In this document: in pieces, positions 1 through 64,000 of the stretch
How the letters are laid out: every line of letters starts with the position of its first letter
Position numbering within the stretch: position 1 is the stretch's first letter
Sequence record: NC_028780.1
From: Escherichia phage slur07
Reading direction: 5' to 3' (one strand)
DNA: 64,000 bases
Position numbers and translations under genes: made by a program
The notes under the pieces: model-generated
Seen by the model: the letters and a program-made list of their open reading frames with translations, nothing else
Told to the model about the DNA's origin: nothing
Database searches by the model: none

Positions 1-1
1 A

Positions 2-256
2 ATAAAAGACCATGTTTTAGAAGTTAATGAATTCCTGAGTATGCCTCCGCGTCCTGACATTGACGAGGATTTTATTGATGGGGTTGAATATCGTCCTGGA
101 CGTTTAGAAATCACAGATGGAAATCTTTGGCTTGGATTTACAGTTTGTAAACCTAACGAGAAGTTCAAAGACCCGTCACTTCAATGTAGGATGGCAATTA
201 TCAACAGTCGTCGTTTACCAGGAAAGGCTTCTAAAGCAGTAATTAAAACTCAATGA
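2..256 (+). CDS. hypothetical protein, probably 5'-truncated by window edge
   Basis: Frame is open from position 2 to stop at 256 (track ORF 41..256); no recognisable motif. Confidence 0.3.
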   Translation: MKDHVLEVNEFLSMPPRPDIDEDFIDGVEYRPGRLEITDGNLWLGFTVCKPNEKFKDPSLQCRMAIINSRRLPGKASKAVIKTQ

Positions 257-263
257 GGTAAGC

Positions 264-809
264 ATGAGAAAAGCACTACTCGCTGGTCTATTGGCCATTT
301 CAATGATGGCACATAGCTCCGAGCATACTTTCAGTAATGTCCAACTCGATAACATGCGTTACGCGTATCAATTCGGGGAACAATTTTCTAAGGATGGAAA
401 ATATAAAACACATAAAAATATCCACAAGAGCGGATTAGGTCATATAATGGCAGCCATTTTATGGCAAGAAAGCTCTGGCGGAGTTAATTTAAAATCTAAA
501 CCAAAGCATCACGCTTATGGAATGTTCCAAAATTATTTGCCTACTATGCGAGCGAGAGTTAAGGAACTTGGTTATAATATGACCGATGCTGAAATAAAAA
601 GAATGTTGAATAAACGGTCCAATTCAGCTTCCTGGGCGTACATTGAACTTTCTTATTGGTTAAATATACATAAGGGCGATATAAGAAAAGCAATATCCTC
701 TTATAATTCGGGATGGAATGTTAAAGCAGGTTCTAGATATGCTTCTGAAGTCCTAGAAAAGGCTAATTACCTTAAAAATAATAAACTTTTGGAAATAGTA
801 AATGACTAA
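264..809 (+). CDS. putative secreted lytic transglycosylase-like protein
   Basis: 181 aa; N-terminal signal peptide MRKALLAGLLAISMMAHS; WQESSGG...YGMFQ segment resembles SLT-domain catalytic region (E-S ... G.FQ). Confidence 0.5.
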   Translation: MRKALLAGLLAISMMAHSSEHTFSNVQLDNMRYAYQFGEQFSKDGKYKTHKNIHKSGLGHIMAAILWQESSGGVNLKSKPKHHAYGMFQNYLPTMRARVKELGYNMTDAEIKRMLNKRSNSASWAYIELSYWLNIHKGDIRKAISSYNSGWNVKAGSRYASEVLEKANYLKNNKLLEIVND

Positions 810-1143
810 AATTTTGGTTTTATGTATAGGATTAATTTCATTTTCTGCGTTAGCAGATACATCATATACTGAAATTAGAGAGTATGTAAACCGTACTGCA
901 GCGGATTATTGCGGGAAAAATAAAGCATGTCAAGCTGAATTTGCACAGAAATTAATATATGCATATAAAGACGGAGAAAGAGATAAATCAAGTAGATACA
1001 AAAACGATACATTATTAAAACGATATGCTAAAAAGTGGAATACCTTAGAATGTTCAGTTGCGGAGGAGAAAGATAAAGCCGCTTGTCATTCAATGGTTGA
1101 CCGTTTGGTAGATTCTTATAATCGAGGATTGAGTACTAGATGA
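802..1143 (+). CDS. secreted hypothetical protein
   Basis: 113 aa; signal peptide (MTKILVLCIGLISFSALA); start overlaps upstream stop; 4 Cys. Confidence 0.45.
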   Translation: MTKILVLCIGLISFSALADTSYTEIREYVNRTAADYCGKNKACQAEFAQKLIYAYKDGERDKSSRYKNDTLLKRYAKKWNTLECSVAEEKDKAACHSMVDRLVDSYNRGLSTR

Positions 1144-1607
1144 TTGTAAAATATATCAAGGGCGATATTGTCGCCCTTTTCGCTGAAGGTAAAAATATTG
1201 CGCATGGATGCAATTGTTTTCATACTATGGGTTCAGGCGTAGCGGGTCAATTAACCAAAGCTTTCCCTAAAATTTTGGAAGCTGATAAATTACAGACTGA
1301 ATGGGGTGATGTAACTAAACTCGGTTCTTACTCAGTCTATGAAAAATACTTTAGGACTCATAAAGCGTATTGCTTTAATCTTTATACTCAATTTCAACCA
1401 GGGCCAAATTTTGAGTATTCCGCTTTAATGAATTGTATGTTAGAATTAAATGAGTTTGGTGAAAATAAACTGATTAAACCTACAATCTATATGCCTAGGA
1501 TTGGTGCAGGCATAGGTAAAGGGAACTGGGATATTATTGAGGGGATTTTAGATACATATTCCTCTAAATTAGAAATTGTGATTGTTGATTGGGAACCGTT
1601 ATTATGA
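1140..1607 (+). CDS. macro-domain protein (TARG1/OARD1-like ADP-ribose binding/hydrolase fold)
   Basis: 155 aa; KGDIVA...NIAHGCNCFHTMGSGVAGQL...MPRIGAGIGKGNW matches TARG1 blocks (KGDLFA / LAHCISEDCRMGAGIA / MPRIGCGLDRLQW); ATGA-coupled start. Confidence 0.7.
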   Translation: MIVKYIKGDIVALFAEGKNIAHGCNCFHTMGSGVAGQLTKAFPKILEADKLQTEWGDVTKLGSYSVYEKYFRTHKAYCFNLYTQFQPGPNFEYSALMNCMLELNEFGENKLIKPTIYMPRIGAGIGKGNWDIIEGILDTYSSKLEIVIVDWEPLL

Positions 1608-1816
1608 ATATACATTATCCACATCCGTATGACCCAAAGAATAAGGCAGTAATTATTCGTCAATGGGAACGCATTTGTCGTACTAAATGTCCAATTAATA
1701 GTCCACATGATGTAGATAAAGACTACATTGGAACATTCGTTGAATATACCTTTATTGATAAGAAAGGTCGTAAACAGCATGTAGAAGAATACTGCTTAAA
1801 GGTGACATGGTTATGA
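1604..1816 (+). CDS. hypothetical protein
   Basis: 70 aa; ATG 1604 overlaps upstream TGA (ATGA coupling); Cys/His-containing. Confidence 0.45.
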   Translation: MNIHYPHPYDPKNKAVIIRQWERICRTKCPINSPHDVDKDYIGTFVEYTFIDKKGRKQHVEEYCLKVTWL

Positions 1817-2019
1817 GCCAAACTAGTATTCTTAAAAATGCCCACTGTGAAAAGTGTAAATGGCCGGTTGTTTTTGCTTTATGCAACGATGAAATGGCTT
1901 GTGATTTCGATTATTGGTGCTATTGTTCTAATAAAGGATGCATCAATCATAAAGGTGAAGGATTTTATTCGGGATTTTATCCTTATCCAGATTTCGTTAA
2001 AGAAGGTAAACCGAAATGA
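1813..2019 (+). CDS. hypothetical Cys-rich protein
   Basis: 68 aa; 8 Cys (CEKCKW...CNDEMACDFDYWCYCSNKGC); ATGA coupling. Confidence 0.45.
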   Translation: MSQTSILKNAHCEKCKWPVVFALCNDEMACDFDYWCYCSNKGCINHKGEGFYSGFYPYPDFVKEGKPK

Positions 2020-2189
2020 ATAGTTCTGAGTTACAATATGAAGTGTTACGTGAACTTGATAATTTAATTGAACTCGCTGTTAATAAAGGTTTTGCCATTG
2101 GAATTGGTCAAAAAGATACTGATCATTTAACTGTGGAAATATTTAAGCAAAAGCGAATTATTTTAAAACTTTTGGAAATTAATATATGA
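2016..2189 (+). CDS. hypothetical small protein
   Basis: 57 aa ORF not in track (<60 aa); ATGA overlaps at both ends linking 1813..2019 and 2186..2371. Confidence 0.35.
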   Translation: MNSSELQYEVLRELDNLIELAVNKGFAIGIGQKDTDHLTVEIFKQKRIILKLLEINI

Positions 2190-2371
2190 GTTTAAGCAAA
2201 GAACAAAAAGACAAACTCTTTTCTCTTATCCACGAAGTTATGGATAAAAACAGTGAATTGGAAAAAGTTTGTGATGAATGCGGTCCTTTTAATGCAAATG
2301 AATACGAAGAACTTTCTAAAGAATTCGATAATAAAGAACAAGAACTTATTAATTATATAAATTCCTTATGA
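2186..2371 (+). CDS. hypothetical small acidic helical protein
   Basis: 61 aa; N-terminal (S/T)xEQK motif shared with 2368..2556 and 4367..4930 ORFs. Confidence 0.45.
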   Translation: MSLSKEQKDKLFSLIHEVMDKNSELEKVCDECGPFNANEYEELSKEFDNKEQELINYINSL

Positions 2372-2556
2372 TTACTCGCGAACAAAAGAACGAAATATTA
2401 TTTTTAGTTGGTGAAATTATTAGTTTAGAAAAGGATTTGTCTTTTGAAATATCTTCTGAATATGGAGATGCCGAAACATATTACGAATTAGTAAAATCTA
2501 TCGATAAAGTTGAAAATGATTTAGAAACATATTTAGAAAATTTAACTAAGGACTAA
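2368..2556 (+). CDS. hypothetical small acidic helical protein (paralog of previous)
   Basis: 62 aa; MITREQKNEILFL... similar to MSLSKEQKDKLFSL... Confidence 0.45.
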   Translation: MITREQKNEILFLVGEIISLEKDLSFEISSEYGDAETYYELVKSIDKVENDLETYLENLTKD

Positions 2557-2557
2557 G

Positions 2558-3139
2558 ATGGCGAGTTTAATTTTTACTTATGCAGCAATGAATGCTGGAA
2601 AATCTGCTTCTCTTTTGACTGCTGCACATAATTATAAAGAACGTGGAATGAGTGTATTAGTTCTTAAGCCTGCTATTGATACTCGCGATTCTGTCTGTGA
2701 AGTCGTTTCTCGCATTGGAATTAAGCAGGAAGCGAATATTATTACAGATGATATGGATATTTTCGAGTTCTATAAATGGGCTGAAGCACAAAAAGATATT
2801 CATTGCGTATTTGTAGATGAAGCTCAGTTTTTAAAAACTGAACAGGCGCATCAATTGAGCCGAATTGTTGATACATATAATGTTCCTGTTATGGCTTATG
2901 GGCTAAGGACTGATTTCGCTGGAAAATTATTTGAAGGTTCTAAAGAACTTTTAGCGATTGCAGATAAACTTATTGAACTAAAGGCAGTTTGTCATTGTGG
3001 TAAAAAAGCGATTATGACAGCTCGATTAATGGAAGATGGATCACCAGTTAAAGAAGGTAATCAAATCTGTATTGGTGATGAAATTTATGTTTCTTTGTGT
3101 AGAAAACATTGGAATGAATTAACTAAAAAGCTCGGTTAG
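2558..3139 (+). CDS. tk: thymidine kinase
   Basis: 193 aa; P-loop YAAMNAGKS, VDEAQF, C-terminal Cys/His zinc site (CHCG...C); matches T4 Tk length. Confidence 0.9.
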   Translation: MASLIFTYAAMNAGKSASLLTAAHNYKERGMSVLVLKPAIDTRDSVCEVVSRIGIKQEANIITDDMDIFEFYKWAEAQKDIHCVFVDEAQFLKTEQAHQLSRIVDTYNVPVMAYGLRTDFAGKLFEGSKELLAIADKLIELKAVCHCGKKAIMTARLMEDGSPVKEGNQICIGDEIYVSLCRKHWNELTKKLG

Positions 3140-3181
3140 TGCAAAAGTTATAAATAGGTTTATCTAACTAAAGGGGTATAT

Positions 3182-3394
3182 ATGCTACAATTAACTGAAA
3201 AGCAACTTCGCAATCTTACTGTTCTTCAATTAGATGAAATTCGTAGGGAAGTTGGAAATATCATTTCAGCTTTGCGTCGAGAAGTATCACTCAACCAATC
3301 TCCGGCAGACTATACTAGATTGCGAAATTTTGAAAAATACCTTGATAAAGTTAAGGCCGTGCATCGGCATAAAGTAAATACAGGACAAAAATGA
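3182..3394 (+). CDS. hypothetical protein (rI.1 position)
   Basis: 70 aa ORF between tk and rI with SD-like aaagggg upstream. Confidence 0.45.
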
Positions 3395-3406
3395 TAGGAG
3401 GCCTTT

Positions 3407-3700
3407 ATGGCCTTAAAAGCAACGGCACTTTTTGCCATGCTAGGATTGTCATTTGTTTTATCTCCATCGATTGAAGCGAATGTCGATCCTCATTTTGATA
3501 AATTTATGGAATCTGGTATTAGGCACGTTTATATGCTTTTTGAAAATAAAAGCGTAGAATCGTCTGAACAATTCTATAGTTTTATGAGAACGACCTATAA
3601 AAATGACCCGTGCTCTTCTGATTTTGAATGTATAGAACGAGGCGCGGAGATGGCACAATCATACGCTAGAATTATGAACATTAAATTGGAGACTGAATGA
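3407..3700 (+). CDS. rI: lysis inhibition regulator rI
   Basis: 97 aa; N-terminal signal-anchor (ALFAMLGLSFVLSP); size and position next to tk match T4 rI. Confidence 0.75.
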   Translation: MALKATALFAMLGLSFVLSPSIEANVDPHFDKFMESGIRHVYMLFENKSVESSEQFYSFMRTTYKNDPCSSDFECIERGAEMAQSYARIMNIKLETE

Positions 3701-4083
3701 AATTCAGCGACTTTTCACAAAGTGGAAAACCTTCAAAGGCAGATGAATACTTAGGTTTATTAATGGCTGCACAAGCTTATTTTCATTCTGCACATTTTGA
3801 AACTAAAAGTTATGCTAGACACAAAGCATACGATTTTATTTTCTCCGAGTTGCCAGATTTGATTGATAAATTTGGTGAGCAATATTTGGGGTATTCTGGT
3901 AGAAAATACACACCTTCAATTCCAGATGCCAGTAAACTTCCTACCGACACAATTAAAATGATTGATCACATACTAGACCAATCTAACAGCATTTATAAAG
4001 AAATGCCTCCAGCCATCCAAAGCACGATAGATGATATTACTGGAATGTTTTACCAGAGTAAGTATCTTCTTTCCCTCGAATAA
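3697..4083 (+). CDS. hypothetical protein (rI.-1 position)
   Basis: 128 aa; ATGA-coupled to rI; followed by terminator. Confidence 0.5.
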
Positions 4084-4087
4084 CATT

Positions 4088-4110
4088 AGTCTCCTTCGGG
4101 AGACTTTTTT
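4088..4110 (+). terminator. rho-independent terminator
   Basis: agtctcc-ttcg-ggagact hairpin followed by T6. Confidence 0.75.
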
Positions 4111-4120
4111 CATTTTACCG

Positions 4121-4181
4121 GTTTACTTTCCGTTTGAGCTGTGGTACTATACAACTATCGGATAAAGAGGAGAACATCATG
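4121..4181 (+). repeat. PeSL-like early promoter/leader cassette (copy 1)
   Basis: GTTTAC 4121-4126, 18-nt spacer, TGgTACTAT 4142-4150, conserved leader ...ctatacaactatc..., SD, ATG 4179. Confidence 0.7.
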
Positions 4182-4367
4182 AAAATTGAAGCACTTAATC
4201 AAGAAGGAAATATCTACGTCATCATTAATGGTGATTTTTTCGTCGACATGGATGAAGTTACTAGTGAAGAACTTGTAGAATTTCTTAAGAAACGTTATAA
4301 TATGTGTGATGAAGTTGCAACTCACATGGCGTGTGCAATATTCTCTCTTTCATATGTGGTGGAATAA
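4179..4367 (+). CDS. hypothetical protein
   Basis: 62 aa from ATG 4179 downstream of cassette; track ORF start 4134 rejected because it translates the promoter leader. Confidence 0.5.
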
Positions 4368-4570
4368 TGATTAGTATCGAACAAGCGGATAAAATTAAGG
4401 AATTGGTAGCTTTAATTCGTAAAGCAGATGAGGAACTTAGTGACTTTGCTTGGTTTTCGTCAGGCATTGCAAATAAAAGTATTGAAGAACTTGAAGATAA
4501 AGTTAATAATGCTGTAGAAGCGTTAGATATGTTTCTTGATGAAATTATCGATCATAATACGAGAGTTTAA
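4367..4570 (+). CDS. hypothetical small helical protein
   Basis: 67 aa; TAATG overlap with upstream gene; xEQ(A/K)xKI motif. Confidence 0.45.
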   Translation: MISIEQADKIKELVALIRKADEELSDFAWFSSGIANKSIEELEDKVNNAVEALDMFLDEIIDHNTRV

Positions 4571-4572
4571 GT

Positions 4573-4767
4573 ATGCTAACACGCGAACAGTTTGAAAAAA
4601 TCATTAAATTAGCACGTGATATTGAAATAGATTCATATCAATTAGCAGTTGAGCATTGTGAAGGATATTCATACGACGGTATAGAAGCAGCTAAAAAGGA
4701 TTTGGATAAATCCAAAGCTAAGTTAGTTCAATATCTTGAAATGATTAGGTGGAATAATGAAAACTGA
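4573..4767 (+). CDS. hypothetical small helical protein
   Basis: 64 aa; MLTREQFEKIIKL... family-like N-terminus. Confidence 0.45.
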   Translation: MLTREQFEKIIKLARDIEIDSYQLAVEHCEGYSYDGIEAAKKDLDKSKAKLVQYLEMIRWNNEN

Positions 4768-4930
4768 AAAGCAGATGTTTTTAATGAAGCTAATTGAAGA
4801 ATATGCTAATGCAGTTTCTGACTATGAATGTTCTTCTCGTGAAAGAGGTACAGCTTTCGCAAAGGAAGAAATGAAAATCATGGTTGATGCTCATACAAAG
4901 CTTCAGAATTTTATCGAAAACGTCATTTAA
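4757..4930 (+). CDS. hypothetical small protein
   Basis: 57 aa ORF not in track; MKTEKQMFLMKLIEEY...; overlaps upstream gene by 11 nt. Confidence 0.35.
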   Translation: MKTEKQMFLMKLIEEYANAVSDYECSSRERGTAFAKEEMKIMVDAHTKLQNFIENVI

Positions 4931-4932
4931 TG

Positions 4933-4962
4933 GTTTACAAGTTGGCAAGGTTATGGTATAGT
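4933..4962 (+). promoter_or_regulatory. T4-type early promoter
   Basis: GTTTAC 4933-4938, 18 nt, TGGTATAGT (-10 4957-4962). Confidence 0.6.
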
Positions 4963-5094
4963 AATCTTGTCAACTGCCAAGGAGAAGAGAATGAAAGTTT
5001 TGTTTGTTGTGTATGTGGTGATTCAATATAATTACCCAATGTTTACTTATAATCTGGTGAACAACATTATTGATATGATTCAGAGGAGTATGTA

Positions 5095-5640
5095 ATGACG
5101 GTAGCGGCGAAACGATTAGTATTAGAAGTTAGTTCACTTTTTGGTGAATTGGCTATAGAAAAAGTAAATAATATGTATCGTTTGACACAAGAAGACGATA
5201 TGCTATATTTTACGCCTAGTGAAATCATTCATTTAACCCAAATTGAAAATCCTTATACTGATAAAATTGTAAGCATTAATGATGAGCATAAAATTCATTT
5301 TTATTCTTCATGCCCAGGATTTAATATTGAAAGCGAGTCAATATGCTTATCAGTTATCCATTGGGATAGTTTTATAGATAAGATTAAATATTTTTATTAT
5401 TCTAATGAAAGAAAACACAGTTTAAAATGGTTTAAAAATTGCAATGCTATTATTACTAACGCTTGCAATCAGAATGATGAAACTGTTTTAAACGTATCAA
5501 AATGTTATGAAGATGGAGATGTCTTAACTATTCGTCAAATTGATGATTTTCGAGCACATATTGTCACATTTACCAAAGACGAAGCTATTGCACTAAAGAC
5601 TTATCTTGATTCTGTTATTCCAACTATGATTTCAAAGTGA
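5095..5640 (+). CDS. hypothetical protein (paralog pair member A)
   Basis: 181 aa; C-terminal ...DEAIALKTYLDSVIPTMISK similar to next ORF. Confidence 0.5.
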   Translation: MTVAAKRLVLEVSSLFGELAIEKVNNMYRLTQEDDMLYFTPSEIIHLTQIENPYTDKIVSINDEHKIHFYSSCPGFNIESESICLSVIHWDSFIDKIKYFYYSNERKHSLKWFKNCNAIITNACNQNDETVLNVSKCYEDGDVLTIRQIDDFRAHIVTFTKDEAIALKTYLDSVIPTMISK

Positions 5641-5646
5641 GGAAAT

Positions 5647-6168
5647 ATGTTTATTTCAAGTGAAAGTGGTTTAATTCGTGTTGAATTTAAAAATGACATC
5701 TTCCTTAGTCAAGGAGATGATATTATTAAAATGAGTTATGACGAAATCAAGAAAATTTGTCATACTCTTGAAAGCCGTGGAAAAGTAAATGCTGTTATTG
5801 ACATCGGTGATTTATGGGTAACGCTTTATGAAGTATCCGAAGGATTTAACATTGAAGATGAAAATAACATTTTAGCTATTGATAAAAGAACTGATTTGTT
5901 TGATGTATTAAAAGCCTATGAACAGTCAAATGGTGGAAGAAAAGCTGCATTGATTTATCAAAAACCACATTCATGTGGAACTGCTTCAATCATTTCAAAT
6001 ATTGAAGGTGAAGTTGATACTTATATGTGTGTTTTAAAAGCTGGTGGTGACCGTCATCCGGATTTTATTTCTATTCGTCAAAACAATGGAGAAATTTCAT
6101 TATCAAAATCAGAAGCTGAAGCTATGATTAAGTATTTAACAACCATTACGCCTTCAATGAAAGGATAA
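5647..6168 (+). CDS. hypothetical protein (paralog pair member B)
   Basis: 173 aa; C-terminal ...SEAEAMIKYLTTITPSMKG similar to previous ORF; shared GFNIE(S/D)E core. Confidence 0.5.
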   Translation: MFISSESGLIRVEFKNDIFLSQGDDIIKMSYDEIKKICHTLESRGKVNAVIDIGDLWVTLYEVSEGFNIEDENNILAIDKRTDLFDVLKAYEQSNGGRKAALIYQKPHSCGTASIISNIEGEVDTYMCVLKAGGDRHPDFISIRQNNGEISLSKSEAEAMIKYLTTITPSMKG

Positions 6169-6170
6169 TT

Positions 6171-6632
6171 ATGATTATTAATGAAAACTCTTGGCACTAT
6201 AAATTATTCAAATTGTTTAACGATGAATGGCAACGACCTAAGACATTATGCGCATATTTTTGGTCTATTGCCATTCCTACATTTTTCGTTTCTATTTTTG
6301 GGTGTGCTATACTCGTAGGGTTAACAATTATTTGTGCAGAAAGCCTACAACGTTGGCTTATTTTCGGTAGTTTATGGACTCTTCTTCCATCGGCATTTAT
6401 ACTTGCACTTTTGGTTGTTTTACTTATTATCGGTTCATTTGTTATTCCTGCACATTTGCGTGAAAAATATAAAGATTATAAATGGAAAAAGGATTATGCT
6501 TTACACGTAGAAAATATTGATAGAGCGTATAAAGGTTTACCTCCTATTCAACCCAAGAAATCGATTATCGTCGAATTTTTAAAAGCTCGTAAAGCTAAAG
6601 TATGTCCTGTTATTGAATATAAGGCTGAATGA
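6171..6632 (+). CDS. integral membrane protein
   Basis: 153 aa; three hydrophobic segments (CAYFWSIAIPTFFVSIFGCAILVGLTIIC; WLIFGSLWTLLP; ILALLVVLLIIGSFVIPA). Confidence 0.5.
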   Translation: MIINENSWHYKLFKLFNDEWQRPKTLCAYFWSIAIPTFFVSIFGCAILVGLTIICAESLQRWLIFGSLWTLLPSAFILALLVVLLIIGSFVIPAHLREKYKDYKWKKDYALHVENIDRAYKGLPPIQPKKSIIVEFLKARKAKVCPVIEYKAE

Positions 6633-7641
6633 TGAAAACAGTAATGAAAAGCTATTTTGGTAGTCATCTTTATGGAACTTCTACCCCAGAATCTGATGTA
6701 GATTTTAAAGAAATTTTTGTTCCTCCTGCTCGCGATATTCTTATCGGAAATGTCAAAGAGCACATGAGTAAAAACACTAACAACACATCATCTAAAACAC
6801 TAAAGATGATATTGACCATGAACTATACAGTCTTAAATATTTCTTTAAATTAGCAGCAGATGGTGAAACTGTAGCATTGGATATGCTTCACACTCCACCT
6901 GAACTAGTGGTTAAATCTGATTTGCCTGATGTGTGGAAGTTTATTCAAGACAACCGTTCTCGTTTTTATACGACTAACATGAAATCCTATTTAGGATATG
7001 TCCGCAAGCAAGCTTCTAAATACGGCGTCAAGGGTTCTCGTTTGGCTGCATTACGTGATGTATTGAAAGTAGTTAATCAAATCCCTGAGCAATGGGTTGA
7101 TTACCAAGAAGACGGTTCCATTAAGCAGCGTCGTACTAAAGTTGAAGATATTAAGCATCGTCTTCCAGAAAACGAATTCTGTGAATGGGTGTTCCATAAT
7201 CATGAGAAAACAGGTCCACAAACGTTCTATACAGTGCTGGGTCGTAAATATCAGACAACGCTTTCTCTTATTGAGCTTAAGCAGTCACTGAACAAATTAG
7301 ATGCTGAATATGGTGAACGTGCTCGTAAGGCCGAAGCTAATGAAGGTATTGATTGGAAAGCACTAAGTCATGCTTGTCGTGGTGGACTTCAACTATTGGA
7401 AATTTACAAAACTGGCGACTTGATTTATCCACTCCAAGATGCTCCATTTATTCTCGACGTGAAGTTGGGTAAACATCCATTTAAAACAGTTCAAGAGTTT
7501 TTGGAAGATGTGGTCGATCAAGTAGAAGCAGCATCTACTGAAGCTTCTAAGAATGGTATGCCTAAAACAGTAGACATGAGTTTCTGGGATGACTTCCTTG
7601 AGAAGGTCTATCTTGAAAACCACCGAAGTTATTATAAATGA
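6629..7641 (+). pseudogene. pol-beta-type nucleotidyltransferase, split by a frameshift
   Basis: ORF 6629..6853 has GSHLYGTSTPESDVDF NTase motif; frame-shifted continuation open 6796..7641 (..DDIDHELYSLKYFFKLAADGETVALDMLHTP.., ..HACRGGLQLLEIYKTGDL..); junction at A4 run 6794-6797. Confidence 0.55.
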
Positions 7642-7643
7642 TA

Positions 7644-7667
7644 GGGAGCCTTCGGGCTCCCTTTTTT
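7644..7667 (+). terminator. rho-independent terminator
   Basis: gggagcc-ttcg-ggctccc hairpin followed by T6. Confidence 0.75.
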
Positions 7668-7691
7668 ATTTCAAAAATTTTTCACAAAACT

Positions 7692-7758
7692 GTTTACAAG
7701 CATAAAGCTTTATGGTACTATACAACTATCAACTGATACGGATTTGGAGAATAAAATG
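7692..7758 (+). repeat. PeSL-like early promoter/leader cassette (copy 2)
   Basis: GTTTAC 7692-7697, TGgTACTAT -10 7716-7721, leader ctatacaactatcaactgatacggatttggagaataaaATG, near-identical to 34913-34979. Confidence 0.75.
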
Positions 7759-8724
7759 AAAACTGTAACTATCAATAAGGGTATCTACTTCGGTAAAGAA
7801 ATCTCTGGAACTTTTGAGCTCTTAGGTGAATGGTTCCCAGATAATGCTCCGGTAGATGCGCAAGGAGATGGTAAAGTTTTTGTTGAAATTGACGGTAAAC
7901 GTCGCGGTGTTTGGGTTTACAAATCAGACATTTCATATGATGGTGTAAAAGTTGAAGAAGTTAAAGAATCGTATGAAGATATGAAAACCCGCATTAATAA
8001 AAGATTTAATGTTATGGGAATGATGACGAATGGTATTATTAATGGAAATATTCGTTCATTAATTATCTCTGGTGCGGCGGGTATTGGTAAAACGTATTCT
8101 TTAGATAAAGCTTTAAATAAAGCAAATGATATTGGATACATTGAATATAAAAGCATTAACGGTAAAATCTCCGGTATCGGTCTTTATGAACAGCTTTGGA
8201 ATAATCGTGAAGAGAATTCTGTCCTTTTGATTGATGATGTGGATGTTTTCTCTGATATGGACATTCTTAATCTTCTGAAAGCTGCTCTGGACACTGGAGA
8301 GACCCGTAAAGTCTGCTGGAGCACCGCATCTTCTTACTTAGAAGAAAAAGGCATTGAGCGTGAGTTTGAATTTAAAGGAACGATTGTTTTTATCACAAAC
8401 GTTGACATTGACCGCGAATTAGACCGTGGTACTAAACTTGCTCCACATTTACAAGCATTAGTGTCCCGCTCAGTTTATTTGGATTTGGGTGTTCACACTA
8501 ATGAAGAAATTATGGTCAGGGTTGAAGATGTTATTCTTTCAACTGACATGATGCAAAAGCGCGGTCTTTCTGATGAAGAAACTTATAAAGCATTATCATG
8601 GATGAAAGTCAATGTTAATCGTTTACGCAATGTTTCACTGCGTACTGCTCTTTATCTTGCTGACTTTATTATGACCGACAAAAATGGTTGGGAAGAAATT
8701 GCTGAGGTTACTCTTCTGAAATAA
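7756..8724 (+). CDS. P-loop NTPase (AAA-like ATPase)
   Basis: 322 aa from ATG 7756; Walker A GAAGIGKT, Walker B VLLIDDVD, sensor-like FITN. Confidence 0.65.
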   Translation: MKTVTINKGIYFGKEISGTFELLGEWFPDNAPVDAQGDGKVFVEIDGKRRGVWVYKSDISYDGVKVEEVKESYEDMKTRINKRFNVMGMMTNGIINGNIRSLIISGAAGIGKTYSLDKALNKANDIGYIEYKSINGKISGIGLYEQLWNNREENSVLLIDDVDVFSDMDILNLLKAALDTGETRKVCWSTASSYLEEKGIEREFEFKGTIVFITNVDIDRELDRGTKLAPHLQALVSRSVYLDLGVHTNEEIMVRVEDVILSTDMMQKRGLSDEETYKALSWMKVNVNRLRNVSLRTALYLADFIMTDKNGWEEIAEVTLLK

Positions 8725-8822
8725 TTCATAAGAGGCCTTCTATGACAAAAAGGCAGTTCAGAAATAGATTATATGGACTGCCATCAAAAAGATGACTAGA
8801 ATTAAACTGGTAAATGGAGGTA

Positions 8823-9128
8823 ATGATGTTATACTCAAAGGCTCGTGAAATTTATGAAACTAAAATTAAAGAAGCAGTATTTCAGTTCGCAACAACGATG
8901 CGATGGACAAATGATTGGGAGTATTCAAAAAATCATAAGAAGTCCTTGGTGACAAGAAAGGCTCATATGTTAGTGTTAATAGACCGTGAGCAGATTAAAG
9001 CCCGAGAAGCCCTCCAGAATCATAAAAAGGCTGCCTTTGAATGGTTTATGGATAACACTGCTCCTGAGACTAAGAAAGCAGTGAGCGCGTGGTTCAGTGG
9101 AAAAAATTGTGAAAGAAGTTTCTTTTAG
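8823..9128 (+). CDS. hypothetical protein
   Basis: about 101 aa; SD ggagg 8816-8820; start ATG 8823 or 8826. Confidence 0.4.
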   Translation: MMLYSKAREIYETKIKEAVFQFATTMRWTNDWEYSKNHKKSLVTRKAHMLVLIDREQIKAREALQNHKKAAFEWFMDNTAPETKKAVSAWFSGKNCERSFF

Positions 9129-9130
9129 TT

Positions 9131-9191
9131 GTTTACAAGACCGTTCCTCTGTGGTACTATACAACTATCAACTACGGAGGAACAGAAAATG
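9131..9191 (+). repeat. PeSL-like early promoter/leader cassette (copy 3)
   Basis: GTTTAC 9131-9136, TACTAT 9155-9160; arms GTTCCTC 9143-9149 / GAGGAAC 9177-9183 can pair, enclosing -10 and SD; ATG 9189. Confidence 0.75.
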
Positions 9192-9716
9192 AATGCTAAA
9201 GATATTTTCAACTTGGTAAACTACAATGATGGTAAATTTAAATCTGAAGCTCAAAGCAAGTTCTTTAATGACATCTCAATTGGAGGTGAAATCACTGTTG
9301 ATGGAGGACAAATTTACAAATCACGTTGGAATTGGATCGTTATTATTGATGAGATTGGTATTGTAGAAATTTACAAAAATACGAATAAAAATCGTACATT
9401 ACACTGGTCTCGTGATACTAACGAACAGTACAAAAAGGATAAAGCATCTAAATTATCTCGTGTAACTCAAGAAGATATTGAGTTCATCAAGAAAGATATT
9501 TTGATGTATGATAACTTAATTGCTGAAGAGCAAGCTGTTATTGATAAATTTGATGAGATTAAAGCTTCTCGTGAAATTCCTGATTTTATGAAAGAATCAG
9601 TAAATGAACGATACACTCTCATTTCAGAGCGTATTGAAACTTACAAAAAGCAAAGAGCTGAACGCCAGAATACTCTTCGGAAGTTTGAAGAACGGTTAAA
9701 GACGGTACTCGCATAA
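9189..9716 (+). CDS. hypothetical protein with C-terminal amphipathic tail
   Basis: 175 aa; C-terminal charged helix ...RQNTLRKFEERLKTVLA similar in character to the next four large ORFs. Confidence 0.5.
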   Translation: MNAKDIFNLVNYNDGKFKSEAQSKFFNDISIGGEITVDGGQIYKSRWNWIVIIDEIGIVEIYKNTNKNRTLHWSRDTNEQYKKDKASKLSRVTQEDIEFIKKDILMYDNLIAEEQAVIDKFDEIKASREIPDFMKESVNERYTLISERIETYKKQRAERQNTLRKFEERLKTVLA

Positions 9717-9718
9717 CC

Positions 9719-9742
9719 GCTTTATACCAAGGATGGTATAAT
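9719..9742 (+). promoter_or_regulatory. putative MotA-dependent middle promoter
   Basis: cGCTTTA (MotA-box-like) 9719-9724, 12-nt spacer, TGGTATAAT with -10 9737-9742. Confidence 0.45.
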
Positions 9743-9771
9743 GGTTCTAAGCCCTTTTAATTGAGATTATT

Positions 9772-10179
9772 ATGAAACAGTTGATAATTAAAAGATTGAA
9801 TTTATTGATATGTTGTTTATGTATAGTAATTGCATATGGTTATTACGCAATTAATGATTATATGCATTATAAAGATTATGATGTTACTGTAGTTAATACC
9901 TTTACAGGAACTCAAGGAAAGGGGTCTAGTTTATCGTTTATTGCCGTATATGAACTAAATGACGGTTATAGATTTAGCGAATATATTTCACTGGAGATGT
10001 ATTCTTCAATAGAAAAAGGTGATAATATTACTGTAAGTTTACGTCCTTTCGACGTAAAACAGACATTGTTTGATAATATTGTTTGGTTCTTTGGAATGGT
10101 ATTAGTTCAATCTGTGTGTGGTGCTTATATAGTCTGTTCCATCTTATTCTGTATATTTAGTAAAATTGAAATTGAGTGA
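9772..10179 (+). CDS. membrane protein
   Basis: 135 aa; N-terminal TM (LNLLICCLCIVIAYGYYAI) and C-terminal TM (IVWFFGMVLVQSVCGAYIVCSILFCIF). Confidence 0.5.
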   Translation: MKQLIIKRLNLLICCLCIVIAYGYYAINDYMHYKDYDVTVVNTFTGTQGKGSSLSFIAVYELNDGYRFSEYISLEMYSSIEKGDNITVSLRPFDVKQTLFDNIVWFFGMVLVQSVCGAYIVCSILFCIFSKIEIE

Positions 10180-10186
10180 GGAAAAT

Positions 10187-11074
10187 ATGTCAGTAGTAAT
10201 TAATAATGTCAATGCAGTAATTAAATCTTTAGTTAATAAAAAATTGAATGAATGGACTGTACTTCGTCGTGGAGAGCCAGATAAATTTTTTCATAGATTT
10301 AACCCAACTTTGGATTTGAATGTTATTGACAGAGATGTTCATGCTGAAATATTAGATAAGTTTAAAGTTGATATTGGGTTTGGATTAGATAAACATTTAC
10401 AACGAACAAACGGGTCTGGAATGGGTTTATCTAATCGCATCATGAAAGCCCTTAATAAAATTGGAGCGTTGTCTCGTATTAATGCGAGTGAAATCCTTCG
10501 CAATTATAATAAAGGATATGACCTTTATGGTCGACTAATGCCGAAATTATCATTCGATCAAATGATTGCGGATTTGTGGGAAAATCAACGACGATTATTA
10601 GCATTAGGCGCTCGATTAGCTAAAGGTCTAGATAAACAAATGATTTTTAAGACCAATAATACAGAAGACCTTAAATGCTTTAAATTTAGTATTCGCGGCG
10701 ATGATTATTATATCAGAGCTCGCTCTACAGATTATGTTAATATGGGGCATCATCTCTGTTTAGCTTTTGAAGTTTTAAAAGAAGCTGGAACGTTAGAATA
10801 TTCATCTGGTGCTAAATGCCCGATTGGTTCAAATTGCATTTTAATTTATCGCCCGGATGAATCCAGTTTAACTAAATTTCCTACAAAACCTGTACCAGTT
10901 CGTAGTAATGAAAAACATTCTGAGCAAATTGATTATTTTAATAAGCAAATTGAAGAGCTGAATATTTCTATTCAACAATATGACGATGAAATTTTCAGAC
11001 TATCTGGACTGAGTAGTAAAGCTAAATCTGAACGTGAAAAATTAATTAAAATTGTTGATTTACTTAAATCTTAA
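10187..11074 (+). CDS. hypothetical protein, tandem array member 1
   Basis: 295 aa from ATG 10187 (TGAGGAAAATATG context); C-terminal tail ...KAKSEREKLIKIVDLLKS. Confidence 0.5.
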   Translation: MSVVINNVNAVIKSLVNKKLNEWTVLRRGEPDKFFHRFNPTLDLNVIDRDVHAEILDKFKVDIGFGLDKHLQRTNGSGMGLSNRIMKALNKIGALSRINASEILRNYNKGYDLYGRLMPKLSFDQMIADLWENQRRLLALGARLAKGLDKQMIFKTNNTEDLKCFKFSIRGDDYYIRARSTDYVNMGHHLCLAFEVLKEAGTLEYSSGAKCPIGSNCILIYRPDESSLTKFPTKPVPVRSNEKHSEQIDYFNKQIEELNISIQQYDDEIFRLSGLSSKAKSEREKLIKIVDLLKS

Positions 11075-11082
11075 GGAACACC

Positions 11083-12102
11083 ATGAAAACTCGTTCTCAA
11101 ATTGAAGATATGGTTCGTAATGCCAGCTATACTCGTGATGTTATGACATTTTTGTGCCAAAATAATTTAGACCCTGATAAAGTTAATCGTGATATTCACT
11201 TTAAATATATGAATAGCAGTGAATGGTTACGTCATTTTAGTAAAGCGGGGTATATTACACAAATGACTGCTCGTGAGCAGCTCACCGATTTCTGTAAAAC
11301 TATTGATTATAAAAATCCTCTATTTGTTCAAGGTGTTGGTCAGAGTAAGGTCGATTTATCATCTGGATTTTTCAATCCAAATCATTATCGTATTGAATGG
11401 AGATTTATTGCTCTATTCCGTAAACAATTAAAGCAAATTTTGTCGACGGCTAGTCGATTAAAAGGTTCTGATATTAACTTAAAGAATCTGAAATTTGATG
11501 GTTATACTCTTCAGATGGAAGTAAGACCATTAAAAGAAAATAATAGAACTGCACGAATTAGCTTTAAACCTAATACAAAAAATTCTCTTTCAATTTGTGA
11601 ATGCCTTAAATCACAGTTGACAGAAGCATTTAAGTATATGGATGTTGTTGCTGCTGTTCAATCTAAGATTTTACCTCGTTTTGAACGATTTAAGTTAGAT
11701 ACAACATCATATGAACTTGATATGATCGTTTCATTTAAATACGATTTTTTGAGAAAGGACGAAGTCCCGCAAGAGAAAAAGCAGGAAGTGCAAGATAACT
11801 TAAATTTATCCAATTACTTATCAAACGATCCTAAATTTTGGATGTATAGTTCAGGTAATAATGATGCATGGAAATTCAATAAAGTGAATTTTCTTCCTGT
11901 TGAAAATCCGAGTCTTAAACCTGTTGAAAAATGGCACGCGGATGCGATTGAGAAGTCTATCAAGGCAGTAGATGATGAACTCGTTAAAGCGACCAATGAA
12001 GTGCTAGAAGCTGAAAAGGCGTTAGAACAAGCTCAAGAAAAAGTAAAAAATCTCACGAAGCAACGTTCTAAACTGAACAATGCACTAAATGCACTGAACT
12101 AG
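11083..12102 (+). CDS. hypothetical protein, tandem array member 2
   Basis: 339 aa; N-terminus MKTRSQIEDM; C-terminal tail ...KQRSKLNNALNALN. Confidence 0.5.
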   Translation: MKTRSQIEDMVRNASYTRDVMTFLCQNNLDPDKVNRDIHFKYMNSSEWLRHFSKAGYITQMTAREQLTDFCKTIDYKNPLFVQGVGQSKVDLSSGFFNPNHYRIEWRFIALFRKQLKQILSTASRLKGSDINLKNLKFDGYTLQMEVRPLKENNRTARISFKPNTKNSLSICECLKSQLTEAFKYMDVVAAVQSKILPRFERFKLDTTSYELDMIVSFKYDFLRKDEVPQEKKQEVQDNLNLSNYLSNDPKFWMYSSGNNDAWKFNKVNFLPVENPSLKPVEKWHADAIEKSIKAVDDELVKATNEVLEAEKALEQAQEKVKNLTKQRSKLNNALNALN

Positions 12103-12131
12103 TTTACTTTGCCACAAGGATGTGGTATAAT
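12102..12131 (+). promoter_or_regulatory. T4-type early promoter
   Basis: GTTTAC 12102-12107, 18 nt, TGTGGTATAAT (-10 12126-12131); same promoter variant as 57128-57157. Confidence 0.7.
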
Positions 12132-12159
12132 GTTCTTACTTTCTACTGAGGAGATTATT

Positions 12160-13161
12160 ATGACTCGTAACGAATATATCAAATCATTCAATAGCGTTAT
12201 TGATGATAAAGCTATACCGATGTTTGGTCAAAATATCGTTCTTTCTATTATCAATCAATGGCTCAATAGTGTTGATGCAAGTATTGTTTCTTCTACTAAA
12301 TTTATTCATGAAATTCGTAAAATTTCTAGCCGTGTAGATAAAGATGTTATCAAGAAAACTTTTAAAGAGTCTCGTCTTCTTTCATATTTGGTTAATCGGG
12401 ATATTCTTGGTAATTTTGGGAAAGAAATTAAACGAACCAAAGATGTAGTAGGATATAATTGGTTCGGTGATGTTAATTCTTATCATCTTAATAATAAAGA
12501 AGACCCTGAGAATATTTTTACTCGTCGTTGGATTAGTAATTTCAGACTTTTCAAAGGACAAATTCTAAAATCAGCTTCTAAATTATGTTATGGCGATTAT
12601 CGTCAAATTCATCCTTTGGCTTCTGATATGATTATCGTAAAAGAATATGAGCTTGATGAAAATAAAGTAGCTATTTTTGTGAATTATGGATTTTTTACAC
12701 CAAACGCTAACCAAAAGAATATTAATAAATTTTTCTCAATTGCTAGCACTATAACTCGTCAGTTAGAGACTGCATTACTTTGTATGGAAACAGTAGAAAA
12801 TATTCATACATATCCTTTTAAGAATATATGCGGATGGGAAGGATATAAAATTGTAATTAGTCTTCGTGAAGTGAAATGTGCTTATTCACCGACTGATAAA
12901 GAAATTTACCAACAAAAATGTGAAGAAATTGTGAATACTCCTAAAGAAGAAACTACACTTGAGGAACTAATGGATAATCTTGATGATTCGCCTGAATCGG
13001 TAGAAATTCGTCCAGAAGTTATTGCATTAGAAAAAGCTTATAAAGAAGCTCTAGAAATTTCTAATAAAGCGCAGAAAGAATATGAGCAGGCTAAAAAGAT
13101 TTGGGAAGAATCCGTTAATCGTCTTGATCGTCTTGAACAAGCTTTACAGTTAATTAAGTAA
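12160..13161 (+). CDS. hypothetical protein, tandem array member 3
   Basis: 333 aa from ATG 12160; track start 12109 translates the promoter; C-terminal tail ...SVNRLDRLEQALQLIK. Confidence 0.5.
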   Translation: MTRNEYIKSFNSVIDDKAIPMFGQNIVLSIINQWLNSVDASIVSSTKFIHEIRKISSRVDKDVIKKTFKESRLLSYLVNRDILGNFGKEIKRTKDVVGYNWFGDVNSYHLNNKEDPENIFTRRWISNFRLFKGQILKSASKLCYGDYRQIHPLASDMIIVKEYELDENKVAIFVNYGFFTPNANQKNINKFFSIASTITRQLETALLCMETVENIHTYPFKNICGWEGYKIVISLREVKCAYSPTDKEIYQQKCEEIVNTPKEETTLEELMDNLDDSPESVEIRPEVIALEKAYKEALEISNKAQKEYEQAKKIWEESVNRLDRLEQALQLIK

Positions 13162-13213
13162 TTTAAAGCCAAGGATGGCTCGGAGTATAAACCATTAACC
13201 AAGTGAGAAGAAT

Positions 13214-14143
13214 ATGAAAACTCGTAAACATTATATTGATTATTTTGACAGTCTTATTACTAAACATCGTAATTATCAGATAGGACACAGAGCAGTAATC
13301 AATAATATTCTTCGTGATTTCCTTCAATATGTTGGTCAGGAAAATCATATCTGTAAAGATACTCAAACCGCTTATTCTCATTCGTTAGGCAATTTGCTTG
13401 AATGGTTTAAACGTTCTCGTATGTTATCTTCTACTGTAGCTCATGAGAACATTAAAAACTTTATGAAGCCGAGCTTCATTAAATCTGAGACATCTATAAC
13501 CGATTTGGTTGAATTTACTATTGTTAATGATGTTAAAAAGACTCATTTGGCTGATTGGTTTTCTACCATTCCTGAAACTAAATTTGCTGATAAATTTGCT
13601 TGTCAATTCAATGACCAAGTGAATATGCTTTTTAAGCATGCTCGCAAACTATTTACCGCGGGCGATGACCGTACAAATACAGTTCATGTTAAGGACTGGG
13701 TTATTGCTGATGAAGTAACACACAAGCCAGGTGGTTCATCAGTATTAATTAATATCCAGGTTCCTTATTATTACTCACGTAATCTTGGCACCATGACAGC
13801 TAAAGAAATTAATAAGCACAACAAAACTATTCGTTCGTTGTCTTATAAACTCCGCATGATGTTAAAAATTATGGACGTAGTGGAAATGTATGACGAAACC
13901 GAAGATAATGGTTCAATGTTATACAGTTCACGCATTCTAATTAAACTGAAGAACCCTAATACATATAAGACAGTTGTAAAAGAGCCTAAAGTAGAAAAGG
14001 TTGATAATCTGAGTGAAGAACGTGAATATCTCAATGCCCGTTTGATTGAAGTTGAAGCCCAAATTACAGAACACGCCAAATTGTTAAAAGCTCTTAATGC
14101 AAAAGCAAATGGTTTACGTAATGCTATTGAGGTATTGAAATGA
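13214..14143 (+). CDS. hypothetical protein, tandem array member 4
   Basis: 309 aa; N-terminus MKTRKHYIDYF; C-terminal tail ...[15 protein letters not shown]. Confidence 0.5.
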   Translation: MKTRKHYIDYFDSLITKHRNYQIGHRAVINNILRDFLQYVGQENHICKDTQTAYSHSLGNLLEWFKRSRMLSSTVAHENIKNFMKPSFIKSETSITDLVEFTIVNDVKKTHLADWFSTIPETKFADKFACQFNDQVNMLFKHARKLFTAGDDRTNTVHVKDWVIADEVTHKPGGSSVLINIQVPYYYSRNLGTMTAKEINKHNKTIRSLSYKLRMMLKIMDVVEMYDETEDNGSMLYSSRILIKLKNPNTYKTVVKEPKVEKVDNLSEEREYLNARLIEVEAQITEHAKLLKALNAKANGLRNAIEVLK

Positions 14144-14529
14144 AAAAGCGTTTATTAGAAGACATTGCAGCTTCAAGTAATTCCAGTTTAATTAAAATTA
14201 TTATGGCTGGTGAGGAAGATGATATGGAAATGCGTGGAAAGATTCATGGCTGCGACGATTTAGATTTTAAACCTCCAGCATGGGATGCTATTATGGCTAT
14301 GGTTGAACGACGTGAAAGAGCTTCTAAAAACGTTCCTAATTGCCCTGAATGCGGTACTGAACAAGTTCAATTGATTAACTGGCGTAAACCAGAGCTTGAA
14401 TATAAATGCCGTCAATGTAAACATAAATTCAGTAAGCATGCTCCGGAAATGGTTAAATTGCCTGACTCTACTGAGTTCTTTAAAGAACTTGTGAGTGTTC
14501 AACCAATGCCTAATAATATTTTGGATTAA
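14140..14529 (+). CDS. zinc-ribbon protein
   Basis: 129 aa; CPECG...(17)...CRQCKHKF four-Cys ribbon. Confidence 0.45.
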
Positions 14530-14531
14530 AA

Positions 14532-14774
14532 ATGACCAAGCGTAAAGAATATATGGAGGCTGCTGAAAAGGCAGTCCGTGAATTAGCAATAGCTTATTAT
14601 AATGAACATGGTAAATTTCCTGATAGATACAGCGTGCTTAAATCTGCTTTAACTCGTTCATATAAAAATATGCTATCAGAAGTAAGTGATATTATATACA
14701 AACATAAAGAACAAACGGGCCAAAGTCTTGATTACGACGAGACTTTTAAACAAGTACTAGGAATTAAGGAATAA
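14532..14774 (+). CDS. hypothetical protein
   Basis: 80 aa ORF immediately upstream of nrdC. Confidence 0.4.
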
Positions 14775-14776
14775 AT

Positions 14777-15040
14777 ATGTTTAAAGTATATGGTTATGAT
14801 AGCAACATTCATAAATGTGTGTATTGCGATAATGCAAAACGTCTTTTGACCGTGAAGAAACAGCCGTTTGAATTTATCAACATTATGCCGGAAAAAGGTG
14901 TTTTTGATGATGAGAAAATCGCTGAGCTTCTGACTAAACTAGGTCGTGATACTCAAATCGGCTTGACAATGCCCCAGGTATTTGCTCCCGATGGAAGTCA
15001 TATTGGTGGATTTGACCAACTGCGAGAATATTTTAAATGA
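14777..15040 (+). CDS. nrdC: thioredoxin/glutaredoxin (NrdC)
   Basis: 87 aa; CVYC active-site CxxC; size and position upstream of gene 49/nrdD as in T4. Confidence 0.8.
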   Translation: MFKVYGYDSNIHKCVYCDNAKRLLTVKKQPFEFINIMPEKGVFDDEKIAELLTKLGRDTQIGLTMPQVFAPDGSHIGGFDQLREYFK

Positions 15041-15252
15041 TGCTCGAAGGAACTGACTATATTCATGATTACCGCGGAAGCGCGGTATATGTAGGTGATG
15101 AAGTTGCAGTTTATTATGGGTATGGAACTTTGATGACAGCCAAGGTTATTCAAATTAAAAATAATCGTGCTAAACTCGAAGTTTATTATTCTAATGGTGA
15201 AAAGTCTATTTCTAAGTGGAAATACGGCGATTGTATGGTTAAATTGGGGTAA
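15037..15252 (+). CDS. hypothetical protein
   Basis: 71 aa; ATGA-coupled to nrdC. Confidence 0.4.
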   Translation: MMLEGTDYIHDYRGSAVYVGDEVAVYYGYGTLMTAKVIQIKNNRAKLEVYYSNGEKSISKWKYGDCMVKLG

Positions 15253-15254
15253 AT

Positions 15255-15425
15255 ATGATTTACGATATTAATGTATCACGAGCTCCGTCAATGGTTACTA
15301 TTCCAGCCGAAGAACTAGATCGTCTTCAGAAAATTGAAGAACTTCTTTGGGAAATTGAATGTGACCTGCCATCAGGACTAGAATCCTGGATTGATGATGA
15401 AGAACTTAATAAATTGCGAAATTAA
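15255..15425 (+). CDS. hypothetical small protein
   Basis: 56 aa ORF not in track; acidic. Confidence 0.3.
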   Translation: MIYDINVSRAPSMVTIPAEELDRLQKIEELLWEIECDLPSGLESWIDDEELNKLRN

Positions 15426-15435
15426 TTGGTGAAAA

Positions 15436-15756
15436 ATGACTATTGAAAATAAATTAGATGTTGATGCAGTTCTGAGCGAAATCATTGAAGACCATGATGC
15501 ATTTTCGGAAAACTATGATTTCGATTTTTCCGATTATCTTAAACCTGTCGAAATAGAAGACTGGGTGCAAGATGGTAAATGTCAATATCGTCAGTGTGTT
15601 TACTTTAGTCCAAAACATAATGTACATGTGGCTGTAAATGAATCTCGGTCAGGTTCTTATCATTCTGACTGGTATTATGCAGTTCCGACTGTTGAACTAG
15701 TCGAGCCCCATGAACGTGTAGTAACTCAGACAGTACGAGAATGGATTACGCTATAA
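15436..15756 (+). CDS. hypothetical acidic protein
   Basis: 106 aa ORF. Confidence 0.4.
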   Translation: MTIENKLDVDAVLSEIIEDHDAFSENYDFDFSDYLKPVEIEDWVQDGKCQYRQCVYFSPKHNVHVAVNESRSGSYHSDWYYAVPTVELVEPHERVVTQTVREWITL

Positions 15757-15879
15757 AACCTTGGTGGGCGGCTAGATGGGAAACTGTAGAGCCAGAGCCG
15801 GAAGAACCGGTTTACACTGATGAAGAAACGGTGTATAATGAACCTACAATAAATGACATAATTGATATGGAGATGGGAC

Positions 15880-16299
15880 ATGATTACAGTAGATAAGTGG
15901 TTTAGAATTAATCGTGCTGATACAGGGCTGTGTAATTACTGGCCGGAACTTAGTGCAGGTAATGTCTTTAAAGTTCGTGAACTTGCAAAAGAATGTGAAG
16001 ATGATATAGAGCCTGATACTGGAATTATTGAAATTGAACTTTCTGATGGAAAGATTATTAACATCTACGATAAGCCAATTACGTATTGGTGCTTGTGGAA
16101 TACTGAATCAGTAGAAAATGGCGAAATTGAAGAAGTTGTAGAGCGAACTAATCAAGTTGTTCAGAAGCCTAAAGCCGATTTTCAAGGTGAACGTATTTCA
16201 TATGCATTAGCTAAATTAGCTGCACAAGAAAATAACGATGGCTATGAAGGAAATTTGATGCAAGCTGCGGCAGAATATATTGAATGGCTTGAAACCTAA
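15880..16299 (+). CDS. hypothetical protein
   Basis: 139 aa from ATG 15880 (SD ggag 15869-15872); track start is a TTG at 15862. Confidence 0.4.
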   Translation: MITVDKWFRINRADTGLCNYWPELSAGNVFKVRELAKECEDDIEPDTGIIEIELSDGKIINIYDKPITYWCLWNTESVENGEIEEVVERTNQVVQKPKADFQGERISYALAKLAAQENNDGYEGNLMQAAAEYIEWLET

Positions 16300-16406
16300 A
16301 TTTCTTTTTCTGACCAAAAGATTCGGCAATATAAGCGATTGAATCAAATGTTTTACAATACTTGAAAATAATAAATACCCTTATCTATTTAAGGTAAGGG
16401 TTTATT

Positions 16407-16880
16407 ATGTTATTGACTGGCAAATTATACAAAGAAGAAAAACAGAAATTTTATGATGCACAAAACGGTAAATGCTTAATTTGCCAACGAGAACTAAATC
16501 CTGATGTTCAAGCTAATCATCTTGATCATGACCATGAATTAAATGGACCAAAAGCAGGAAAGGTACGTGGATTGCTTTGTAATCTCTGCAATGCCGCAGA
16601 AGGTCAAATGAAACATAAATTTAATCGCTCTGGTTTAAAGGGACAAGGCGTTGATTATCTTGAATGGTTAGAAAATTTACTTACTTATTTAAAATCCGAT
16701 TACACCCAAAATAATATTCACCCTAACTTTGTTGGAGATAAATCAAAGGAATTTTCTCGTTTAGGAAAAGAGGAAATGATGGCCGAGATGCTTCAAAGAG
16801 GATTTGAATATAATGAATCTGACACCAAAACACAGTTAATAGCTTCATTTAAGAAGCAGCTTAGAAAGAGTTTAAAATGA
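16407..16880 (+). CDS. 49: recombination endonuclease VII (Holliday junction resolvase)
   Basis: 157 aa (T4 gp49 length); Zn site CLICQ...C..C and HLDHDHE motif; ATGA-coupled to nrdD. Confidence 0.85.
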   Translation: MLLTGKLYKEEKQKFYDAQNGKCLICQRELNPDVQANHLDHDHELNGPKAGKVRGLLCNLCNAAEGQMKHKFNRSGLKGQGVDYLEWLENLLTYLKSDYTQNNIHPNFVGDKSKEFSRLGKEEMMAEMLQRGFEYNESDTKTQLIASFKKQLRKSLK

Positions 16881-18694
16881 CAATTGAAAAAGAAATTGAA
16901 GGATTGATTCATAAAACTAATAAAGACCTTTTAAACGAGAATGCTAATAAAGATTCTCGTGTTTTTCCAACTCAACGGGACCTTATGGCTGGTATTGTGT
17001 CTAAACACATTGCCAAAAATATGGTCCCGTCTTTTATTATGAAAGCGCATGAAAGCGGAATTATCCATTTCCACGATATTGATTATTCCCCTGCTCTTCC
17101 ATTTACTAATTGCTGTTTAGTAGATTTAAAAGGAATGCTTGAAAACGGATTTAAGCTAGGTAATGCACAGATTGAAACTCCTAAATCAATTGGCGTTGCT
17201 ACTGCAATTATGGCACAAATTACTGCACAGGTTGCTTCTCACCAATACGGCGGAACGACTTTTGCGAATGTAGATAAAGTACTTTCTCCTTATGTTAAAC
17301 GCACCTATGCAAAACATATTGAGGATGCAGAAAAATGGCAAATCGCCGATGCGTTGAATTATGCTCAATCTAAAACAGAAAAAGACGTATACGATGCATT
17401 CCAAGCTTATGAATATGAAGTAAATACTCTCTTTAGTTCAAACGGACAGACTCCTTTTGTAACAATTACATTTGGTACGGGAACTGACTGGACTGAACGA
17501 ATGATTCAGAAAGCAATTCTGAAAAATCGTATTAAAGGTCTTGGTCGTGATGGGATAACTCCTATTTTCCCTAAGCTTGTTATGTTCGTTGAAGAAGGTG
17601 TTAATCTTTATAAAGACGATCCGAACTATGATATTAAGCAGCTTGCTCTAGAGTGCGCAAGCAAAAGGATGTATCCTGATATTATTTCAGCTAAGAACAA
17701 TAAAGCTATCACTGGTTCATCTGTTCCTGTTTCTCCAATGGGTTGCCGTAGTTTCTTGAGCGTATGGAAAGATTCGACTGGTAATGAAATTCTTGATGGA
17801 CGTAATAATCTTGGTGTTGTAACATTGAATCTTCCTCGCATCGCGTTAGATTCTTATATTGGAACACAGTTCAATGAACAGAAATTTGTTGAATTGTTCA
17901 ATGAACGAATGGATTTGTGTTTTGAAGCTTTGATGTGTAGAATTAGTTCCTTAAAAGGAGTTAAAGCGACTGTTGCTCCTATTCTTTACCAAGAAGGTGC
18001 ATTCGGGGTTCGTCTTAAACCTGATGACGACATAATTGAGTTATTTAAAAACGGTAGAAGTTCAGTGTCTTTAGGATACATTGGTATTCACGAATTGAAT
18101 ATTCTTGTCGGTCGTGATATTGGACGAGAAATTTTAACTAAAATGAATGCTCATCTTAAACAGTGGACTGAAAGAACCGGATTTGCTTTTAGTTTATATT
18201 CGACTCCTGCTGAAAACCTTTGTTATCGCTTCTGTAAACTCGATACAGAAAAATATGGAAGCGTAAAAGATGTTACCGATAAAGGTTGGTACACTAACAG
18301 TTTCCATGTTTCAGTAGAAGAAAATATTACTCCGTTTGAAAAGATTTCCCGTGAAGCGCCATATCATTTCATTGCGACAGGTGGTCACATTTCTTATGTT
18401 GAACTTCCTGATATGAAAAATAACTTAAAAGGTCTTGAGGCCGTGTGGGATTATGCTGCACAACATTTAGATTATTTTGGTGTTAATATGCCAGTAGATA
18501 AATGTTTTACATGCGGAAGTACCCATGAAATGACTCCTACTGAAAACGGATTTGTTTGTTCTATTTGTGGAGAAACTGATCCTAAAAAGATGAATACCAT
18601 AAGAAGAACATGTGGTTATTTGGGAAATCCGAACGAACGCGGATTTAATCTCGGTAAAAATAAAGAAATCATGCATAGGGTTAAACACCAATGA
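16877..18694 (+). CDS. nrdD: anaerobic ribonucleoside-triphosphate reductase, intronless
   Basis: 605 aa; C-terminal Zn ribbon CFTCG...CSICGE and glycyl-radical motif RTCGYLGNP; uninterrupted ORF. Confidence 0.95.
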   Translation: MTIEKEIEGLIHKTNKDLLNENANKDSRVFPTQRDLMAGIVSKHIAKNMVPSFIMKAHESGIIHFHDIDYSPALPFTNCCLVDLKGMLENGFKLGNAQIETPKSIGVATAIMAQITAQVASHQYGGTTFANVDKVLSPYVKRTYAKHIEDAEKWQIADALNYAQSKTEKDVYDAFQAYEYEVNTLFSSNGQTPFVTITFGTGTDWTERMIQKAILKNRIKGLGRDGITPIFPKLVMFVEEGVNLYKDDPNYDIKQLALECASKRMYPDIISAKNNKAITGSSVPVSPMGCRSFLSVWKDSTGNEILDGRNNLGVVTLNLPRIALDSYIGTQFNEQKFVELFNERMDLCFEALMCRISSLKGVKATVAPILYQEGAFGVRLKPDDDIIELFKNGRSSVSLGYIGIHELNILVGRDIGREILTKMNAHLKQWTERTGFAFSLYSTPAENLCYRFCKLDTEKYGSVKDVTDKGWYTNSFHVSVEENITPFEKISREAPYHFIATGGHISYVELPDMKNNLKGLEAVWDYAAQHLDYFGVNMPVDKCFTCGSTHEMTPTENGFVCSICGETDPKKMNTIRRTCGYLGNPNERGFNLGKNKEIMHRVKHQ

Positions 18695-19161
18695 ATTATG
18701 ATAGATTTTATCCTTGCGATTTTGTTAATGGCCCTGGTTGCAGGGTTGTTCTTTTCGTTACAGGTTGTTTGCATAAATGCGAAGGGTGTTATAATAAATC
18801 AACATGGAATGCTAGAAATGGTATTCCATTTACTGGTGAAACACTAGAACAATTGATTGAATGTTTGAATAATGATTATATAGAAGGATTAACTATAACC
18901 GGAGGTGACCCTCTTTATCCTGATAACAGAGACGTGATTCACTCTGTGGTTCAAACAGTAAAAAATCTTTATCCCAATAAAAGCATTTGGTTGTGGACAG
19001 GATATAAGTTTGAAGATATTAAACAACTAGAAATGCTTAAATATGTTGATGTTATTATTGATGGGAAGTATGAGAAAAATCTTCCGACTAAAAAGCTGTG
19101 GCGAGGATCAGATAATCAGCGACTTTGGTCAAATACCGATGGGGTGTGGAAACATGATTAA
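18691..19161 (+). CDS. nrdG: anaerobic RNR activating enzyme (radical SAM)
   Basis: 156 aa; CLHKCEGC radical-SAM cluster motif; ATGA-coupled to nrdD. Confidence 0.9.
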   Translation: MNYDRFYPCDFVNGPGCRVVLFVTGCLHKCEGCYNKSTWNARNGIPFTGETLEQLIECLNNDYIEGLTITGGDPLYPDNRDVIHSVVQTVKNLYPNKSIWLWTGYKFEDIKQLEMLKYVDVIIDGKYEKNLPTKKLWRGSDNQRLWSNTDGVWKHD

Positions 19162-19276
19162 ATTGAATTATATTATGGACACTATAAATGATATGATTTT
19201 TCATTTTGGTCCAGAATTTTATTCGCAATATAGTTTAGTGCTTATCAATGCTTGGTTAATCAATTAAGGGTAAAAT

Positions 19277-19489
19277 ATGTATAAATTTCGTAAAGGTTTA
19301 GCTGATTTTCTTACAACTGTAACGTTCTTTCTGTTTATGGCAGTTGGAGCTATTTTTCTTATTCCTTTTATTGTTGTATTTTTCGTGATTAGTTTAATTT
19401 CTCCAGAAAAGGGCTTATCTTCTAGTGAGTTCAATGAGCGTCTGGATAAAATTACTAACAAGCTGAATGCTGCTCTTAGTAAGGAATAG
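19277..19489 (+). CDS. small membrane protein
   Basis: 70 aa; one long hydrophobic segment (TVTFFLFMAVGAIFLIPFIVVFFVISLI). Confidence 0.45.
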   Translation: MYKFRKGLADFLTTVTFFLFMAVGAIFLIPFIVVFFVISLISPEKGLSSSEFNERLDKITNKLNAALSKE

Positions 19490-19491
19490 TT

Positions 19492-19800
19492 GTGAAACAA
19501 AATAAGATTGAAGTCTATGGAATTCCAGATGAAGTAGGTCGTTGTCCTGGATGTCAATCAGTTACAAAACTTCTAAAGGAGCTCAATGCTCCTTTTACTT
19601 TCTATAAAGTTCTTACAAATAATGGTAAGATTGAGTATGATCGTCCACTGATTGTATCTCTTGCTAAACGCGCTGGATTCACATCTCTTAACATTCGTTA
19701 TCCAGTCATTTTCATTAATGATTCTAGACAAAAGAACATTAAACACTTCAAAGAAACTCTCATTTCACTTGGATATGATAGAGATATCATAGAAGATTAA
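19492..19800 (+). CDS. nrdH: glutaredoxin-like protein (NrdH-like)
   Basis: 102 aa; GTG start; CPGC CxxC motif; position after nrdG. Confidence 0.6.
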   Translation: MKQNKIEVYGIPDEVGRCPGCQSVTKLLKELNAPFTFYKVLTNNGKIEYDRPLIVSLAKRAGFTSLNIRYPVIFINDSRQKNIKHFKETLISLGYDRDIIED

Positions 19801-19804
19801 GACG

Positions 19805-19825
19805 GGCCCTCTGGGCCTTTCTTTC
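19805..19825 (+). terminator. putative rho-independent terminator
   Basis: ggccc-tct-gggcc hairpin followed by T-rich tract. Confidence 0.5.
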
Positions 19826-19898
19826 TCACATTCTGTATATTACCATTCTAAGCTATCGTTCCTTTCTTATCATTCCCTAAAATATTTTTCACAAAGTT

Positions 19899-19928
19899 GT
19901 TTACAACAAGTTCAAACCGTGGTATTAT
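19899..19928 (+). promoter_or_regulatory. T4-type early promoter
   Basis: GTTTAC 19899-19904, 18 nt, TGGTATTAT (-10 19923-19928). Confidence 0.65.
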
Positions 19929-19958
19929 TAACATATGAATTGCCTTTGAGGAATTGAT

Positions 19959-20141
19959 ATGGTTATGATTGATAAAGAAATTAAAAGGGGACAGTATTAT
20001 CTTATTAATGGTAATGCTGTTCGCGTTACTCATGTAAATAGTTTTGAAGTTTGCTATATTATACTCAAGTTACATAAACGCATGATTTGCGATCGTGCTG
20101 CATTTAGTTCAGTTGCTAAGGAAATTAAACTCCATGGGTAA
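19959..20141 (+). CDS. hypothetical protein
   Basis: 60 aa; SD gagg 8 nt upstream. Confidence 0.4.
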   Translation: MVMIDKEIKRGQYYLINGNAVRVTHVNSFEVCYIILKLHKRMICDRAAFSSVAKEIKLHG

Positions 20142-20427
20142 AACGTATCGTCGTAAAGACTTGAAAGTGCGTGATTATGACTATTTCGGAAAGCGTAAAG
20201 CTCCTGACGGTGTAAGTCATAAAGATATGGTTGAAAACATTTTTCGCTCAGATAAATGGCGTAGAATGAAAGGTATTGATTCAGAAGTTAAAGATGAGTT
20301 AAATCGTCAATTACGCGGTGAAGTAAGAAAGTTGAAAAAATCAGTTTACATTGACGATGATTTTGATTATAATACTTCTCAACGAGTTGCTAAACGTAAA
20401 TCAAACGAGTGTTATCGTTACAGCTGA
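20134..20427 (+). CDS. hypothetical basic protein
   Basis: 97 aa from ATG 20134; Lys/Arg-rich. Confidence 0.4.
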   Translation: MGKTYRRKDLKVRDYDYFGKRKAPDGVSHKDMVENIFRSDKWRRMKGIDSEVKDELNRQLRGEVRKLKKSVYIDDDFDYNTSQRVAKRKSNECYRYS

Positions 20428-20566
20428 GGAAAATATGAATATCAAACGCATGCTTTTTAAGCAAGGGCTATACACTTTAAATGTTACTCCAAAGGGTGAT
20501 ACAACTAAGTGGTCAGTAAATGACTGGATTAAATTTATTGATGAAAACGGTAATTGGGAAATTTAA

Positions 20567-20767
20567 ATGAATCCTGAATCTAAATTATCGCAGCGAATTG
20601 CCGAAGCTCGTCGTCAGTTCTTTGAAAATATGATAGCACAAGGTATTGATGACGAAGTTTTTCTAAACTGGTTTTGGAATCACAAATATTCAAGTTGCTC
20701 AGGAGCAATATTAATATCAGCCGCAATGATGTATGAAGGCTGGAAGGGTGCCAAAAAGTTTAGCTAA
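20567..20767 (+). CDS. hypothetical protein
   Basis: 66 aa; followed by terminator. Confidence 0.4.
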   Translation: MNPESKLSQRIAEARRQFFENMIAQGIDDEVFLNWFWNHKYSSCSGAILISAAMMYEGWKGAKKFS

Positions 20768-20784
20768 GGGCTTCGGCCCTTTTT
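20768..20784 (+). terminator. rho-independent terminator
   Basis: GGGCTTCGGCCC (UUCG tetraloop) followed by T5. Confidence 0.8.
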
Positions 20785-20819
20785 GGATAATAAAATTTTA
20801 ACGTAATTGAGGATAATGT

Positions 20820-21146
20820 ATGACTATTCAAATTAAAAACGTCATTAATTCTTACGCATATGATAAAGTAGTTTCTTTGCTAGAAAAAGGCGATATTGTA
20901 ACTCCTCAAATTTTGGATAAATGGGAAAAAGAGCTTCATCAGACGATGAAACAGAATGATCAGAAGATTGGACGCAATACTGTCCGTGAATTGTTGGTTC
21001 AATATATCTTGTCAGAATTTGATGTTAAAGCTTTTGGTGTAGAATCTAAAGCTTATCAAAAGCATGAAATTTCCGATAAAACTATTCGTCGCATGAAAAA
21101 TCAACGCAAGAAAAAATTTGCAGACCTGAAAATTACTAAGGTATAA
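20820..21146 (+). CDS. hypothetical protein
   Basis: 108 aa ORF. Confidence 0.45.
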   Translation: MTIQIKNVINSYAYDKVVSLLEKGDIVTPQILDKWEKELHQTMKQNDQKIGRNTVRELLVQYILSEFDVKAFGVESKAYQKHEISDKTIRRMKNQRKKKFADLKITKV

Positions 21147-21148
21147 TT

Positions 21149-21364
21149 ATGAACGAAGCTCTTATTAACGATTTGCGTCTTGCCGGATATGAAGTAAATA
21201 CAAACGGCAATGGTTTAACTCAAATTGAAGGAAATGGATTCATCCTTGAGTATGAATTTAGCCAATGGTGGTTATATGGCAATTATGGCGAATTGATTGA
21301 ATATGTTGACCAATTTGATTCACTAGATGCAGCTCTTGAAGCGGCTAAGTTGATGAATGTATGA
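21149..21364 (+). CDS. hypothetical protein
   Basis: 71 aa ORF. Confidence 0.4.
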   Translation: MNEALINDLRLAGYEVNTNGNGLTQIEGNGFILEYEFSQWWLYGNYGELIEYVDQFDSLDAALEAAKLMNV

Positions 21365-21630
21365 AATTTATTAATATTTCTATTACTATTGAAAATTATG
21401 GCATTTTCTATGTTGACCAATACATGAAAATTTCATTTTTCCCAAATAAAACTGGTGTTGGATATTGGGAAAGTCATGTTTCTGAATTAAATGAAAGTGA
21501 ATATGTTAGTACACATGAAAAGTTTTTAGACTTTTTATATCATGCTGATTTAACTAGTCATTATATAGATATTCATGAATTTAAAAAGATGATGGAAAAA
21601 GTATTCCAAGCATACTGTTTACTTAGATAA
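21361..21630 (+). CDS. hypothetical protein
   Basis: 89 aa; ATGA-coupled. Confidence 0.4.
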   Translation: MKFINISITIENYGIFYVDQYMKISFFPNKTGVGYWESHVSELNESEYVSTHEKFLDFLYHADLTSHYIDIHEFKKMMEKVFQAYCLLR

Positions 21631-21708
21631 CTGATATCCTCTATGCTTTAAGATAGATCTTCAAATATTATGATATAATAGATCTATGAATTGAGCTAAG
21701 AGGTGAAA

Positions 21709-22266
21709 ATGTCAGAAACTAAGCCTAAATATAATTACGTAAACAATAAAGAGCTTTTACAAGCTATTATTGATTGGAAAACAGAATTAGCAAATAATAA
21801 AGACCCAAATAAAGTAGTTCGTCAGAATGATACTATCGGATTAGCCATTATGCTTATTGCAGAAGGCTTATCTAAACGTTTCAACTTTTCAGGATACACC
21901 CAGTCTTGGAAACAAGAAATGATTGCAGATGGTATAGAAGCTTCTATTAAGGGGCTTCACAATTTTGATGAAACGAAATATAAAAACCCGCATGCGTATA
22001 TAACTCAAGCTTGTTTTAATGCATTCGTCCAACGTATTAAAAAAGAACGTAAGGAAGTTGCAAAGAAATATAGTTACTTCGTTCACAATGTCTATGACAG
22101 TCGTGACGACGATATGGTTGCGTTAGTAGATGAAACTTTTATTCAAGACATCTACGATAAAATGACGCATTACGAAGAATCAACCTATAGAACACCGGGG
22201 GCTGAAAAGAAAAGTGTTGTAGACGATTCTCCTAGTTTGGATTTTTTATATGAGGCTAACGATTAA
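21709..22266 (+). CDS. 55: late-transcription sigma factor gp55
   Basis: 185 aa from ATG 21709 ([23 protein letters not shown]...), matching T4 gp55 N-terminus and length; MotA-box TGCTTTA at 21644-21650 upstream. Confidence 0.9.
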
Positions 22267-22468
22267 CCTCTCCGGATTCTTGGAAGAAATACCTGAAGTT
22301 GAAGCTATTCCCTATTTACTTAAAATGTATCTCAGGGAAGTTTTAGCTCTTGACATTGATATTGATCCAGAAAATCCGTATGATACCGCTTTTAAATCTA
22401 ATGGTGTAGAATTAAATTACAGGTATCATTTAACAGATGATGATTTTTATTTTATATTAGAGAAATAA
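22250..22468 (+). CDS. hypothetical protein
   Basis: 72 aa; overlaps 3' end of gene 55. Confidence 0.4.
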
Positions 22469-22469
22469 T

Positions 22470-22787
22470 ATGACTGATAAACCCGAAATTAATGATGAAG
22501 TGGAAAAGCTTATTTCTTCTATTGAAGAAAAGAACCGTCTTGAAGCAGAAAGAAAAGCAAATAAGTTATTGTCTAAAAACAAACGCGAACTGAATCGTCT
22601 TTATAAGCACGCTCAGACTGCAGCTGAAAACAATAATTTTGCTCAATACGAATATGCTATCAAGAAAAGTCGGGATATTCTAAAACAGCCATATAACGAT
22701 GAACTCATCAGTATTCTTTGGAAGACTACTAGATCGCAAATTGAGGATATGATTGATGCTTACACACGTAAAATTCAAGCGTCTTAA
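22470..22787 (+). CDS. hypothetical protein
   Basis: 105 aa ORF. Confidence 0.4.
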   Translation: MTDKPEINDEVEKLISSIEEKNRLEAERKANKLLSKNKRELNRLYKHAQTAAENNNFAQYEYAIKKSRDILKQPYNDELISILWKTTRSQIEDMIDAYTRKIQAS

Positions 22788-22959
22788 AATTAATGCAGGA
22801 TTTACTGAATCTTTGAATGGTCATCTTTGTGTGAAAATTTCTGAAAAAGAATACCATGATAGTTCAATTAAAGAAGTTAATCCTCCTATTGTAAGAGCAG
22901 ACCCTAATATGAAAGTGTGGGTTGATTCTTATCAAGTCAAAAAATGGTGGCAGTTATGA
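22753..22959 (+). CDS. hypothetical protein
   Basis: 68 aa ORF; start uncertain. Confidence 0.3.
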   Translation: MMLTHVKFKRLKINAGFTESLNGHLCVKISEKEYHDSSIKEVNPPIVRADPNMKVWVDSYQVKKWWQL

Positions 22960-23154
22960 AAGATGAACACCCAGACTTCTGAAATAGATTATAATAAAAT
23001 TCGTTCCTCTAAAGAGGAAATGATGAGACTCTTTAAAGCGTCTCATGATAAAGCTAAAGCAGAAGGAACTATAAAATATAAGCGCATAAAATTTAAAAGT
23101 TCTAACGAGCCTCTGTATGGCGTATTATGTGGATAGGAGCTTCGGCTCCTATAT

Positions 23155-23179
23155 TGCTTTATAAATTTTTGGTAAAATA
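23155..23179 (+). promoter_or_regulatory. putative MotA-dependent middle promoter for agt
   Basis: TGCTTTA MotA box 23155-23161, about 11-12 nt spacer, TAAAAT -10-like. Confidence 0.5.
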
Positions 23180-23202
23180 AACCAAAACAAAGAGGATATT
23201 AA

Positions 23203-24405
23203 ATGAAAGTATGTATTTTTATGGCTCGAGGTCTTGAAGGTTGTGGTGTAACTAAATTTTCTCTTGAGCAACGTGATTGGTTTATTAAGAATGGTCATGA
23301 AGTAACTTTGGTTTATGCTAAAGATAAATCATTTACTCGTAATTGCGCGCATGATTATAAATCATTTTCAATTCCGGTTTTATTGGCAAAAGAATATGAT
23401 AAAACACTTAAGCTGGTAAATGATTGTGATATTCTAATTATCAATTCAGTTCCTGCTACTTCGGTTGAAGAAGACACTATTAATAACTATAAAAAAATTA
23501 TTGATAACATTAAACCTTCTGTTCGTGTTGTAGTTTATCAACATGACCATTCTTCTCTTTCTTTGCGCCGAAATTTGGGATTAGAAGAAACTGTTCGTCG
23601 AGCTGATGTTATTTTTAGCCATTCTGATAATGGTGATTTTAATAAAGTTCTGATGAAAGAATGGTATCCTGAAACAGTTTCTCTGTTTGATGATATTGAA
23701 GAAGCACCGACAGTATATAACTTTCAGCCTCCTATGGATATTGCGAAGGTTCGGTCAACCTACTGGAAAGATGTTTCTGAAATTAACATGAATATCAACC
23801 GTTGGATTGGTCGTACGACTACATGGAAAGGTTTTTATCAGATGTTTGATTTTCATGAAAAACATCTTAAACCTGCAGGACTAAGTACTATTATGGAAGG
23901 TCTGGAACGTTCTCCAGCGTTCATTCCTATTAAAGAAAAAGGAATTCCATACGAGTATTATCGTCTTCATCAAGTAGACCAAATTAAAATTGCTCCTAAT
24001 TTGCCAACGCAAATTCTTGACCGTTATGTAAATAGCGAAATGCTTGAACGTATGAGTAAATCCGGTTTTGGTTATCAGTTGAGTAAGTTGGATAAAAAAT
24101 ATCTACAACGTTCTTTAGAATATACTCATCTCGAGCTTGGTGCATGTGGAACAATTCCGGTATTTTGGAAATCTACTGGCGAAAATTTAAAATTCCGTGT
24201 TGATAATACTCCTTTGACCTCGCATGATAGCGGTATCATTTGGTTTGATGAAAATGACATGGAATCAACATTTGAACGTATTAAAGAACTGTCATCTGAC
24301 CGAACTCTTTATGACCGCGAACGCGAAAAAGCTTATGAATTTTTGTATCAGCATCAAGATTCAAGCTTCTGCTTTAAAGAACAGTTTGACATTATTACAA
24401 AATAA
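23203..24405 (+). CDS. agt: DNA alpha-glucosyltransferase
   Basis: 400 aa, same length as T4 alpha-gt; N-terminus MKVCIFMARGLEGCGVTKF...; position between 55 and 47. Confidence 0.85.
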   Translation: MKVCIFMARGLEGCGVTKFSLEQRDWFIKNGHEVTLVYAKDKSFTRNCAHDYKSFSIPVLLAKEYDKTLKLVNDCDILIINSVPATSVEEDTINNYKKIIDNIKPSVRVVVYQHDHSSLSLRRNLGLEETVRRADVIFSHSDNGDFNKVLMKEWYPETVSLFDDIEEAPTVYNFQPPMDIAKVRSTYWKDVSEINMNINRWIGRTTTWKGFYQMFDFHEKHLKPAGLSTIMEGLERSPAFIPIKEKGIPYEYYRLHQVDQIKIAPNLPTQILDRYVNSEMLERMSKSGFGYQLSKLDKKYLQRSLEYTHLELGACGTIPVFWKSTGENLKFRVDNTPLTSHDSGIIWFDENDMESTFERIKELSSDRTLYDREREKAYEFLYQHQDSSFCFKEQFDIITK

Positions 24406-24406
24406 A

Positions 24407-24420
24407 GGGCTTCGGCCCTT
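24407..24420 (+). terminator. rho-independent terminator
   Basis: GGGCTTCGGCCC hairpin followed by TTTAGCTTT. Confidence 0.6.
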
Positions 24421-24421
24421 T

Positions 24422-24446
24422 AGCTTTATACGGAGTTTGATATAAT
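24422..24446 (+). promoter_or_regulatory. putative MotA-dependent middle promoter for gene 47
   Basis: aGCTTTA 24422-24428, 12 nt, TATAAT 24441-24446. Confidence 0.55.
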
Positions 24447-24585
24447 GATATTTCTTGGATATGTGATACTTTTTCTTGCATTTTATCTATTCACTAGAGC
24501 ATGTTGGATTGGGTTCTTTAGCACGCCAGATGGGTTTATTTCAATAATTTTATTTTGCATTTCAATGACGGTTCTTGATATATGA
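24445..24585 (+). CDS. hypothetical small membrane protein
   Basis: 46 aa hydrophobic ORF not in track; ATGA-coupled to gene 47; its start overlaps the -10 of the middle promoter. Confidence 0.3.
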   Translation: MIFLGYVILFLAFYLFTRACWIGFFSTPDGFISIILFCISMTVLDI

Positions 24586-25601
24586 AAATTTTAAATTTAG
24601 GTGATTGGCATTTAGGCGTTAAAGCCGATGATGAGTGGGTTCAATCCATTCAGTTGGATGGAATTAAACAAGCAATAGAATATTCTAAGAAAAATGGAAT
24701 TACTACATGGATTCAATACGGCGATATTTTTGATGTGCGAAAAGCAATCACGCATAAAACTATGGAGTTCGCTCGTGAAATAGTTCAAATGCTTGATGAT
24801 GCTGGTATTACCCTACATACTGTTGTAGGAAACCATGATATGCACTTTAAAAATACTTTAACTCCAAATGCCTCTACTGAGCTTTTGGCTAAATATCCTA
24901 ATGTTAAAGTATATGATAAGCCTACTACAGTAGATTTTGACGGATGTTTAATTGATTTAATTCCTTGGATGTGTGAAGAAAATACTGGTGAAATTCTTGA
25001 GCACATCAAAACTTCATCTGCTTCTTTTTGTGTTGGTCACTGGGAACTGAATGGATTTTATTTTTATAAAGGAATGAAATCTCACGGTCTTGAACCTGAT
25101 TTCCTTAAGACTTATAAAGAAGTGTGGTCTGGTCACTTCCATACTATCTCTGAGGCTGCTAACGTCAGATATATTGGGACACCATGGACACTAACTGCAG
25201 GTGACGAGAATGACCCTCGCGGGTTCTGGATGTTTGATACAGAAACAGAACGAATGGAATTTATTCCAAACAATACTACCTGGCATCGTAGAATTCATTA
25301 TCCATTTAAAGGAAAAATTGACTATAAAGATTTTACAAATCTATCAGTACGTGTTATAGTAACTGAAGTAGACAAAAATCTAACGAAGTTCGAATCTGAA
25401 CTAGAAAAAGTTGTGCATTCATTACGAGTTGTGTCAAAAATTGATAACTCTGTCGAGTCAGATGAAAGTGAAGAAGTTGAAGTTCAATCTCTTCAGACGT
25501 TGATGGAAGAATACATTAATGCAATTCCAGACATCACTGATTCTGACCGTGAAGCACTTATTCAATATGCGAATCAGCTATATGTAGAGGCAACACAATG
25601 A
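24582..25601 (+). CDS. 47: recombination nuclease subunit gp47 (Mre11-like)
   Basis: 339 aa; calcineurin-like phosphoesterase motifs (LGDWHLG, GNHD, GHWE..GH.H). Confidence 0.9.
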   Translation: MKILNLGDWHLGVKADDEWVQSIQLDGIKQAIEYSKKNGITTWIQYGDIFDVRKAITHKTMEFAREIVQMLDDAGITLHTVVGNHDMHFKNTLTPNASTELLAKYPNVKVYDKPTTVDFDGCLIDLIPWMCEENTGEILEHIKTSSASFCVGHWELNGFYFYKGMKSHGLEPDFLKTYKEVWSGHFHTISEAANVRYIGTPWTLTAGDENDPRGFWMFDTETERMEFIPNNTTWHRRIHYPFKGKIDYKDFTNLSVRVIVTEVDKNLTKFESELEKVVHSLRVVSKIDNSVESDESEEVEVQSLQTLMEEYINAIPDITDSDREALIQYANQLYVEATQ

Positions 25602-25861
25602 CTTTTGATGAATTTAAAAATGTTATGATGAGTCAGCATTTTGAATGCGAAGTAAAAGATGATATTGGGCATAAAGAAATTATTGAATATTGGTTTGAAC
25701 CGTTAGAGGTTGAAGATAATTGTATTAAAAAGGTTACAGTCTGCACTGACTGGGCTGTATCTTTTAACTTCAACATTTTAGATAATGACACACCTAAATC
25801 ATTACAAGATATGGCTGTATCTTGTATTAAGGATGCATACTGTGAAGTTTTCGACATTTGA
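25598..25861 (+). CDS. hypothetical protein (46.x position)
   Basis: 87 aa; ATGA-coupled to gene 47. Confidence 0.45.
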   Translation: MTFDEFKNVMMSQHFECEVKDDIGHKEIIEYWFEPLEVEDNCIKKVTVCTDWAVSFNFNILDNDTPKSLQDMAVSCIKDAYCEVFDI

Positions 25862-26048
25862 CATTAATGATGAATTCATAGCAAACATTGATTATACCGA
25901 AGAAGATTCTAGATATGTTGGAATAATTTACATTACATCAAAAACAGCACAAGGCGTTGTTTGCATGGCTGAATTTGACGAATACTTTTTAGATTATGAT
26001 GATATGATAGAATGGTCTAAAAGATACATTAAAAGGAATCTTTTGTGA
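25833..26048 (+). CDS. hypothetical protein (46.x position)
   Basis: about 71 aa; start uncertain (track ORF 25785..26048). Confidence 0.35.
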   Translation: MHTVKFSTFDINDEFIANIDYTEEDSRYVGIIYITSKTAQGVVCMAEFDEYFLDYDDMIEWSKRYIKRNLL

Positions 26049-27733
26049 AGAATTTTAAACTAAATCGAGTTAGGTATCAAAATATAATGTCAGTAGGTGG
26101 AAATCCTATTGACATTCAATTAGATAAGGTTCAAAAAACTCTTATTACTGGACGAAATGGCGGTGGTAAGTCTACTATGCTAGAAGCCATCACATTTGGG
26201 CTTTTTGGCAAGCCATTTCGTGATGTAAAGAAAGGTCAATTAATAAACAGCACAAATAAGAAAGAACTTTTAGTTGAACTGTGGATGGAATATGATGAGA
26301 AAAAGTACTATATCAAAAGAGGACAAAAACCGAACGTTTTCGAAATCACCGTTAACGGTACACGTCTTAATGAATCTGCCAGCAGTAAAGATTTCCAAGC
26401 AGAATTTGAACAGCTTATCGGAATGTCATATGCCAGTTTCAAGCAGATTGTTGTCCTTGGTACAGCAGGGTATACCCCTTTCATGGGTTTGTCGACCCCT
26501 GCACGAAGAAAGCTTGTGGAAGACCTGCTTGAGGTAGGAACATTAGCTGAAATGGATAAGCTTAATAAAGCACTAATACGTGAATTAAATTCACAAAACC
26601 AAGTGCTTGATGTTAAAAAAGATAGTATTATCCAACAAATTAAAATATATAATGATAACGTTGAACGCCAGAAAAAATTAACGGGTGACAACCTTACTCG
26701 TCTGCAAAATATGTACGATGATTTGGCAAAAGAAGCTAGAACGCTAAAATCGGAAATAGAAGAAGCTAATGAAAGATTAGTTAATATTGTTTTGGATGAA
26801 GACCCGACTGATGCATTTAATAAAATCGGTCAAGAAGCAGTTTTAATTAAATCAAAAATTGACTCATATAATAAAGTCATTAATATGTATCACGAAGGTG
26901 GATTATGTCCAACCTGTTTGTCGCAATTAAGTTCCGGTGATAAAGTTGTTTCTAAAATTAAAGATAAAGTTTCTGAATGCACGCATTCGTTTGAACAGCT
27001 TTCAACACATCGTGATAATTTAAAAGTTCTTGTTGATGAATACCGAGATAATATTAAAACCCAACAGTCGTTGGCAAATGATATTCGCAATAAAAAGCAA
27101 TCTCTAATCACGACGGTAGATAAAGCTAAAAAAGTTAAAGCGGCTATAGAAAAAGCATCTTCTGAGTTTATTGACCATGCTGATGAAATAGCACTGCTTC
27201 AAGAAGAACTTGATAAAATTGTTAAGACAAAAACTAATTTAGTAATGGAAAAATACCACCGAGGAATTTTGACTGATATGCTCAAAGATTCTGGTATTAA
27301 AGGTGCTATTATTAAAAAGTACATTCCATTATTTAATAAGCAGATTAACCATTATCTTAAAATAATGGAAGCGGATTATGTGTTTACATTAGATGAAGAA
27401 TTTAATGAGACAATTAAATCCCGTGGTCGTGAAGATTTTAGTTATGCTTCATTCAGTCAAGGTGAAAAAGCACGAATTGATATTGCTCTTTTATTTACTT
27501 GGCGTGATATTGCTGAAAAAGTTTCAGGTGTTAAAATAAGTTGTTTATTTCTTGATGAAGTGTATGACGGTGCATTTGATGCTGAAGGTATTAAAAATGT
27601 AGCTAAAATTTTAGATGGTTTGAAGGATACCAACTTCTTCATAATTTCGCATAAAGACCATGACCCACAAGAATATGGTCAGCATATTCAGATGGAAAAA
27701 GTTGGTAGATTTAGTTTAGCTAAGATTAGCTAA
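26045..27733 (+). CDS. 46: recombination ATPase subunit gp46 (Rad50/SbcC-like)
   Basis: 562 aa; Walker A GRNGGGKST, central coiled coil with CPTC zinc hook, C-terminal LFLDEVYDG. Confidence 0.9.
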   Translation: MKNFKLNRVRYQNIMSVGGNPIDIQLDKVQKTLITGRNGGGKSTMLEAITFGLFGKPFRDVKKGQLINSTNKKELLVELWMEYDEKKYYIKRGQKPNVFEITVNGTRLNESASSKDFQAEFEQLIGMSYASFKQIVVLGTAGYTPFMGLSTPARRKLVEDLLEVGTLAEMDKLNKALIRELNSQNQVLDVKKDSIIQQIKIYNDNVERQKKLTGDNLTRLQNMYDDLAKEARTLKSEIEEANERLVNIVLDEDPTDAFNKIGQEAVLIKSKIDSYNKVINMYHEGGLCPTCLSQLSSGDKVVSKIKDKVSECTHSFEQLSTHRDNLKVLVDEYRDNIKTQQSLANDIRNKKQSLITTVDKAKKVKAAIEKASSEFIDHADEIALLQEELDKIVKTKTNLVMEKYHRGILTDMLKDSGIKGAIIKKYIPLFNKQINHYLKIMEADYVFTLDEEFNETIKSRGREDFSYASFSQGEKARIDIALLFTWRDIAEKVSGVKISCLFLDEVYDGAFDAEGIKNVAKILDGLKDTNFFIISHKDHDPQEYGQHIQMEKVGRFSLAKIS

Positions 27734-28442
27734 GTTTATATTTACAGTTATCATTATGCCACCTTGATAAATTTCCGAAAGTGGTAACTTTACCGCAATG
27801 GACGCAAGTACCAGTCTTTTCAGTTTTCTTGCGTCCATTTGGATTTTTCTTGCAGAAATTTCTATGCGCTGCGATAACGCATTTCTTGCCTATCATTCCG
27901 CAGAATTCGCAGGATGTTTCTTCAAGAACGATTGCTTTAAGCCCGTTTGAGATATTATTTCTGTGTTCTTTAGACATTGGTGGTCTAACTTTAGGATTGG
28001 GGTGATTTGGGCAGTTATCAAAATGCCAACGATTCATATTCCCGCTTAATCCAGACTTACCGCAATGAGGACAAGTTAGTCTTGCTTTATTAGCTACTGC
28101 ATCAGACATTTTCTTTCGTGTCTCCTGGGAGAATTCTTTATTCTTTTCTATTTCCCAGAGTTTACGACGAATCCAACCGAAAGTTTTATTGTTGCGTTTA
28201 GCGTATTTTGTGGAAACTGTCATCATGTTAGCAGCATAGACTAATTTTGGTTCAGAAGGATAAATTTTTACTAAAAGTTGATGAGCTACATAGTGCTCTT
28301 CTGGTGTTAAATCTACTAAGTTTGAGGCATCATCGCTGCCATTTAAACAGCGTGGTATAATGTGATGAGATTCAGTATAGCAATCAAGTTTTCGAGATTT
28401 AGCATTAGAGATTAACTTTTCATAAATTAGTTTATAATTCAT
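27726..28442 (-). mobile_element. free-standing HNH homing endonuclease-like gene (Mob-type), antisense
   Basis: 238 aa minus-strand ORF with SD; HNH motif ESHHIIPR...N...H; three repeated Cys zinc-finger units (CPHCGK...WHFDNC, CEFCG...C, CVHCGK...WHNDNC); convergent with 46. Confidence 0.75.
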
Positions 28443-28493
28443 AACATATCCTTTTGATACAGCGAGTGATAAACATATTTATACGGAGGAACT

Positions 28494-28685
28494 GTGGCAG
28501 AATATTCAACTGGACAGCATCTATTAACTATTCCTGAAATAAAACGATATATTCTGAGAAATAATTTTTCTAATGAAGAGCATATAGTTACTGAATCTAT
28601 GCTTAGGAATGCATTTAAATCAGAATATACAAAAATAATGTCCAATAGAAATGAAGCTTGGACTGTTACTGATTATTATGACTAA
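28494..28685 (+). CDS. hypothetical protein (45.2 position)
   Basis: 63 aa; GTG start with SD ggagga. Confidence 0.4.
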   Translation: MAEYSTGQHLLTIPEIKRYILRNNFSNEEHIVTESMLRNAFKSEYTKIMSNRNEAWTVTDYYD

Positions 28686-28694
28686 AGGTGTATT

Positions 28695-29084
28695 ATGACT
28701 AAAATTACTGTGAATTATACTGTTGACGTAAAAGATATTCAGCCAAAACACGTGCGTTCTGAATCAAATCCACAAAACCAAAATAAAATTCGTCGAGCAT
28801 GGGTTTTGTCTCTTTCTGATAACGCAATGGAAGTTATTCAGAACAAAATTAAATCTGCACCTGCTCGTCATGCGTATTATGAAGCTATCGATCGTGAAGT
28901 AAGTAATAAATGGATTGAACTAATGCGCAAACATACTACAGAATCCCTAAACGCCGGTGCTAAATTTATTATGACTTCATGTGGTGAACGCCTTGAAGAT
29001 GATTATTGTGGTAATGCAGATGAACGTCTAATTGTTGCTGCTCAAATTGTTGCGGAAACAATTGCGGCTGATTTTAATCGTTAA
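28695..29084 (+). CDS. rpbA: RNA polymerase-binding protein RpbA
   Basis: 129 aa (T4 RpbA length); position immediately upstream of gene 45. Confidence 0.7.
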
Positions 29085-29139
29085 TTGCTTTATTAAATTA
29101 GTTATAAAATTAAATCTCATTTGAATTGAAGGAAATTAC

Positions 29140-29826
29140 ATGAAACTGTCTAAAGATACTACTGCTCTGCTTAAAAATTTCGCTACTATTAACTCCGGTA
29201 TTATGCTTAAATCCGGTCAATTTATTATGACTCGCGCAGTTAATGGTACAACTTATGCGGAAGCAAATATTTCTGACGTTATTGATTTTGATGTAGCAAT
29301 TTACGATTTGAACGGTTTTCTCGGTATTCTGTCTCTAGTTAATGATGATGCAGAAATTTCCCAGTCAGAAGATGGAAATATTAAAATTGCTGATGCTCGT
29401 TCAACAATTTTTTGGCCAGCAGCCGATCCGAGTACAGTAGTTGCTCCTAATAAACCAATTCCATTCCCGGTAGCATCTGTTGTTACTGAAATTAAAGCTG
29501 AAGACCTTCAACAACTGTTGCGTGTATCTCGTGGTCTGCAAATTGATACAATTGCTATCACGGTAAAAGAAGGTAAAATCGTAATTAACGGTTTTAATAA
29601 AGTAGAAGATTCTGCTCTGACCCGTGTTAAATATTCTTTGACTCTTGGTGATTATGATGGTGAAAATACATTTAATTTCATTATCAATATGGCAAATATG
29701 AAAATGCAACCAGGAAATTATAAACTTCTGCTCTGGGCAAAAGGTAAACAAGGTGCTGCTAAATTTGAAGGTGAACATGCGAATTATGTAGTAGCTCTTG
29801 AAGCTGATTCCACCCACGATTTTTAA
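29140..29826 (+). CDS. 45: sliding clamp gp45
   Basis: 228 aa; sequence recognised as T4 gp45 (MKLSKDTTALLKNFATINSGIMLKSGQFIMTRAVNG...). Confidence 0.95.
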   Translation: MKLSKDTTALLKNFATINSGIMLKSGQFIMTRAVNGTTYAEANISDVIDFDVAIYDLNGFLGILSLVNDDAEISQSEDGNIKIADARSTIFWPAADPSTVVAPNKPIPFPVASVVTEIKAEDLQQLLRVSRGLQIDTIAITVKEGKIVINGFNKVEDSALTRVKYSLTLGDYDGENTFNFIINMANMKMQPGNYKLLLWAKGKQGAAKFEGEHANYVVALEADSTHDF

Positions 29827-29830
29827 TAGA

Positions 29831-29845
29831 GGGCTTCGGCCCTTT
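29831..29845 (+). terminator. rho-independent terminator
   Basis: GGGCTTCGGCCC followed by TTTATAATTT. Confidence 0.6.
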
Positions 29846-29877
29846 ATAATTTACACTAAAACTTGAATGAGGAAATT

Positions 29878-30837
29878 ATGATTACCGTAAATGAAAAAGA
29901 ACACATTCTTGAACAGAAATATCGTCCATCTACTATCGATGAATGTATTCTTCCCGCCTTTGATAAAGAAACCTTTAAATCTATTACAAGTAAAGGTAAG
30001 ATTCCACATATTATTCTTCATTCTCCTTCTCCAGGAACAGGTAAAACAACTGTAGCAAAAGCATTGTGTCATGATGTAAATGCTGATATGATGTTTGTGA
30101 ATGGGTCAGATTGTAAAATTGATTTCGTTCGTGGTCCTTTAACTAATTTTGCCAGCGCCGCTTCATTTGATGGTCGTCAAAAAGTAATCGTTATTGATGA
30201 ATTTGACCGCTCAGGTTTAGCAGAATCTCAGCGACATCTTCGTTCCTTTATGGAAGCTTACAGCTCAAACTGTAGTATTATTATTACTGCTAACAATATT
30301 GATGGTATTATTAAACCGCTTCAGTCACGCTGCCGAGTTATCACATTCGGTCAACCGACCGATGAAGATAAAATTGAAATGATGAAGCAGATGATTCGTC
30401 GGTTGACCGAAATCTGTAAACATGAAGGTATTGCTATAGCTGATATGAAAGTTGTAGCAGCTTTGGTTAAAAAGAATTTTCCTGATTTTCGTAAAACTAT
30501 TGGCGAGCTCGATAGTTATTCATCTAAAGGTGTTTTGGATGCTGGTATTTTATCACTGGTTACTAACGATCGTGGTGCTATTGATGATGTTCTTGAGTCT
30601 CTCAAAAATAAAAATGTTAAACAACTCAGAGCTTTAGCACCAAAATATGCAGCCGATTATTCGTGGTTCGTGGGTAAACTTGCCGAAGAAATCTATTCAC
30701 GTGTAACTCCACAAAGTATTATTCGTATGTACGAAATTGTCGGCGAAAATAATCAGTATCATGGTATTGCAGCTAATACTGAATTGCATTTAGCTTATCT
30801 TTTCATTCAATTAGCATGCGAAATGCAGTGGAAGTGA
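29878..30837 (+). CDS. 44: clamp loader large subunit gp44
   Basis: 319 aa from ATG 29878 ([17 protein letters not shown]...); AAA+ Walker [11 protein letters not shown], Walker B VIVIDEFD. Confidence 0.9.
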
Positions 30838-30838
30838 T

Positions 30839-31402
30839 ATGAGCTTATTTGAAGATGATATTCAATTAAACGAGCATCAAATTGCTTGGTATTCAAAAGA
30901 TTGGACAGCTGTCCAATCCGCTGCTGATTCTTTTAAAGAAAAAGCTGAAAATGAATTTTTTGAAATAATTGGAGCTATCAATAATAAAACTAAATGCTCA
31001 ATTGCTCAAAAAGATTATTCAAAATTCATGGTCGAAAATGCATTATCACAATTTCCAGAGTGCATGCCAGCTGTATATGCTATGAATTTAATTGGATCAG
31101 GCTTAAGTGATGAAGCTCATTTTAATTATCTAATGGCTGCAGTTCCTCGTGGTAAAAGATATGGTAAATGGGCAAAACTGGTTGAAGATTCCACCGAAGT
31201 ATTGATTATTAAGTTACTTGCTAAGCGGTATCAAGTTAATACAAATGATGCAATTAACTATAAATCAATTCTTACTAAAAATGGAAAACTACCTTTAGTA
31301 TTAAAAGAACTTAAAGGATTAGTCACGGATGATTTTTTGAAAGAAGTGACTAAGAACGTAAAAGAACAGAAACAACTCAAAAAACTAGCATTGGAATGGT
31401 AA
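30839..31402 (+). CDS. 62: clamp loader small subunit gp62
   Basis: 187 aa (T4 gp62 length); position between 44 and regA. Confidence 0.85.
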
Positions 31403-31403
31403 A

Positions 31404-31772
31404 ATGATTGAAATTACTCTTAAAAAACCTGAAGATTTTCTGAAAGTAAAAGAAACTTTGACTCGTATGGGAATTGCTAATAATAAAGATAAAGTTCTGT
31501 ATCAGTCCTGTCATATTCTTCAGAAAAAAGGACTATACTATATCGTTCATTTTAAAGAAATGCTTCGTATGGATGGCCGTCAAGTTGAAATGACAGAAGA
31601 AGATGAAGTTCGTCGTGATTCGATTGCATGGCTATTAGAAGATTGGGGACTGATTGAAATCGTTCCTGGTCAAAGAACTTTTATGAAAGATTTAACTAAT
31701 AACTTCCGAGTTATTTCTTTTAAACAAAAACATGAATGGAAACTCGTTCCTAAATATACGATTGGTAATTAA
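31404..31772 (+). CDS. regA: translational repressor RegA
   Basis: 122 aa (T4 RegA length); position between 62 and 43. Confidence 0.85.
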   Translation: MIEITLKKPEDFLKVKETLTRMGIANNKDKVLYQSCHILQKKGLYYIVHFKEMLRMDGRQVEMTEEDEVRRDSIAWLLEDWGLIEIVPGQRTFMKDLTNNFRVISFKQKHEWKLVPKYTIGN

Positions 31773-31782
31773 GGTAAATTAT

Positions 31783-32019
31783 ATGACACAATCAGAGATT
31801 CAGTTTACCGAAGCTTTTCTAATATTCGAAAATCTAAAACAAACATATGGTCTGTCTTCTACCCAACTGGTTTTTGACCTCCCGGAAGATAAACAAATAG
31901 AATTCCAAAAAGAATTCCAACGATTAGTTTACCCACGCCAACGCGCATTTCATGCGATTATCAAAACCACAAATACAGATGGCAAGTCCGTTATATCGCG
32001 TCGTACAATAGAAATTTAA
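31783..32019 (+). CDS. hypothetical protein
   Basis: 78 aa from ATG 31783. Confidence 0.4.
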   Translation: MTQSEIQFTEAFLIFENLKQTYGLSSTQLVFDLPEDKQIEFQKEFQRLVYPRQRAFHAIIKTTNTDGKSVISRRTIEI

Positions 32020-32025
32020 AGCAAA

Positions 32026-32042
32026 GGGGCTTCGGCCCCTTA
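32026..32042 (+). terminator. rho-independent terminator
   Basis: GGGGCTTCGGCCCC hairpin followed by TTATTT; a TATAAT at 32050-32055 follows. Confidence 0.55.
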
Positions 32043-32099
32043 TTTGGAGTATAATATATCAAGAGCCTAATAACTCGGGCTATAAACTAAGGAATATCT

Positions 32100-34796
32100 A
32101 TGAAAGAATTTTATATCTCTATTGAAACAGTCGGAAATAATATTGTTGAACGTTATATTGATGAAAATGGAAAGGAACGTACTCGTGAAGTAGAATATCT
32201 TCCAACTATGTTTAGGCATTGTAAGGAAGAGTCAAAGTACAAAGACATCTATGGTAAAAACTGCGCTCCTCAAAAATTTCCATCAATGAAAGATGCTCGA
32301 GATTGGATGAAACGAATGGAAGACATCGGTCTCGAAGCTCTCGGTATGAACGATTTTAAACTCGCTTATATCAGTGATACATACGGTTCAGAAATTGTTT
32401 ATGACCGAAAATTTGTTCGTGTAGCTAACTGTGACATTGAGGTTACTGGTGATAAATTTCCTGACCCAATGAAAGCTGAATATGAAATTGATGCTATCAC
32501 TCATTACGATTCAATTGATGATCGTTTTTATGTTTTCGACCTTTTGAATTCAATGTATGGTTCAGTATCAAAATGGGATGCAAAGTTAGCTGCTAAGCTT
32601 GACTGTGAAGGTGGTGATGAAGTTCCTCAAGAAATTCTTGACCGAGTAATTTATATGCCATTCGATAATGAGCGTGATATGCTCATGGAATATATCAATC
32701 TCTGGGAACAGAAACGACCTGCTATTTTTACTGGTTGGAATATTGAGGGATTTGACGTTCCGTATATCATGAATCGCGTTAAAATGGTTCTCGGTGAACG
32801 TAGTATGAAACGCTTCTCTCCAATCGGTCGAGTAAAATCTAAACTTATCCAAAATATGTACGGTAGCAAAGAAATTTATTCTATTGATGGCGTATCTATT
32901 CTTGATTATTTAGATTTGTATAAGAAATTCGCATTTACTAATTTGCCGTCATTCTCTTTGGAATCAGTTGCTCAGCATGAAACCAAAAAAGGTAAATTAC
33001 CATACGACGGTCCTATTAATAAACTTCGTGAGACTAATCATCAACGATACATTAGTTATAACATCATTGACGTAGAATCAGTTCAAGCAATTGATAAAAT
33101 TCGCGGGTTTATCGATCTAGTTTTAAGTATGTCTTATTACGCTAAAATGCCTTTTTCCGGTGTAATGAGTCCTATTAAAACTTGGGATGCTATTATTTTT
33201 AACTCATTGAAAGGTGAACATAAGGTTATTCCTCAACAAGGTTCGCACGTTAAACAAAGTTTTCCGGGTGCATTTGTATTTGAACCTAAACCAATTGCTC
33301 GTCGATATATTATGAGTTTTGACTTGACGTCTCTGTATCCGAGCATTATTCGTCAGGTTAACATTAGTCCTGAGACTATTCGCGGACAGTTTAAAGTTCA
33401 TCCAATTCATGAATATATCGCAGGAACAGCTCCTAAACCGAGCGATGAATATTCTTGTTCTCCGAATGGATGGATGTATGATAAGCATCAAGAAGGTATC
33501 ATTCCAAAGGAAATCGCTAAAGTATTTTTCCAGCGTAAAGATTGGAAAAAGAAAATGTTCGCTGAAGAAATGAATGCCGAAGCTATTAAAAAGATTATTA
33601 TGAAAGGCGCAGGGTCCTGTTCAACTAAACCAGAAGTTGAACGATATGTTAAGTTCAGTGATGATTTCTTAAATGAACTATCGAATTATACTGAATCTGT
33701 TCTCAATAGTTTGATTGAGGAATGTGAAAAAGCAGCTACACTTGCTAATACAAATCAGCTGAACCGTAAAATTCTTATTAACAGTCTTTATGGTGCTCTT
33801 GGTAATATTCATTTCCGTTACTATGATTTGCGAAATGCTACTGCTATCACAATTTTCGGCCAAGTTGGTATTCAGTGGATTGCTCGTAAAATTAATGAAT
33901 ATCTGAATAAAGTATGCGGAACTAATGGTGAAGATTTCATTGCAGCAGGTGATACTGATTCGGTATATGTTTGTGTAGATAAAGTTATTGAAAAAGTTGG
34001 TCTTGACCGATTCAAAGAGCAGAACGATTTGGTTGAATTCATGAATCAGTTCGGTAAGAAAAAGATGGAACCTATGATTGATGTTGCATATCGTGAGTTA
34101 TGTGATTATATGAATAACCGCGAGCATCTGATGCATATGGACCGTGAAGCTATTTCTTGCCCTCCACTTGGTTCAAAGGGCATTGGCGGATTTTGGAAAG
34201 CGAAAAAGCGTTATGCTCTGAACGTTTATGATATGGAAGATAAGCGATTTGCTGAACCACATCTAAAAATCATGGGTATGGAAACTCAGCAGAGTTCAAC
34301 ACCAAAGGCAGTGCAAGAAGCTCTCGAAGAAAGTATTCGTCGTATTCTTCAGGAAGGTGAAGAGTCTGTCCAAGAATATTACAAAAACTTCGAGAAAGAA
34401 TATCGTCAACTTGACTATAAAGTTATTGCTGAAGTAAAAACTGCGAACGATATAGCGAAATATGATGATAAAGGTTGGCCAGGATTTAAATGTCCGTTCC
34501 ATATTCGTGGTGTGCTAACTTATCGTCGAGCTGTTAGTGGTCTGGGTGTAGCTCCAATTTTGGATGGAAATAAAGTAATGGTTCTTCCATTGCGTGAAGG
34601 AAATCCATTTGGTGACAAGTGCATTGCTTGGCCGTCGGGCACAGAACTTCCAAAAGAAATTCGTTCTGATGTACTATCTTGGATTGACTACTCAACTTTG
34701 TTCCAAAAATCGTTTGTTAAACCGCTTGCGGGTATGTGTGAATCGGCAGGTATGGACTATGAGGAAAAAGCTTCGTTAGACTTCCTGTTTGGCTGA
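32100..34796 (+). CDS. 43: DNA polymerase gp43 (family B)
   Basis: 898 aa (T4 gp43 length); exonuclease motifs, polymerase motifs LYPSII, KILINSLYGALG, AAGDTDSVYV. Confidence 0.95.
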   Translation: MKEFYISIETVGNNIVERYIDENGKERTREVEYLPTMFRHCKEESKYKDIYGKNCAPQKFPSMKDARDWMKRMEDIGLEALGMNDFKLAYISDTYGSEIVYDRKFVRVANCDIEVTGDKFPDPMKAEYEIDAITHYDSIDDRFYVFDLLNSMYGSVSKWDAKLAAKLDCEGGDEVPQEILDRVIYMPFDNERDMLMEYINLWEQKRPAIFTGWNIEGFDVPYIMNRVKMVLGERSMKRFSPIGRVKSKLIQNMYGSKEIYSIDGVSILDYLDLYKKFAFTNLPSFSLESVAQHETKKGKLPYDGPINKLRETNHQRYISYNIIDVESVQAIDKIRGFIDLVLSMSYYAKMPFSGVMSPIKTWDAIIFNSLKGEHKVIPQQGSHVKQSFPGAFVFEPKPIARRYIMSFDLTSLYPSIIRQVNISPETIRGQFKVHPIHEYIAGTAPKPSDEYSCSPNGWMYDKHQEGIIPKEIAKVFFQRKDWKKKMFAEEMNAEAIKKIIMKGAGSCSTKPEVERYVKFSDDFLNELSNYTESVLNSLIEECEKAATLANTNQLNRKILINSLYGALGNIHFRYYDLRNATAITIFGQVGIQWIARKINEYLNKVCGTNGEDFIAAGDTDSVYVCVDKVIEKVGLDRFKEQNDLVEFMNQFGKKKMEPMIDVAYRELCDYMNNREHLMHMDREAISCPPLGSKGIGGFWKAKKRYALNVYDMEDKRFAEPHLKIMGMETQQSSTPKAVQEALEESIRRILQEGEESVQEYYKNFEKEYRQLDYKVIAEVKTANDIAKYDDKGWPGFKCPFHIRGVLTYRRAVSGLGVAPILDGNKVMVLPLREGNPFGDKCIAWPSGTELPKEIRSDVLSWIDYSTLFQKSFVKPLAGMCESAGMDYEEKASLDFLFG

Positions 34797-34809
34797 TAGA
34801 ATAAATCTA

Positions 34810-34830
34810 GGGACCTCCGGGTCCCTTTTT
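34810..34830 (+). terminator. rho-independent terminator
   Basis: gggacc-tccg-ggtccc hairpin followed by T5. Confidence 0.8.
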
Positions 34831-34912
34831 CATACAAGTAATATAAATCTATACTTATGAAAAACAGATGATTCTGGACCTTTAGAATTCCCTAAAAAAT
34901 TTTCACAAAACT

Positions 34913-34979
34913 GTTTACAAGACTGTTCCTCTGTGGTACTATACAACTATCAACTAATACGGATTTGGAGAATAAAATG
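34913..34979 (+). repeat. PeSL-like early promoter/leader cassette (copy 4)
   Basis: GTTTAC 34913-34918, TACTAT 34937-34942, leader ...ctatacaactatcaactaatacggatttggagaataaaATG (ATG 34977). Confidence 0.75.
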
Positions 34980-35213
34980 AAAATTGTTTATGGTTGCTTA
35001 GCAGTGTGTTTAGTTGCATTAGCCGCTGTTCCATTTATTGATATTGAAAATGATACTCAGAATGTGATTGAATCTAATACTGTTATTCACATGAATGGTA
35101 AAGTATCAACAAAAATTGATGATAATCTTCATATGAATACTAATGGAACGCTGGGTGTTCAATTAGGTAATACCTGTGTAAGCACTACTGGAGTAATTAC
35201 TACTTGTATTTGA
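34977..35213 (+). CDS. secreted/membrane hypothetical protein
   Basis: 78 aa; N-terminal hydrophobic segment (IVYGCLAVCLVALAAVPFI). Confidence 0.45.
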   Translation: MKIVYGCLAVCLVALAAVPFIDIENDTQNVIESNTVIHMNGKVSTKIDDNLHMNTNGTLGVQLGNTCVSTTGVITTCI

Positions 35214-35223
35214 GGAAATTATT

Positions 35224-35604
35224 ATGAAAATCGCTATTTTGATTATTGCATTAGGTCTTACTGGCTGTGTAGCTCAAGGACCAGTAGTAAATCAGTCTGA
35301 TGCAGGAAAAATTGTAAACTGTTCAAGCAAGTTTTATAATCCTAATGTCAAGTGTTATAAAGAAGCTCCAAAACAGACAGTAGAACAAATGCAGGCGAAT
35401 TTTGACGAAGCTATTCGTCCAGATGAATCTGCTCAAGCATATCGTAATTCGGATGTAATTACACGCGAAGAAAAAATTGAAAACTACTGCGCCGAAATTT
35501 GGGCTAATTGGGCTAATAATTACCAATGGCGTACTGGTAAAAATGCTCCGATGGAGTATGTAGTGAATTCTTATAATTCATGCGTAAAAAATTTGACTAA
35601 GTGA
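35224..35604 (+). CDS. putative lipoprotein
   Basis: 126 aa; lipobox LTGC in MKIAILIIALGLTGCVAQ. Confidence 0.5.
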   Translation: MKIAILIIALGLTGCVAQGPVVNQSDAGKIVNCSSKFYNPNVKCYKEAPKQTVEQMQANFDEAIRPDESAQAYRNSDVITREEKIENYCAEIWANWANNYQWRTGKNAPMEYVVNSYNSCVKNLTK

Positions 35605-35611
35605 GGAAAAG

Positions 35612-35863
35612 ATGGAAACTTTAGTAGCAGGTTCAATTTTTATGGTTTTAGTTTCAGGCGTGTTGGCTATTATTATATACATGCTTCCATGGTTCATTGC
35701 CTTGATGCGTGGGTCAAAATCAACAGTAGGAATCTTTTTCACGTCTTTACTGTTTAACTGGTCAATTATTGGTTGGTTTATTACATTTATTTGGTCAATT
35801 GCGGGTGAAACCAAAAAGTCTGCACAGCCAAATCAGGTAATTATCATCAGAGAGAAGGAATGA
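35612..35863 (+). CDS. imm: superinfection immunity protein (Imm-like)
   Basis: 83 aa (T4 Imm length), two TM helices; position between 43 and 42. Confidence 0.6.
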   Translation: METLVAGSIFMVLVSGVLAIIIYMLPWFIALMRGSKSTVGIFFTSLLFNWSIIGWFITFIWSIAGETKKSAQPNQVIIIREKE

Positions 35864-36009
35864 AAAGCAAAATTATAGCAGCATTGCTTTTAATCTTGAT
35901 GGTTATAATAAGTATATACTATAGTGTAACGGTTCCTCTTATGATTCCAACTATTATTTTAGGTTGGGGTTTATTACTGTTACAAGTTAAATATGAATGT
36001 ATCAATTGA
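35860..36009 (+). CDS. hypothetical small membrane protein
   Basis: 49 aa hydrophobic ORF not in track; ATGA-coupled to imm. Confidence 0.3.
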   Translation: MKSKIIAALLLILMVIISIYYSVTVPLMIPTIILGWGLLLLQVKYECIN

Positions 36010-36016
36010 GGTTTAA

Positions 36017-36757
36017 ATGATTAGTGACTCTATGACAGTTGAAGAAATCCGTCTTCATTTGGGGCTTGCATTAAAGGAAAAAGATTTCGTAGTTGATAAA
36101 ACTGGCGTTAAAACTATTGAAATTATTGGCGCATCATTTGTAGCAGATGAACCGTTTATTTTTGGCGCTCTTAATGATGAATACATTCAGCGTGAACTTG
36201 AATGGTATAAATCTAAGAGCTTGTTCGTTAAAGATATTCCGGGTGAAACACCGAAGATTTGGCAACAAGTAGCATCTTCTAAAGGTGAAATTAACTCGAA
36301 TTATGGTTGGGCTATCTGGTCAGAAGATAACTATGCCCAGTATGATATGTGTTTAGCTGAACTTGGTCAAAATCCTGATTCTCGGCGCGGTATCATGATT
36401 TATACTCGTCCATCTATGCAGTTTGACTACAATAAAGATGGTATGTCAGATTTCATGTGTACGAATACAGTACAATACCTGATTCGTGATAAGAAAGTCA
36501 ATGCAGTAGTAAGCATGCGCTCAAATGACGTGGTCTTCGGATTCCGTAATGATTATGCATGGCAAAAATACGTATTAGATAAATTAGTATCTGATTTGAA
36601 TGCAGGCGATTCAACTCGTCAATATAAAGCAGGTTTTATTATATGGAATGTTGGAAGTCTTCATGTATATTCTCGTCATTTTTATTTGGTTGATCATTGG
36701 TGGAATACTGGCGAAACTCATATTGTGAAAAAAGACTATAAAGGTGAGTGGAAATGA
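36017..36757 (+). CDS. 42: dCMP hydroxymethylase gp42
   Basis: 246 aa (T4 gp42 length); thymidylate-synthase-like fold motifs. Confidence 0.9.
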   Translation: MISDSMTVEEIRLHLGLALKEKDFVVDKTGVKTIEIIGASFVADEPFIFGALNDEYIQRELEWYKSKSLFVKDIPGETPKIWQQVASSKGEINSNYGWAIWSEDNYAQYDMCLAELGQNPDSRRGIMIYTRPSMQFDYNKDGMSDFMCTNTVQYLIRDKKVNAVVSMRSNDVVFGFRNDYAWQKYVLDKLVSDLNAGDSTRQYKAGFIIWNVGSLHVYSRHFYLVDHWWNTGETHIVKKDYKGEWK

Positions 36758-37596
36758 TTCAATTCGTAATTCCAAGTTATCAGCGTGTAGGGGCAGTTTC
36801 TGCCCTTGATATGTTTCCGACTGATTATGAACCGCATATTGTAGTGCGTGAACACGAAGAAAAAGCTTATTATGATGCCTATGGGTCTAGAGCTAAAATT
36901 ATAACTATTCCTGATGATGTAAACGGAATTGCCGGTACTCGTAAAGCAATTACTGATATGTATGCAGGTCAACGAATCTGGATGATTGACGATGATACTA
37001 CTATTCGTATGAGTTCAATGCGAAAAAGAGATGACCGTCGTTGTGTAGATAAAGTCAATCAATTAACCCGTGAACAGTTCTATGAATTGATTCAATACGT
37101 CGAAGATGCCATGGATTGTGGGTATTATCATGGTCATGCTCGTCTACCTATTTTTAAAATTACTTCATCTTGGGGTAATTATCGTGAAAATTCATATGGA
37201 TTCACGAATACATGGTATGACCTTGGAAAACTTACAACAGAACAAATTGGGTATGGAAAAATTGATTTATGCGAAGATATGTATGCATTTCTCAATTTAA
37301 TTAATCAAGGTTATCCGCATTTGGCCTTGTTCAAATATCTGGTTGTATCTGGAAAAGCACAAGCTCCTGGCGGATGTAGTTCAATTCGTAGTAATTCTAA
37401 ACATAATAGAGCGCTTGAACAAATCAATAGAGAGTTTCCAGAGCAAGCTCGTTGGAAAACTTCTAATATTGAAAAACGAAAATCGTTGGGTGAAGAAGAC
37501 GAGCCATTAAAGGTTCTTCGCATGTGTGTTTCTCGTAAAGAAAAATCAGAAGCATTTCATAAGTTTAATGCTATTCATCCAATAGCAGTTGATTAA
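36754..37596 (+). CDS. putative DNA glycosyltransferase (DxD motif), at the T4 beta-gt locus
   Basis: 280 aa from ATG 36754 (ATGA-coupled to 42); DxD motif in IWMIDDDTTIR; not the T4 beta-gt (351 aa) as far as I can recall its sequence. Confidence 0.5.
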   Translation: MIQFVIPSYQRVGAVSALDMFPTDYEPHIVVREHEEKAYYDAYGSRAKIITIPDDVNGIAGTRKAITDMYAGQRIWMIDDDTTIRMSSMRKRDDRRCVDKVNQLTREQFYELIQYVEDAMDCGYYHGHARLPIFKITSSWGNYRENSYGFTNTWYDLGKLTTEQIGYGKIDLCEDMYAFLNLINQGYPHLALFKYLVVSGKAQAPGGCSSIRSNSKHNRALEQINREFPEQARWKTSNIEKRKSLGEEDEPLKVLRMCVSRKEKSEAFHKFNAIHPIAVD

Positions 37597-37673
37597 TGCC
37601 TAAATTTATTGTGTTATAATTACTCTATCTTTAACCAGTGAGGAAAATATAATGATGCCTATGGAAAAAATGA

Positions 37674-38855
37674 ATGTCTATTGCAGATTTAAAATCCCGT
37701 TTGATTAAAGCTTCCACTTCTAAAATGACTGCTGAACTGACTACATCTAAATTCTTTAATGAAAAGGATGTAATCCGTACAAAAATCCCAATGCTTAATA
37801 TTGCTATTTCTGGTGCGATTGATGGCGGTATGCAGTCTGGTTTAACTATTTTCGCAGGGCCTTCTAAACACTTTAAATCAAATATGTCTTTGACTATGGT
37901 TGCGGCATATTTGAACAAATATCCTGACGCGGTTTGTCTATTCTATGATAGCGAATTTGGTATTACTCCAGCTTATTTGCGATCCATGGGAGTTGACCCG
38001 GAACGAGTAATTCATACGCCAATTCAGTCAGTTGAACAGCTGAAAATTGATATGGTGAACCAGCTTGAAGCTATTGAGCGTGGTGAAAAGGTTATTGTAT
38101 TCATCGACTCAATCGGTAATATGGCTTCTAAGAAAGAAACTGAAGATGCCTTGAATGAAAAATCTGTGGCAGATATGACTCGTGCTAAATCACTGAAGTC
38201 ATTATTCCGTATTGTTACTCCTTATTTTAGCATTAAAAATATTCCGTGCGTTGCGGTTAACCATACAATTGAAACCATTGAAATGTTTAGTAAAACCGTG
38301 ATGACAGGTGGTACAGGCGTAATGTATTCGGCTGATACTGTATTCATTATCGGTAAGCGTCAGATTAAAGATGGTTCTGATCTTCAGGGGTATCAATTTG
38401 TTCTAAATGTAGAAAAATCTCGTACCGTTAAAGAAAAAAGTAAATTCTTTATTGATGTTAAATTTGACGGTGGTATCGATCCTTATTCTGGATTGTTAGA
38501 TATGGCTCTAGAATTAGGATTTGTAGTAAAACCTAAAAATGGCTGGTATGCTCGTGAATTTCTTGACGAAGAAACCGGCGAGATGATTCGCGAAGAAAAA
38601 TCTTGGCGTGCAAAAGATACCAACTGCACTACATTCTGGGGTCCTTTATTTAAGCATCAACCATTCCGAGATGCTATTAAACGTGCTTATCAGTTAGGTG
38701 CTATTGATAGTAATGAAATTGTTGAAGCTGAAGTTGATGAATTGATTAACTCAAAGGTTGAAAAATTTAAATCTCCAGAAAGTAAAAGTAAATCAGCAGC
38801 TGATTTAGAAACTGACCTCGAACAGTTAAGTGATATGGAAGAATTTAATGAATAA
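37674..38855 (+). CDS. uvsX: RecA-like recombinase UvsX
   Basis: 393 aa; Walker A GPSKHFKS; N-terminus close to T4 UvsX (..DLKSRLIKASTSK..). Confidence 0.9.
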   Translation: MSIADLKSRLIKASTSKMTAELTTSKFFNEKDVIRTKIPMLNIAISGAIDGGMQSGLTIFAGPSKHFKSNMSLTMVAAYLNKYPDAVCLFYDSEFGITPAYLRSMGVDPERVIHTPIQSVEQLKIDMVNQLEAIERGEKVIVFIDSIGNMASKKETEDALNEKSVADMTRAKSLKSLFRIVTPYFSIKNIPCVAVNHTIETIEMFSKTVMTGGTGVMYSADTVFIIGKRQIKDGSDLQGYQFVLNVEKSRTVKEKSKFFIDVKFDGGIDPYSGLLDMALELGFVVKPKNGWYAREFLDEETGEMIREEKSWRAKDTNCTTFWGPLFKHQPFRDAIKRAYQLGAIDSNEIVEAEVDELINSKVEKFKSPESKSKSAADLETDLEQLSDMEEFNE

Positions 38856-39192
38856 AGATGATTTAGATTTAGATCTAGAAATTATCGATGAATCCCCCTC
38901 TTCGGAGGGGGAAGAAGAAAGAAAAGAACGTCTTTTTAATGAATCTCTTAAGATAATTAAATCTGCCATGGAAAATGTTATCCAGGAGATTGTCATTAAA
39001 CTAGAAGATGGTTCTACACATATAGTGTATGTAACTAAACTGGATTGGGTTGATGGAAAGGTTGTAATGGACTTTGCTGTTCTTGACCAAGAAAGAAAAG
39101 CTGAGTTAGCTCCTCATGTAGAAAAATGTATTACAATGCAACTGCAAGATGCATTTAATAAAAGGTCAAAGAAAAAATTTAAATTCTTTTAA
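38848..39192 (+). CDS. 40: gp40-like protein (head vertex assembly chaperone position)
   Basis: about 114 aa between uvsX and 41; start uncertain (GTG 38830 or ATG 38848). Confidence 0.5.
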   Translation: MNKDDLDLDLEIIDESPSSEGEEERKERLFNESLKIIKSAMENVIQEIVIKLEDGSTHIVYVTKLDWVDGKVVMDFAVLDQERKAELAPHVEKCITMQLQDAFNKRSKKKFKFF

Positions 39193-39201
39193 GGAGTAAG
39201 T

Positions 39202-40629
39202 GTGGTAGAAATTATTCTTTCTCATCTCATATTTGATCAAGCTTATTTTTCAAAAGTTTGGCCATATATGGATTCAGAATATTTTGAAAGTGGTCCAGCT
39301 AAAAATACATTCAAATTAATTAAATCTCATGTTAATGAGTACCATAGCGTTCCATCTATTAATGCGTTAAATGTTGCATTAGAAAATAGTTCATTTACTG
39401 AAACAGAATATTCTGGTGTAAAAACACTTATTTCAAAACTGGCTGATTCTCCGGAAGACCACAGCTGGTTAGTAAAAGAAACAGAAAAATATGTTCAGCA
39501 AAGGGCGATGTTTAATGCTACGTCTAAAATAATCGAAATTCAAACTAATGCTGAGCTTCCTCCGGAAAAACGAAATAAGAAAATGCCGGACGTTGGTGCT
39601 ATTCCTGACATTATGCGACAAGCATTATCAATTTCATTTGATAGTTACGTTGGTCATGATTGGATGGATGACTACGAAGCACGTTGGCTATCTTATATGA
39701 ATAAAGCTCGTAAGGTTCCATTTAAACTCAGAATTCTAAACAAAATTACTAAAGGCGGAGCTGAGACTGGAACACTGAACGTTTTAATGGCTGGAGTTAA
39801 CGTTGGTAAGTCATTAGGATTGTGTTCATTGGCAGCAGATTATTTGCAGCTCGGACATAATGTTCTTTACATTTCCATGGAAATGGCAGAAGAAGTCTGT
39901 GCTAAGCGTATTGATGCTAATATGCTTGATGTTTCTCTTGATGATATTGATGATGGGCATATTTCTTACGCTGAATATAAAGGAAAAATGGAAAAATGGC
40001 GTGAGAAATCTACCCTTGGTCGTTTAATCGTTAAGCAATATCCTACTGGTGGAGCAGACGCTAATACATTTCGATCACTTTTAAATGAATTAAAGCTCAA
40101 GAAGAATTTTGTTCCAACAATCATTATTGTCGACTATCTAGGTATTTGTAAATCTTGCCGCATCAGAGTTTACTCAGAAAATAGTTACACAACTGTTAAA
40201 GCTATCGCAGAGGAATTGCGTGCTCTGGCTGTTGAAACCGAAACTGTTCTTTGGACTGCAGCACAGGTCGGTAAACAAGCTTGGGACTCTTCCGATGTTA
40301 ACATGAGCGATATTGCAGAATCTGCTGGTCTTCCAGCAACAGCTGATTTTATGCTTGCGGTCATTGAAACCGAGGAGCTAGCAGCTGCTGAACAACAACT
40401 CATTAAGCAAATCAAATCACGATATGGCGATAAGAATAAGTGGAATAAGTTTTTAATGGGTGTTCAAAAGGGAAATCAGAAATGGGTAGAAATTGAACAA
40501 GATTCTACTCCAACTGAAGTGAGTGAAGTAGCAGGTTCACAACAGATTCAGGCTGAACAGAATCGCTATCAAAGAAACGAATCAGCTCGAGCTCAGTTAG
40601 ATGCTTTGGCAAATGAATTAAAATTTTAG
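39202..40629 (+). CDS. 41: replicative DNA helicase gp41 (DnaB-like)
   Basis: 475 aa (T4 gp41 length); GTG start with SD aaggag; Walker A GVNVGKS. Confidence 0.9.
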   Translation: MVEIILSHLIFDQAYFSKVWPYMDSEYFESGPAKNTFKLIKSHVNEYHSVPSINALNVALENSSFTETEYSGVKTLISKLADSPEDHSWLVKETEKYVQQRAMFNATSKIIEIQTNAELPPEKRNKKMPDVGAIPDIMRQALSISFDSYVGHDWMDDYEARWLSYMNKARKVPFKLRILNKITKGGAETGTLNVLMAGVNVGKSLGLCSLAADYLQLGHNVLYISMEMAEEVCAKRIDANMLDVSLDDIDDGHISYAEYKGKMEKWREKSTLGRLIVKQYPTGGADANTFRSLLNELKLKKNFVPTIIIVDYLGICKSCRIRVYSENSYTTVKAIAEELRALAVETETVLWTAAQVGKQAWDSSDVNMSDIAESAGLPATADFMLAVIETEELAAAEQQLIKQIKSRYGDKNKWNKFLMGVQKGNQKWVEIEQDSTPTEVSEVAGSQQIQAEQNRYQRNESARAQLDALANELKF

Positions 40630-40666
40630 TTTACAAGCTGACAAGACTATGGTATAGTAGTCTTGT
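40629..40666 (+). promoter_or_regulatory. T4-type early promoter with stem-loop around the -10
   Basis: GTTTAC 40629-40634, TATAGT 40653-40658; inverted repeat ACAAGAC 40641-40647 / GTCTTGT 40660-40666. Confidence 0.65.
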
Positions 40667-40687
40667 TGGTTAAATGAGGAGATTGTT

Positions 40688-40870
40688 ATGGAATTGGTAA
40701 AGGTAGTTTTTATGGGGTGGTTTAAGAATGAAAGCATGTTTACTAAAGAAATCACAATGATGAAAGATGACGTTCAATGGGCTACTACTCAATATGCTGA
40801 AGTTAATAAAGCATTAGTTGAAGCTTTCATTGATGACAAGAAAGTATGTGAAGTGGATTGCCGAGGATAA
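40688..40870 (+). CDS. dmd: Dmd-like antitoxin (61.5 position)
   Basis: 60 aa (T4 Dmd length) immediately downstream of gene 41, own early promoter. Confidence 0.5.
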   Translation: MELVKVVFMGWFKNESMFTKEITMMKDDVQWATTQYAEVNKALVEAFIDDKKVCEVDCRG

Positions 40871-40871
40871 T

Positions 40872-41129
40872 ATGCATATTGTTTTATTTAAACCTACTCC
40901 GTATAACGTCAGGAAAAATACACAATTTAAAGCACTTATTGCAGATACGTGGGAATTGGTGTTAGATATTCCAGCAGAAGAAAGTCCTCCATTTGGTCGA
41001 GTGGAATTTATTAAGTTTGCTGTACGTCCTACGAAGCGACAGATTCGTCAGTGTAAAAGGTATTTTCGTAAGATCGTTAAGCTAGAGAAACAGTTTGTAA
41101 CATGTGATTACGCAGAAGTTTTAAAATAA
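40872..41129 (+). CDS. hypothetical protein (61.4 position)
   Basis: 85 aa from ATG 40872 (SD gagg). Confidence 0.4.
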   Translation: MHIVLFKPTPYNVRKNTQFKALIADTWELVLDIPAEESPPFGRVEFIKFAVRPTKRQIRQCKRYFRKIVKLEKQFVTCDYAEVLK

Positions 41130-41131
41130 CT

Positions 41132-41161
41132 GTTTACTTTTGTTGGAAATTGAGATACTAT
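41132..41161 (+). promoter_or_regulatory. T4-type early promoter
   Basis: GTTTAC 41132-41137, 18 nt, TACTAT 41156-41161. Confidence 0.6.
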
Positions 41162-41189
41162 ATAAACATAAACTACTGAGGAGATTATC

Positions 41190-41483
41190 ATGAAAAAATT
41201 TATCTTTGCCACAATTTTTGCTTTAGCTTCTTGTGCTGCTCAGCCTGCTATGGCAGGTTATGATAAAGATTTGTGCGAATGGTCTATGACTGCTGATCAG
41301 ACTGAGGTTGAAACTCAAATTGAAGCAGATATTATGAATATCGTTGAGCGCGATCGCCCTGAAATGAAAGCTGAAGTGCAAAAACAGCTTAAGTCTGGTG
41401 GTGTAATGCAGTATAATTATGTTCTGTATTGCGATAAAAACTTTAATAATAAAAATATCATCGCTGAAGTGGTAGGTGAGTAA
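41190..41483 (+). CDS. sp: secreted periplasmic protein, spackle (Sp)-like
   Basis: 97 aa (T4 Sp length) with cleavable signal peptide MKKFIFATIFALASCAAQPAMA; position upstream of 61. Confidence 0.45.
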   Translation: MKKFIFATIFALASCAAQPAMAGYDKDLCEWSMTADQTEVETQIEADIMNIVERDRPEMKAEVQKQLKSGGVMQYNYVLYCDKNFNNKNIIAEVVGE

Positions 41484-41495
41484 TTAGAGGTTAAT

Positions 41496-41852
41496 ATGTA
41501 TAGTTCTGAATTTTCATATTTAAAAATGGAAAAAATTTCATACGATTTTATAGATGAAAAGGTTTATTACAGTTTCCATGAACCACGTTTTAATAGTGAG
41601 GTTGGGTTTATTGTAGTAAAAGATAATTTTATTTTAAAAATATATTCAGCATTAAAGGATTTTCATTACGAAAATATTAACCTAAAATTTAATAAAGAAA
41701 ACGTTCGTAATTGCGCAGTAACAATTACAGGAAATAAAGGTACATGTGTTATGCTATCTGATGAAATTAATGATTTGCTAAATGATGCAGAAAATATTAC
41801 TGCACCATCTATTGATGACCAAATTTTTAATGCTTTTATGAATAGAGGTTAA
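41496..41852 (+). CDS. hypothetical protein (61.2 position)
   Basis: 118 aa ORF. Confidence 0.4.
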   Translation: MYSSEFSYLKMEKISYDFIDEKVYYSFHEPRFNSEVGFIVVKDNFILKIYSALKDFHYENINLKFNKENVRNCAVTITGNKGTCVMLSDEINDLLNDAENITAPSIDDQIFNAFMNRG

Positions 41853-41853
41853 T

Positions 41854-42018
41854 ATGAAAACATATAAAGAATTTATCAAAGAAGATATGGTAGCTGGAGA
41901 TTCAGGTGGTAATCCTGAAAATATCTCTACTGGAACAACGTCAGGCGCTGTAGTAAATAAAGGTCCTGAACAGATTCCTAAAAAGAAAAAAGAGGAATCT
42001 AAAGAAAAAGAAGAGTAA
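41854..42018 (+). CDS. small protein with internal-protein-like capsid targeting sequence
   Basis: 54 aa ORF not in track; N-terminus MKTYKEFIKE resembles T4 IPIII CTS MKTYQEFIAE; remainder low-complexity Lys/Glu-rich. Confidence 0.4.
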   Translation: MKTYKEFIKEDMVAGDSGGNPENISTGTTSGAVVNKGPEQIPKKKKEESKEKEE

Positions 42019-42020
42019 AA

Positions 42021-43049
42021 ATGTCATCAATACCTTGGATTGATAATGAGTTTGCATACCGTGCATTAGCTCATTTACCTAAATTCACACAAGTAAATAA
42101 TAGTTCAACTTTTAAATTACGGTTTAGATGTCCTGTTTGTGGAGATTCAAAAACCGACCAGAATAAAGCTCGTGGATGGTATTATGGTGATAATAATGAA
42201 GGAAATATTCATTGTTATAACTGTAACTATCATGCACCAATCGGAATATATTTAAAGGAGTTTGAACCTGATTTATATCGTGAGTATATCTTTGAAATAA
42301 GAAAAGAAAAAGGTAAAAGTCGTCCAGTAGAAAAACCTAAAGAACTTCCTAAACAACCTGAGAAGAAAATAATTAAATCTCTTCCGTCATGTGTTAGATT
42401 AGATAAACTGGCGGAAGACCATCCAATTATAAAATATGTAAAAGCTCGTTGTATTCCAAAGGATAAATGGAAATATCTTTGGTTTACAACCGAATGGCCT
42501 AAATTAGTTAATAGTATAGCACCCGGAACATATAAAAAGGAAATACCTGAGCCTCGTCTTGTTATTCCAATTTATAATGCTAATGGAAAAGCTGAGTCTT
42601 TTCAAGGACGTGCATTAAAGAAAGATGCTCCTCAAAAATATATAACCATCAAAGCTTATCCTGAGGCAACAAAAATCTATGGAGTCGAACGAGTTAAAGA
42701 TGGTGATGTATATGTTCTAGAAGGACCTATAGATTCACTTTTTATTGAAAATGGTATAGCTATTACGGGTGGTCAATTAGACCTAGAAGTTGTTCCATTT
42801 AAAGATAGACGTGTGTGGGTTTTAGATAATGAACCTCGTCATCCTGACACTATTAAGCGAATGACTAAATTAGTTGATGCAGGAGAAAGGGTTATGTTTT
42901 GGGATAAATCTCCCTGGAAATCAAAAGATGTTAATGATATGATTAGAAAGGAAGGTGCAACCCCTGAACAAATTATGGAATATATGAAAAATAATATTGC
43001 CCAGGGGTTGATGGCTAAAATGCGGTTATCTAAATATGCTAAGATTTAA
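42021..43049 (+). CDS. 61: DNA primase gp61
   Basis: 342 aa (T4 gp61 length); N-terminal zinc ribbon CPVCG...CYNC; TOPRIM EGPIDSLF. Confidence 0.9.
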   Translation: MSSIPWIDNEFAYRALAHLPKFTQVNNSSTFKLRFRCPVCGDSKTDQNKARGWYYGDNNEGNIHCYNCNYHAPIGIYLKEFEPDLYREYIFEIRKEKGKSRPVEKPKELPKQPEKKIIKSLPSCVRLDKLAEDHPIIKYVKARCIPKDKWKYLWFTTEWPKLVNSIAPGTYKKEIPEPRLVIPIYNANGKAESFQGRALKKDAPQKYITIKAYPEATKIYGVERVKDGDVYVLEGPIDSLFIENGIAITGGQLDLEVVPFKDRRVWVLDNEPRHPDTIKRMTKLVDAGERVMFWDKSPWKSKDVNDMIRKEGATPEQIMEYMKNNIAQGLMAKMRLSKYAKI

Positions 43050-43246
43050 ATTAACCCAACTAAAGCAAATGCTAAATCTACGAATGTATCAAGAGTAACT
43101 ACTGGAATATTAATACCATGTGCAATTGCAACAGGTGATAAAATAAAGTTCCAGAGTAAAATTCCTACCATAGCAGAAATAGTAAAAGCTATACGTTTCT
43201 TATTACCTTTTATGGCATTAACAAGTGCCATTAATTTTTGTACCAT
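43046..43246 (-). CDS. antisense small membrane protein
   Basis: 66 aa minus-strand ORF, strong SD (ggagg 5 nt before ATG), two hydrophobic helices; occupies the 61-56 gap. Confidence 0.45.
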   Translation of the reverse strand: MVQKLMALVNAIKGNKKRIAFTISAMVGILLWNFILSPVAIAHGINIPVVTLDTFVDLAFALVGLI

Positions 43247-43259
43247 ATGTCCTCCTTAT

Positions 43260-43283
43260 TGCTTTATATATTTATTGTATAAT
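43260..43283 (+). promoter_or_regulatory. putative MotA-dependent middle promoter for gene 56
   Basis: TGCTTTA 43260-43266, 11 nt, TATAAT 43278-43283. Confidence 0.55.
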
Positions 43284-43317
43284 TAATCTACTAACCCATG
43301 AATTGAAAGGAAAAATA

Positions 43318-43836
43318 ATGGCTCACTTTAATGAATGTGCTCATTTGATCGAAGGTGTTGATAAAGCAAATCGTGCATATGCTGAGTATATTATGCACAG
43401 TATTGACCCATTGCAGGTTATGCTTGACATGCAGCGGCATTTACAGATTCGTTTGGCTAATGATAAACCAGAAACAAATCGTCATCCTGATTCACTTGAA
43501 ACTGCAGGAGAAGTTCTTGCTTGGCTGCGAAACCAAGACGATTATATCGCAGATGAAACTCGCGAGCTATATACTTCTCTTGGTGGTATGAGTAATGGTG
43601 AAAAAGAAGCTTCTGCCGTATGGAAACCTTGGAAGAAACGTTATTCTGAAATGCAATCCAAGAAAATTCAAGACTTATCTCCTGAAGATCAACTTGAAAT
43701 TAAATTTGAACTGATTGATCAATTTCACTTTTTCATGAATAAATTCATTGCTCTTGGAATGTCAGCTGAAGAAATATTTAAACTTTATTATCTGAAAAAT
43801 GCTGAAAACTTCGCTCGTCAAGACAGAGGCTATTAA
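43318..43836 (+). CDS. 56: dCTP pyrophosphatase gp56 (MazG-like)
   Basis: 172 aa from ATG 43318 (MAHFNECAHLIEG...); track start 43225 rejected because it runs through the promoter. Confidence 0.75.
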   Translation: MAHFNECAHLIEGVDKANRAYAEYIMHSIDPLQVMLDMQRHLQIRLANDKPETNRHPDSLETAGEVLAWLRNQDDYIADETRELYTSLGGMSNGEKEASAVWKPWKKRYSEMQSKKIQDLSPEDQLEIKFELIDQFHFFMNKFIALGMSAEEIFKLYYLKNAENFARQDRGY

Positions 43837-44039
43837 TGGCTCGTTTAAATAAACGTCAGCTTAAGAAAGCCCGCAAGAAACGTATTGACCAGCTATTTAA
43901 AGATTATGACAAGGAGCTCGTATGTGAGTTCTTATCTAATCAGCTTCGCAAAGCTTACACAATTAAAACTGGGCATATACCATTAGGCAAGTGGGTACAT
44001 GAAGAAGCCTTAAAATTAATTATAGAGCATTCAAAATGA
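43836..44039 (+). CDS. hypothetical basic protein
   Basis: 67 aa; ATGA-coupled. Confidence 0.4.
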   Translation: MARLNKRQLKKARKKRIDQLFKDYDKELVCEFLSNQLRKAYTIKTGHIPLGKWVHEEALKLIIEHSK

Positions 44040-44245
44040 AATTTAATTTTTATGCATGGCAAAAAGCCGGGAGACCGGCTAGTCGAGCATTTGGTTCTGA
44101 TGGATATAATATTAGAGCCCATTGGAAATTTAATGCTCCAGACGATTATTCTCCGGTAATTATTAACGGCGATGTTGTTATATTAACTAAAATTGGATAT
44201 TTTACCGTTCCGCGAGAATTTATTATAAATAATCATGTAATTTAA
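44036..44245 (+). CDS. hypothetical protein
   Basis: 69 aa; ATGA-coupled. Confidence 0.4.
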   Translation: MKFNFYAWQKAGRPASRAFGSDGYNIRAHWKFNAPDDYSPVIINGDVVILTKIGYFTVPREFIINNHVI

Positions 44246-44261
44246 ATAAAAGGAGAATTAC

Positions 44262-44507
44262 ATGGCTAGTACTCGCGGTTATGTTAATATCAAAACATTT
44301 GAGCAGAAATTAGATGGAAATAAGAAAATTGAAGGAAAGGAAATTTCCGTAGCTTTCCCTCTTTATTCTGACGTTCACAAAATTTCTGGCGCTCATTACC
44401 AGACATTCCCTTCAGAAAAAGCAGCATATTCTACAGTATATGAAGAAAATCAACGTACTGAATGGATTGCTGCAAATGAAGATTTGTGGAAAGTAACTGG
44501 TGAATAA
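44262..44507 (+). CDS. soc: small outer capsid protein Soc
   Basis: 81 aa; sequence recognised as T4 Soc (MASTRGYVNIKTFEQKLDGNKKIEGKEISVAFPLYSDVHKISGAHYQTF...). Confidence 0.8.
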   Translation: MASTRGYVNIKTFEQKLDGNKKIEGKEISVAFPLYSDVHKISGAHYQTFPSEKAAYSTVYEENQRTEWIAANEDLWKVTGE

Positions 44508-44513
44508 ATTCAA

Positions 44514-44537
44514 GGACTCCTTCGGGAGTCCTTTTTT
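44514..44537 (+). terminator. rho-independent terminator
   Basis: ggactcc-ttcg-ggagtcc hairpin followed by T6. Confidence 0.8.
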
Positions 44538-44547
44538 CATTTAAACG

Positions 44548-44577
44548 GTTTACTTTCCAAAATGAGTATGGTATAAT
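44548..44577 (+). promoter_or_regulatory. T4-type early promoter
   Basis: GTTTAC 44548-44553, 18 nt, TGGTATAAT (-10 44572-44577). Confidence 0.7.
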
Positions 44578-44603
44578 AGAATTATCTTATAGAGGAGAGC
44601 ACT

Positions 44604-44810
44604 ATGTTAAATCGTTGGATTAAACCAAATGAAGATTTAGATATTATCATTTCACGGCATGTAATGAAGAAATATGAACTGCAACCATGGTCTACAGAAG
44701 TTGTTGTTCATTCATTTATGATGTACGCAGATGGTTCTGTCGAATTTAATGCAGAAATTCGATATGATTATGGCGAAAAGCAAGTCGAATTCAAGAGAGG
44801 CTTTTTGTAA
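44604..44810 (+). CDS. hypothetical protein
   Basis: 68 aa ORF downstream of early promoter. Confidence 0.4.
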   Translation: MLNRWIKPNEDLDIIISRHVMKKYELQPWSTEVVVHSFMMYADGSVEFNAEIRYDYGEKQVEFKRGFL

Positions 44811-45151
44811 TGTTTATCTTTAATTGGTTTAAAAGTTTCTTTACAGATTTTTTCTCTACAACTCCGGGAGAAGGTGTAGTTCCTATTTCAAATGACTATC
44901 TTCCTTTAACTGTAGTTGAATATGTTTATATGGGAGATGGAACAGTAGAAGCAGTTACTATGACTTATGAAGAAGCCCAAGAATATTATAAAAATCCTTG
45001 GCGCTGGTCAGTACCTACTACATCATCTAATGCACAGAATACACAGTCTAGTTCTGATTCATATGACACCAATGTTCCTGTTCATGTATGGGCAGGTGAT
45101 TCATGTGGAAGTTCTTGTGATTCTAGTTGTTCATCTACATCTTGTGATTGA
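44810..45151 (+). CDS. hypothetical protein with Cys/Ser-rich C-terminal tail
   Basis: 113 aa; C-terminus [18 protein letters not shown]. Confidence 0.4.
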
Positions 45152-45159
45152 GGAAAATT

Positions 45160-45645
45160 ATGGAAGCGATTTTGTTTGAAATGTATATTAGCAGTAATAG
45201 CATGTCGTTTGCTAAAGATGTTCCAATTACTGTAGCCGTAGTGATTGATAAGGGTTATTGTAACCCTATGTATCTCGTAGAAAATTTCGTTTCAATGCCA
45301 GTTCCAGAAGATGTTGAAATAAAACTTAAAAAGATCGGAATTATTGAAACTGTGCCAAATAGTCCGTTTAGAGCAATTGAAGCATTTACTAAATCCGAAT
45401 ACATTAATGTTAGCGCAGAACAATATAATGGTAATCCTTTATCTTTTTATTCGTACGATTCAGTATATGACTGGAAAATAAATGAAGGAAATAAATTTAT
45501 AATTGCGAGTGAAGATGCTTTATCATACTTTATTTATTATGTATGGAATAATTTAAATCCAAAATTGCTAAAAATTCATGAATTTGACGATGCTCCTACT
45601 ATTGTTTTAGGTAAAACAAATGAAAGTTCTGAAGAAAATGCTTGA
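45160..45645 (+). CDS. hypothetical protein
   Basis: 161 aa from ATG 45160 (TGAGGAAAATTATG context). Confidence 0.45.
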
Positions 45646-45823
45646 ATGGTTCAATAGACCAAACTCAATGTATATTGACGATGGTTGGGTTGAACAGGCA
45701 AATAAAGAAATGCAGAACGAATCGGAAGAATGGATGAAATCTATGATTAAAGCTGAGCAAGAAAAGAAATTAGAACGCTCAGCGCTTAAATTGATGAGAG
45801 ATATCTATGGGGATAAATCATGA
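45620..45823 (+). CDS. hypothetical protein
   Basis: 67 aa; start uncertain (45620 or 45638). Confidence 0.35.
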
Positions 45824-45972
45824 ACAGAGATATGACGCTAGAAGAGGCCAAGGCTAAAGCAAATGAAGCACTGGATTTGCTTCTTAAAATGATGGAAGAA
45901 AATGAGAAATATATCCAGGAAAACAAAATTCCTGACGGCCCATTAGTAGGCAAGAGGAAATCACATGATTGA
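45820..45972 (+). CDS. hypothetical small protein
   Basis: 50 aa ORF not in track; ATGA-coupled. Confidence 0.3.
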
Positions 45973-46435
45973 AGTAGCAAAACATTATTCAATAGAATTT
46001 ATGTCTAAAGAAGGTAAATCAGTAAATACACTTGATAAAAAGTGCTCATTAATTATTCCTTTAGCAGAAAATCCGGATATTTTAATTAAAGATATAAAAG
46101 AAAGAAAATATCCAGAAAATGTTATTCTAATTATAAAGCATACTGAAGATATTTTGCAGAATACTGATTCACCTTTTTCTTCTTCTGAAGCTTTAACTAT
46201 TAAAGGCTATAAAAGAGCCCATGAATATGGTCTTTTTGACCTGTTTGAAGACGATAAAGTTAAATTAGCGAGTCAACCTTCTAAAAGTAAATCATTCATT
46301 ATTGAAGATATTAAAGATATAAATGCATTTGTTAAGATGGTCTGGGCTCATTTTGATGTTGGACTACGCTGGAGAATGTCCGAAGAAGAAAGAAAGATTA
46401 TTGAAGCTAATCGTCAATTTGGTTTTTATCGCTAG
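45965..46435 (+). CDS. hypothetical protein
   Basis: 156 aa ORF. Confidence 0.45.
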
Positions 46436-46443
46436 GAATTAAT

Positions 46444-46626
46444 ATGGATTTATTTGAGATGTTAGAAGATAATCATTTTACGAATAACCAGAATGATTCC
46501 AGTGATTATAAGAAAGAGTACCGTATAGTATTACAGAATTATGGAATTGAAGCCCCAGATGCTCTTCTAGAAGAACTAGCTTCATACCATCTTGACCCTC
46601 CGCCCTGGGCTCCCTGGGCAAAATAA
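46444..46626 (+). CDS. hypothetical acidic protein
   Basis: 60 aa ORF. Confidence 0.35.
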   Translation: MDLFEMLEDNHFTNNQNDSSDYKKEYRIVLQNYGIEAPDALLEELASYHLDPPPWAPWAK

Positions 46627-46637
46627 TTCAAAAAGTT

Positions 46638-46667
46638 GTTTACTTTCCTTTCTAACGATGATATGAT
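46638..46667 (+). promoter_or_regulatory. T4-type early promoter
   Basis: GTTTAC 46638-46643, 18 nt, TATGAT -10 46662-46667. Confidence 0.55.
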
Positions 46668-46693
46668 AGCTTCTGAAGTATACGGAGGCTATC

Positions 46694-47317
46694 ATGATTA
46701 TTAATCTTGCAGATGTTGAACAGTTATCTATAAAAGCTGAAAGCGTTGATTTTCAATATGATATGTATAAAAAGGTCTGTGAAAAATTTACTGACTTTGA
46801 ACAATCCGTTCTTTGGCAATGTATGGAAGCCAAAAAGAATGAAGCTCTTCATAGGCAGTTGAATAAAATCATTAAAAAGCATTTAACTAAATCACCTTAT
46901 CAGTTATATCGTGGTATATCAAAATCAACAGAAGAACTCATTAAAGATTTACAAGTTGGAGAAGTGTTTTCAACGAACAGAGTAGATTCATTTACTACTA
47001 GTTTGCACACAGCATGTGGTTTTTCTTATGTTGAGTATTTCACTGAAATAATATTTCGCTTAAAAACTGATAAAGCTTTTAATTATTCTGACCATATCAG
47101 CGATATTATACTTTCTTCTCCTAATACTGAGTTTAAGTACACGTATGAAGATACTGATGGGCTAGATTCAGAGCGTACTGATAACTTAATGATGATTGTG
47201 CGTGAACAAGAATGGATGATTCCAATTGGAAAGTATAGAATAACTTCTATTTCAAAAGAAAAATTACACAATTCATTTGGAACATTTAAAGTTTATGATA
47301 TTGAGGTAGTTGAATGA
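46694..47317 (+). CDS. modB: ADP-ribosyltransferase ModB
   Basis: 207 aa (T4 ModB length); ART R-S-E signature (LYRGIS ... STxxxxS ... EQEWMIP). Confidence 0.75.
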   Translation: MIINLADVEQLSIKAESVDFQYDMYKKVCEKFTDFEQSVLWQCMEAKKNEALHRQLNKIIKKHLTKSPYQLYRGISKSTEELIKDLQVGEVFSTNRVDSFTTSLHTACGFSYVEYFTEIIFRLKTDKAFNYSDHISDIILSSPNTEFKYTYEDTDGLDSERTDNLMMIVREQEWMIPIGKYRITSISKEKLHNSFGTFKVYDIEVVE

Positions 47318-47916
47318 AATACTCAGTAATGCAACTAAAAGATTTTAAAATAAAATCAATGGATGCATCGGTGCGTGCTTCTATTCGTGAAGAATTACTT
47401 TCTGAAGGGTTTAATTTATCTGAAATTGAACTTTTAATTCATTGTATTACTAATAAACCAGATGACCATACTTGGTTAAATGAAATAATCAAATCTCGTT
47501 TGGTTCCAAACGATAAACCTCTTTGGAGAGGTGTTCCAGCTGAGACTAAACAAGTATTAAATCAAGGAATTGATATTATTACATTTGATAAAGTCGTATC
47601 AGCTTCATATGATAAAAATGTAGCTCTACATTTTGCTTCCGGTTTAGAGTATAACACACAAGTTATTTTTGAATTCAAAGCTCCTATGGTATTCAATTTC
47701 CAGGAGTATGCTATAAAAGCTCTACGCTGTAAAGAATACAATCCAAACTTTAAGTTTCCGGATAGTCATCGTTATCGTAATATGGAATTAGTTTCAGATG
47801 AACAAGAAGTAATGATACCAGCTGGAAGTGTATTTAGAATTGCAGATAGATATGAGTATAAAAAGTATTCAACATACACTATCTATACTCTTGATTTTGA
47901 AGGATTTAATCTATAA
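47314..47916 (+). CDS. modA: ADP-ribosyltransferase ModA
   Basis: 200 aa (T4 ModA length); paralog of ModB with LWRGV ... EQEVMIP. Confidence 0.75.
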   Translation: MKYSVMQLKDFKIKSMDASVRASIREELLSEGFNLSEIELLIHCITNKPDDHTWLNEIIKSRLVPNDKPLWRGVPAETKQVLNQGIDIITFDKVVSASYDKNVALHFASGLEYNTQVIFEFKAPMVFNFQEYAIKALRCKEYNPNFKFPDSHRYRNMELVSDEQEVMIPAGSVFRIADRYEYKKYSTYTIYTLDFEGFNL

Positions 47917-47972
47917 TGGAAGGACTTAGATTCATTATACCATGAAAGTTTTAAAGCATTTTTCATAAAATT

Positions 47973-48002
47973 GTTTACAAGCCAAGGTAAAAATGTTATA
48001 GT
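47973..48002 (+). promoter_or_regulatory. T4-type early promoter
   Basis: GTTTAC 47973-47978, 18 nt, TATAGT 47997-48002. Confidence 0.6.
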
Positions 48003-48037
48003 ATAGTAGTCAACCGTCCGTAAGATGTGAGAAAAAT

Positions 48038-48784
48038 ATGAAACTGTCTAATAATCAAATTCGTAAAATTAAACGTCGTCTAGAGCATACCCAGGCATCT
48101 GCAAAAAGACGTTCTAAAGATTTTAACTTAGACTTCAATTACATTAAGAACATTTTAGATCAGAAAGTTTGTGCTTACTCAGGAGAACCTTTTGATAATC
48201 GTGTTGAAGGAGAGAAATTATCATTAGAACGTTTTGATAATAACGTTGGATACATTAAAGGGAATGTTATTGCAGTAAAGAAAAAGTATAATACATTTCG
48301 TTCTGATTATACTTTAGAAGAGTTGATTGAAAAGCGTGATTTATTTGCTTTGCGAATTGGTCGTTCATCTGCGAAAAAAGTTCATAAACTAAATTTAGAT
48401 GAAAAGAAATGGGCTAAAATCAAAAAGACTTATAATCAAATTAAAGCTATACAGAAAAAACGTGAAAACCGAATTGAACACATTTCTCAGCTTTCTAAAT
48501 CAAAACAGACCTCTGACATTAAGCTAAGGATTATAGCACTTAAAGCACGTATTGATGGTTCTCGCATAGCAGAAGGCGCTGAAGTTGTTAAATTGAACGT
48601 TCTTCTTAAAGGCTCGGATTGGAAAATTGTGAAAAAGCTGTCAGAAGCAGAAATGCAATATGATATGTGTGATAAAATTATTCAAGGTGTAGAGCGGTAT
48701 CAAAATTTGTCTTTTATTGATAAACTTAAACTGAAAAGAGGATACCCGCTAAATTGTTCAATTTTTAAACTTATCCGAGGATAA
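48038..48784 (+). CDS. srd: Srd-like protein
   Basis: 248 aa at the srd position between modA and dda; basic N-terminus. Confidence 0.45.
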   Translation: MKLSNNQIRKIKRRLEHTQASAKRRSKDFNLDFNYIKNILDQKVCAYSGEPFDNRVEGEKLSLERFDNNVGYIKGNVIAVKKKYNTFRSDYTLEELIEKRDLFALRIGRSSAKKVHKLNLDEKKWAKIKKTYNQIKAIQKKRENRIEHISQLSKSKQTSDIKLRIIALKARIDGSRIAEGAEVVKLNVLLKGSDWKIVKKLSEAEMQYDMCDKIIQGVERYQNLSFIDKLKLKRGYPLNCSIFKLIRG

Positions 48785-48785
48785 T

Positions 48786-49097
48786 ATGGTTTATGTATAT
48801 GCGATAGTTTACCGAGACAAAGACGGATTTACAGCGCCAGTTCCACTTGATGAACATCGTCCTGCTGTATTTTTTGAATGGAATATTGCTGATAAAGTAT
48901 TTACTACTCTTAAAGAGCAGTATCGACTAGCTTTAGGTAAGGGAATTCCAAGATTAGTTGAGACTCCACGTAAATTTTGGTTTAATAAAATAGAAGTTAA
49001 ACATGTTAAGCCTGATGTAGACACACAAAGATTATATCAGCGAATTTTAGATACTGGGCGTATTGTTAGTATACCAATTGCAGGGAATTTACGATGA
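48786..49097 (+). CDS. hypothetical protein
   Basis: 103 aa; ATGA-coupled to dda. Confidence 0.45.
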   Translation: MVYVYAIVYRDKDGFTAPVPLDEHRPAVFFEWNIADKVFTTLKEQYRLALGKGIPRLVETPRKFWFNKIEVKHVKPDVDTQRLYQRILDTGRIVSIPIAGNLR

Positions 49098-50413
49098 CAT
49101 TTGATGATTTGACCGAAGGCCAGAAAAATGCCTTTAACACTGTTATGAAGGCTATTAAAGAAAAGAAACACCATGTAACTATTAATGGACCTGCCGGTAC
49201 CGGTAAGACTACTCTTACTAAGTTCATCATTGAAGCTTTAATATCTACGGGTGAAACTGGTATTATTTTAGCAGCTCCTACTCATGCAGCTAAAAAGATT
49301 CTTTCAAAACTATCAGGGAAAGAAGCAAGTACTATTCATAGTATTCTTAAAATTAACCCAGTTACGTATGAAGAAAACGTTCTTTTTGAACAAAAAGAAG
49401 TACCAGATTTAGCTAAATGCAGGGTATTAATCTGCGACGAAGTGTCAATGTATGATAGAAAGCTCTTCAAAATTTTGCTTTCAACTATCCCACCATGGTG
49501 TACTATAATTGGAATAGGCGATAATAAGCAAATTAGACCTGTTGACCCAGGAGAAAATACTGCTTATATCAGTCCATTCTTTACACACAAAGATTTTTAT
49601 CAGTGTGAACTTACTGAAGTTAAACGCAGTAATGCTCCTATTATTGATGTAGCTACTGACGTTCGTAACGGTAAGTGGATTTATGATAAAGTTGTTGACG
49701 GTCATGGAGTACGTGGATTTACCGGTGATACCGCTTTACGCGATTTTATGGTAAATTATTTTTCAATCGTCAAATCACTAGATGATTTGTTTGAAAATCG
49801 CGTAATGGCATTTACGAATAAATCTGTTGATAAGTTAAATAGCATCATTCGTAAAAAGATTTTTGAAACTGATAAAGATTTTATTGTCGGTGAAATTATT
49901 GTAATGCAGGAACCATTAATTAAAACATATAAAATTGATGGAAAGCCTGTGTCAGAAATTATTTTTAATAACGGACAATTAGTTCGTATTATAGAAGCAG
50001 AGTATACATCGACGTTTGTTAAAGCTCGTGGTGTTCCTGGAGAATATCTAATTCGTCATTGGGATTTAACAGTAGAAACTTACGGCGATGATGAATATTA
50101 TCGTGAAAAGATTAAAATAATTTCATCCGATGAAGAATTGTATAAGTTTAACCTATTTTTAGGTAAAACGGCAGAAACTTATAAAAATTGGAACAAAGGC
50201 GGAAAAGCTCCGTGGAGTGATTTTTGGGATGCTAAATCACAGTTCAGTAAAGTGAAAGCACTTCCTGCATCAACATTCCATAAAGCGCAGGGTATGTCTG
50301 TAGACCGTGCTTTCATTTATACGCCTTGTATTCATTATGCAGATGCTGAATTAGCTCAGCAGCTTCTTTATGTTGGTGTCACTCGTGGTCGTTATGATGT
50401 GTTTTATGTGTGA
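49094..50413 (+). CDS. dda: SF1 DNA helicase Dda
   Basis: 439 aa (T4 Dda length); Walker A GPAGTGKTT; helicase motifs ICDEVSM, GDNKQ. Confidence 0.9.
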   Translation: MTFDDLTEGQKNAFNTVMKAIKEKKHHVTINGPAGTGKTTLTKFIIEALISTGETGIILAAPTHAAKKILSKLSGKEASTIHSILKINPVTYEENVLFEQKEVPDLAKCRVLICDEVSMYDRKLFKILLSTIPPWCTIIGIGDNKQIRPVDPGENTAYISPFFTHKDFYQCELTEVKRSNAPIIDVATDVRNGKWIYDKVVDGHGVRGFTGDTALRDFMVNYFSIVKSLDDLFENRVMAFTNKSVDKLNSIIRKKIFETDKDFIVGEIIVMQEPLIKTYKIDGKPVSEIIFNNGQLVRIIEAEYTSTFVKARGVPGEYLIRHWDLTVETYGDDEYYREKIKIISSDEELYKFNLFLGKTAETYKNWNKGGKAPWSDFWDAKSQFSKVKALPASTFHKAQGMSVDRAFIYTPCIHYADAELAQQLLYVGVTRGRYDVFYV

Positions 50414-50419
50414 GGATAT

Positions 50420-50680
50420 ATGATTAACATCAATTCAAAATATTTAAATCGTCTAATAGATGGTATAAGGAAGCATACTAATAAGCAAGATAATCTTAAT
50501 GTTATGGTAACAGGAGCTGAGCTCCTTCATAAGCTTTATCTTATAAGTGATACTATATTAGCAATTAAACGAATTGAAAAACAATCATATCACAGTAATA
50601 CAGATACGGTAATTACACTAGATGAAAGTGTCTGTAAATTACTAATTAAATTTGAGGAAGCTATTCGTGGAAATAACTAA
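50420..50680 (+). CDS. hypothetical protein, tandem paralog 1 of 3
   Basis: 86 aa; similar length and register to next two ORFs. Confidence 0.45.
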   Translation: MININSKYLNRLIDGIRKHTNKQDNLNVMVTGAELLHKLYLISDTILAIKRIEKQSYHSNTDTVITLDESVCKLLIKFEEAIRGNN

Positions 50681-50912
50681 AGATCAGTTTTATCTTCTTC
50701 AGGATAAAGTTAGCGAAATTTATGAAATTGCTCATGGTAAAAATCGTGAAACTGTAAAAATTGAATCTAGTAAGTTGATGCTTCAATTAGAAGAAATTGA
50801 ACGAGATTTAATTGCGTTAGAATTCTTTTGCGGTGAAGTGAAAACTGTTACAATTAATGATTATGTTTTAGGCGAAATTAGCTATCTTTATGAGGCGATT
50901 ATTAATGATTGA
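50667..50912 (+). CDS. hypothetical protein, tandem paralog 2 of 3
   Basis: about 81 aa from GTG 50667 (SD gagg); ..QF..L...V......G.E...I....L..LEEI..D... Confidence 0.45.
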   Translation: MEITKDQFYLLQDKVSEIYEIAHGKNRETVKIESSKLMLQLEEIERDLIALEFFCGEVKTVTINDYVLGEISYLYEAIIND

Positions 50913-51147
50913 ATTAAGTTGGTACCAATTTAAATCTCTTATGACAAATGTTAAAGCTGTCATTAAAGAAAATCAGGGTCCTGAAAATATTACTATTCGC
51001 GAAAAAGCTTTAAAGATAGTATACAGTCTTGAAGAAATACAAAAAGACATTGAATCTATGGCAAAATTTATTGATGAGCCTATCAATAAAGTTTATATTC
51101 AAGACTATACTGTAGGTCAAATTCGTGATTTAGCGAGGAAAATTTAA
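50905..51147 (+). CDS. hypothetical protein, tandem paralog 3 of 3
   Basis: about 80 aa from ATG 50905; aligns with paralog 2 (WYQFKSL..., LEEIQKDI..., IQDYTVGQI). Confidence 0.45.
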   Translation: MIELSWYQFKSLMTNVKAVIKENQGPENITIREKALKIVYSLEEIQKDIESMAKFIDEPINKVYIQDYTVGQIRDLARKI

Positions 51148-51830
51148 TGTTTGATTTTATTATAGATTTTGAAACAATGGGAAGTGGTGAAAAAGCAGCG
51201 GTTATTGATTTAGCTGTAATTGCTTTTGACCCTAATCCAGAAGTGGTTGAAACATTTGATGAATTAGTTTCACGTGGCATTAAAATCAAATTTGATTTAA
51301 AAAGCCAAAAAGGACATCGTCTTTTTACTAAAAGTACTATCGAATGGTGGAAGAATCAATCTCCTGAAGCTCGAAAAAATATTGCACCATCCGATGAAGA
51401 TGTAAGCACTATCGATGGTATTGCAAAATTTAATGATTACATCAATGCACATAACATCGATCCTTGGAAATCTCAAGGTTGGTGCCGTGGAATGTCGTTT
51501 GATTTTCCAATTTTAGTCGATCTCATTCGCGATATTCAACGTCTTAACGGCGTTTCCGAGAATGAGCTTGATACATTTAAGTTAGAACCTTGTAAATTCT
51601 GGAATCAGCGTGATATTCGTACCAGAATTGAAGCACTTCTGCTTGTTCGTGATATGACCACGTGTCCTCTTCCAAAAGGAACTTTAGATGGATTCGTTGC
51701 ACATGATTCTATTCATGACTGTGCGAAAGACATTCTGATGATGAAGTATGCTTTGCGATACGCTATGGGTCTTGAAGATGCTCCGTCAGAGGAAGAATGC
51801 GATCCTCTATCTCTTCCAACTAAACGATAA
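51147..51830 (+). CDS. dexA: exonuclease A (DEDD family)
   Basis: 227 aa (T4 DexA length); N-terminal DFETMG exonuclease motif. Confidence 0.85.
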   Translation: MFDFIIDFETMGSGEKAAVIDLAVIAFDPNPEVVETFDELVSRGIKIKFDLKSQKGHRLFTKSTIEWWKNQSPEARKNIAPSDEDVSTIDGIAKFNDYINAHNIDPWKSQGWCRGMSFDFPILVDLIRDIQRLNGVSENELDTFKLEPCKFWNQRDIRTRIEALLLVRDMTTCPLPKGTLDGFVAHDSIHDCAKDILMMKYALRYAMGLEDAPSEEECDPLSLPTKR

Positions 51831-51836
51831 AAAGTT

Positions 51837-51866
51837 GTTTACTTCCTCGGTTAGTTATGGTATTAT
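51837..51866 (+). promoter_or_regulatory. T4-type early promoter
   Basis: GTTTAC 51837-51842, 18 nt, TGGTATTAT (-10 51861-51866). Confidence 0.65.
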
Positions 51867-51893
51867 AACACCATAGCTACTGAGGATAATAAA

Positions 51894-52397
51894 ATGAAAA
51901 TTTATCGTGTTGAATCATCATTTAGTATTCTTAATTATGAAGATGCTATAACAATACGTCGAGATCTTTGTGTTCAAATAACTCCGTACAGGAGTATAAT
52001 AGATTCATGGAGTGAAGAGTGGTTATTACGCGTAGGTTATGACAGACCCAATTTTATGCATCATAGTAATGATAATAAAAGAATTCCTGTGCCGCATGAA
52101 GACAAATTATTAGTTAAAAATGCTAATATAGCAATTAATACTAATTTTGAGAAAGAAGAATATGTAGGCGTAGATCACTATATTCCAGGATGGTTTATAG
52201 CTCTTTATCATTTTGCTTTCGCTAGCGAATATGATATGATGAGATGGTTCACACGAGAAGAGCGTGAAGAATTAGCTTCTAAAGGATTTTATCTTGCTGT
52301 ATACGAAGTTCCTGAAGATGAAGTTATCATTGGTGGGCACCAAGTAATGTTCCGCAAATCCCATGCCGAATTAAAAGGCTTTATTACCTTAGATTAA
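51894..52397 (+). CDS. hypothetical protein
   Basis: 167 aa ORF downstream of early promoter. Confidence 0.45.
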   Translation: MKIYRVESSFSILNYEDAITIRRDLCVQITPYRSIIDSWSEEWLLRVGYDRPNFMHHSNDNKRIPVPHEDKLLVKNANIAINTNFEKEEYVGVDHYIPGWFIALYHFAFASEYDMMRWFTREEREELASKGFYLAVYEVPEDEVIIGGHQVMFRKSHAELKGFITLD

Positions 52398-52407
52398 AGA
52401 GAAAATT

Positions 52408-52845
52408 ATGATTAAAAATAATGCTGTTTATCAATTGAAAAAATTTGATGAAATTAAGAATTTTTCGGTACTGTCTAATACAGCTCATAATAAGTTTTGT
52501 GAACTTCTTGGTTTAACTGGCGGATATCCTTTTACTGTTATTAGTGTTAATAGCGGAATTCTTATCGGTATGATGTATATTGAAATTAGAAACTATTATG
52601 GAATGGTATCACCGCTTATTATTTATGAAAAAGATTTTAGTCTATTGACAGAAATTGAAAAACCTGAAGACCCGACTGATTTGTTGTGTAAGGCAGTTTA
52701 TATTCGTCGTCCATTCGCGAATCCGATTGGCGGTTGGGTAACTGACCAGTGGATTGAAGATGGCGTTGAACTTCTTAATGTAGTTCATGCTGGAGAGTAC
52801 TCCGTAGTTCCTCGCAGCGCAGTGATTAATGTTCGTGTAAGCTAG
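52408..52845 (+). CDS. hypothetical protein (paralog pair, shared C-terminal domain)
   Basis: 145 aa; C-terminal ..GGWVTDQWIEDGVELLNVVHAGEYSVVP.. shared with 52919..53407. Confidence 0.5.
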   Translation: MIKNNAVYQLKKFDEIKNFSVLSNTAHNKFCELLGLTGGYPFTVISVNSGILIGMMYIEIRNYYGMVSPLIIYEKDFSLLTEIEKPEDPTDLLCKAVYIRRPFANPIGGWVTDQWIEDGVELLNVVHAGEYSVVPRSAVINVRVS

Positions 52846-52880
52846 TTTACAAACTCTTGGGACCAGAGTATAATGGTCCC
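52845..52880 (+). promoter_or_regulatory. T4-type early promoter with stem-loop around the -10
   Basis: GTTTAC 52845-52850, TATAAT 52869-52874 flanked by GGGACC 52859-52864 / GGTCCC 52875-52880. Confidence 0.7.
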
Positions 52881-52918
52881 GCGGAGTATAAAATCTTTTT
52901 AACAAGTGAGAAATAACT

Positions 52919-53407
52919 ATGATTATTAATATTGGTGAATTAGCTCGTGTATCTGATAAATCCCGCTCTAAAGCAGCAGGAAAATTGGTCGAAATTGTAA
53001 GCATTCAGCTTAAACATGGCGTTAAAGATGAAGATTCTGAAGTAAAAGTGCGTATCATTCCTAAAGATGGAAAGTCTAAACCCCAGTTTGGCTATGTTCG
53101 TGCGAAATTTCTTGAATCTGCGTTTTTGAAAGCTGTTCCTGCTAAAGTAATTGAAACGATTGATACTTCACATGTAGGCGTAGACTTTAAGTGGAAACTC
53201 GGTCAAGCTATTAAGTTCATTGCTCCTTGCGAATTTAAATTTATCAAAGATGATGGAAAGGCTGCTTATACTCGTGCTATGTGTGGATATATTACCGATC
53301 AATGGGTAGAAGATGGCGTTAAGTTATACAATGTGGTATTTTTAGGAACATACAAAGTCATTCCTGAAAGTTGGATTAAACACTATAGCAATGCTCTCTA
53401 TGCATAA
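52919..53407 (+). CDS. hypothetical protein (paralog pair, shared C-terminal domain)
   Basis: 162 aa; C-terminal ..CGYITDQWVEDGVKLYNVVFLGTYKVIP.. Confidence 0.5.
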   Translation: MIINIGELARVSDKSRSKAAGKLVEIVSIQLKHGVKDEDSEVKVRIIPKDGKSKPQFGYVRAKFLESAFLKAVPAKVIETIDTSHVGVDFKWKLGQAIKFIAPCEFKFIKDDGKAAYTRAMCGYITDQWVEDGVKLYNVVFLGTYKVIPESWIKHYSNALYA

Positions 53408-53420
53408 AGTTTAAAATTTT

Positions 53421-53507
53421 TTCATAAAACTATATACATCAGTAGTTGATTATGGTACTATATCAATATCAACTACTGATACAGAAAACAACTTGGAGAA
53501 TAAAATG
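53421..53507 (+). repeat. PeSL-like promoter/leader cassette with 11-bp perfect stem (copy 5)
   Basis: CAGTAGTTGAT 53440-53450 / ATCAACTACTG 53468-53478 enclose TGGTACTAT (-10 53456-53461); -35 degenerate; leader ends ..cttggagaataaaATG 53505. Confidence 0.7.
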
Positions 53508-53774
53508 GAAAACTTAATTATCATCGAGCAATCTTTCAACGATTATGGTATGGCTTACGGTTATCGTGCGATAATGGAAGATTCTCGTGGATGTGTTATC
53601 GATATTGCTGAATGTAAAGATTTACTGCAGCTTTTGAAGATTGTTCGCAAAAATTGGGATTGTGAAAACATTAAAGCTCGTGTTGTAACGGAAGAAGAAA
53701 CTGTTTTTCATGATGTAAAATTTGCCAAAGGTGCTGCTACTCTTCTGAAACGCATCGCTCCACTGTTCAATTAA
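53505..53774 (+). CDS. hypothetical protein
   Basis: 89 aa from ATG 53505 downstream of cassette. Confidence 0.45.
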   Translation: MENLIIIEQSFNDYGMAYGYRAIMEDSRGCVIDIAECKDLLQLLKIVRKNWDCENIKARVVTEEETVFHDVKFAKGAATLLKRIAPLFN

Positions 53775-53787
53775 TGAGGAAATTGTA

Positions 53788-54003
53788 ATGAAACGTAAAA
53801 TTGTTCAGAATTGCACTAATGACGAATTTGAAGATGTATTATTTGATCCAGATTTGGTAGTAGTTCAAAAGGAACACACCATCAAGTTTACTCACTTGAC
53901 TTCGGTTTATGTGTATGAAAAGGTTGGTGATAAACAACCGATTTATGGTGTATTCCGTGAAATCACTGAAGACGGTACAACTTACTGGAAGGAAATTTAT
54001 TAA
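53788..54003 (+). CDS. hypothetical protein
   Basis: 71 aa ORF. Confidence 0.4.
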
Positions 54004-54422
54004 TGGCTATTAGATTTGAAGTTAATAAATGGTATCAATTTAAAAATAAACAAGCTCAAGAAGCTTTTATTAAAGACCATACTGATAACGGAATCTACGC
54101 ACGACGTTTAGGTATGGAACCTTTTAAAATTTTAGATGTTGACCATCTCAGTCGTCCTACTAAAATTGTGACATCTACTGGCACGGTTGGATACGCAACA
54201 GGCGGTGATATCCTTGATGAAAACTTTATCTGGCTCTCCACGAATGAAGCAGAGTTCTTTGACGAAGTTGGAAATCCATATCAAGCGTCCGAAGAGCAAA
54301 AGCAGGAAGAGCAAGAACAAATAGAAGATTTCACAGAATTCCCGGTCATGAAAGTTACTATTGAAAATAATGAACAGGCATGGTCCTTGTATCAGATGTT
54401 GAAAGCACACTTTAAGGAATAA
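54003..54422 (+). CDS. hypothetical protein
   Basis: 139 aa ORF; acidic C-terminal region. Confidence 0.4.
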
Positions 54423-54424
54423 TT

Positions 54425-54601
54425 ATGCCAATGTATGATTATAAATGCCAATCCGAAGATTGCGGGCATGAATATGAAAAAATTAAAAAGATTTCTGAAC
54501 GAGAAAATGATGTTTGTCCTAAATGTCATCGTCTGTCTACTCGTCGGCCTTCTGCTCCTAAGCATGTGAATGGCGGTTTTTACGACTTACTTAAAGGGTA
54601 A
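54425..54601 (+). CDS. zinc-ribbon small protein
   Basis: 58 aa ORF not in track; YKCQSEDCGH...CPKCH four-ligand ribbon. Confidence 0.4.
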   Translation: MPMYDYKCQSEDCGHEYEKIKKISERENDVCPKCHRLSTRRPSAPKHVNGGFYDLLKG

Positions 54602-54603
54602 TT

Positions 54604-54975
54604 ATGTTTAAAATCGGTAAGAAGTATCGCATTCGTGAAGGTGAAGAACAGAAATATCTATTTTCTGCTAGTAATAGGAATAGTTCTATTAATGCTGTAA
54701 TATTGACTAGTGAATTTATCGTTGAAGATATGAAAGGTCATAATGTTACAATGATTAGTACAGCATCTGGAAATGATGGAAAAATTCTTCATAGTTGTCA
54801 GAGTAATGTTCTAATTTATGATGAAGAATTTGACTTCTTCAAAGAAGTTTCCGAAGATTTTGATTTTGAATGTACTATTACTATGAAATCTGGTGACCCT
54901 CTTTCTTTTACAGTTAAAGATGAAAGAAGTCGCTTGAGAATTATTAGTCTTCTTCAAGCCATTAAATTTGAGTGA
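54604..54975 (+). CDS. hypothetical protein
   Basis: 123 aa ORF. Confidence 0.4.
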   Translation: MFKIGKKYRIREGEEQKYLFSASNRNSSINAVILTSEFIVEDMKGHNVTMISTASGNDGKILHSCQSNVLIYDEEFDFFKEVSEDFDFECTITMKSGDPLSFTVKDERSRLRIISLLQAIKFE

Positions 54976-55241
54976 AAATTATGAAATATATTAATCGTTC
55001 TATCGCTGCATTAGTATTAGCAGTGTCTTTAGCAGGATGTACTGATGCTGATAATGCAACCAAAGTTTTATCTTCAAGTGGTTTTACTAATATTGAAATC
55101 ACTGGATATAATTGGTTTGGTTGTTCTGAAAATGATTTCCAACATACTGGATTTCGTGCTATTGGACCTACTGGGCAGAAAGTAGAAGGAACAGTATGTT
55201 CTGGTCTATTCTTCAAAGATTCGACTATCCGTTTTAAATAA
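54972..55241 (+). CDS. putative lipoprotein
   Basis: 89 aa; signal peptide with lipobox LAGC (MKYINRSIAALVLAVSLAGCTD). Confidence 0.5.
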   Translation: MKIMKYINRSIAALVLAVSLAGCTDADNATKVLSSSGFTNIEITGYNWFGCSENDFQHTGFRAIGPTGQKVEGTVCSGLFFKDSTIRFK

Positions 55242-55243
55242 AA

Positions 55244-55258
55244 GGCCTTCGGGCCTTT
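55244..55258 (+). terminator. rho-independent terminator
   Basis: GGCCTTCGGGCC hairpin followed by TTTAGCTTT. Confidence 0.6.
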
Positions 55259-55283
55259 AGCTTTATGATTACCGGAGTATAAT
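55259..55283 (+). promoter_or_regulatory. putative MotA-dependent middle promoter for gene 39
   Basis: aGCTTTA 55259-55265, 12 nt, TATAAT 55278-55283. Confidence 0.55.
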
Positions 55284-55310
55284 ATTCCCGAAACCAAACG
55301 AGGATAAGTG

Positions 55311-57128
55311 ATGATTAAGAATGAAATTAAAATTCTGAGCGATATTGAACACATCAAAAAGCGTAGTGGCATGTACATTGGTTCTTCAGCTAATGAAATG
55401 CATGAGCGCTTTCTGTTTGGTAAATGGGAAAGTGTTCAGTATGTACCTGGTCTTGTTAAGCTTATTGATGAAATTATCGATAACTCAGTAGATGAAGGTA
55501 TTCGTACTAAGTTTAAATTCGCAAATAAAATTAATGTTACTATTAAAAATAATCAGGTAACAGTTGAAGATAACGGTCGTGGTATTCCACAGGCTATGGT
55601 TAAAACACCTACTGGTGAAGAAATTCCTGGTCCTGTTGCTGCATGGACTATTCCAAAAGCAGGTGGTAACTTTGGTGATGATAAAGAACGCGTCACTGGC
55701 GGTATGAATGGTGTTGGTTCTAGTTTGACAAACATTTTTTCTGTGATGTTTGTCGGTGAAACTGGTGATGGTCAAAATAATATTGTAGTTCGTTGTTCAA
55801 ACGGCATGGAAAATAAATCATGGGAAGATATTCCTGGAAAATGGAAAGGAACTCGTGTTACTTTCATTCCTGATTTTATGTCATTTGAAACTAATGAGCT
55901 GTCCCAAGTTTATCTTGACATTACACTAGATCGTCTCCAGACACTTGCAGTAGTTTATCCTGATATTCAATTTACCTTTAATGGTAAAAAGGTTCAGGGC
56001 AATTTTAAGAAATATGCACGACAGTATGATGAACATGCTATTGTTCAAGAACAAGAAAATTGTTCTATTGCGGTTGGTCGTTCACCGGATGGTTTTCGTC
56101 AATTAACATACGTCAATAACATTCATACTAAGAATGGTGGCCATCACATTGACTGTGTTATGGATGATATTTGTGAAGACCTTATTCCACAAATCAAACG
56201 TAAGTTCAAAATTGATGTAACTAAAGCACGCGTTAAAGAATGTTTGACTATCGTTATGTTTGTTCGTGATATGAAAAACATGCGATTTGATTCTCAAACT
56301 AAAGAGCGTTTGACTTCTCCATTTGGTGAAATCCGTAGTCATATTCAGCTTGATGCTAAAAAGATTTCACGTGCTATTCTAAATAATGAAGCAATTCTAA
56401 TGCCGATTATTGAAGCTGCCTTGGCTCGTAAATTGGCAGCAGAAAAAGCAGCTGAAACTAAAGCAGCTAAAAAGGCCTCTAAGGCAAAGGTTCATAAACA
56501 TATTAAAGCGAATCTTTGCGGTAAAGATGCTGACACTACTCTTTTCTTGACTGAGGGTGATTCTGCTATCGGATATCTTATTGATGTTCGTGATAAAGAA
56601 CTTCACGGTGGTTATCCATTGCGTGGTAAAGTTCTTAATAGCTGGGGTATGTCATATGCCGATATGCTTAAAAACAAAGAACTATTTGATATTTGCGCAA
56701 TCACTGGTCTAGTTCTTGGTGAAAAAGCTGAAAACTTGAATTATCATAATATTGCTATTATGACTGATGCTGACCATGATGGTCTAGGAAGCATTTATCC
56801 TTCTCTGCTCGGGTTTTTTAGTAATTGGCCAGAATTGTTTGAGCAAGGAAGAATTCGCTTTGTCAAAACTCCTGTAATCATCGCTCAGGTCGGTAAAAAA
56901 CAAGAATGGTTTTATACAGTCGCTGAATATGAGAGTGCCAAAGATGCTCTACCTAAACATAGCATCCGTTATATTAAAGGACTTGGCTCTTTGGAAAAAT
57001 CTGAATATCGTGAGATGATTCAAAATCCAGTATATGATGTTGTTAAACTTCCTGAGAACTGGAAAGAGCTTTTTGAAATGCTCATGGGAGATAATGCTGA
57101 CCTTCGTAAAGAATGGATGAGCCAGTAG
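55311..57128 (+). CDS. 39: DNA topoisomerase II large subunit, unsplit (ATPase + TOPRIM in one ORF)
   Basis: 605 aa from ATG 55311; GHKL ATPase motifs plus C-terminal TOPRIM (LTEGDSA, IMTDADHDG), which in T4 lies in separate gene 60. Confidence 0.9.
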   Translation: MIKNEIKILSDIEHIKKRSGMYIGSSANEMHERFLFGKWESVQYVPGLVKLIDEIIDNSVDEGIRTKFKFANKINVTIKNNQVTVEDNGRGIPQAMVKTPTGEEIPGPVAAWTIPKAGGNFGDDKERVTGGMNGVGSSLTNIFSVMFVGETGDGQNNIVVRCSNGMENKSWEDIPGKWKGTRVTFIPDFMSFETNELSQVYLDITLDRLQTLAVVYPDIQFTFNGKKVQGNFKKYARQYDEHAIVQEQENCSIAVGRSPDGFRQLTYVNNIHTKNGGHHIDCVMDDICEDLIPQIKRKFKIDVTKARVKECLTIVMFVRDMKNMRFDSQTKERLTSPFGEIRSHIQLDAKKISRAILNNEAILMPIIEAALARKLAAEKAAETKAAKKASKAKVHKHIKANLCGKDADTTLFLTEGDSAIGYLIDVRDKELHGGYPLRGKVLNSWGMSYADMLKNKELFDICAITGLVLGEKAENLNYHNIAIMTDADHDGLGSIYPSLLGFFSNWPELFEQGRIRFVKTPVIIAQVGKKQEWFYTVAEYESAKDALPKHSIRYIKGLGSLEKSEYREMIQNPVYDVVKLPENWKELFEMLMGDNADLRKEWMSQ

Positions 57129-57157
57129 TTTACTTTACCACAAGGATGTGGTATAAT
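57128..57157 (+). promoter_or_regulatory. T4-type early promoter
   Basis: GTTTAC 57128-57133, 18 nt, TGTGGTATAAT (-10 57152-57157); near-identical to 12102-12131. Confidence 0.7.
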
Positions 57158-57182
57158 TAATTGGGCAAATGAGGATATTGAA

Positions 57183-57386
57183 ATGAAATCATATAAAGTA
57201 AATTTAGAACTTTTTGATAAAGCAGTTCATCGAGAATATAGAATCATTCAACGCTTTTTCGATATGGGAGAAGCCGAAGAATTTAAAAACCGCTTTAAAG
57301 ATATTAGAGATAAAATTCAATCCGACACTGCAACTAAAGATGAACTACTAGAAGTTGCTGAAGTTATTAAGCGTAATATGAATTAA
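57183..57386 (+). CDS. hypothetical protein (rIIA.1 position)
   Basis: 67 aa ORF between 39 and rIIA. Confidence 0.45.
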
Positions 57387-57396
57387 TGAGGAAATT

Positions 57397-59574
57397 ATGA
57401 TTATCACCACTGAAAAAGAAACAATTCTTGGTAATGGTTCTAAATCAAAAGCATTTAGCATCGCAGCAAATCCTAAAGTATTTAAAATTCTGTCATCTGA
57501 TTTGTATACAAACAAGATTCGCGCAGTAGTCCGTGAATTGATTACTAACATGATTGATGCTCATGCTCTCAATGGAAATCCTGAAAAATTTATCATTCAA
57601 GTTCCTGGACGTTTAGATCCACGATTTGTTTGCCGAGATTTTGGTCCCGGTATGAGTGATTTTGATATTCAGGGTGATGATAATTCTCCTGGTTTGTATA
57701 ATTCATACTTCAGTTCATCTAAAGCTGAATCTAACGATTTCATTGGCGGATTTGGTTTAGGTTCTAAATCTCCGTTTAGTTATACTGATACGTTTAGTAT
57801 TACTTCGTATCATAAAGGTGAAATTCGTGGTTATGTAGCTTACATGGATGGCGATGGTCCACAAATTAAACCTACATTCGTAAAAGAAATGGGTCCAAAT
57901 GATAAAACTGGTATTGAAATCGTAGTTCCAGTTGAAGAAAAAGACTTTAGAAACTTTGCTTATGAAGTTTCTTATATCATGCGACCATTCAAAGATTTGG
58001 CTATCATTAATGGTCTTGACCGCGAAATTGATTATTTTCCGGATTTTGATGATTATTACGGTGTAAATCCAGAAAGATACTGGCCAGATCGTGGTGGATT
58101 ATATGCTATCTACGGCGGTATTGTTTATCCTATCGATGGTGTTATTAGAGACCGTAACTGGCTAAGCATTCGCAATGAAGTGAATTACATTAAATTTCCA
58201 ATGGGTTCACTTGATATTGCTCCATCTCGCGAGGCTCTTTCACTAGATGATCGCACTCGTAAAAATATCATTGAACGAGTTAAAGAACTCAGTGAGAAAG
58301 CATTTAATGAAGATGTAAAACGATTTAAAGAATCTACATCTCCTCGTCACACATATCGTGAATTGATGAAGATGGGGTATTCTGCTCGAGATTATATGAT
58401 TAGTAATTCAGTCAAATTCACGACTAAAAATCTGTCATATAAAAAGATGCAGAGCATGTTTGAACCTGACAGTAAGTTATGCAATGCAGGAGTTGTGTAT
58501 GAAGTAAATCTTGACCCTCGACTGAAACGCATTAAGCAAAGCCATGAAACTTCAGCCGTTGCATCAAGTTATCGTCTGTTTGGTATTAATACAACAAAAA
58601 TTAATATCGTTATTGATAATATTAAAAATCGTGTTAATATTGTCCGTGGATTAGCGCATGCGTTAGATGATAGTGAATTTAATAACACTTTAAATATTCA
58701 TCACAATGAGCGTCTTCTGTTTATTAATCCGGAAGTAGAATCGCAGATTGATTTACTACCTGATATTATGGCAATGTTTGAAAGTGATGAAGTTAACATT
58801 CATTATTTGTCAGAAATTGAAGCTTTAGTTAAAAGCTATATTCCAAAGGTAGTTAAAAGTAAAGCTCCTCGTCCTAAAGCTGCTACAGCATTTAAGTTTG
58901 AAATTAAAGACGGGCGCTGGGAAAAAGAGGAACTATTTACACTTACGTCAGAAGCAGATGAAATTACTGGTTATGTAGCGTATATGCATCGTTCTGATAT
59001 TTTCTCTATGGATGGTACTACATCGCTTTGTCATCCATCTATGAATATTTTGATTCGTATGGCTAATCTTATTGGCATTAATGAATTTTATGTTATTCGT
59101 CCGCTTTTGCAGAAAAAGGTAAAAGAGCTCGGTCAGTGCCAATGTATTTTTGAAGCTTTGCGTGATTTATATGTAGATGCTTTTGATGATGTAGATTATG
59201 ATAAGTATGTAGGTTATTCAAGTTCAGCTCAACGATATATTGATAAAATTATCAAGCATCCTGAACTAGATTTTATGATGAAGTACTTCAGTACAGATGA
59301 AGTTTCTGAAGAATATACACGACTCGCTAATATAGTTAGTTCATTGCGCGGTGTATATTTTAATGGTGGAAAAGATACCATCGGTCATGACATCTGGACG
59401 GTAACTAATCTTTTTGATGAATTATCACGTAATGCTTCAAAAAATAGTGATAAAATGGTTGCTGAGTTTACCAAGAAATTCCGTATTGTTTCCGACTTCA
59501 TCGGTTATCGCAACTCTTTAAGTGATGATGAAGTTTCTCAAATCGCTAAAACTATGAAGGCCCTTGCGGCCTAA
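57397..59574 (+). CDS. rIIA: rIIA protein (GHKL-ATPase-like membrane-associated protein)
   Basis: 725 aa (T4 rIIA length); N-terminal GHKL-like motif [10 protein letters not shown]; position upstream of rIIB. Confidence 0.85.
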
Positions 59575-59585
59575 TAAGGAAAATT

Positions 59586-60524
59586 ATGTACAATATTAAA
59601 TGCCTGACCAAAAACGAACAAGCTGAAATTGTTAAACTGTATTCAAGTGGTAATTACACCCAACAGGAATTGGCTGATTGGCAAGGTGTATCGGTTGACA
59701 CAATCCGTCGTGTTTTGAAAAATGCTGAAGAAGCTAAACGCTCTAAAGTTACTATTAGCGGTGATATTACAATTAAAGTTAATAGCGATGCAGTTATTGC
59801 TCCAGTTGCTAAATCTGACATTATTTGGAATGCATCTAAAAAATTCATTTCAATTACTGTCGACGGTGTAACTTATAACGCAACTCCTAATACTCATTCA
59901 AACTTCCAGGAAATTCTTAATCTGCTCGTAGCAGATAAGTTAGAAGAAGCAGCACAAAAAATTAATGTTCGTCGCGCTGTTGAAAAATATATTTCCGGCG
60001 ATGTTCGAATTGAAGGTGGAAGCTTGTTCTATCAAAATATCGAATTGCGGTCTGGTTTGGTTGATCGTATTCTTGACTCGATGGAAAAAGGCGAAAACTT
60101 TGAATTTTATTTTCCGTTCTTGGAAAATCTGTTGGAAAACCCAAGCCAAAAAGCTGTATCTCGACTCTTTGATTTCTTGGTAGCAAACGATATTGAAATT
60201 ACAGAAGATGGTTACTTCTATGCTTGGAAAGTAGTTCGTGACAACTACTTTGACTGTCACTCAAACACCTTTGATAACAGTCCTGGTAAAGTAGTTAAAA
60301 TGCCGCGTACTCGTGTGAATGACGATGATACACAAACTTGTTCTCGTGGTCTGCATGTGTGTTCTAAATCTTATATTCGTCACTTTGGCAGTTCAACCAG
60401 CCGAGTTGTAAAAGTTAAAGTACATCCACGTGATGTAGTATCAATTCCGATTGATTACAACGATGCTAAAATGCGTACCTGCCAATACGAAGTAGTTGAA
60501 GACGTTACTGAACAATTTAAATAA
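59586..60524 (+). CDS. rIIB: rIIB protein
   Basis: 312 aa (T4 rIIB length); N-terminal HTH-like segment (QQELADWQGVSVDTIRRVLK). Confidence 0.8.
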   Translation: MYNIKCLTKNEQAEIVKLYSSGNYTQQELADWQGVSVDTIRRVLKNAEEAKRSKVTISGDITIKVNSDAVIAPVAKSDIIWNASKKFISITVDGVTYNATPNTHSNFQEILNLLVADKLEEAAQKINVRRAVEKYISGDVRIEGGSLFYQNIELRSGLVDRILDSMEKGENFEFYFPFLENLLENPSQKAVSRLFDFLVANDIEITEDGYFYAWKVVRDNYFDCHSNTFDNSPGKVVKMPRTRVNDDDTQTCSRGLHVCSKSYIRHFGSSTSRVVKVKVHPRDVVSIPIDYNDAKMRTCQYEVVEDVTEQFK

Positions 60525-60525
60525 G

Positions 60526-60540
60526 GGCTTCGGCCCTTAT
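60526..60540 (+). terminator. rho-independent terminator
   Basis: GGGCTTCGGCCC hairpin followed by TTAT. Confidence 0.55.
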
Positions 60541-60556
60541 CATATTAAGGAAAATT

Positions 60557-60751
60557 ATGTTAGGTTATCAAGCACGAGTAAAAGAAGAATACGATCAATT
60601 AATGCTCAAAATTAATGCACTGAGCAAATTTTTAGAAAGCACAAAGTTTCTAACGGTTAGTGCAGTTGAGCAAGAACTGCTGCTTTCACAGTTCATCTCA
60701 ATGAAATCTTATGCTGAGTGTCTAGAGAAAAGAATCGCACAATTCAAATAA
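60557..60751 (+). CDS. hypothetical protein
   Basis: 64 aa ORF flanked by two terminator hairpins. Confidence 0.4.
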   Translation: MLGYQARVKEEYDQLMLKINALSKFLESTKFLTVSAVEQELLLSQFISMKSYAECLEKRIAQFK

Positions 60752-60756
60752 AATAA

Positions 60757-60777
60757 GGGCTTCGGCCCTTTTGTTTT
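60757..60777 (+). terminator. rho-independent terminator
   Basis: GGGCTTCGGCCC hairpin followed by TTTTGTTTT. Confidence 0.75.
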
Positions 60778-60814
60778 AAGAGAAATTATGATTCCGACAT
60801 AAAGGAAAGTTTAA

Positions 60815-61372
60815 ATGCAGAAAACGAATCCGGGTTTACAGAGACTATTTCAGATTCCGACATTTACCCTATCGAACAGTGACTTGACTAGTGAAATGAA
60901 GGTCAAAATTGCTGATACAGCAAGATACTCTTTAAAACAAAACCCGAACCAGGATAAAGCAGAAGTTATCGAAAGATGCCGTATCGCTGTGTACGCAGAG
61001 TTTTTTGTGGCAGATTGGCTAAGCGGATATGTCAATAAAGGCCAAGAAGATGTCGATGATCCGTACACATATGCATGGGATGTTTTAGCACATCCAAAAT
61101 ACTGTGGGCTCCGTGTAGAAGTTAAGACACATCAAACTGACTCGCGTTGGATTTCGGTAACAACGGGATGCAGCGGAGAGTATCCATATGGTTCTGGAAT
61201 AAATCTAGGGCCCATTCTAAATCATCAAGTCGCGGACTGTATAATTATATTCAACACTAAAGAAATTCATCCAGGTGTCATCCAGTACACTCCGAAGTTC
61301 ATCGGTGACAGAGAAGACCTTCGTAAGGTTGTAAGAAAAAGCAACTACAACGGATGGTATCTTTCTATTTAA
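60815..61372 (+). CDS. denB: DenB-like endonuclease (endonuclease IV position)
   Basis: 185 aa (T4 DenB length) directly after rIIB. Confidence 0.5.
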   Translation: MQKTNPGLQRLFQIPTFTLSNSDLTSEMKVKIADTARYSLKQNPNQDKAEVIERCRIAVYAEFFVADWLSGYVNKGQEDVDDPYTYAWDVLAHPKYCGLRVEVKTHQTDSRWISVTTGCSGEYPYGSGINLGPILNHQVADCIIIFNTKEIHPGVIQYTPKFIGDREDLRKVVRKSNYNGWYLSI

Positions 61373-61389
61373 AAAAATTTCATAAAACA

Positions 61390-61449
61390 GTTTACATACC
61401 ACAAGGACCGTGGTACTATACAACTATCAGCTACGGAGGAGTAAAAATG
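61390..61449 (+). repeat. PeSL-like early promoter/leader cassette (copy 6)
   Basis: GTTTAC 61390-61395, TACTAT 61414-61419, leader ..ctatacaactatcagctacggaggagtaaaaATG (ATG 61447). Confidence 0.75.
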
Positions 61450-61710
61450 AAATTTAAATTTTATTACGCTAAACATAAAATTACCGGTGAATTTATTGCA
61501 TTTACGACTTCAACTACAGGTGAAGGAGATATTTTTACTGCAGTATTTTTATCAAAATGGGAATCAGATCAACCTTACTTATCATCACGTGAAGATCTCC
61601 AACGATTAGTTAATGGAGAATATAATGATTCATGGTCATATTTAGTCCATGATTGTGTTAAAAAGGCAATAAAACAAAAACACCTGGAAATCGTTGAGAT
61701 TGAACTATGA
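61447..61710 (+). CDS. hypothetical protein
   Basis: 87 aa from ATG 61447; track start 61354 translates the promoter. Confidence 0.45.
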   Translation: MKFKFYYAKHKITGEFIAFTTSTTGEGDIFTAVFLSKWESDQPYLSSREDLQRLVNGEYNDSWSYLVHDCVKKAIKQKHLEIVEIEL

Positions 61711-61895
61711 GTTCATTATGGTGGTGTTTTGTTTGGTTAATTAGTATTCCAGTAATTTGTTTAACATTTACTTTTGTGATGAGGTTATTATGAAAATTTT
61801 GAATTCTGTACTTATTGCGTGTGCATGGTTGGTTGCACAAGTTTCGGCAGTAGTGATTGGTATTCACATTTATTACGAATATTTTTAAAAAAGTT

Positions 61896-61956
61896 GTTTA
61901 CAAGACTGTTCTTCCGTGGTACTATTACCCTATCAACTACGGAGGAACAGAAAATG
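61896..61956 (+). repeat. PeSL-like early promoter/leader cassette (copy 7)
   Basis: GTTTAC 61896-61901, TACTAT 61920-61925; CTGTTCTTCC 61906-61915 pairs (9/10) with GGAGGAACAG 61941-61950 sequestering the SD; ATG 61954. Confidence 0.75.
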
Positions 61957-62067
61957 AAAAAGATTGTTAAAGCTATATGGAATGTAGTTATAATACTAAT
62001 AGTTTTGAGTATATTCCCAATCGTTTTAATGATTGATGTATTAAACGTTTACTTTGGATTTATGTGA
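61954..62067 (+). CDS. small membrane peptide
   Basis: 37 aa hydrophobic ORF (MKKIVKAIWNVVIILIVLSIFPIVLMI...) from cassette ATG. Confidence 0.4.
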   Translation: MKKIVKAIWNVVIILIVLSIFPIVLMIDVLNVYFGFM

Positions 62068-62074
62068 GGAAAAT

Positions 62075-62272
62075 ATGAAGCGTAAACGCAGTGCTTTTAC
62101 ATTTATTGAATGGTTTTTCGATAATATTTTTCCGGCTTTATTCATTTTCATGCTGATTTTTGCCTTGGGTTCAGTTGTAGTTGGAATCTATTTGATGACA
62201 GTAGTCGGAATTGATATTCATCAAAATGGTTTAAAATCTGTTGTTGAAACAATTTGGAATGGTGTAAAATGA
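62075..62272 (+). CDS. small membrane protein
   Basis: 65 aa from ATG 62075 (TGAGGAAAATATG); hydrophobic helices. Confidence 0.4.
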   Translation: MKRKRSAFTFIEWFFDNIFPALFIFMLIFALGSVVVGIYLMTVVGIDIHQNGLKSVVETIWNGVK

Positions 62273-62387
62273 TGAATTTGCTGAGCGGTTGGTTTTATAT
62301 TCTTATGTTTTACATTGGTGCAAATTTCCCATATTGGATGGGATGGTCAACAACTGCATTTGGATTTTATACTCCTTGAGGTGAATT

Positions 62388-62603
62388 ATGAAAAGCTTTA
62401 AAGATGTAAAAGTTAGTGAAATTTTTTGTTTAGATAATGGTGATCAGTTAATTCGTATTTCACCTCTTAAGAGCACTAGCGAGAAAATGACAGTTAATGC
62501 TACTTTAGCAAACAATAGTAATGAACGTTTCTGTATTGAAAATGATACTGAAACTTATACCGTAGAAGAGTTTTGGGAGTTGAGCGTCGACTGCGACGAT
62601 TAA
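62388..62603 (+). CDS. hypothetical protein
   Basis: 71 aa ORF. Confidence 0.4.
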   Translation: MKSFKDVKVSEIFCLDNGDQLIRISPLKSTSEKMTVNATLANNSNERFCIENDTETYTVEEFWELSVDCDD

Positions 62604-62662
62604 TTTAATGGCTGTGTGTATTCATGCGGCCTTGGAGTAGAAAATAATTAGAGGAAATTAAT

Positions 62663-63121
62663 ATGAAATATATGACTGTTACTGATCTGAACAACGCAGG
62701 CGCTACTGTTATTGGTACAATCAAGGGTGGTGAATGGTTTTTGGGAACTCCGCATAAAGATATTTTATCTAAACCTGGATTTTACTTTTTAGTGTGTAAA
62801 TTAGATGGTCGTCCATTTAGTAATCCGTGCGTGTCTGCGCGATTTTATGTAGGTAATCAGCGTTCTAAGCAAGGATTCAGTGCGGTTCTAAGTCATATTC
62901 GTCAGCGTCGGTCTCAGCTTGCGCGTACTATTGCAAATAACAATGTTCCATACACAGTATTTTATCTGCCTGCTTCTAAGATGAAACCTCTGACGACGGG
63001 ATTTGGTAAAGGTCAGTTAGCTTTGGCGTTTACTCGTAATCATCATTCTGAGTATCAAACACTTGAAGAAATGAACCGTATGTTGGCTGATAACTTTAAA
63101 TTTGTTTTGCAGGCATATTAA
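62663..63121 (+). CDS. ndd: nucleoid disruption protein Ndd
   Basis: 152 aa; sequence recognised as T4 Ndd-like ([33 protein letters not shown]...). Confidence 0.75.
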
Positions 63122-63201
63122 TGAGTAATTTCCATAACGAACATGTGATGCAGTTCTATCGTAACAATCTTAAAACTAAAGGCGTCTTCGGACGCCAGTG
63201 A
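63121..63201 (+). CDS. stp: Stp peptide (activator of host anticodon nuclease PrrC)
   Basis: 26 aa [29 protein letters not shown], recognised as the T4 Stp peptide; TAATG-coupled to ndd; not in track. Confidence 0.65.
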
Positions 63202-63208
63202 GGAAAAT

Positions 63209-63364
63209 ATGAAACTTGTTCACGGTATAGCCTTTTTCTGTTGGTTCTTTTTATGCATCGGAACAGTAATAACTGGAGAAACTTCAGTATTTTTGCAAGC
63301 ATCAGCTCAGGGCGTATTAGCGATTTTATCATTATTCGCGTACATTGGTTCTAAAAATAGTTGA
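63209..63364 (+). CDS. ac: small membrane protein (ac-like, acridine sensitivity position)
   Basis: 51 aa hydrophobic ORF (T4 Ac length) after stp; not in track. Confidence 0.5.
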   Translation: MKLVHGIAFFCWFFLCIGTVITGETSVFLQASAQGVLAILSLFAYIGSKNS

Positions 63365-63374
63365 GGAGAATATT

Positions 63375-63533
63375 ATGAATATTGCAAAATTATTAGGAGT
63401 TATTTCATTTATTTGTTGGATAGTAGCATGTGTTTTAACTATCTGTATTGATGCCAGCAGTGTGTTTTCGCAAGCTTTAGCTCAGGGTATGTGTGCATAT
63501 TTAACATTTGTATTGTTATCTACTAATGATTAA
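63375..63533 (+). CDS. small membrane protein, paralog of ac-like ORF
   Basis: 52 aa from ATG 63375; shares ..SVF.QA.AQG.. core with 63209..63364. Confidence 0.4.
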   Translation: MNIAKLLGVISFICWIVACVLTICIDASSVFSQALAQGMCAYLTFVLLSTND

Positions 63534-63666
63534 GAAAATCTTGGGCTATTCATTAGCCCTTGCTATTTTATTGATAGCGTTATATTACGGAATAATGTTC
63601 GGATTAATTCAAGTCGTGCTTTTCATTTCTGATGTTATTATGGCACTACATTCACTAGTATGGTAA
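63526..63666 (+). CDS. small membrane protein
   Basis: 46 aa hydrophobic ORF not in track. Confidence 0.3.
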   Translation: MIKKILGYSLALAILLIALYYGIMFGLIQVVLFISDVIMALHSLVW

Positions 63667-63670
63667 ATTT

Positions 63671-64000
63671 ATGCAACTGAATAATCGCGATTTAAAAAGT
63701 ATCATTGATAATGAAGCATTGGCTTATGCTATGTACACGGTTGAAAATCGTGCTATCCCAAATATGATTGATGGATTTAAGCCAGTTCAACGATTTGTTA
63801 TTGCTCGAGCTCTTGATTTGGCACGAGGAAATAAAGATAAGTTTCACAAACTCGCTTCTATTGCAGGTGGTGTAGCGGACCTTGGATATCATCATGGCGA
63901 AAACTCTGCACAAGACGCAGGCGCTTTGATGGCTAATACTTGGAATAATAACTTTCCTTTGTTAGATGGTCAAGGAAACTTCGGTTCTCGTACTGTCCAA
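63671..64000 (+). CDS. 52: DNA topoisomerase II medium subunit gp52 (GyrA-like), 5' part only
   Basis: N-terminal 110 codons; GyrA-like motifs (AYAMYTVENRAIPNMIDGFKPVQR, GQGNFGS); runs off window end. Confidence 0.85.
   Translation, partial: MQLNNRDLKSIIDNEALAYAMYTVENRAIPNMIDGFKPVQRFVIARALDLARGNKDKFHKLASIAGGVADLGYHHGENSAQDAGALMANTWNNNFPLLDGQGNFGSRTVQ

What the first reader, a model, noticed from the sequence alone, without database searches (positions are those of the whole stretch)
1140..1607. TARG1/OARD1-like macro-domain protein in the tk-upstream operon
The 155-aa protein aligns block-for-block with the TARG1-type macro domain (KGDIVA; NIAHGCNCFHTMGSGVAGQL; MPRIGAGIGKGNW). Macro domains bind or remove ADP-ribose. 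In a phage this could reverse host ADP-ribosylating defences (for example DarT-type DNA ADP-ribosylation), sponge ADP-ribose-derived immune signals, or edit the phage's own ModA/ModB ADP-ribosylation. The position that is Asp in the TARG1 GCGLDRL block appears substituted here (GAGIGKG), so it may be binding-only or use a different mechanism. I could not confirm from memory whether T4 itself carries this gene.
Basis: partly seen in the sequence, partly recalled or inferred. Interest (0 to 1): 0.65.

Follow-up and report, generated by a model that had tools for sequence, protein, structure and literature searches.

The report
T4 tk.4/AdfM anti-DarT2 macrodomain gene
This is the phage T4 gene tk.4, a small ADP-ribose-removing (macro domain) protein that a 2025 preprint already showed protects T4 from the bacterial DarTG2 defence, so the finding is correct but already known.

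Summary
It is 100% identical to phage T4 Tk.4. The window is a T4-like Tequatrovirus, and the gene lies between vs and tk.3, upstream of tk.

A 2025 bioRxiv preprint (HIDEN-SEQ) found tk.4 as the single T4 gene needed against DarTG2. A clean knockout sensitised T4, and the authors named the gene adfM.

What I add:
- Both TARG1 catalytic residues are replaced, not only the Asp. K84 becomes an invariant Gln84, and D125 becomes Gly/Ala.
- This does not imply a binding-only protein. Streptomyces SCO6735 has the same Gln and cleaves thymidine-linked ADP-ribose on DNA.
- The residues SCO6735 needs (Asn27, Gln85, Gly128) are invariant here as N25, Q84 and G124.

The biochemistry of T4 Tk.4 itself remains untested. 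Novelty: already known. Interest is low.

The parts
1140..1607 (+). tk.4 / adfM coding sequence (155 aa plus stop), a standalone macro domain protein
1158..1175 (+). KGDIVA block (K7-A12). G8-D9 is the conserved Gly-Asp at the end of strand 1, and the Asp is the adenine-contacting residue in macrodomains.
   Evidence: Translation checked. G8 and D9 are invariant across Tk.4, BT_1257, SCO6735, TARG1, DarG and PhiKZ gp104. The adenine contact is inferred from general macrodomain knowledge.
1203..1217 (+). H22-G23-C24-N25-C26, the active-site loop. It maps onto SCO6735 His24-Val25-Cys26-Asn27.
   Evidence: G23 and N25 are invariant, and H22, C24 and C26 are at least 90% conserved, in 54 homologues. 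H22, N25 and C26 are invariant in 83 loci, although these three are partly selected for by the search pattern. Mapping. SCO6735 N27S is nearly dead and the Val25 backbone positions the proposed catalytic water (PMC9411070). PhiKZ AdfM N23A is impaired.
1227..1247 (+). M30-G36 (MGSGVAG), the GxG phosphate-binding loop at the N-terminus of helix 1
   Evidence: G33 and A35 are invariant and M30 is at least 90% conserved. The block aligns with MGAGIA of TARG1 and MGKGIA of DarG.
1284..1286 (+). Asp49, a family-specific invariant residue of unknown role. BT_1257, SCO6735, DarG and PhiKZ gp104 have Tyr at this position.
   Evidence: Invariant in 54 homologues. Invariant in 83 of 83 genomic loci although it is not part of the search pattern. 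Alignment.
1383..1391 (+). Y82-T83-Q84. Gln84 occupies the position of the catalytic Lys of TARG1 (K84) and DarG (K80), and of the essential Gln85 of SCO6735.
   Evidence: All three residues are invariant in alignment A1. Q84 is Gln in 83 of 83 loci, a position not biased by the search pattern. HMM alignments pair YTQ with ITK of TARG1 and PTK of DarG. MAFFT alignment. SCO6735 Q85A and Q85E are inactive.
1491..1529 (+). M118-W130 (MPRIGAGIGKGNW), the second diphosphate/ribose-binding loop. G124 corresponds to SCO6735 Gly128, and G126 sits at the position of TARG1 Asp125.
   Evidence: P119, I121, G122 and G124 are invariant. Position 126 is Ala or Gly in all 83 loci. Aligned with MPRIGCGLDRLQW of TARG1. 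SCO6735 G128E has reduced activity.
802..1143 (+). vs (valyl-tRNA synthetase modifier), the upstream gene. Its stop codon overlaps the tk.4 start (ATGA).
1604..1816 (+). tk.3, the downstream gene. Its ATG overlaps the tk.4 stop (ATGA).

Best explanation
The ORF is the T4-type gene tk.4, recently named adfM (anti-DarT factor, macrodomain). It encodes a standalone 155-aa macro domain of the ALC1-like/TARG1-like class, made before DNA replication from the regB-vs-tk gene string.

Its most likely job is to strip ADP-ribose from thymine bases that the host DarT2 toxin attaches to single-stranded phage DNA. That would let replication proceed in cells carrying the DarTG2 defence.

The chemistry is probably not the Lys-dependent mechanism of TARG1 and DarG. 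It more likely follows the Gln-type mechanism described for Streptomyces SCO6735. In that scheme Gln84, held by Asn25, fixes the distal ribose and the transition state. A water molecule held by the backbone of the HGCNC loop starts cleavage of the N-glycosidic bond, and free ADP-ribose and intact thymine are released.

Status of each step:
- Shown here: macro-domain identity, fold, clade, and conservation of the residues.
- Shown in the literature, genetically and in a preprint only: tk.4 is required for T4 resistance to DarTG2.
- Inferred: that protection works by hydrolysing ADP-ribose from DNA, and that the mechanism is Gln-based.
For: Identity and context:
- 100% identical to T4 Tk.4, with tk.4 synteny in RB14.
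- Pfam Macro scores above its cutoff.
- The family profile hits BT_1257 at 1e-17, M. tuberculosis DarG at 1e-14, TARG1 at 2e-14, Poa1p at 5e-14 and SCO6735 at 1e-13, against about 5e-3 for nsp3-type domains.
- The PADLOC DarG model matches at 1.3e-9 and NCBIfam DarG at 2.5e-7, both over the macro part only.

Genetics from the literature:
- tk.4 was the single significant HIDEN-SEQ hit on a DarTG2 host, and a clean knockout sensitised T4.
- T4 lacking both adfA and adfN remains DarTG2-resistant, so another factor was expected.

Mechanistic precedent:
- SCO6735 has Gln85 at the Lys position and cleaves dT-ADPr DNA faster than DarG or TARG1.
- Q85A/E, N27S and G128E lose activity.
- The equivalent Tk.4 residues Q84, N25 and G124 are invariant, and H22 is at least 90% conserved.

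Consistency checks:
- T5 is DarTG2-sensitive and has no homologue (best 10 bits).
- A different phage macrodomain, PhiKZ gp104, removes DarT2 marks in vitro.
- T2 Tk.4 protein is detected in infected cells.
Against: - No biochemical assay of T4 Tk.4 exists in what I could find. The preprint itself says only that hydrolysis 'seems likely', and it is not peer-reviewed.
- The catalytic Lys that is essential in DarG (K80) is absent.
- The protein lacks the 5-residue longer, Lys-bearing 'mobile loop' that the SCO6735 authors link to high DNA activity.
- It carries an invariant Asp49 of unknown role where relatives have Tyr.
- Its bacterial relatives are not linked to darT, so the family's ancestral substrate may be something else.
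- Public annotation calls the protein a 'phosphatase', by analogy with Poa1p.
Confidence: 0.75

Rival explanations
1. The main substrate is a small ADP-ribose derivative rather than DNA. Candidates are ADP-ribose-1''-phosphate (Poa1p-like 'phosphatase'), O-acetyl-ADP-ribose, or an ADPr-derived immune signal. Under this view the DarTG2 phenotype is a side activity.
Against: The only experimental phenotype is DarTG2-specific. Poa1p has Ser, not Gln, at the key position, whereas the dT-ADPr hydrolase SCO6735 shares the Gln, Asn and Gly. The 'phosphatase' label is transferred annotation, not a measurement.
Confidence: 0.1
2. The protein acts without catalysis. It would bind and inhibit DarT2 directly, or bind ADP-ribosylated DNA, as the reader's 'binding-only' reading suggests.
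For: Both residues of the TARG1 dyad are absent. Catalytically dead SCO6735 Q85A still inhibits DarT in vitro by interaction, and DarG also neutralises DarT by binding.
Against: The residues needed for catalysis in SCO6735 (N27, Q85, G128) are invariant across phage and bacterial homologues that have no DarT partner. That pattern is what an enzyme active site would show. The protein lacks the C-terminal DarT-binding domain of DarG: it is 155 aa and matches only positions 2-146 of the 338-position DarG model.
Confidence: 0.07
3. The protein erases or edits the phage's own ADP-ribosylation (Alt, ModA, ModB, including ModB RNAylation) on host proteins.
For: T4 encodes three ADP-ribosyltransferases (review PMC8120803). 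A phage-encoded eraser would be a natural partner.
Against: The Alt and ModA sites named in the review are arginines (MazF Arg84 and the RNA polymerase alpha-subunit Arg265). ALC1-like macrodomains are documented on Glu/Asp esters and on thymine or uracil bases, and I found no report of Arg-ADPr activity for this class. tk.4 is dispensable on plain E. coli K-12 and became important only with DarTG2. tk.4 is not adjacent to any ADP-ribosyltransferase gene: its neighbours are vs and tk.3.
Confidence: 0.05

Closest known systems
Phage T4 Tk.4 = AdfM (anti-DarT factor Macrodomain), bioRxiv 10.1101/2025.11.20.689424
   Same: 100% identical protein. Same genomic position between vs and tk.3. The published phenotype is that T4 needs it to resist DarTG2.
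   Different: Nothing differs at the protein level. The host phage is a close T4 relative (98.9% to Shigella phage JK38). It carries the two small RB32ORF111c/110c-type ORFs that RB14 annotates between tk.3 and tk.2. That standard T4 lacks them is from my memory of the T4 map, not checked here.
Streptomyces coelicolor SCO6735 and Bacteroides BT_1257 (Gln-type ALC1-like macrodomains; PDB 5E3B, 2FG1/2AFC)
   Different: Identity is only 21-29%. Tk.4 lacks the 5-residue longer Lys-bearing mobile loop that defines that subclass. It has Gly23 instead of Val25, and an invariant Asp49 instead of Tyr.
DarG antitoxin macrodomain (M. tuberculosis 5M3I, T. aquaticus 5M31/5M3E, Thermosipho 7OMU)
   Different: The catalytic Lys80 is replaced by Gln84. 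There is no C-terminal DarT-binding domain, and the score is 30 bits against a 250-bit equivalog cutoff. The gene is not next to darT.
Human TARG1/OARD1 (4J5S, 2L8R)
   Different: Both dyad residues are absent: K84 is Gln84 here and D125 is Gly126. Identity is about 22%.
PhiKZ gp104, also named AdfM (Cell Rep 2026, PMC13309987)
   Same: A phage standalone macrodomain that counters DarTG2. It removes DarT2-made ADPr from ssDNA in vitro, and its conserved Asn (N23) is needed.
   Different: It is a different lineage. BLASTP aligns only 23 residues (E=0.005), and hhalign gives 96% probability. It keeps the DarG-type 'FPTK' lysine. It is imported into the phage nucleus.
Yeast Poa1p (ADP-ribose-1''-phosphate phosphatase, 6LFQ)
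   Different: It has Ser at the Gln84 position and a different second loop. Its documented substrate is a small molecule.

Membership tests
Macro domain superfamily (Pfam PF01661) | Profile match above the curated gathering score | tested here: met
   27.7 bits against a cutoff of 22, E=2.9e-6, covering residues 22-132.
Macro domain superfamily (Pfam PF01661) | Three-layer alpha/beta/alpha macro fold | tested here: met
Macro domain superfamily (Pfam PF01661) | ADP-ribose pocket motifs: Gly-Asp after strand 1, a GxG loop before helix 1, and a second Gly-rich loop | tested here: met
   G8-D9, G31-S32-G33 and G122-A123-G124 are present and conserved. Actual ligand binding was not tested.
TARG1/OARD1 orthologues | Catalytic Lys (human K84) | tested here: not met
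   The aligned residue is Gln84. It is invariant in 54 homologues and in 83 genomic loci.
TARG1/OARD1 orthologues | Catalytic Asp (human D125) | tested here: not met
   The aligned residue is Gly126, and it is Ala or Gly throughout the family.
DarG antitoxin (NCBIfam NF048014) | Equivalog score cutoff and two-domain architecture (macro domain plus C-terminal DarT-binding domain) | tested here: not met
   30.3 bits against a cutoff of 250. Only model positions 2-146 of 338 are matched, and the protein is 155 aa.
DarG antitoxin (NCBIfam NF048014) | Catalytic Lys80 | tested here: not met
   PTK of M. tuberculosis DarG aligns with YTQ of Tk.4.
DarG antitoxin (NCBIfam NF048014) | Encoded next to darT | tested here: not met
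   The neighbours in the window are vs and tk.3. No DarT2 homologue lies within 6 kb on either side of the homologue in 83 loci (best tblastn E=3.1).
SCO6735/BT_1257 subclass of ALC1-like macrodomains | Gln at the Lys position, supported by a conserved Asn and a loop Gly (SCO6735 Q85, N27, G128) | tested here: met
   Q84, N25 and G124 are invariant. Mapping is, and the functional data.
SCO6735/BT_1257 subclass of ALC1-like macrodomains | Mobile loop five residues longer than in TARG1/DarG, bearing Lys residues | tested here: not met
   The Tk.4 loop (QFQPGPNFEY) has TARG1/DarG length, whereas BT_1257 and SCO6735 carry a 5-6 residue insertion.
SCO6735/BT_1257 subclass of ALC1-like macrodomains | Hydrolysis of thymidine-linked ADP-ribose on ssDNA | not testable with these tools
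   This needs an enzyme assay. Only genetic evidence exists for T4 tk.4.
T4 AdfM (tk.4) | Sequence identity and synteny with T4 tk.4 | tested here: met
   100% identity over 155 aa to T4 record X04567.1. The order regB-vs.1-vs-tk.4-tk.3...tk is the same as in RB14.
T4 AdfM (tk.4) | Confers resistance to DarTG2 | not testable with these tools
   Reported for T4 in the preprint. A supporting correlation is that DarTG2-sensitive T5 has no homologue.

The most novel reading that the evidence does not exclude
[quoted passage not shown] Its signature is HGCNC ... invariant Asp49 ... YTQ ... GAGI[AG]GGDW, with a short loop after the Gln. It is present in about 5% of sequenced phage records and in hundreds of bacterial species as a standalone gene. 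The family would use Lys-independent, Gln/Asn/water-based chemistry, possibly involving Asp49. It might have a wider substrate range than DarG, for example uracil-ADPr on RNA or Glu/Asp-ADPr on protein. T4 AdfM could then blunt ADP-ribosylating defences beyond DarT2.
Probability: 0.3. Interest if true: 0.4.

Novelty: already known. Interest (0 to 1): 0.2.

Why it matters
DarTG systems stop phages by ADP-ribosylating their DNA, so knowing which phage genes undo this explains host range and matters for choosing therapeutic phages. For this gene the key biological answer is already public: T4 tk.4/adfM counters DarTG2.

The open part is enzymological. The T4 protein lacks the lysine that DarG needs and instead looks like the glutamine-type enzyme SCO6735. 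It is therefore a compact, very widespread model for Lys-independent removal of ADP-ribose from DNA bases. The common database label 'phosphatase' on thousands of phage homologues is probably misleading.

Tried and rejected
- **An origin as a DarG-like antitoxin.** I scanned 185,579 species genomes and found at least 519 relatives. Among the 80 best loci there was no DarT2 homologue within 6 kb. No neighbour was conserved; the largest neighbour cluster covered 10 of 80 loci and consisted of housekeeping genes. An origin as a darT-linked antitoxin is therefore not supported for this clade. Sensitivity was limited to tblastn with one DarT2 sequence.
- **'Bacterial' homologues from MAGs.** P0072 and P0118 turned out to lie on T4-like phage contigs carrying Rnl1, PNKP, spanin and dCMP deaminase. 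They say nothing about cellular function.
- **Equivalence of the two proteins called AdfM.** PhiKZ gp104 is only remotely related and keeps the Lys. Its biochemistry cannot simply be transferred to Tk.4.
- **Promoter and terminator scan of 1-3400.** Counts equal the shuffled expectation: 16 against 15.5 promoter-like sites and 2 against 1.5 terminator-like sites. It was uninformative.
- **RNA fold around the tk.4 start.** The fold is not significantly more stable than shuffles (z=-1.76, 14 of 200).
- **E. coli genomes.** There is no DNA-level copy of the gene.
- **Geometry of Asp49.** I could not measure its position relative to the pocket because model coordinates are not exposed to the scripting tool.
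- **Searches not run.** I skipped the 1.84-billion-protein representative search and further fold libraries, because the answer would not change.

Full report
**Observation**

The window carries an ATG-started ORF at 1140..1607 on the + strand encoding 155 aa. The gene overlaps its neighbours by ATGA at both ends. It lies in one co-directional gene string: regB (3' end), vs.1, vs, this ORF, tk.3, two small ORFs, tk.2, tk.1, then tk at 2558..3139.

**Identity**

The first 4 kb of the window is 98.4-98.9% identical to many Tequatrovirus genomes, including Shigella phage JK38, RB14 and RB27. In RB14 the corresponding gene is annotated tk.4. tblastn shows that phage T4 itself encodes a 100% identical 155-aa protein (X04567.1, 'ORF 60.5'). 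Homologues occur in 2749 of 50,697 phage records.

Public annotations for the gene vary between 'macro domain-containing protein', 'phosphatase' and 'hypothetical protein'.

**Is it a macro domain?**

Yes, on three lines of evidence.
- Pfam Macro (PF01661) scores 27.7 bits against a gathering cutoff of 22. PHROG 335 scores E=1e-65.
- A profile built from 54 homologues (alignment A1) hits solved macrodomains:

| Structure | E-value |
|---|---|
| BT_1257 | 1e-17 |
| M. tuberculosis DarG | 1e-14 |
| TARG1 | 2e-14 |
| Poa1p | 5e-14 |
| SCO6735 | 1e-13 |
| T. aquaticus DarG | 4e-12 |
| coronavirus/alphavirus macrodomains | about 5e-3 |

The protein therefore belongs to the ALC1-like/TARG1-like class. 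'TARG1-like' is a fair description of the class, but not of the closest relatives.

**What is already known**

A bioRxiv preprint of November 2025 (HIDEN-SEQ, 10.1101/2025.11.20.689424) infected a DarTG2-expressing host with a saturated T4 transposon library.
- tk.4 was the single significant hit.
- A clean tk.4 deletion sensitised T4 to DarTG2.
- The authors noted structural similarity to the DarG macrodomain and named the gene adfM.
- They stated that removal of ADP-ribose from DNA 'seems likely'.

Earlier work had shown that T4 lacking adfA and adfN is still DarTG2-resistant, so another factor was predicted (PMC11825919).

Independently, a Cell Reports 2026 paper named the PhiKZ macrodomain gp104 AdfM as well. 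It showed in vitro removal of DarT2-made ADP-ribose from ssDNA, impaired by N23A (PMC13309987).

The finding is not new.

**What my analysis adds: the active site**

HMM and MAFFT alignments show that the catalytic Lys is replaced too.
- TARG1 'ITK84' and DarG 'PTK80' align with 'YTQ84' here.
- TARG1 'GLD125' aligns with 'GIG126'.

Gln84 is invariant in 54 diverse homologues. It is also Gln in 83 of 83 genomic loci, and this position was not part of the search pattern. DarG needs Lys80 for activity (review PMC8120803), so this could look like a dead enzyme.

It very probably is not. Streptomyces SCO6735 is 54% identical to BT_1257 and has Gln85 at the same position. It still cleaves thymidine-linked ADP-ribose on DNA faster than DarG or TARG1, and it rescues E. 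coli from DarT. Q85A/E and N27S abolish its activity, and G128E reduces it. A water held by the Val25 backbone is the proposed initiator of cleavage (PMC9411070).

I recovered the SCO6735 sequence from the PDB and aligned it. SCO6735 His24/Val25/Asn27/Gln85/Gly128 map to Tk.4 His22/Gly23/Asn25/Gln84/Gly124. All of these are invariant or at least 90% conserved in the Tk.4 family.

The best mechanistic reading is therefore a Gln-type, Lys-independent ADP-ribosyl-thymine glycohydrolase.

**How Tk.4 differs from the SCO6735 subclass**

- It has the short loop after the Gln, as in TARG1 and DarG. It lacks the 5-residue longer, Lys-bearing 'mobile loop' that defines the SCO6735/BT_1257 subclass.
- It has an invariant Asp49 where BT_1257, SCO6735, DarG and PhiKZ gp104 all have Tyr. 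The role of Asp49 is unexplained.
- The profile scores to BT_1257, DarG, TARG1, Poa1p and SCO6735 all fall between 49 and 67 bits. The family looks like a separate branch of the class rather than a member of any named subgroup.
- The PhiKZ 'AdfM' is a different lineage. BLASTP aligns only 23 residues, hhalign gives 96% probability, and it keeps the DarG-type Lys. Two unrelated-by-descent phage macrodomains thus share one name.

**Where the family lives**

- Two homologues labelled as bacterial MAG proteins are on T4-like phage contigs.
- A scan of one genome per bacterial species found at least 519 relatives. Some lie in large chromosomes, including Calothrix, Desulfobacter, Ruegeria and Hymenobacter.
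- In the 80 best loci there is no DarT2 homologue within 6 kb and no conserved neighbour. The cellular versions are standalone genes, not antitoxins of a darT operon.
- There is no DNA-level copy in 5,426 complete E. coli genomes.
- T5 is sensitive to DarTG2 and has no homologue in its whole genome. The best hit is 10 bits, against 209 bits for tk.4 in the window as positive control.
- T2 Tk.4 protein has been detected by proteomics in infected cells.

**Rival readings**

- *Small-molecule hydrolase ('phosphatase', signal degrader).* This rests on transferred annotation and on Poa1p similarity. Iyer et al. also argue generally that phage Macro domains target soluble ADPr derivatives. It is not excluded as a second activity, but the only phenotype is DarTG2-specific.
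- *Non-catalytic DarT2 inhibitor.* This is conceivable, because dead SCO6735 inhibits DarT. However, conservation of the active site in homologues without any DarT partner argues for an enzyme.
- *Eraser of the phage's own Alt/ModA/ModB marks.* No evidence supports this. The Alt and ModA sites named in the review are arginines, and I found no report of Arg-ADPr activity for this macrodomain class.

**Verdict**

The gene is T4 tk.4/adfM and its anti-DarTG2 role is already in the literature, so the novelty rating is 'already known'.

The residual interest is enzymological. No biochemistry exists for the T4 protein. It lacks the DarG lysine, it represents a very large uncharacterised branch with its own invariant Asp, and thousands of database entries call it a phosphatase.

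Noticed in passing
window 802..1143 (vs) and 264..809 (vs.1): Both products begin with what looks like a cleavable Sec signal peptide: Vs has MTKILVLCIGLISFSALA|DT and Vs.1 has MRKALLAGLLAISMMAHS|SE. For Vs.1, which looks SLT/lytic-transglycosylase-like, this fits. For Vs it is odd, because Vs is annotated as a modifier of the cytoplasmic valyl-tRNA synthetase. The HIDEN-SEQ preprint reports that vs is needed on minimal medium.
   Followed up: no
window 1116..1178: Two predicted RNA hairpins sit around the tk.4 start. One pairs the region containing the tk.4 AUG (about 1116-1149). The other is a perfect 9-bp stem, AAGGGCGAU/AUCGCCCUU-type, at 1158-1178 inside codons 7-13. The overall fold is not significantly better than shuffles (z=-1.76). 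It might relate to translational coupling with vs, or to the reported ArcZ-tk.4 mRNA chimeras in T2.
   Followed up: partly
window 1807..2019 and 2016..2189: Two small ORFs lie between tk.3 and tk.2. RB14 annotates them as RB32ORF111c and RB32ORF110c. From my memory of the T4 map, not checked here, they are absent from standard T4. The first is Cys/His-rich (CEKCKWP...CNDEMAC...CYCSNKGCINH) and looks like a small zinc-binding protein.
   Followed up: no
window 2186..2556 and 4331..4930: Several tandem ORFs of about 57-79 aa appear to be paralogues. They include tk.2, tk.1 and the ORFs at 4331-4570, 4573-4767 and 4757-4930. All are acidic and helical with a shared pattern ('..REQ..K(I/L)..L...I...'). 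This suggests a repeatedly duplicated small-protein family of unknown function flanking tk and rI.
   Followed up: no
L002 1..5809 (phage contig mis-binned in a Bacilli MAG): On this T4-like contig the Tk.4 homologue sits directly between RNA ligase 1 (with a DUF4326 protein) and a Dda/PIF1-like helicase, and PNKP lies 2.5 kb downstream. This is an RNA-repair neighbourhood, unlike the T4 position.
   Followed up: no
L085 6447..8094 (phage T5 genes T5.102-T5.105): T5 lacks a Tk.4-type macrodomain, yet two nearby genes are annotated Sir2 (NAD-dependent deacetylase/ADP-ribosylase). The second (T5.105, 168 aa) is too short for a canonical sirtuin, so its annotation may be wrong.
   Followed up: no
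literature: The name AdfM has been given independently to two only remotely related phage macrodomains: T4 Tk.4 (Gln-type) and PhiKZ gp104 (Lys-type). This is a nomenclature collision that could mislead annotation transfer.
   Followed up: yes

Follow-up and report, generated by a model that had tools for sequence, protein, structure and literature searches.

A sub-family of early promoter-leader cassettes at T4-orthologous positions in Escherichia phage slur07

Introduction

Within the 64-kb stretch of DNA from Escherichia phage slur07 (NC_028780.1) that was analysed here (the window), there are seven sites at which an early promoter is followed by a short leader, a ribosome site and an ATG. 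These sites raise the question of whether they are separate instances of a common promoter consensus or copies of one cassette, and of whether such copies move. T4 early promoters are composed of UP, -35, TGn and -10 elements (Hinton 2010, PMC2988021). The PeSLs (promoter-early stem-loops) of T4 and PST conform to TTTACW-N17-TAYWAT, are AT-rich upstream and carry an SD and ATG at their 3' end, with the ndd.4/.5 region as a worked example (fig. 6A of Comeau et al. 2014, PMC4122927). PeSLs in general have a stable stem-loop, which can be situated upstream of the promoter boxes, between them, over one of them or downstream, and they tend to precede ORFans or variable genes near indels that separate close relatives (Arbiol et al. 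2010; Comeau et al. 2014). In addition, early-promoter-based 5' repeats flank small variable genes at the T-even ipI-III loci and, as that work is described in PMC2839356, are thought to mediate shuffling (Repoila et al. 1994).

Results

Seven copies of one promoter-leader sub-family

When positions were checked against the 64-kb window, all seven sites listed in an earlier note on this DNA were found where the note had placed them, on the + strand (Table 1). Six of the seven consist of GTTTAC-N18-TACTAT with TGG directly before TACTAT and an A/T-rich tract upstream; the earlier note had assigned GTTTAC to every site, which is correct for these six and incorrect for S5, whose -35 is degenerate (ATATAC). 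The pattern GTTTAC-N17-19-TACTAT has seven matches in the window, against 0.04 expected from shuffles. Of these, six correspond to listed sites and one to a different early promoter, at 41132; S5 is missing from the matches because of its degenerate -35.

The likeness extends into the transcribed sequence. The 22-mer TGGTACTATACAACTATCAACT, which spans the -10 and the leader, occurs six times in the window at up to three mismatches against 0 expected, and GGTACTAT has exactly seven + strand copies, every one inside a listed site. An independent repeat search also finds the cassette family (repeat groups D1, D2 and D5). Consistent with the earlier claim that the leader goes beyond the generic consensus, pairwise identity over the 20 nt 3' of the -10 is 70% for pairs of family members, 32% for pairs drawn from the window's 11 other early promoters and 40% for pairs with one sequence from each group. 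All seven cassettes end in a GGAG-type SD and then ATG, and the SD modules common to several sites are whole blocks of 18-30 nt. Note that the modules do recur, as had been claimed, but that there are more than the two originally described: module A (ACGGAGGAACAGAAAATG) is present in S3 and S7, A' (ACGGAGGAGTAAAAATG) in S6, B (GATACGGATTTGGAGAATAAAATG) in S2 and S4, and C (GATACAGAAAACAACTTGGAGAATAAAATG) in S5, and the SD end of S1 is a separate module distinct from all of these. (The start of the S7 leader had been given as ACAACTATC; it is in fact TACCCTATC.) The seven sites are thus confirmed as copies of one sub-family, made up of a T4 early promoter, a short leader and a ribosome site. 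Two pairs are tandem direct copies, S6 and S7 being 506 bp apart and S2 and S3 1439 bp apart.

Table 1. Cassettes and associated features, in coordinates of the window.
Feature	Coordinates	Strand	Location	Components
S1	4088..4181	+	upstream of mobD.5	-35 GTTTAC 4121, TGGTACTAT, leader ACAACTATCGG, SD GAGGAG, ATG 4179
S1 intrinsic terminator	4088-4105	+		AGTCTCCTTCGGGAGACT+T6
S2	7643..7758	+	upstream of nrdC.10	UP element, GTTTAC 7692, TGGTACTAT, leader, SD module B GGAGAATAAAA 7746-7756, ATG 7756
S2 intrinsic terminator	7643-7662	+		AGGGAGCCTTCGGGCTCCCT+T6
S3	9101..9191	+	upstream of nrdC.8	UP element, GTTTAC 9131, TGGTACTAT, leader, SD module A, ATG 9189
S3 hairpin	9143-9183			13 bp
Mechanical ORF (S3)	9129..9716			TTG start within promoter
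S4	34883..34979	+	after gene 43, upstream of imm.1	type-a spacer, SD module B (mosaic), ATG 34977
78-aa ORF (accessory)	34977..35213	+	in front of imm.1	starts at S4 ATG
S5	53404..53507	+	motB-cef spacer	degenerate -35 ATATAC 53432, TGGTACTAT, SD module C, ATG 53505
S5 inverted repeat	~53438-53480		brackets -10	perfect, 13 nt, ATCAGTAGTTGAT/ATCAACTACTGAT
89-aa ORF	53505..53774	+		driven by S5 (predicted)
S6	61360..61449	+	just after denB	SD module A', ATG 61447
87-aa ORF	61447..61710	+		driven by S6 (predicted)
S7	61866..61956	+	upstream of ndd.4	GTTTAC 61896, TGGTACTAT, variant leader, SD module A, ATG 61954
S7 hairpin	61906-61950			15 bp, spacer paired with SD
regB, 3' part	1 to ~256			by coordinate mapping

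Fixed positions, variable neighbours

The window belongs to a Tequatrovirus and is 96-98% identical to Tequatroviruses. The comparison with T-even genomes that the earlier note had proposed places all seven cassettes at positions orthologous to T4 (mobD.5, nrdC.10, nrdC.8, imm.1, the motB-cef spacer, after denB, and ndd.4), with 90-100% identity per site (98% between S1 and T4 58801-58706); in the portion of RB14 compared, five cassettes are at orthologous positions. Moreover, the T4 motA promoter (PmotA) is a member of the same family, with the same -10 and leader. That all seven are at T4-orthologous positions argues that the cassettes are not moving within the genus. There are 21 indels in the window relative to T4, of which 18 are unrelated to cassettes and only three touch one; three of the seven cassettes adjoin an indel. 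Breakpoints at family cassettes nonetheless exceed expectation (3 observed versus 0.34 expected, P=0.005). With only three of 21 indels touching them, the cassettes are therefore fixed regulatory modules that sometimes recombine, rather than active mobile elements.

Flanking ORFs do differ between phages, at S4, S5 and S6. The 78-aa ORF that follows S4 is absent from T4 and RB14 (316 phage records); its N-terminus is signal-peptide-like, a Pfam search returned no family for it, and the segment that is missing in T4 and RB14 is flanked by an 8-nt direct repeat, ATGAAAAT. The 89-aa ORF that follows S5 is internally deleted in T4 and RB14, where a short fused remnant is left (259 records). This indel is a deletion within the ORF, probably between short repeats of the AAAAYTT type, rather than an exchange between cassettes. 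The 87-aa ORF that follows S6 is full length in only 112 phage records, and T4 has just a 3' remnant of it. Pfam assigned no family to six of the seven downstream ORFs. The proposal that the cassettes mark recently acquired genes is thus only partly borne out: S4, S5 and S6 adjoin ORFs that are variably present across Tequatroviruses, and the other four cassettes precede genes that are conserved in T4 and in the part of RB14 compared.

The cassettes were also said to explain spurious N-terminal extensions of ORFs, and the mechanical ORF that begins with TTG inside the S3 promoter bears this out. The peptide CGTIQLSTTEEQKM, described as shared between such extensions, is found only in this ORF; S7 gives RGTITLSTTEEQKM.

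Mosaic exchange of modules

The description of the copies as mosaics holds: when spacer type is set against SD module, all four combinations exist across phages. Spacer type a occurs with module A (S3) and with module B (S4), and type b with A' (S6) and with B (L010, L022, L029, L032 and T4). A single locus can carry differing SD modules in different phages; S6, for example, has the promoter found in T4 joined to module A', and the module in T4 and four IMG/VR contigs is B. From the -10 through ATGAAAATCGCT, a single position separates the T4 post-denB cassette from that of T4 imm.1, the spacers of the two being different; in the contigs L027 and L030, different leaders and ORFs follow the nrdC.10 and motA promoters. 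These comparisons point to recombination as the process that exchanges modules between cassette copies.

Terminators and hairpins at the cassettes

A feature that the earlier note had missed is the stem-loop that defines PeSLs. It is present in five of the seven cassettes, as an intrinsic terminator 15-30 nt upstream of S1 and S2 and as a hairpin spanning the -10 of S3, S5 and S7. By RNA folding, the S3 hairpin (dG -19.4, z -3.9) has the promoter spacer as its 5' arm, a 3' arm over the SD and most of the -10 hexamer in its loop, and the S7 hairpin (dG -22.7, z -4.8) pairs the spacer with the SD; that of S5 (dG -14.5, z -3.6) leaves the SD outside. At S4 and S6 the terminator scan and RNA folding gave no terminator and no significant hairpin, and insulation is therefore not universal. 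The predicted probability that the SD is unpaired is 0.41 in the cassette's own RNA versus 0.00 in read-through RNA for S3, and 0.75 versus 0.00 for S7; for S4 and S6 no change in SD pairing is predicted. Note that between S2 and S3, and likewise between S6 and S7, the scan called no terminator on the + strand.

Among orthologues of the type-A hairpin, 10 of 15 pairs are invariant and three vary on one side with the pair kept; no compensatory double changes were found. Such hairpins are not confined to the family: 5 of 12 early promoters in the window lie inside one, as do 8 of 16 in T4 (81 kb) and 2 of 7 in RB69 (50 kb), compared with 4 of 300 random 60-mers in a comparable hairpin. In the hairpins counted, the 5' arm is the -35/-10 spacer and the 3' arm is the leader, usually with the gene's own SD, and the sequence of the stem varies from promoter to promoter and from genus to genus.

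RegB/S1 sites in the SD modules

Cleavage by RegB/S1, which the earlier note did not mention, is the best-documented function of the SD modules. The element GGAGAATAAAA of modules B and C is the published RegB/S1 cleavage optimum. In T4 the optimum RegB site is GGAGAAUAAAA, motA is a good RegB substrate and nrdC.8, the orthologue of the gene behind S3, is moderately cleaved (Durand 2006, PMC1702504). The targets of RegB/S1 are single-stranded sites of the 11-nt form GGAGRAYARAA in intergenic parts of early mRNA, and there are only three perfect (11/11) matches to this form in 64 kb; these are the SDs of S2, S4 and S5, identical in sequence to the T4 optimum, cleavage being published for T4 orthologues only. 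S1 and S6 match the consensus at 9/11 positions, and S3 and S7, which carry module A (GGAGGAACAGA), at only 8/11. The SDs of S2, S4 and S5 are predicted to be unpaired in their own transcripts with probabilities of 0.54, 0.80 and 0.29, respectively. Because the T4 'optimal' site sits on paralogous cassette copies, common descent, and not selection alone, may have contributed to the published consensus.

Discussion

We consider it highly likely that the seven sites form one paralogous sub-family of T4-type early promoters, organised as self-contained PeSL cassettes with regulated SDs, insulation and module exchange. Each cassette would comprise, in order, an A/T-rich UP element, the -35 GTTTAC, an 18-nt spacer, the extended -10 TGGTACTAT, a 5'UTR of ~21-37 nt, a GGAG-type SD and the ATG; the 5'UTR is measured from a putative start near ATCAACT, placed at the usual distance of ~7 nt downstream of the -10. 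Sequence, together with orthology to T4 early promoters such as PmotA, suggests that host sigma70 RNA polymerase fires the cassettes immediately post infection. The SD modules would then have a dual role, as strong ribosome sites and as targets of the RegB/S1 endonuclease; since module B/C is the T4 optimum, messages that carry it would, by analogy with published work on the T4 orthologues, be translated early and cut once RegB accumulates. Insulation from upstream transcription would be achieved either by an intrinsic terminator just upstream (S1 and S2) or by a hairpin that pairs the promoter spacer with the leader or SD (S3, S5 and S7). At S3 and S7 the SD is predicted to be hidden in read-through RNA and open in own-promoter RNA, which would lack the 5' arm. 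Because the copies are near-identical over 40-90 nt, phage homologous recombination could exchange their sub-modules and occasionally add or remove an adjacent small gene, and such exchange, gain and loss would give rise to the mosaics seen in the comparison.

Assignment to the PeSL class, which the earlier note had made, agrees with the combination of early promoter, short leader and SD/ATG in PST/T4 PeSLs (PMC4122927). Like the PeSLs of RB49/phi1 (Arbiol et al. 2010) and of PST/T4 and nt-1/KVP40 (Comeau et al. 2014), the cassettes are AT-rich upstream, have in five of the seven copies a stem-loop upstream of or overlapping the -10, front small ORFs of unassigned function in plastic regions and exchange parts as mosaics; they fit the T4/PST consensus, and S6 and S7 fall in the ndd.4/.5 region. 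They differ from PeSLs in that S4 and S6 have no detectable stem-loop, that the copies are positionally fixed between slur07 and T4, and that they have no connection with most of the window's indels. With canonical T4 early promoters (PMC2988021) they share their elements and T4-orthologous positions, and the T4 PmotA leader TGGTACTATACAACTATCAACTACTGATAC is identical, whereas most early promoters are without the extra 20-45 nt of transcribed sequence common to the sub-family. The ipI-III cassettes, as they are described, are alike in having early-promoter repeats beside small variable genes and differ in locus (Repoila et al. 1994).

Many other early promoters in the window have GTTTAC, TGG and UP-like A/T tracts, and in T4 and RB69 some promoters outside the family have short related motifs (CTATCAAC, GTCAAC) 3' of their -10, as would be expected if what the sites have in common were just the generic T4 early-promoter consensus, with the leader over-read. 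We regard this as extremely improbable: the 22-mer count and the contrast in leader identity refute a reading from generic consensus only, and the copies have whole SD modules in common. Active mobility, with mini-circle excision and insertion at new sites that would make the present positions recent acquisitions, has a precedent in the mini-circles demonstrated for RB49/phi1 PeSLs (PMC2839356), and the tandem copies and the variable ORFs beside three cassettes are in its favour. It is nevertheless improbable given the orthologous positions in T4 and RB14, the small share of indels at cassettes (one of the three being the intra-ORF deletion), and the finding of no recombinase associated with the cassettes. 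Rather less far-fetched, though still unlikely, is that functional selection (for promoter escape, ribosome binding and RegB/S1 recognition) mainly maintains the likeness of leaders and SDs, with recombination and ancestry minor and the mosaics due to convergence on a few optimal modules. That module B/C is an experimentally defined RegB/S1 optimum (PMC1702504) and that the leader core CTATCAACTAC is kept in the imm.1 promoter of RB69, from another genus, with diverged flanks, both speak for selection; against it, identity covers positions so far without a function and the first codons, ATGAAAATCGCT is common to the T4 imm.1 cassette and the T4 post-denB remnant, and abrupt module switches at a single locus resemble recombination joints. 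Selection and recombination are not mutually exclusive explanations.

What the hairpins do is a separate matter. It is possible, although we lean against it, that those spanning the -10 are not translational insulators but attenuators or terminators of upstream RNA, 3'-end stabilisers, or DNA cruciforms that would affect promoter opening or draw in recombination enzymes. A stem-loop from an RB49 PeSL lowered lacZ expression to about the same extent as rrnB T1, and the RB49 stem-loops were interpreted as terminators or attenuators of upstream RNA (PMC2839356); the hairpins at S5, 4933, 40629 and 52845 exclude the SD, so that SD sequestration cannot be a function common to all. On the other side, hairpins of the S3/S5/S7 type lack a following T-run and were not called in the terminator scan; the changes at the three variable stem positions, from C to U opposite G or from G-C to G-U, keep the RNA pairs; and in 8 of ~12 strong hairpins in the window, T4 and RB69, read by eye, the 3' arm includes the SD. 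We put forward tentatively, at somewhat short of even confidence, that spacer-SD hairpins are a general, selected design that would make early genes translationally autonomous, such that translation and RegB sensitivity are confined to RNA started at the gene's own promoter, and read-through RNA is silent and RegB-resistant. A related design is described for T4 e, soc, 49 and I-TevI, where a long upstream transcript pairs the SD and RNA from an internal promoter, without the 5' arm, is translatable (Uzan & Miller 2010, PMC3014915). The predicted pairing of the S3 and S7 SDs in read-through RNA, and their greater freedom in own RNA, is similar; but those genes have a late internal promoter and the outcome is a temporal delay, whereas the cassette promoter is early and the predicted outcome is insulation from the early transcripts of neighbouring genes. 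The cassettes are thus not members of the late-promoter class, although they may work similarly. Because PeSLs in T4/PST and RegB sites are published, the finding of the family is correct but ordinary and already known. A possible addition to the literature is the frequent complementarity between a promoter's spacer and the SD of its gene, a design that we found in the searchable literature only for late promoters (the four genes above) and not in an early-promoter version. The shared-ancestry component of the RegB consensus may likewise exceed what that literature says.

The cassettes are of practical value for annotation: they show where genes truly start, and mechanical ORFs that begin within a promoter, such as that at S3, should therefore be trimmed to the ATG. 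Spacer-SD complementarity, if functional, would account for the ability of closely packed early genes to be expressed independently of the genes upstream. More generally, the cassettes mark early transcription units and likely RegB-controlled messages, and they mark spots at which T4-like phages exchange small accessory genes.

Conserved cassettes with a common leader

Direct inspection of the sequence found all seven promoter-leader cassettes (S1–S7) on the + strand at the coordinates that the earlier note gave (Table). Each cassette runs from an A/T-rich UP-like tract through GTTTAC, an 18-nt spacer and TGG + TACTAT to an ATG 27–43 nt further on; if transcription starts at the usual ~7 nt past the -10, the 5'UTR would be ~21–37 nt. 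Seven matches to GTTTAC-N17-19-TACTAT occur in the window versus 0.04 expected; six are cassettes and one is another early promoter. S5 escapes this pattern because its -35 is ATATAC, so that the reported GTTTAC holds for six cassettes. A 22-mer of the -10 and leader, with at most three mismatches allowed, has six copies in the window versus none expected. Moreover, the largest groups recovered by a blind repeat search of the window were the cassette family, and GGTACTAT on the + strand is confined to S1–S7.

Consistent with what had been claimed, the cassettes have in common a leader that goes beyond the generic early-promoter consensus. The 11 remaining early-promoter cassettes of the window served as the comparison set. 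Over the 20 nt after the -10, pairwise identity is 70% in the family, 32% in this set and 40% between the two groups; identity of the spacer is 49% in the family and 40% among the other 11. Formal alignment of the seven cassettes revealed an invariant TGGTACTAT and TATC, with further common blocks downstream. Since the spacers are only 49% alike and the stretch after the -10 is 70% alike, it is the -10 and the transcribed leader that define the family. (At gathering thresholds, an Rfam scan covering the window in full matched no RNA family.)

Tequatrovirus genomes, JK38 and RB14 among them, match the first 20 kb of the window at 96–98% identity, and the + strand of the window corresponds to the minus strand of the closest records. 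Site positions were assigned from the annotation of T4 and RB14 together with BLAST mapping. T4 carries all seven cassettes at 90–100% identity, and the repeats are thus conserved at homologous positions rather than missing from relatives. T4 has additional family members at motA and, in part, at motB.2. The cassettes are built on T4 early promoters and are of the type published for T4 and PST, including the ndd region, which supports their assignment as PeSLs (promoter-early stem-loops). This finding is correct and already known: PeSLs have been published, and RegB sites and T4 early promoters are well characterized. No promoter features are annotated in the T4 records NC_000866 and AF158101 within the stretches examined, and a literature search gave no relevant RNA-seq study of T4 transcription start sites; what is known of T4 suggests that the cassettes would act as promoters and where transcription would start.

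Positions of the cassettes and of other features discussed in the text
Feature	Position in window	Strand	Position in T4 or location	SD/ATG module
S1	4121-4181	+	upstream of mobD.5	separate
S2	7692-7758	+	upstream of nrdC.10	B
S3	9131-9191	+	upstream of nrdC.8	A
S4	34913-34979	+	after gene 43, upstream of imm.1	B
S5	53421-53507	+	motB-cef spacer	C
S6	61390-61449	+	directly after denB	A'
S7	61896-61956	+	upstream of ndd.4	A
Other early promoter matching the pattern	41132			
Mechanical ORF at S3	9129..9716			
5' end of S6 ORF	61450-61494			
Early promoters with a common block	12100-12131, 57126-57157			
78-aa ORF driven by S4	34977-35213		upstream of imm.1	
786-nt segment	27713-28500		between genes 46 and 45.2; missing from T4 and RB14	
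238-aa ORF	27726-28442	minus	within the 786-nt segment	
Non-family early promoters in strong hairpins	4933-4992, 40629-40687, 46638-46693, 51837-51894, 52845-52918		51837: motB.2	
UUCG-type hairpins	20756, 24399, 29823, 55236, 60513, 60749			
UUCG-type copy scored terminator-like	60755-60770			

The idea that the cassettes give rise to spurious N-terminal extensions proved right as to the artefact. Extensions appear only because the ORF lister takes upstream starts: the mechanical ORF at S3 opens at a TTG within the promoter and reads MFTRPFLCGTIQLSTTEEQKM ahead of the true start. The exact peptide is confined to S3, however, the upstream reading at S7 being RGTITLSTTEEQKM. We rejected the leader as peptide-coding, given that the extension sequences differ between copies and that the annotated genes of T4 and RB14 begin at the ATG.

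Mosaic structure of the cassettes

The cassettes are mosaics of common sub-modules, as the earlier note had it, and their SD/ATG ends are of more than the two kinds then recognized (Table). Collinearity between the window and T4 at the post-denB locus ends after ...CAACTATCA; from there the window goes on with module A' and an 87-aa ORF, and T4 has a remnant preceded by module B. From the -10 through ATGAAAATCGCT, the post-denB copy of T4 differs from the T4 imm.1 cassette by one mismatch, and the spacers of the two are unlike. An IMG/VR pattern scan yielded 30 stretches, in four of which (L010, L022, L029 and L032) the same 87-aa-type ORF is preceded by module B. Taken with S3 (spacer version a with module A) and S4 (spacer a with module B), these show that all four combinations of spacer and module exist. 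In L027 and L030 the nrdC.10 and motA promoters are fused to unrelated leaders and ORFs. Copies in L021 (~3300) and L024 (~2835; IMG/VR contig 2974787500_000001) keep the -10 and leader and have a GC-rich hairpin (GGGAGCCTTCGGGCTT or GAGAGCCTCGGCTCTC) in place of the -35/spacer half; they resemble the 'half PeSLs' of the 2014 PeSL paper. (L006, L007 and L026, three of the 30 stretches, lie in coding sequence and lack a -35; they were set aside as matching by chance.)

In ~190 phage records, similarity to the S6 ORF is limited to its opening 45 nt (~91% identity) and is lost beyond that point; the first ~15 codons of the ORF may therefore belong to the exchangeable module. Separately, two other early promoters, at 12100 and 57126, have a 32-nt block in common at 97% identity (TAGTTTACTTTRCCACAAGGATGTGGTATAAT) and differ in their leaders; they are another mosaic sub-family.

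Cassettes and gene variability

An unbiased chain of BLAST alignments between the window and T4 gave 21 indels or replacements of at least 40 nt. Breakpoints fall 5 nt or less from a cassette in three of them, at S4, S5 and S6, versus 0.34 expected (P=0.005). The S4 event is a gene-sized 239-nt segment between direct repeats ATGAAAAT, the S5 event is an ORF-internal deletion in T4 and RB14, and the S6 event has one joint within the leader. The adjacent ORFs vary in occurrence among phage records: 316 have that of S4, 259 that of S5 and 112 that of S6, compared with 446 that span the bulk of the window's first 20 kb; ~200 further records match the S6 ORF over a short piece at its 5' end and nothing more. 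Of the seven ORFs downstream of the cassettes, six belong to no Pfam family. Thus, the proposal that cassettes mark accessory genes holds for three of the seven, S4, S5 and S6, each with an indel and a variable ORF. The other 18 indels lie more than 290 nt from every cassette, and their T4-only segments map by coordinate to mobD, I-TevII, mobC, mobB, segA, dam, segF and the gene 60/mobA region. The cassettes account for a minority of the plasticity in the window, and active mobility of the cassettes within the genus is not supported.

By eye, within positions 34977 to 35300, the 78-aa ORF driven by S4 has a hydrophobic, signal-peptide-like N-terminus (MKIVYGCLAVCLVALAAVP), and imm.1 downstream opens with MKIAILIIALGLTGC, like a lipoprotein signal; the two may be a pair of small envelope proteins. 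Elsewhere, the 786-nt segment codes for a 238-aa ORF that has CxxC repeats and matches HNH weakly, below threshold, and this ORF is therefore probably a free-standing homing endonuclease.

Hairpins joining spacer and SD

The stem-loop that defines PeSLs can be placed upstream or downstream of the promoter boxes, between them, or over one of them (PMC2839356); in PeSLs of PST and T4 it lies directly upstream (PMC4122927). S1 and S2 have strong intrinsic terminators 15–30 nt upstream. Hairpins spanning the -10 were found in S3 (dG -19.4, z -3.9), S7 (dG -22.7, z -4.8) and S5 (dG -14.5, z -3.6), and the same folding test found none in S1, S2, S4 or S6. S3 and S7 have the spacer CYGTTCYTCYGT, whose reverse complement, ACGGAGGAACAG, contains the SD; in S5, ATCAGTAGTTGAT pairs with ATCAACTACTGAT. 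As no T-run follows them, these hairpins were rejected as canonical intrinsic terminators. Covariation across 11 orthologues and paralogues of the type-A hairpin, sequences too alike for the purpose, gave no compensatory changes; three one-sided stem changes each keep the pair.

Five non-family early promoters are likewise within strong hairpins, with z from -2.6 to -7.1. Those at 4933, 40629, 51837 and 52845 have stems unrelated to the family, with the promoter spacer as 5' arm and the -10 in or near the loop, and those at 51837 and 46638 have the SD within the 3' arm. (The 4933 and 40629 copies are paralogous to each other, with 87% identity across 38 nt, and form a pair of their own.) With one relaxed promoter filter applied alike throughout, spacer/leader hairpins occur in 5 of 12 candidates in the window, 8 of 16 in T4 and 2 of 7 in RB69, versus 4 of 300 random 60-mers; a stricter filter gave four RB69 candidates. 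Those of T4 include regB (62796; a 21-pair hairpin from spacer to SD) and denV (65412), and RB69 has the spacer-SD design with other stems at 20522 and 43930 (e.g. TTCTCCAGTAG/CTACTGGAGAA).

The window also holds six near-identical hairpins with a UUCG-type tetraloop (AAGGGCTTCGGCCCTT), which are a second class of dispersed regulatory repeat; one copy scored as terminator-like in a scan over 50500-64000.

RegB sites and predicted masking of the SD

The RegB/S1 site is GGAGRAYARAA, with GGAGAAUAAAA as the T4 optimum; among T4 substrates, motA is good, nrdC.8 is moderately cleaved and the GGAU of motB.2 is cleaved (Durand et al. 2006, PMC1702504). Perfect sites number only three in the whole window, the SDs of S2, S4 and S5 (each GGAGAATAAAA), and S1, S3, S6 and S7 score 8–9 of 11. 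According to coordinate mapping, the window begins with the 3' part of regB. By analogy with the T4 orthologues, RegB would be expected to cleave these leaders.

We could not find frequent spacer-SD complementarity described for T-even early promoters, the one aspect of which this is so. The pairing resembles the hairpins of e, soc, 49 and I-TevI, although those belong to late promoters (PMC3014915) whereas the promoters here are early. For S3, S7, 51837 and 46638, the SD is predicted to be unpaired with a probability of 0.41–0.75 in RNA started at the promoter itself and of 0.00 in read-through RNA. A terminator scan found none on the + strand between S2 and S3 or between S6 and S7, and read-through RNA should therefore exist. 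Secondary structure protects RNA against RegB (PMC3014915), so that the hairpin would shield read-through RNA too. Folding suggests that in such RNA the hairpin would mask the SD and would thereby insulate the gene from upstream transcription.

Follow-up and report, generated by a model that had tools for sequence, protein, structure and literature searches.

The gene at positions 6632-7641 of the window (the whole stretch of 64,000 nt from Escherichia phage slur07 that was analyzed, NC_028780.1) lies in two reading frames, and it raises the question of whether the phage has lost a nucleotidyltransferase, whether the deposited sequence has lost a base, or whether something functional is still made from the two halves. 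A preliminary description had attributed the split to a one-base frameshift in an A4 run, which proved right, with all coordinates confirmed. Phage slur07 came from cattle slurry and was isolated on E. coli MG1655 (PMC4698387), and the window is part of a Tequatrovirus genome, with 94-99% identity to many T4-like coliphages and an orientation opposite to the T4 map. The features described for 6171-8724 are on the + strand.

The split gene and its neighbours

The run at 6794-6797 is A4 (TCATCT-AAAA-CACTAAAG; in wider context ACATCATCT-AAAA-CACTAAAGATG), and aligning both halves to intact T-even homologs, as the preliminary description had proposed, revealed one A missing from an A5 run as the sole indel in the gene, which is annotated as nrdC.11 in the relatives. 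Four further 5-nt runs occur in the gene (A5 at 6770; T5 at 6714, 6963 and 7498). The span 6632-7641 measures 1010 nt, and the annotated intact CDS is 1011 nt in JK1, ESh18 and teqskov, in each of which it is one continuous ORF. The N-terminal ORF begins at ATG 6629 or 6632 and ends at TAG 6851-6853 (74 or 73 aa); the annotated start of the relatives is the second ATG (6632), located within a TGATG that is shared with the TGA of the upstream gene. This ORF carries the pol-beta nucleotidyltransferase signature that had been noted in it (GSHLYGTSTPESDVDF), and its 73-aa form consists of 55 native residues, with G10 S11 and D22 x D24, and an out-of-frame tail of 18 (TLKMILTMNYTVLNISLN). The C-terminal part, described earlier as about 280 aa in the -1 frame, indeed continues in that frame relative to the start: after a TAA at 6793-6795 the frame is open from 6796 to the stop at 7639-7641 (281 codons, residues 56-336 of the intact protein), and its first ATG, at 6883 (Met85), opens a 252-aa ORF. 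Adding one A gave a continuous protein of 336 aa (337 from ATG 6629, the length anticipated), the junction of which reads SSKNTKDDIDHELYSLKYFF, and residue for residue this repaired protein matches the intact one of phage vB_EcoM_OE5505 (100% identity). At the nucleotide level the gene differs from that of ESh18 by 3 SNPs besides the missing base.

Upstream of nrdC.11 is a gene for a predicted membrane protein of the RB32ORF096c type (6171-6632, 153 aa), the TGA stop of which overlaps the nrdC.11 start. Downstream, the terminator and the PeSL cassette reported previously were both recovered, as an intrinsic-terminator-like hairpin with a perfect 8-bp GC-rich stem (AGGGAGCC-TTCG-GGCTCCCT, 7643-7662) followed by a T-run (the whole element at 7643-7668), and as a repeated, PeSL-like early-promoter cassette of about 94 nt (7673-7766) with TTTACA-17-TACTAT at 7693-7721. 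This cassette has a second copy at 34894-34987 (88% identity) and weaker copies within the window at 4142, 9152, 53410, 61362 and 61869. The P-loop ATPase said to follow directly is the intact nrdC.10 homolog (7756-8724, 322 aa; AAA/STAND-like, with Walker-A GAAGIGKT and sub-threshold AAA/STAND Pfam matches), so that a terminator-like hairpin and a promoter-like sequence lie between nrdC.11 and the ATPase gene. No RNA ligase gene or RNA repair operon was present next to nrdC.11 within 6171-8724, where the neighbours are the membrane protein gene and the AAA-type ATPase gene.

Family assignment and consequence for the enzyme

Judged by its sequence, the gene at 6632-7641 is a homolog of T4 nrdC.11 and encodes a member of the RlaP family (PF10127) of pol-beta nucleotidyltransferases; the locus is an RlaP member by descent, and its products are not intact members. 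The repaired protein matched Pfam RlaP with 43.9 bits (cutoff 23) over residues 6-134, and the match therefore spans the frameshift junction; it also matched phrog_388 'nucleotidyltransferase' (E=4e-137) and was 98% identical to the T2/T4-type protein. PF10127 is precomputed on all full-length homologs. A HMMER search returned 3,322 representatives at E<=1e-3, and among the matches listed, those that cover the query from end to end are single-chain proteins, roughly 300-390 aa long. Previous work assigned T4 NrdC.11 to the RlaP family and described RlaP as an N-terminal nucleotidyltransferase domain plus a C-terminal helical domain with three strictly conserved catalytic Asp (2025 preprint, PMC12776372). 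In that study two Pseudomonas RlaP enzymes added one or two NMPs to the 3'-OH of damaged RNA, an activity demonstrated for the Pseudomonas enzymes only (PMC12776372). Like T4 NrdC.11 and other RlaP proteins, the repaired protein passes the Pfam gathering score and has the G-S...D-x-D...D motif, and its predicted N-terminal nucleotidyltransferase domain and predicted C-terminal helical domain may correspond to those of PfRlaP, RlaP proteins being characterized by a last helix that packs back on the N-domain; unlike them, the slur07 gene is broken after codon 55 and is without an adjacent RNA ligase gene.

In an alignment of 41 homologs (34-55% identity), G10, S11, G15, S21, D22, D24, N56 and D62 were invariant and D60 nearly so, and in the C-terminal domain Y131, R230, K243, H247, R250, P267 and K278 were also invariant. 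The AlphaFold2 model of the 98%-identical T2 protein (mean pLDDT 93.2) has an N-domain of beta/alpha type and, C-terminally, a long helical part; in this model the break at residue 55/56 falls in the loop between strands 44-48 and 61-67, and the latter strand carries the invariant third Asp, D62. Searching PDB sequences with the single protein and with the 41-sequence profile gave no match. Foldseek against PDB gave weak best matches (E 4e-3 to 3e-2, probability 0.96-1.0), which place the fold at superfamily level only: kanamycin nucleotidyltransferase/ANT(4') (1kny), 3c18 and Hailong HalB (9dbj), all pol-beta nucleotidyltransferases with a helical C-terminal domain (whole-chain TM-scores only 0.24-0.29, sequence identity 8-15%).

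As sequenced, the catalytic motif does not lie on one chain. The 73-aa product keeps G10 S11 and D22/D24 and is without N56, D60, D62 and the whole C-terminal helical domain; D22/D24 and D62 are in different frames; residues 56-84, and D62 with them, are in no ORF with a start codon; and the 252-aa fragment has no catalytic residue at all. Since the break precedes the strand with the invariant D62, neither fragment can be expected to be an active enzyme, and we infer from the conserved residues and the predicted structure that the enzyme has been knocked out.

Intact and broken alleles in relatives

The intact gene is the common form. Among phage records, 1,409 have an nrdC.11 homolog, 1,404 of which cover at least 80% of it at one place; it was uninterrupted in all 60 records sampled evenly down the ranking of the 1,409, and the full-length 336-aa cluster has 751 member sequences. 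The preliminary description had asked whether related phages share the two-ORF arrangement with independent starts, and we found that they do not: the orthologs are single ORFs, and the two-frame arrangement is not conserved. The phage collection was searched without the slur07 record itself (LN881732) and with slur02, 03, 04, 08, 11 and 13 included; none of its records is 100% identical to the window, a 55-nt query spanning the A4 site had no 100% match over its full length there, and all full-length matches listed span 56 bases, which is the A5 form. A pattern accepting A4 or A5 gave 0 A4 and 4 A5 in IMG/VR; no A4 was found in JGI metagenomes, in which 5 of 5 matches were A5, and neither form was found in GTDB genomes.

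A look-up of the exact 73-aa product located it, besides slur07, in two Logan assemblies and one E. coli WGS contig. Logan contig SRR32729830_171 (L009) and WGS contig ABYEWA010000010.1 of GCA_048639585.1 (L011) are identical over 4,048 nt and were therefore counted as one lineage, with 96.3% identity to the window in nrdC.11; Logan contig ERR4089631_11677 (L010) is 94.8% identical. Within the set compared, closer relatives have A5: ESh18 is 3 SNPs from the window, and L007 is 13 SNPs from L009. L010 has a second lesion, a net loss of 11 nt near window positions 7083-7128, after which its gene runs in frames 0 / -1 / 0; this is the look of a decaying pseudogene, not of a recoded gene. Around the A4 site all alleles share the same sequence for some 30-45 nt to the left and 80-110 nt to the right, and the three A4 lineages may reflect either recurrent mutation or short-patch recombination.

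Other lesions of nrdC.11 comprise a 10-nt deletion (P0003), a T-run deletion leading to ..LKYSLN* (P0145, 8 contigs), P0147, and the BYEP02 pair P0002/P0139; C-terminal fragments of 235 and 199 aa occur on complete-phage-sized contigs (P0129, P0134, P0135), and 81-aa fragments in pSs-1 and fPS-65. Previous studies reported that viable genome-reduced T4 mutants have lost the nrdC.11-mobD.3 fragment (PMC9825161). The gene is thus widely conserved, yet dispensable and occasionally lost, and the independent lesions scattered over T4-like phages suggest a host-dependent benefit.

Origin of the missing base

We consider that the slur07 allele represents a recent, true loss-of-function slippage mutation in a dispensable gene, to which we assign a probability of roughly 0.78, and of the three options offered in the preliminary description recent pseudogenisation is the best supported. 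The frame is disrupted relative to intact orthologs and the rest of the gene is near-identical to them; because the repaired protein shows no other change, the lesion would be very recent. One A was most likely lost from the A5 run by replication slippage. Translation from the normal start would then leave the native frame after Lys55 and stop 18 codons later, and the remaining 281 codons, without a proper start, could at best yield the 252-aa fragment from ATG 6883. The phage would tolerate the lesion because nrdC.11 is dispensable under laboratory conditions. Streisinger-type homopolymer frameshifts of T4 (the rII hot spots) are similar in the loss of one A from a run, the out-of-frame tail, the early stop and the non-essential gene; however, the slur07 allele is natural and isolate-level, not laboratory-selected, its run was just 5 long, and the recurrence in three lineages is not explained beyond a hot spot plus tolerance.

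The main rival is that the phage truly has A5 and an intact gene, and that one A was lost from the deposited consensus during sequencing or assembly. A pure sequencing error would leave the same pattern as a recent mutation, namely a single-base difference in a homopolymer and, after repair, a protein free of secondary decay that matches an intact homolog at 100% identity; moreover, the genome was published as a 'draft' (PMC4698387), and no GenBank phage record has a full-length exact match to the A4 site. Against this, the slur07 data are Illumina MiSeq (2x250) reads, assembled with SPAdes and then remapped for error correction (PMC4698387). The window itself gives a measure of the assembly: when 97 JK1 ORFs covering all of it were compared with it by tblastn, only one (nrdC.11) was split and the other 96 were not, despite the presence of 434 homopolymer runs of at least 5, so the assembly is not error-prone and a systematic defect was rejected. 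Illumina MiSeq data with read remapping are not prone to consensus errors of the A5-to-A4 kind, and a miscount of A5 is correspondingly unlikely. The remaining 1-nt indels relative to JK1, not each of which was mapped onto the annotation, are in stretches of divergence or next to start codons, gene ends and the T-runs of terminators; the one at 10169 touches only the last few codons of ORF 9772-10179, for which the window has the common 135-aa form. Further, the identical A4 allele exists in two sequence-divergent assemblies from independent runs, one of them with an extra lesion, and hence real phages with the A4 allele do exist. A homopolymer sequencing error, as put forward earlier, is therefore disfavoured and in our estimate improbable, at something like one chance in six.

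Expression of a full-length enzyme from the A4 allele, either by -1 ribosomal frameshifting or by A-adding transcriptional slippage, would be attractive in that a -1 shift of tRNA-Lys from AAA (6794-6796) to UAA restores the exact wild-type SSK-NTK, and in that the allele recurs in three lineages; the product would be about 39 kDa with the junction peptide SSKNTKDDIDHELYSLK. Nevertheless, the sequence context (U-CUA-AAA-C / UCU AAA ACA) is not an X XXY YYZ heptamer, and the codons UCU AAA, preceded by A, would re-pair to AUC and UAA, with the UAA pairing at 2 of 3 positions. The shift window is one codon wide because of the TAA at 6793-6795 in the target frame. No SD-like element was found upstream of the run in 6770-6793, and the 93 nt that follow are no more stably folded than shuffled sequences (MFE -12.2 kcal/mol, shuffle mean -14.1, z=+0.68). 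The resemblance to programmed -1 sites (dnaX A AAA AAG; the phage tail chaperone G/GT) ends with an A-run and a Lys codon at the frame change, whereas slippery heptamer, stimulatory structure, SD and conservation in relatives are all lacking. RNA polymerase slippage needs an A/T run of about 7-9 or more, and the run here, just 4 nt, is far below that length. Since a continuous A5 ORF is the norm in hundreds of relatives, no recoding signal had reason to evolve, and L010 gained its second frame-breaking lesion behind the A4. The sequence context, the z-score of the fold and the missing conservation accordingly led us to reject programmed frameshifting and transcriptional slippage, and the slippage option of the preliminary description is very hard to credit. 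Slightly harder still to credit is a functional split, in which the 73-aa and ~252-aa products combine into a working enzyme of two chains or the C-terminal helical domain serves some purpose by itself. In its favour, the slur07 record lists each ORF as a CDS, and ATG 6883 comes 30 nt after the upstream stop; but that ATG has no convincing SD before it, neither product contains N56, D60 and D62, described above as conserved, or strand 61-67, the whole-query matches listed among the more than 3,000 representatives are single chains, and in other lineages the gene is broken elsewhere, which is what lesions, unlike a conserved split, would produce.

The locus is thus an ordinary strain-specific knockout of a non-essential accessory gene. 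A more ambitious reading, which we regard as quite unlikely, is that the A5 run is a recurrent on/off hot spot under selection, where the RlaP enzyme is repeatedly switched off (three lineages), as it is elsewhere by other lesions. If so, the enzyme or its RNA products may be a liability on some hosts, e.g. by triggering a defence system, and the enzyme may be kept for RNA repair on others, in line with the more than 1,400 phage genomes that have it. The one mildly notable point is that the same run was struck in three divergent lineages and the gene broken otherwise elsewhere; host-dependent selection against the enzyme could be behind this, a suggestion that we hold to be equally unlikely. 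With a recent loss-of-function mutation as the preferred reading, slur07 is a ready-made natural nrdC.11-null T4-like phage, and its comparison with vB_EcoM_OE5505 (the protein of which equals the repaired product) or with ESh18 (3 SNPs) could be used to seek a phenotype of phage RlaP, e.g. on hosts with RNA-damaging defences.

The two-ORF form is already in the public record of slur07 (167,124-bp genome), where the halves are separate CDSs, CUL02416.1 / YP_009197358.1 (73 aa) and CUL02417.1 (252 aa), and two Tequatrovirus taxa are given for the 252-aa fragment. Exact matching of window products to slur07 entries succeeded for four ORFs; those of 181, 73 and 135 aa belong to slur07 entries alone, apart from the 73-aa fragment in the two Logan assemblies. 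RefSeq names the 73-aa fragment 'nucleotidyltransferase', a label that is misleading, and the locus deserves annotation as a frameshifted pseudogene. In gene order, the slur07 entries CUL02413, CUL02416, CUL02417 and CUL02421 correspond to ORF 5095-5637 (181 aa), the 73-aa ORF, the 252-aa ORF and ORF 9772-10176 (135 aa).

Broken alleles of nrdC.11

The RlaP-family nucleotidyltransferase gene nrdC.11 was found to carry different lesions in several other T4-like genomes (products P0002/P0139, which represent the broken gene of Escherichia phage BYEP02, and P0003, P0145, P0147, P0129, P0134/P0135, P0131 and P0138). Among these lesions, one deletion removes 10 nt and another falls in a T-run, whereas the junction '..PPELVLNISLN' resembles the outcome of a deletion between GT(C/G)TTAAAT microhomologies. 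Such differences across genomes suggest that nrdC.11 has been lost recurrently among T4-like phages. In the T4-like contig L010 (ERR4089631_11677), in which positions 289-1287 correspond to window 6632-7641, we observed the same A4 allele as in the window together with a second lesion, of net -11 nt, close to window 7083-7128. Because these two changes are combined, the frame order of nrdC.11 in L010 is 0, -1 and 0, with a total length change of -12 nt and with frame-0 stops present within the middle segment.

A 12-nt direct repeat, TAAAAACACTAA, occurs in two copies with a spacing of 24 nt in intact nrdC.11 alleles. In the window, the first copy (6769-6780) retains A5 at 6770-6774, and the second (6793-6803) contains the A-run shortened by one base.

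Gene neighbourhood and promoter cassettes

Three additional genes, namely a Mod-like ADP-ribosyltransferase, a 49-aa ORF and a DUF4031 gene, separate nrdC.11 from the P-loop ATPase gene nrdC.10 at 4125-5145 of L011, an A4-carrying phage contig (ABYEWA010000010.1) inside E. coli assembly GCA_048639585.1; therefore, the two genes are not obligately adjacent. We also found that an early-promoter cassette of about 94 nt (in which TTTACA-17-TACTAT precedes a conserved leader and SD) is repeated upstream of several genes in the window, at 7673-7766, 34894-34987, 53410-53523, 61362-61452, 61869-61960, 9152-9193 and 4142-4217, and that the best two copies share 88% identity.

Variable ORFs and annotation of relatives

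Two adjoining paralogous ORFs, at window 5095-5640 (181 aa) and 5647-6168 (173 aa), both match Pfam T4_y05I_N / T4_y05I_C according to gene tables precomputed for relatives; the former ORF varies strongly among relatives, and its slur07 version was found in slur07 only. At the 3' end of ORF 9772-10179 (window 10165-10179), an A-run differs by 1 nt from that of the related phage JK1, which alters just the final few codons and gives the common 135-aa form in the window versus a 134-aa form in JK1.

Annotation errors have spread among the records of relatives: in many of them nrdC.4-nrdC.11 genes carry the name 'thioredoxin', in one an nrdC.11 homolog is entered as 'putative HNH homing endonuclease', and we count among these errors the RefSeq name 'molybdopterin-guanine dinucleotide biosynthesis protein MobD' for the mobD.x-type ORF at window 5095-5640.
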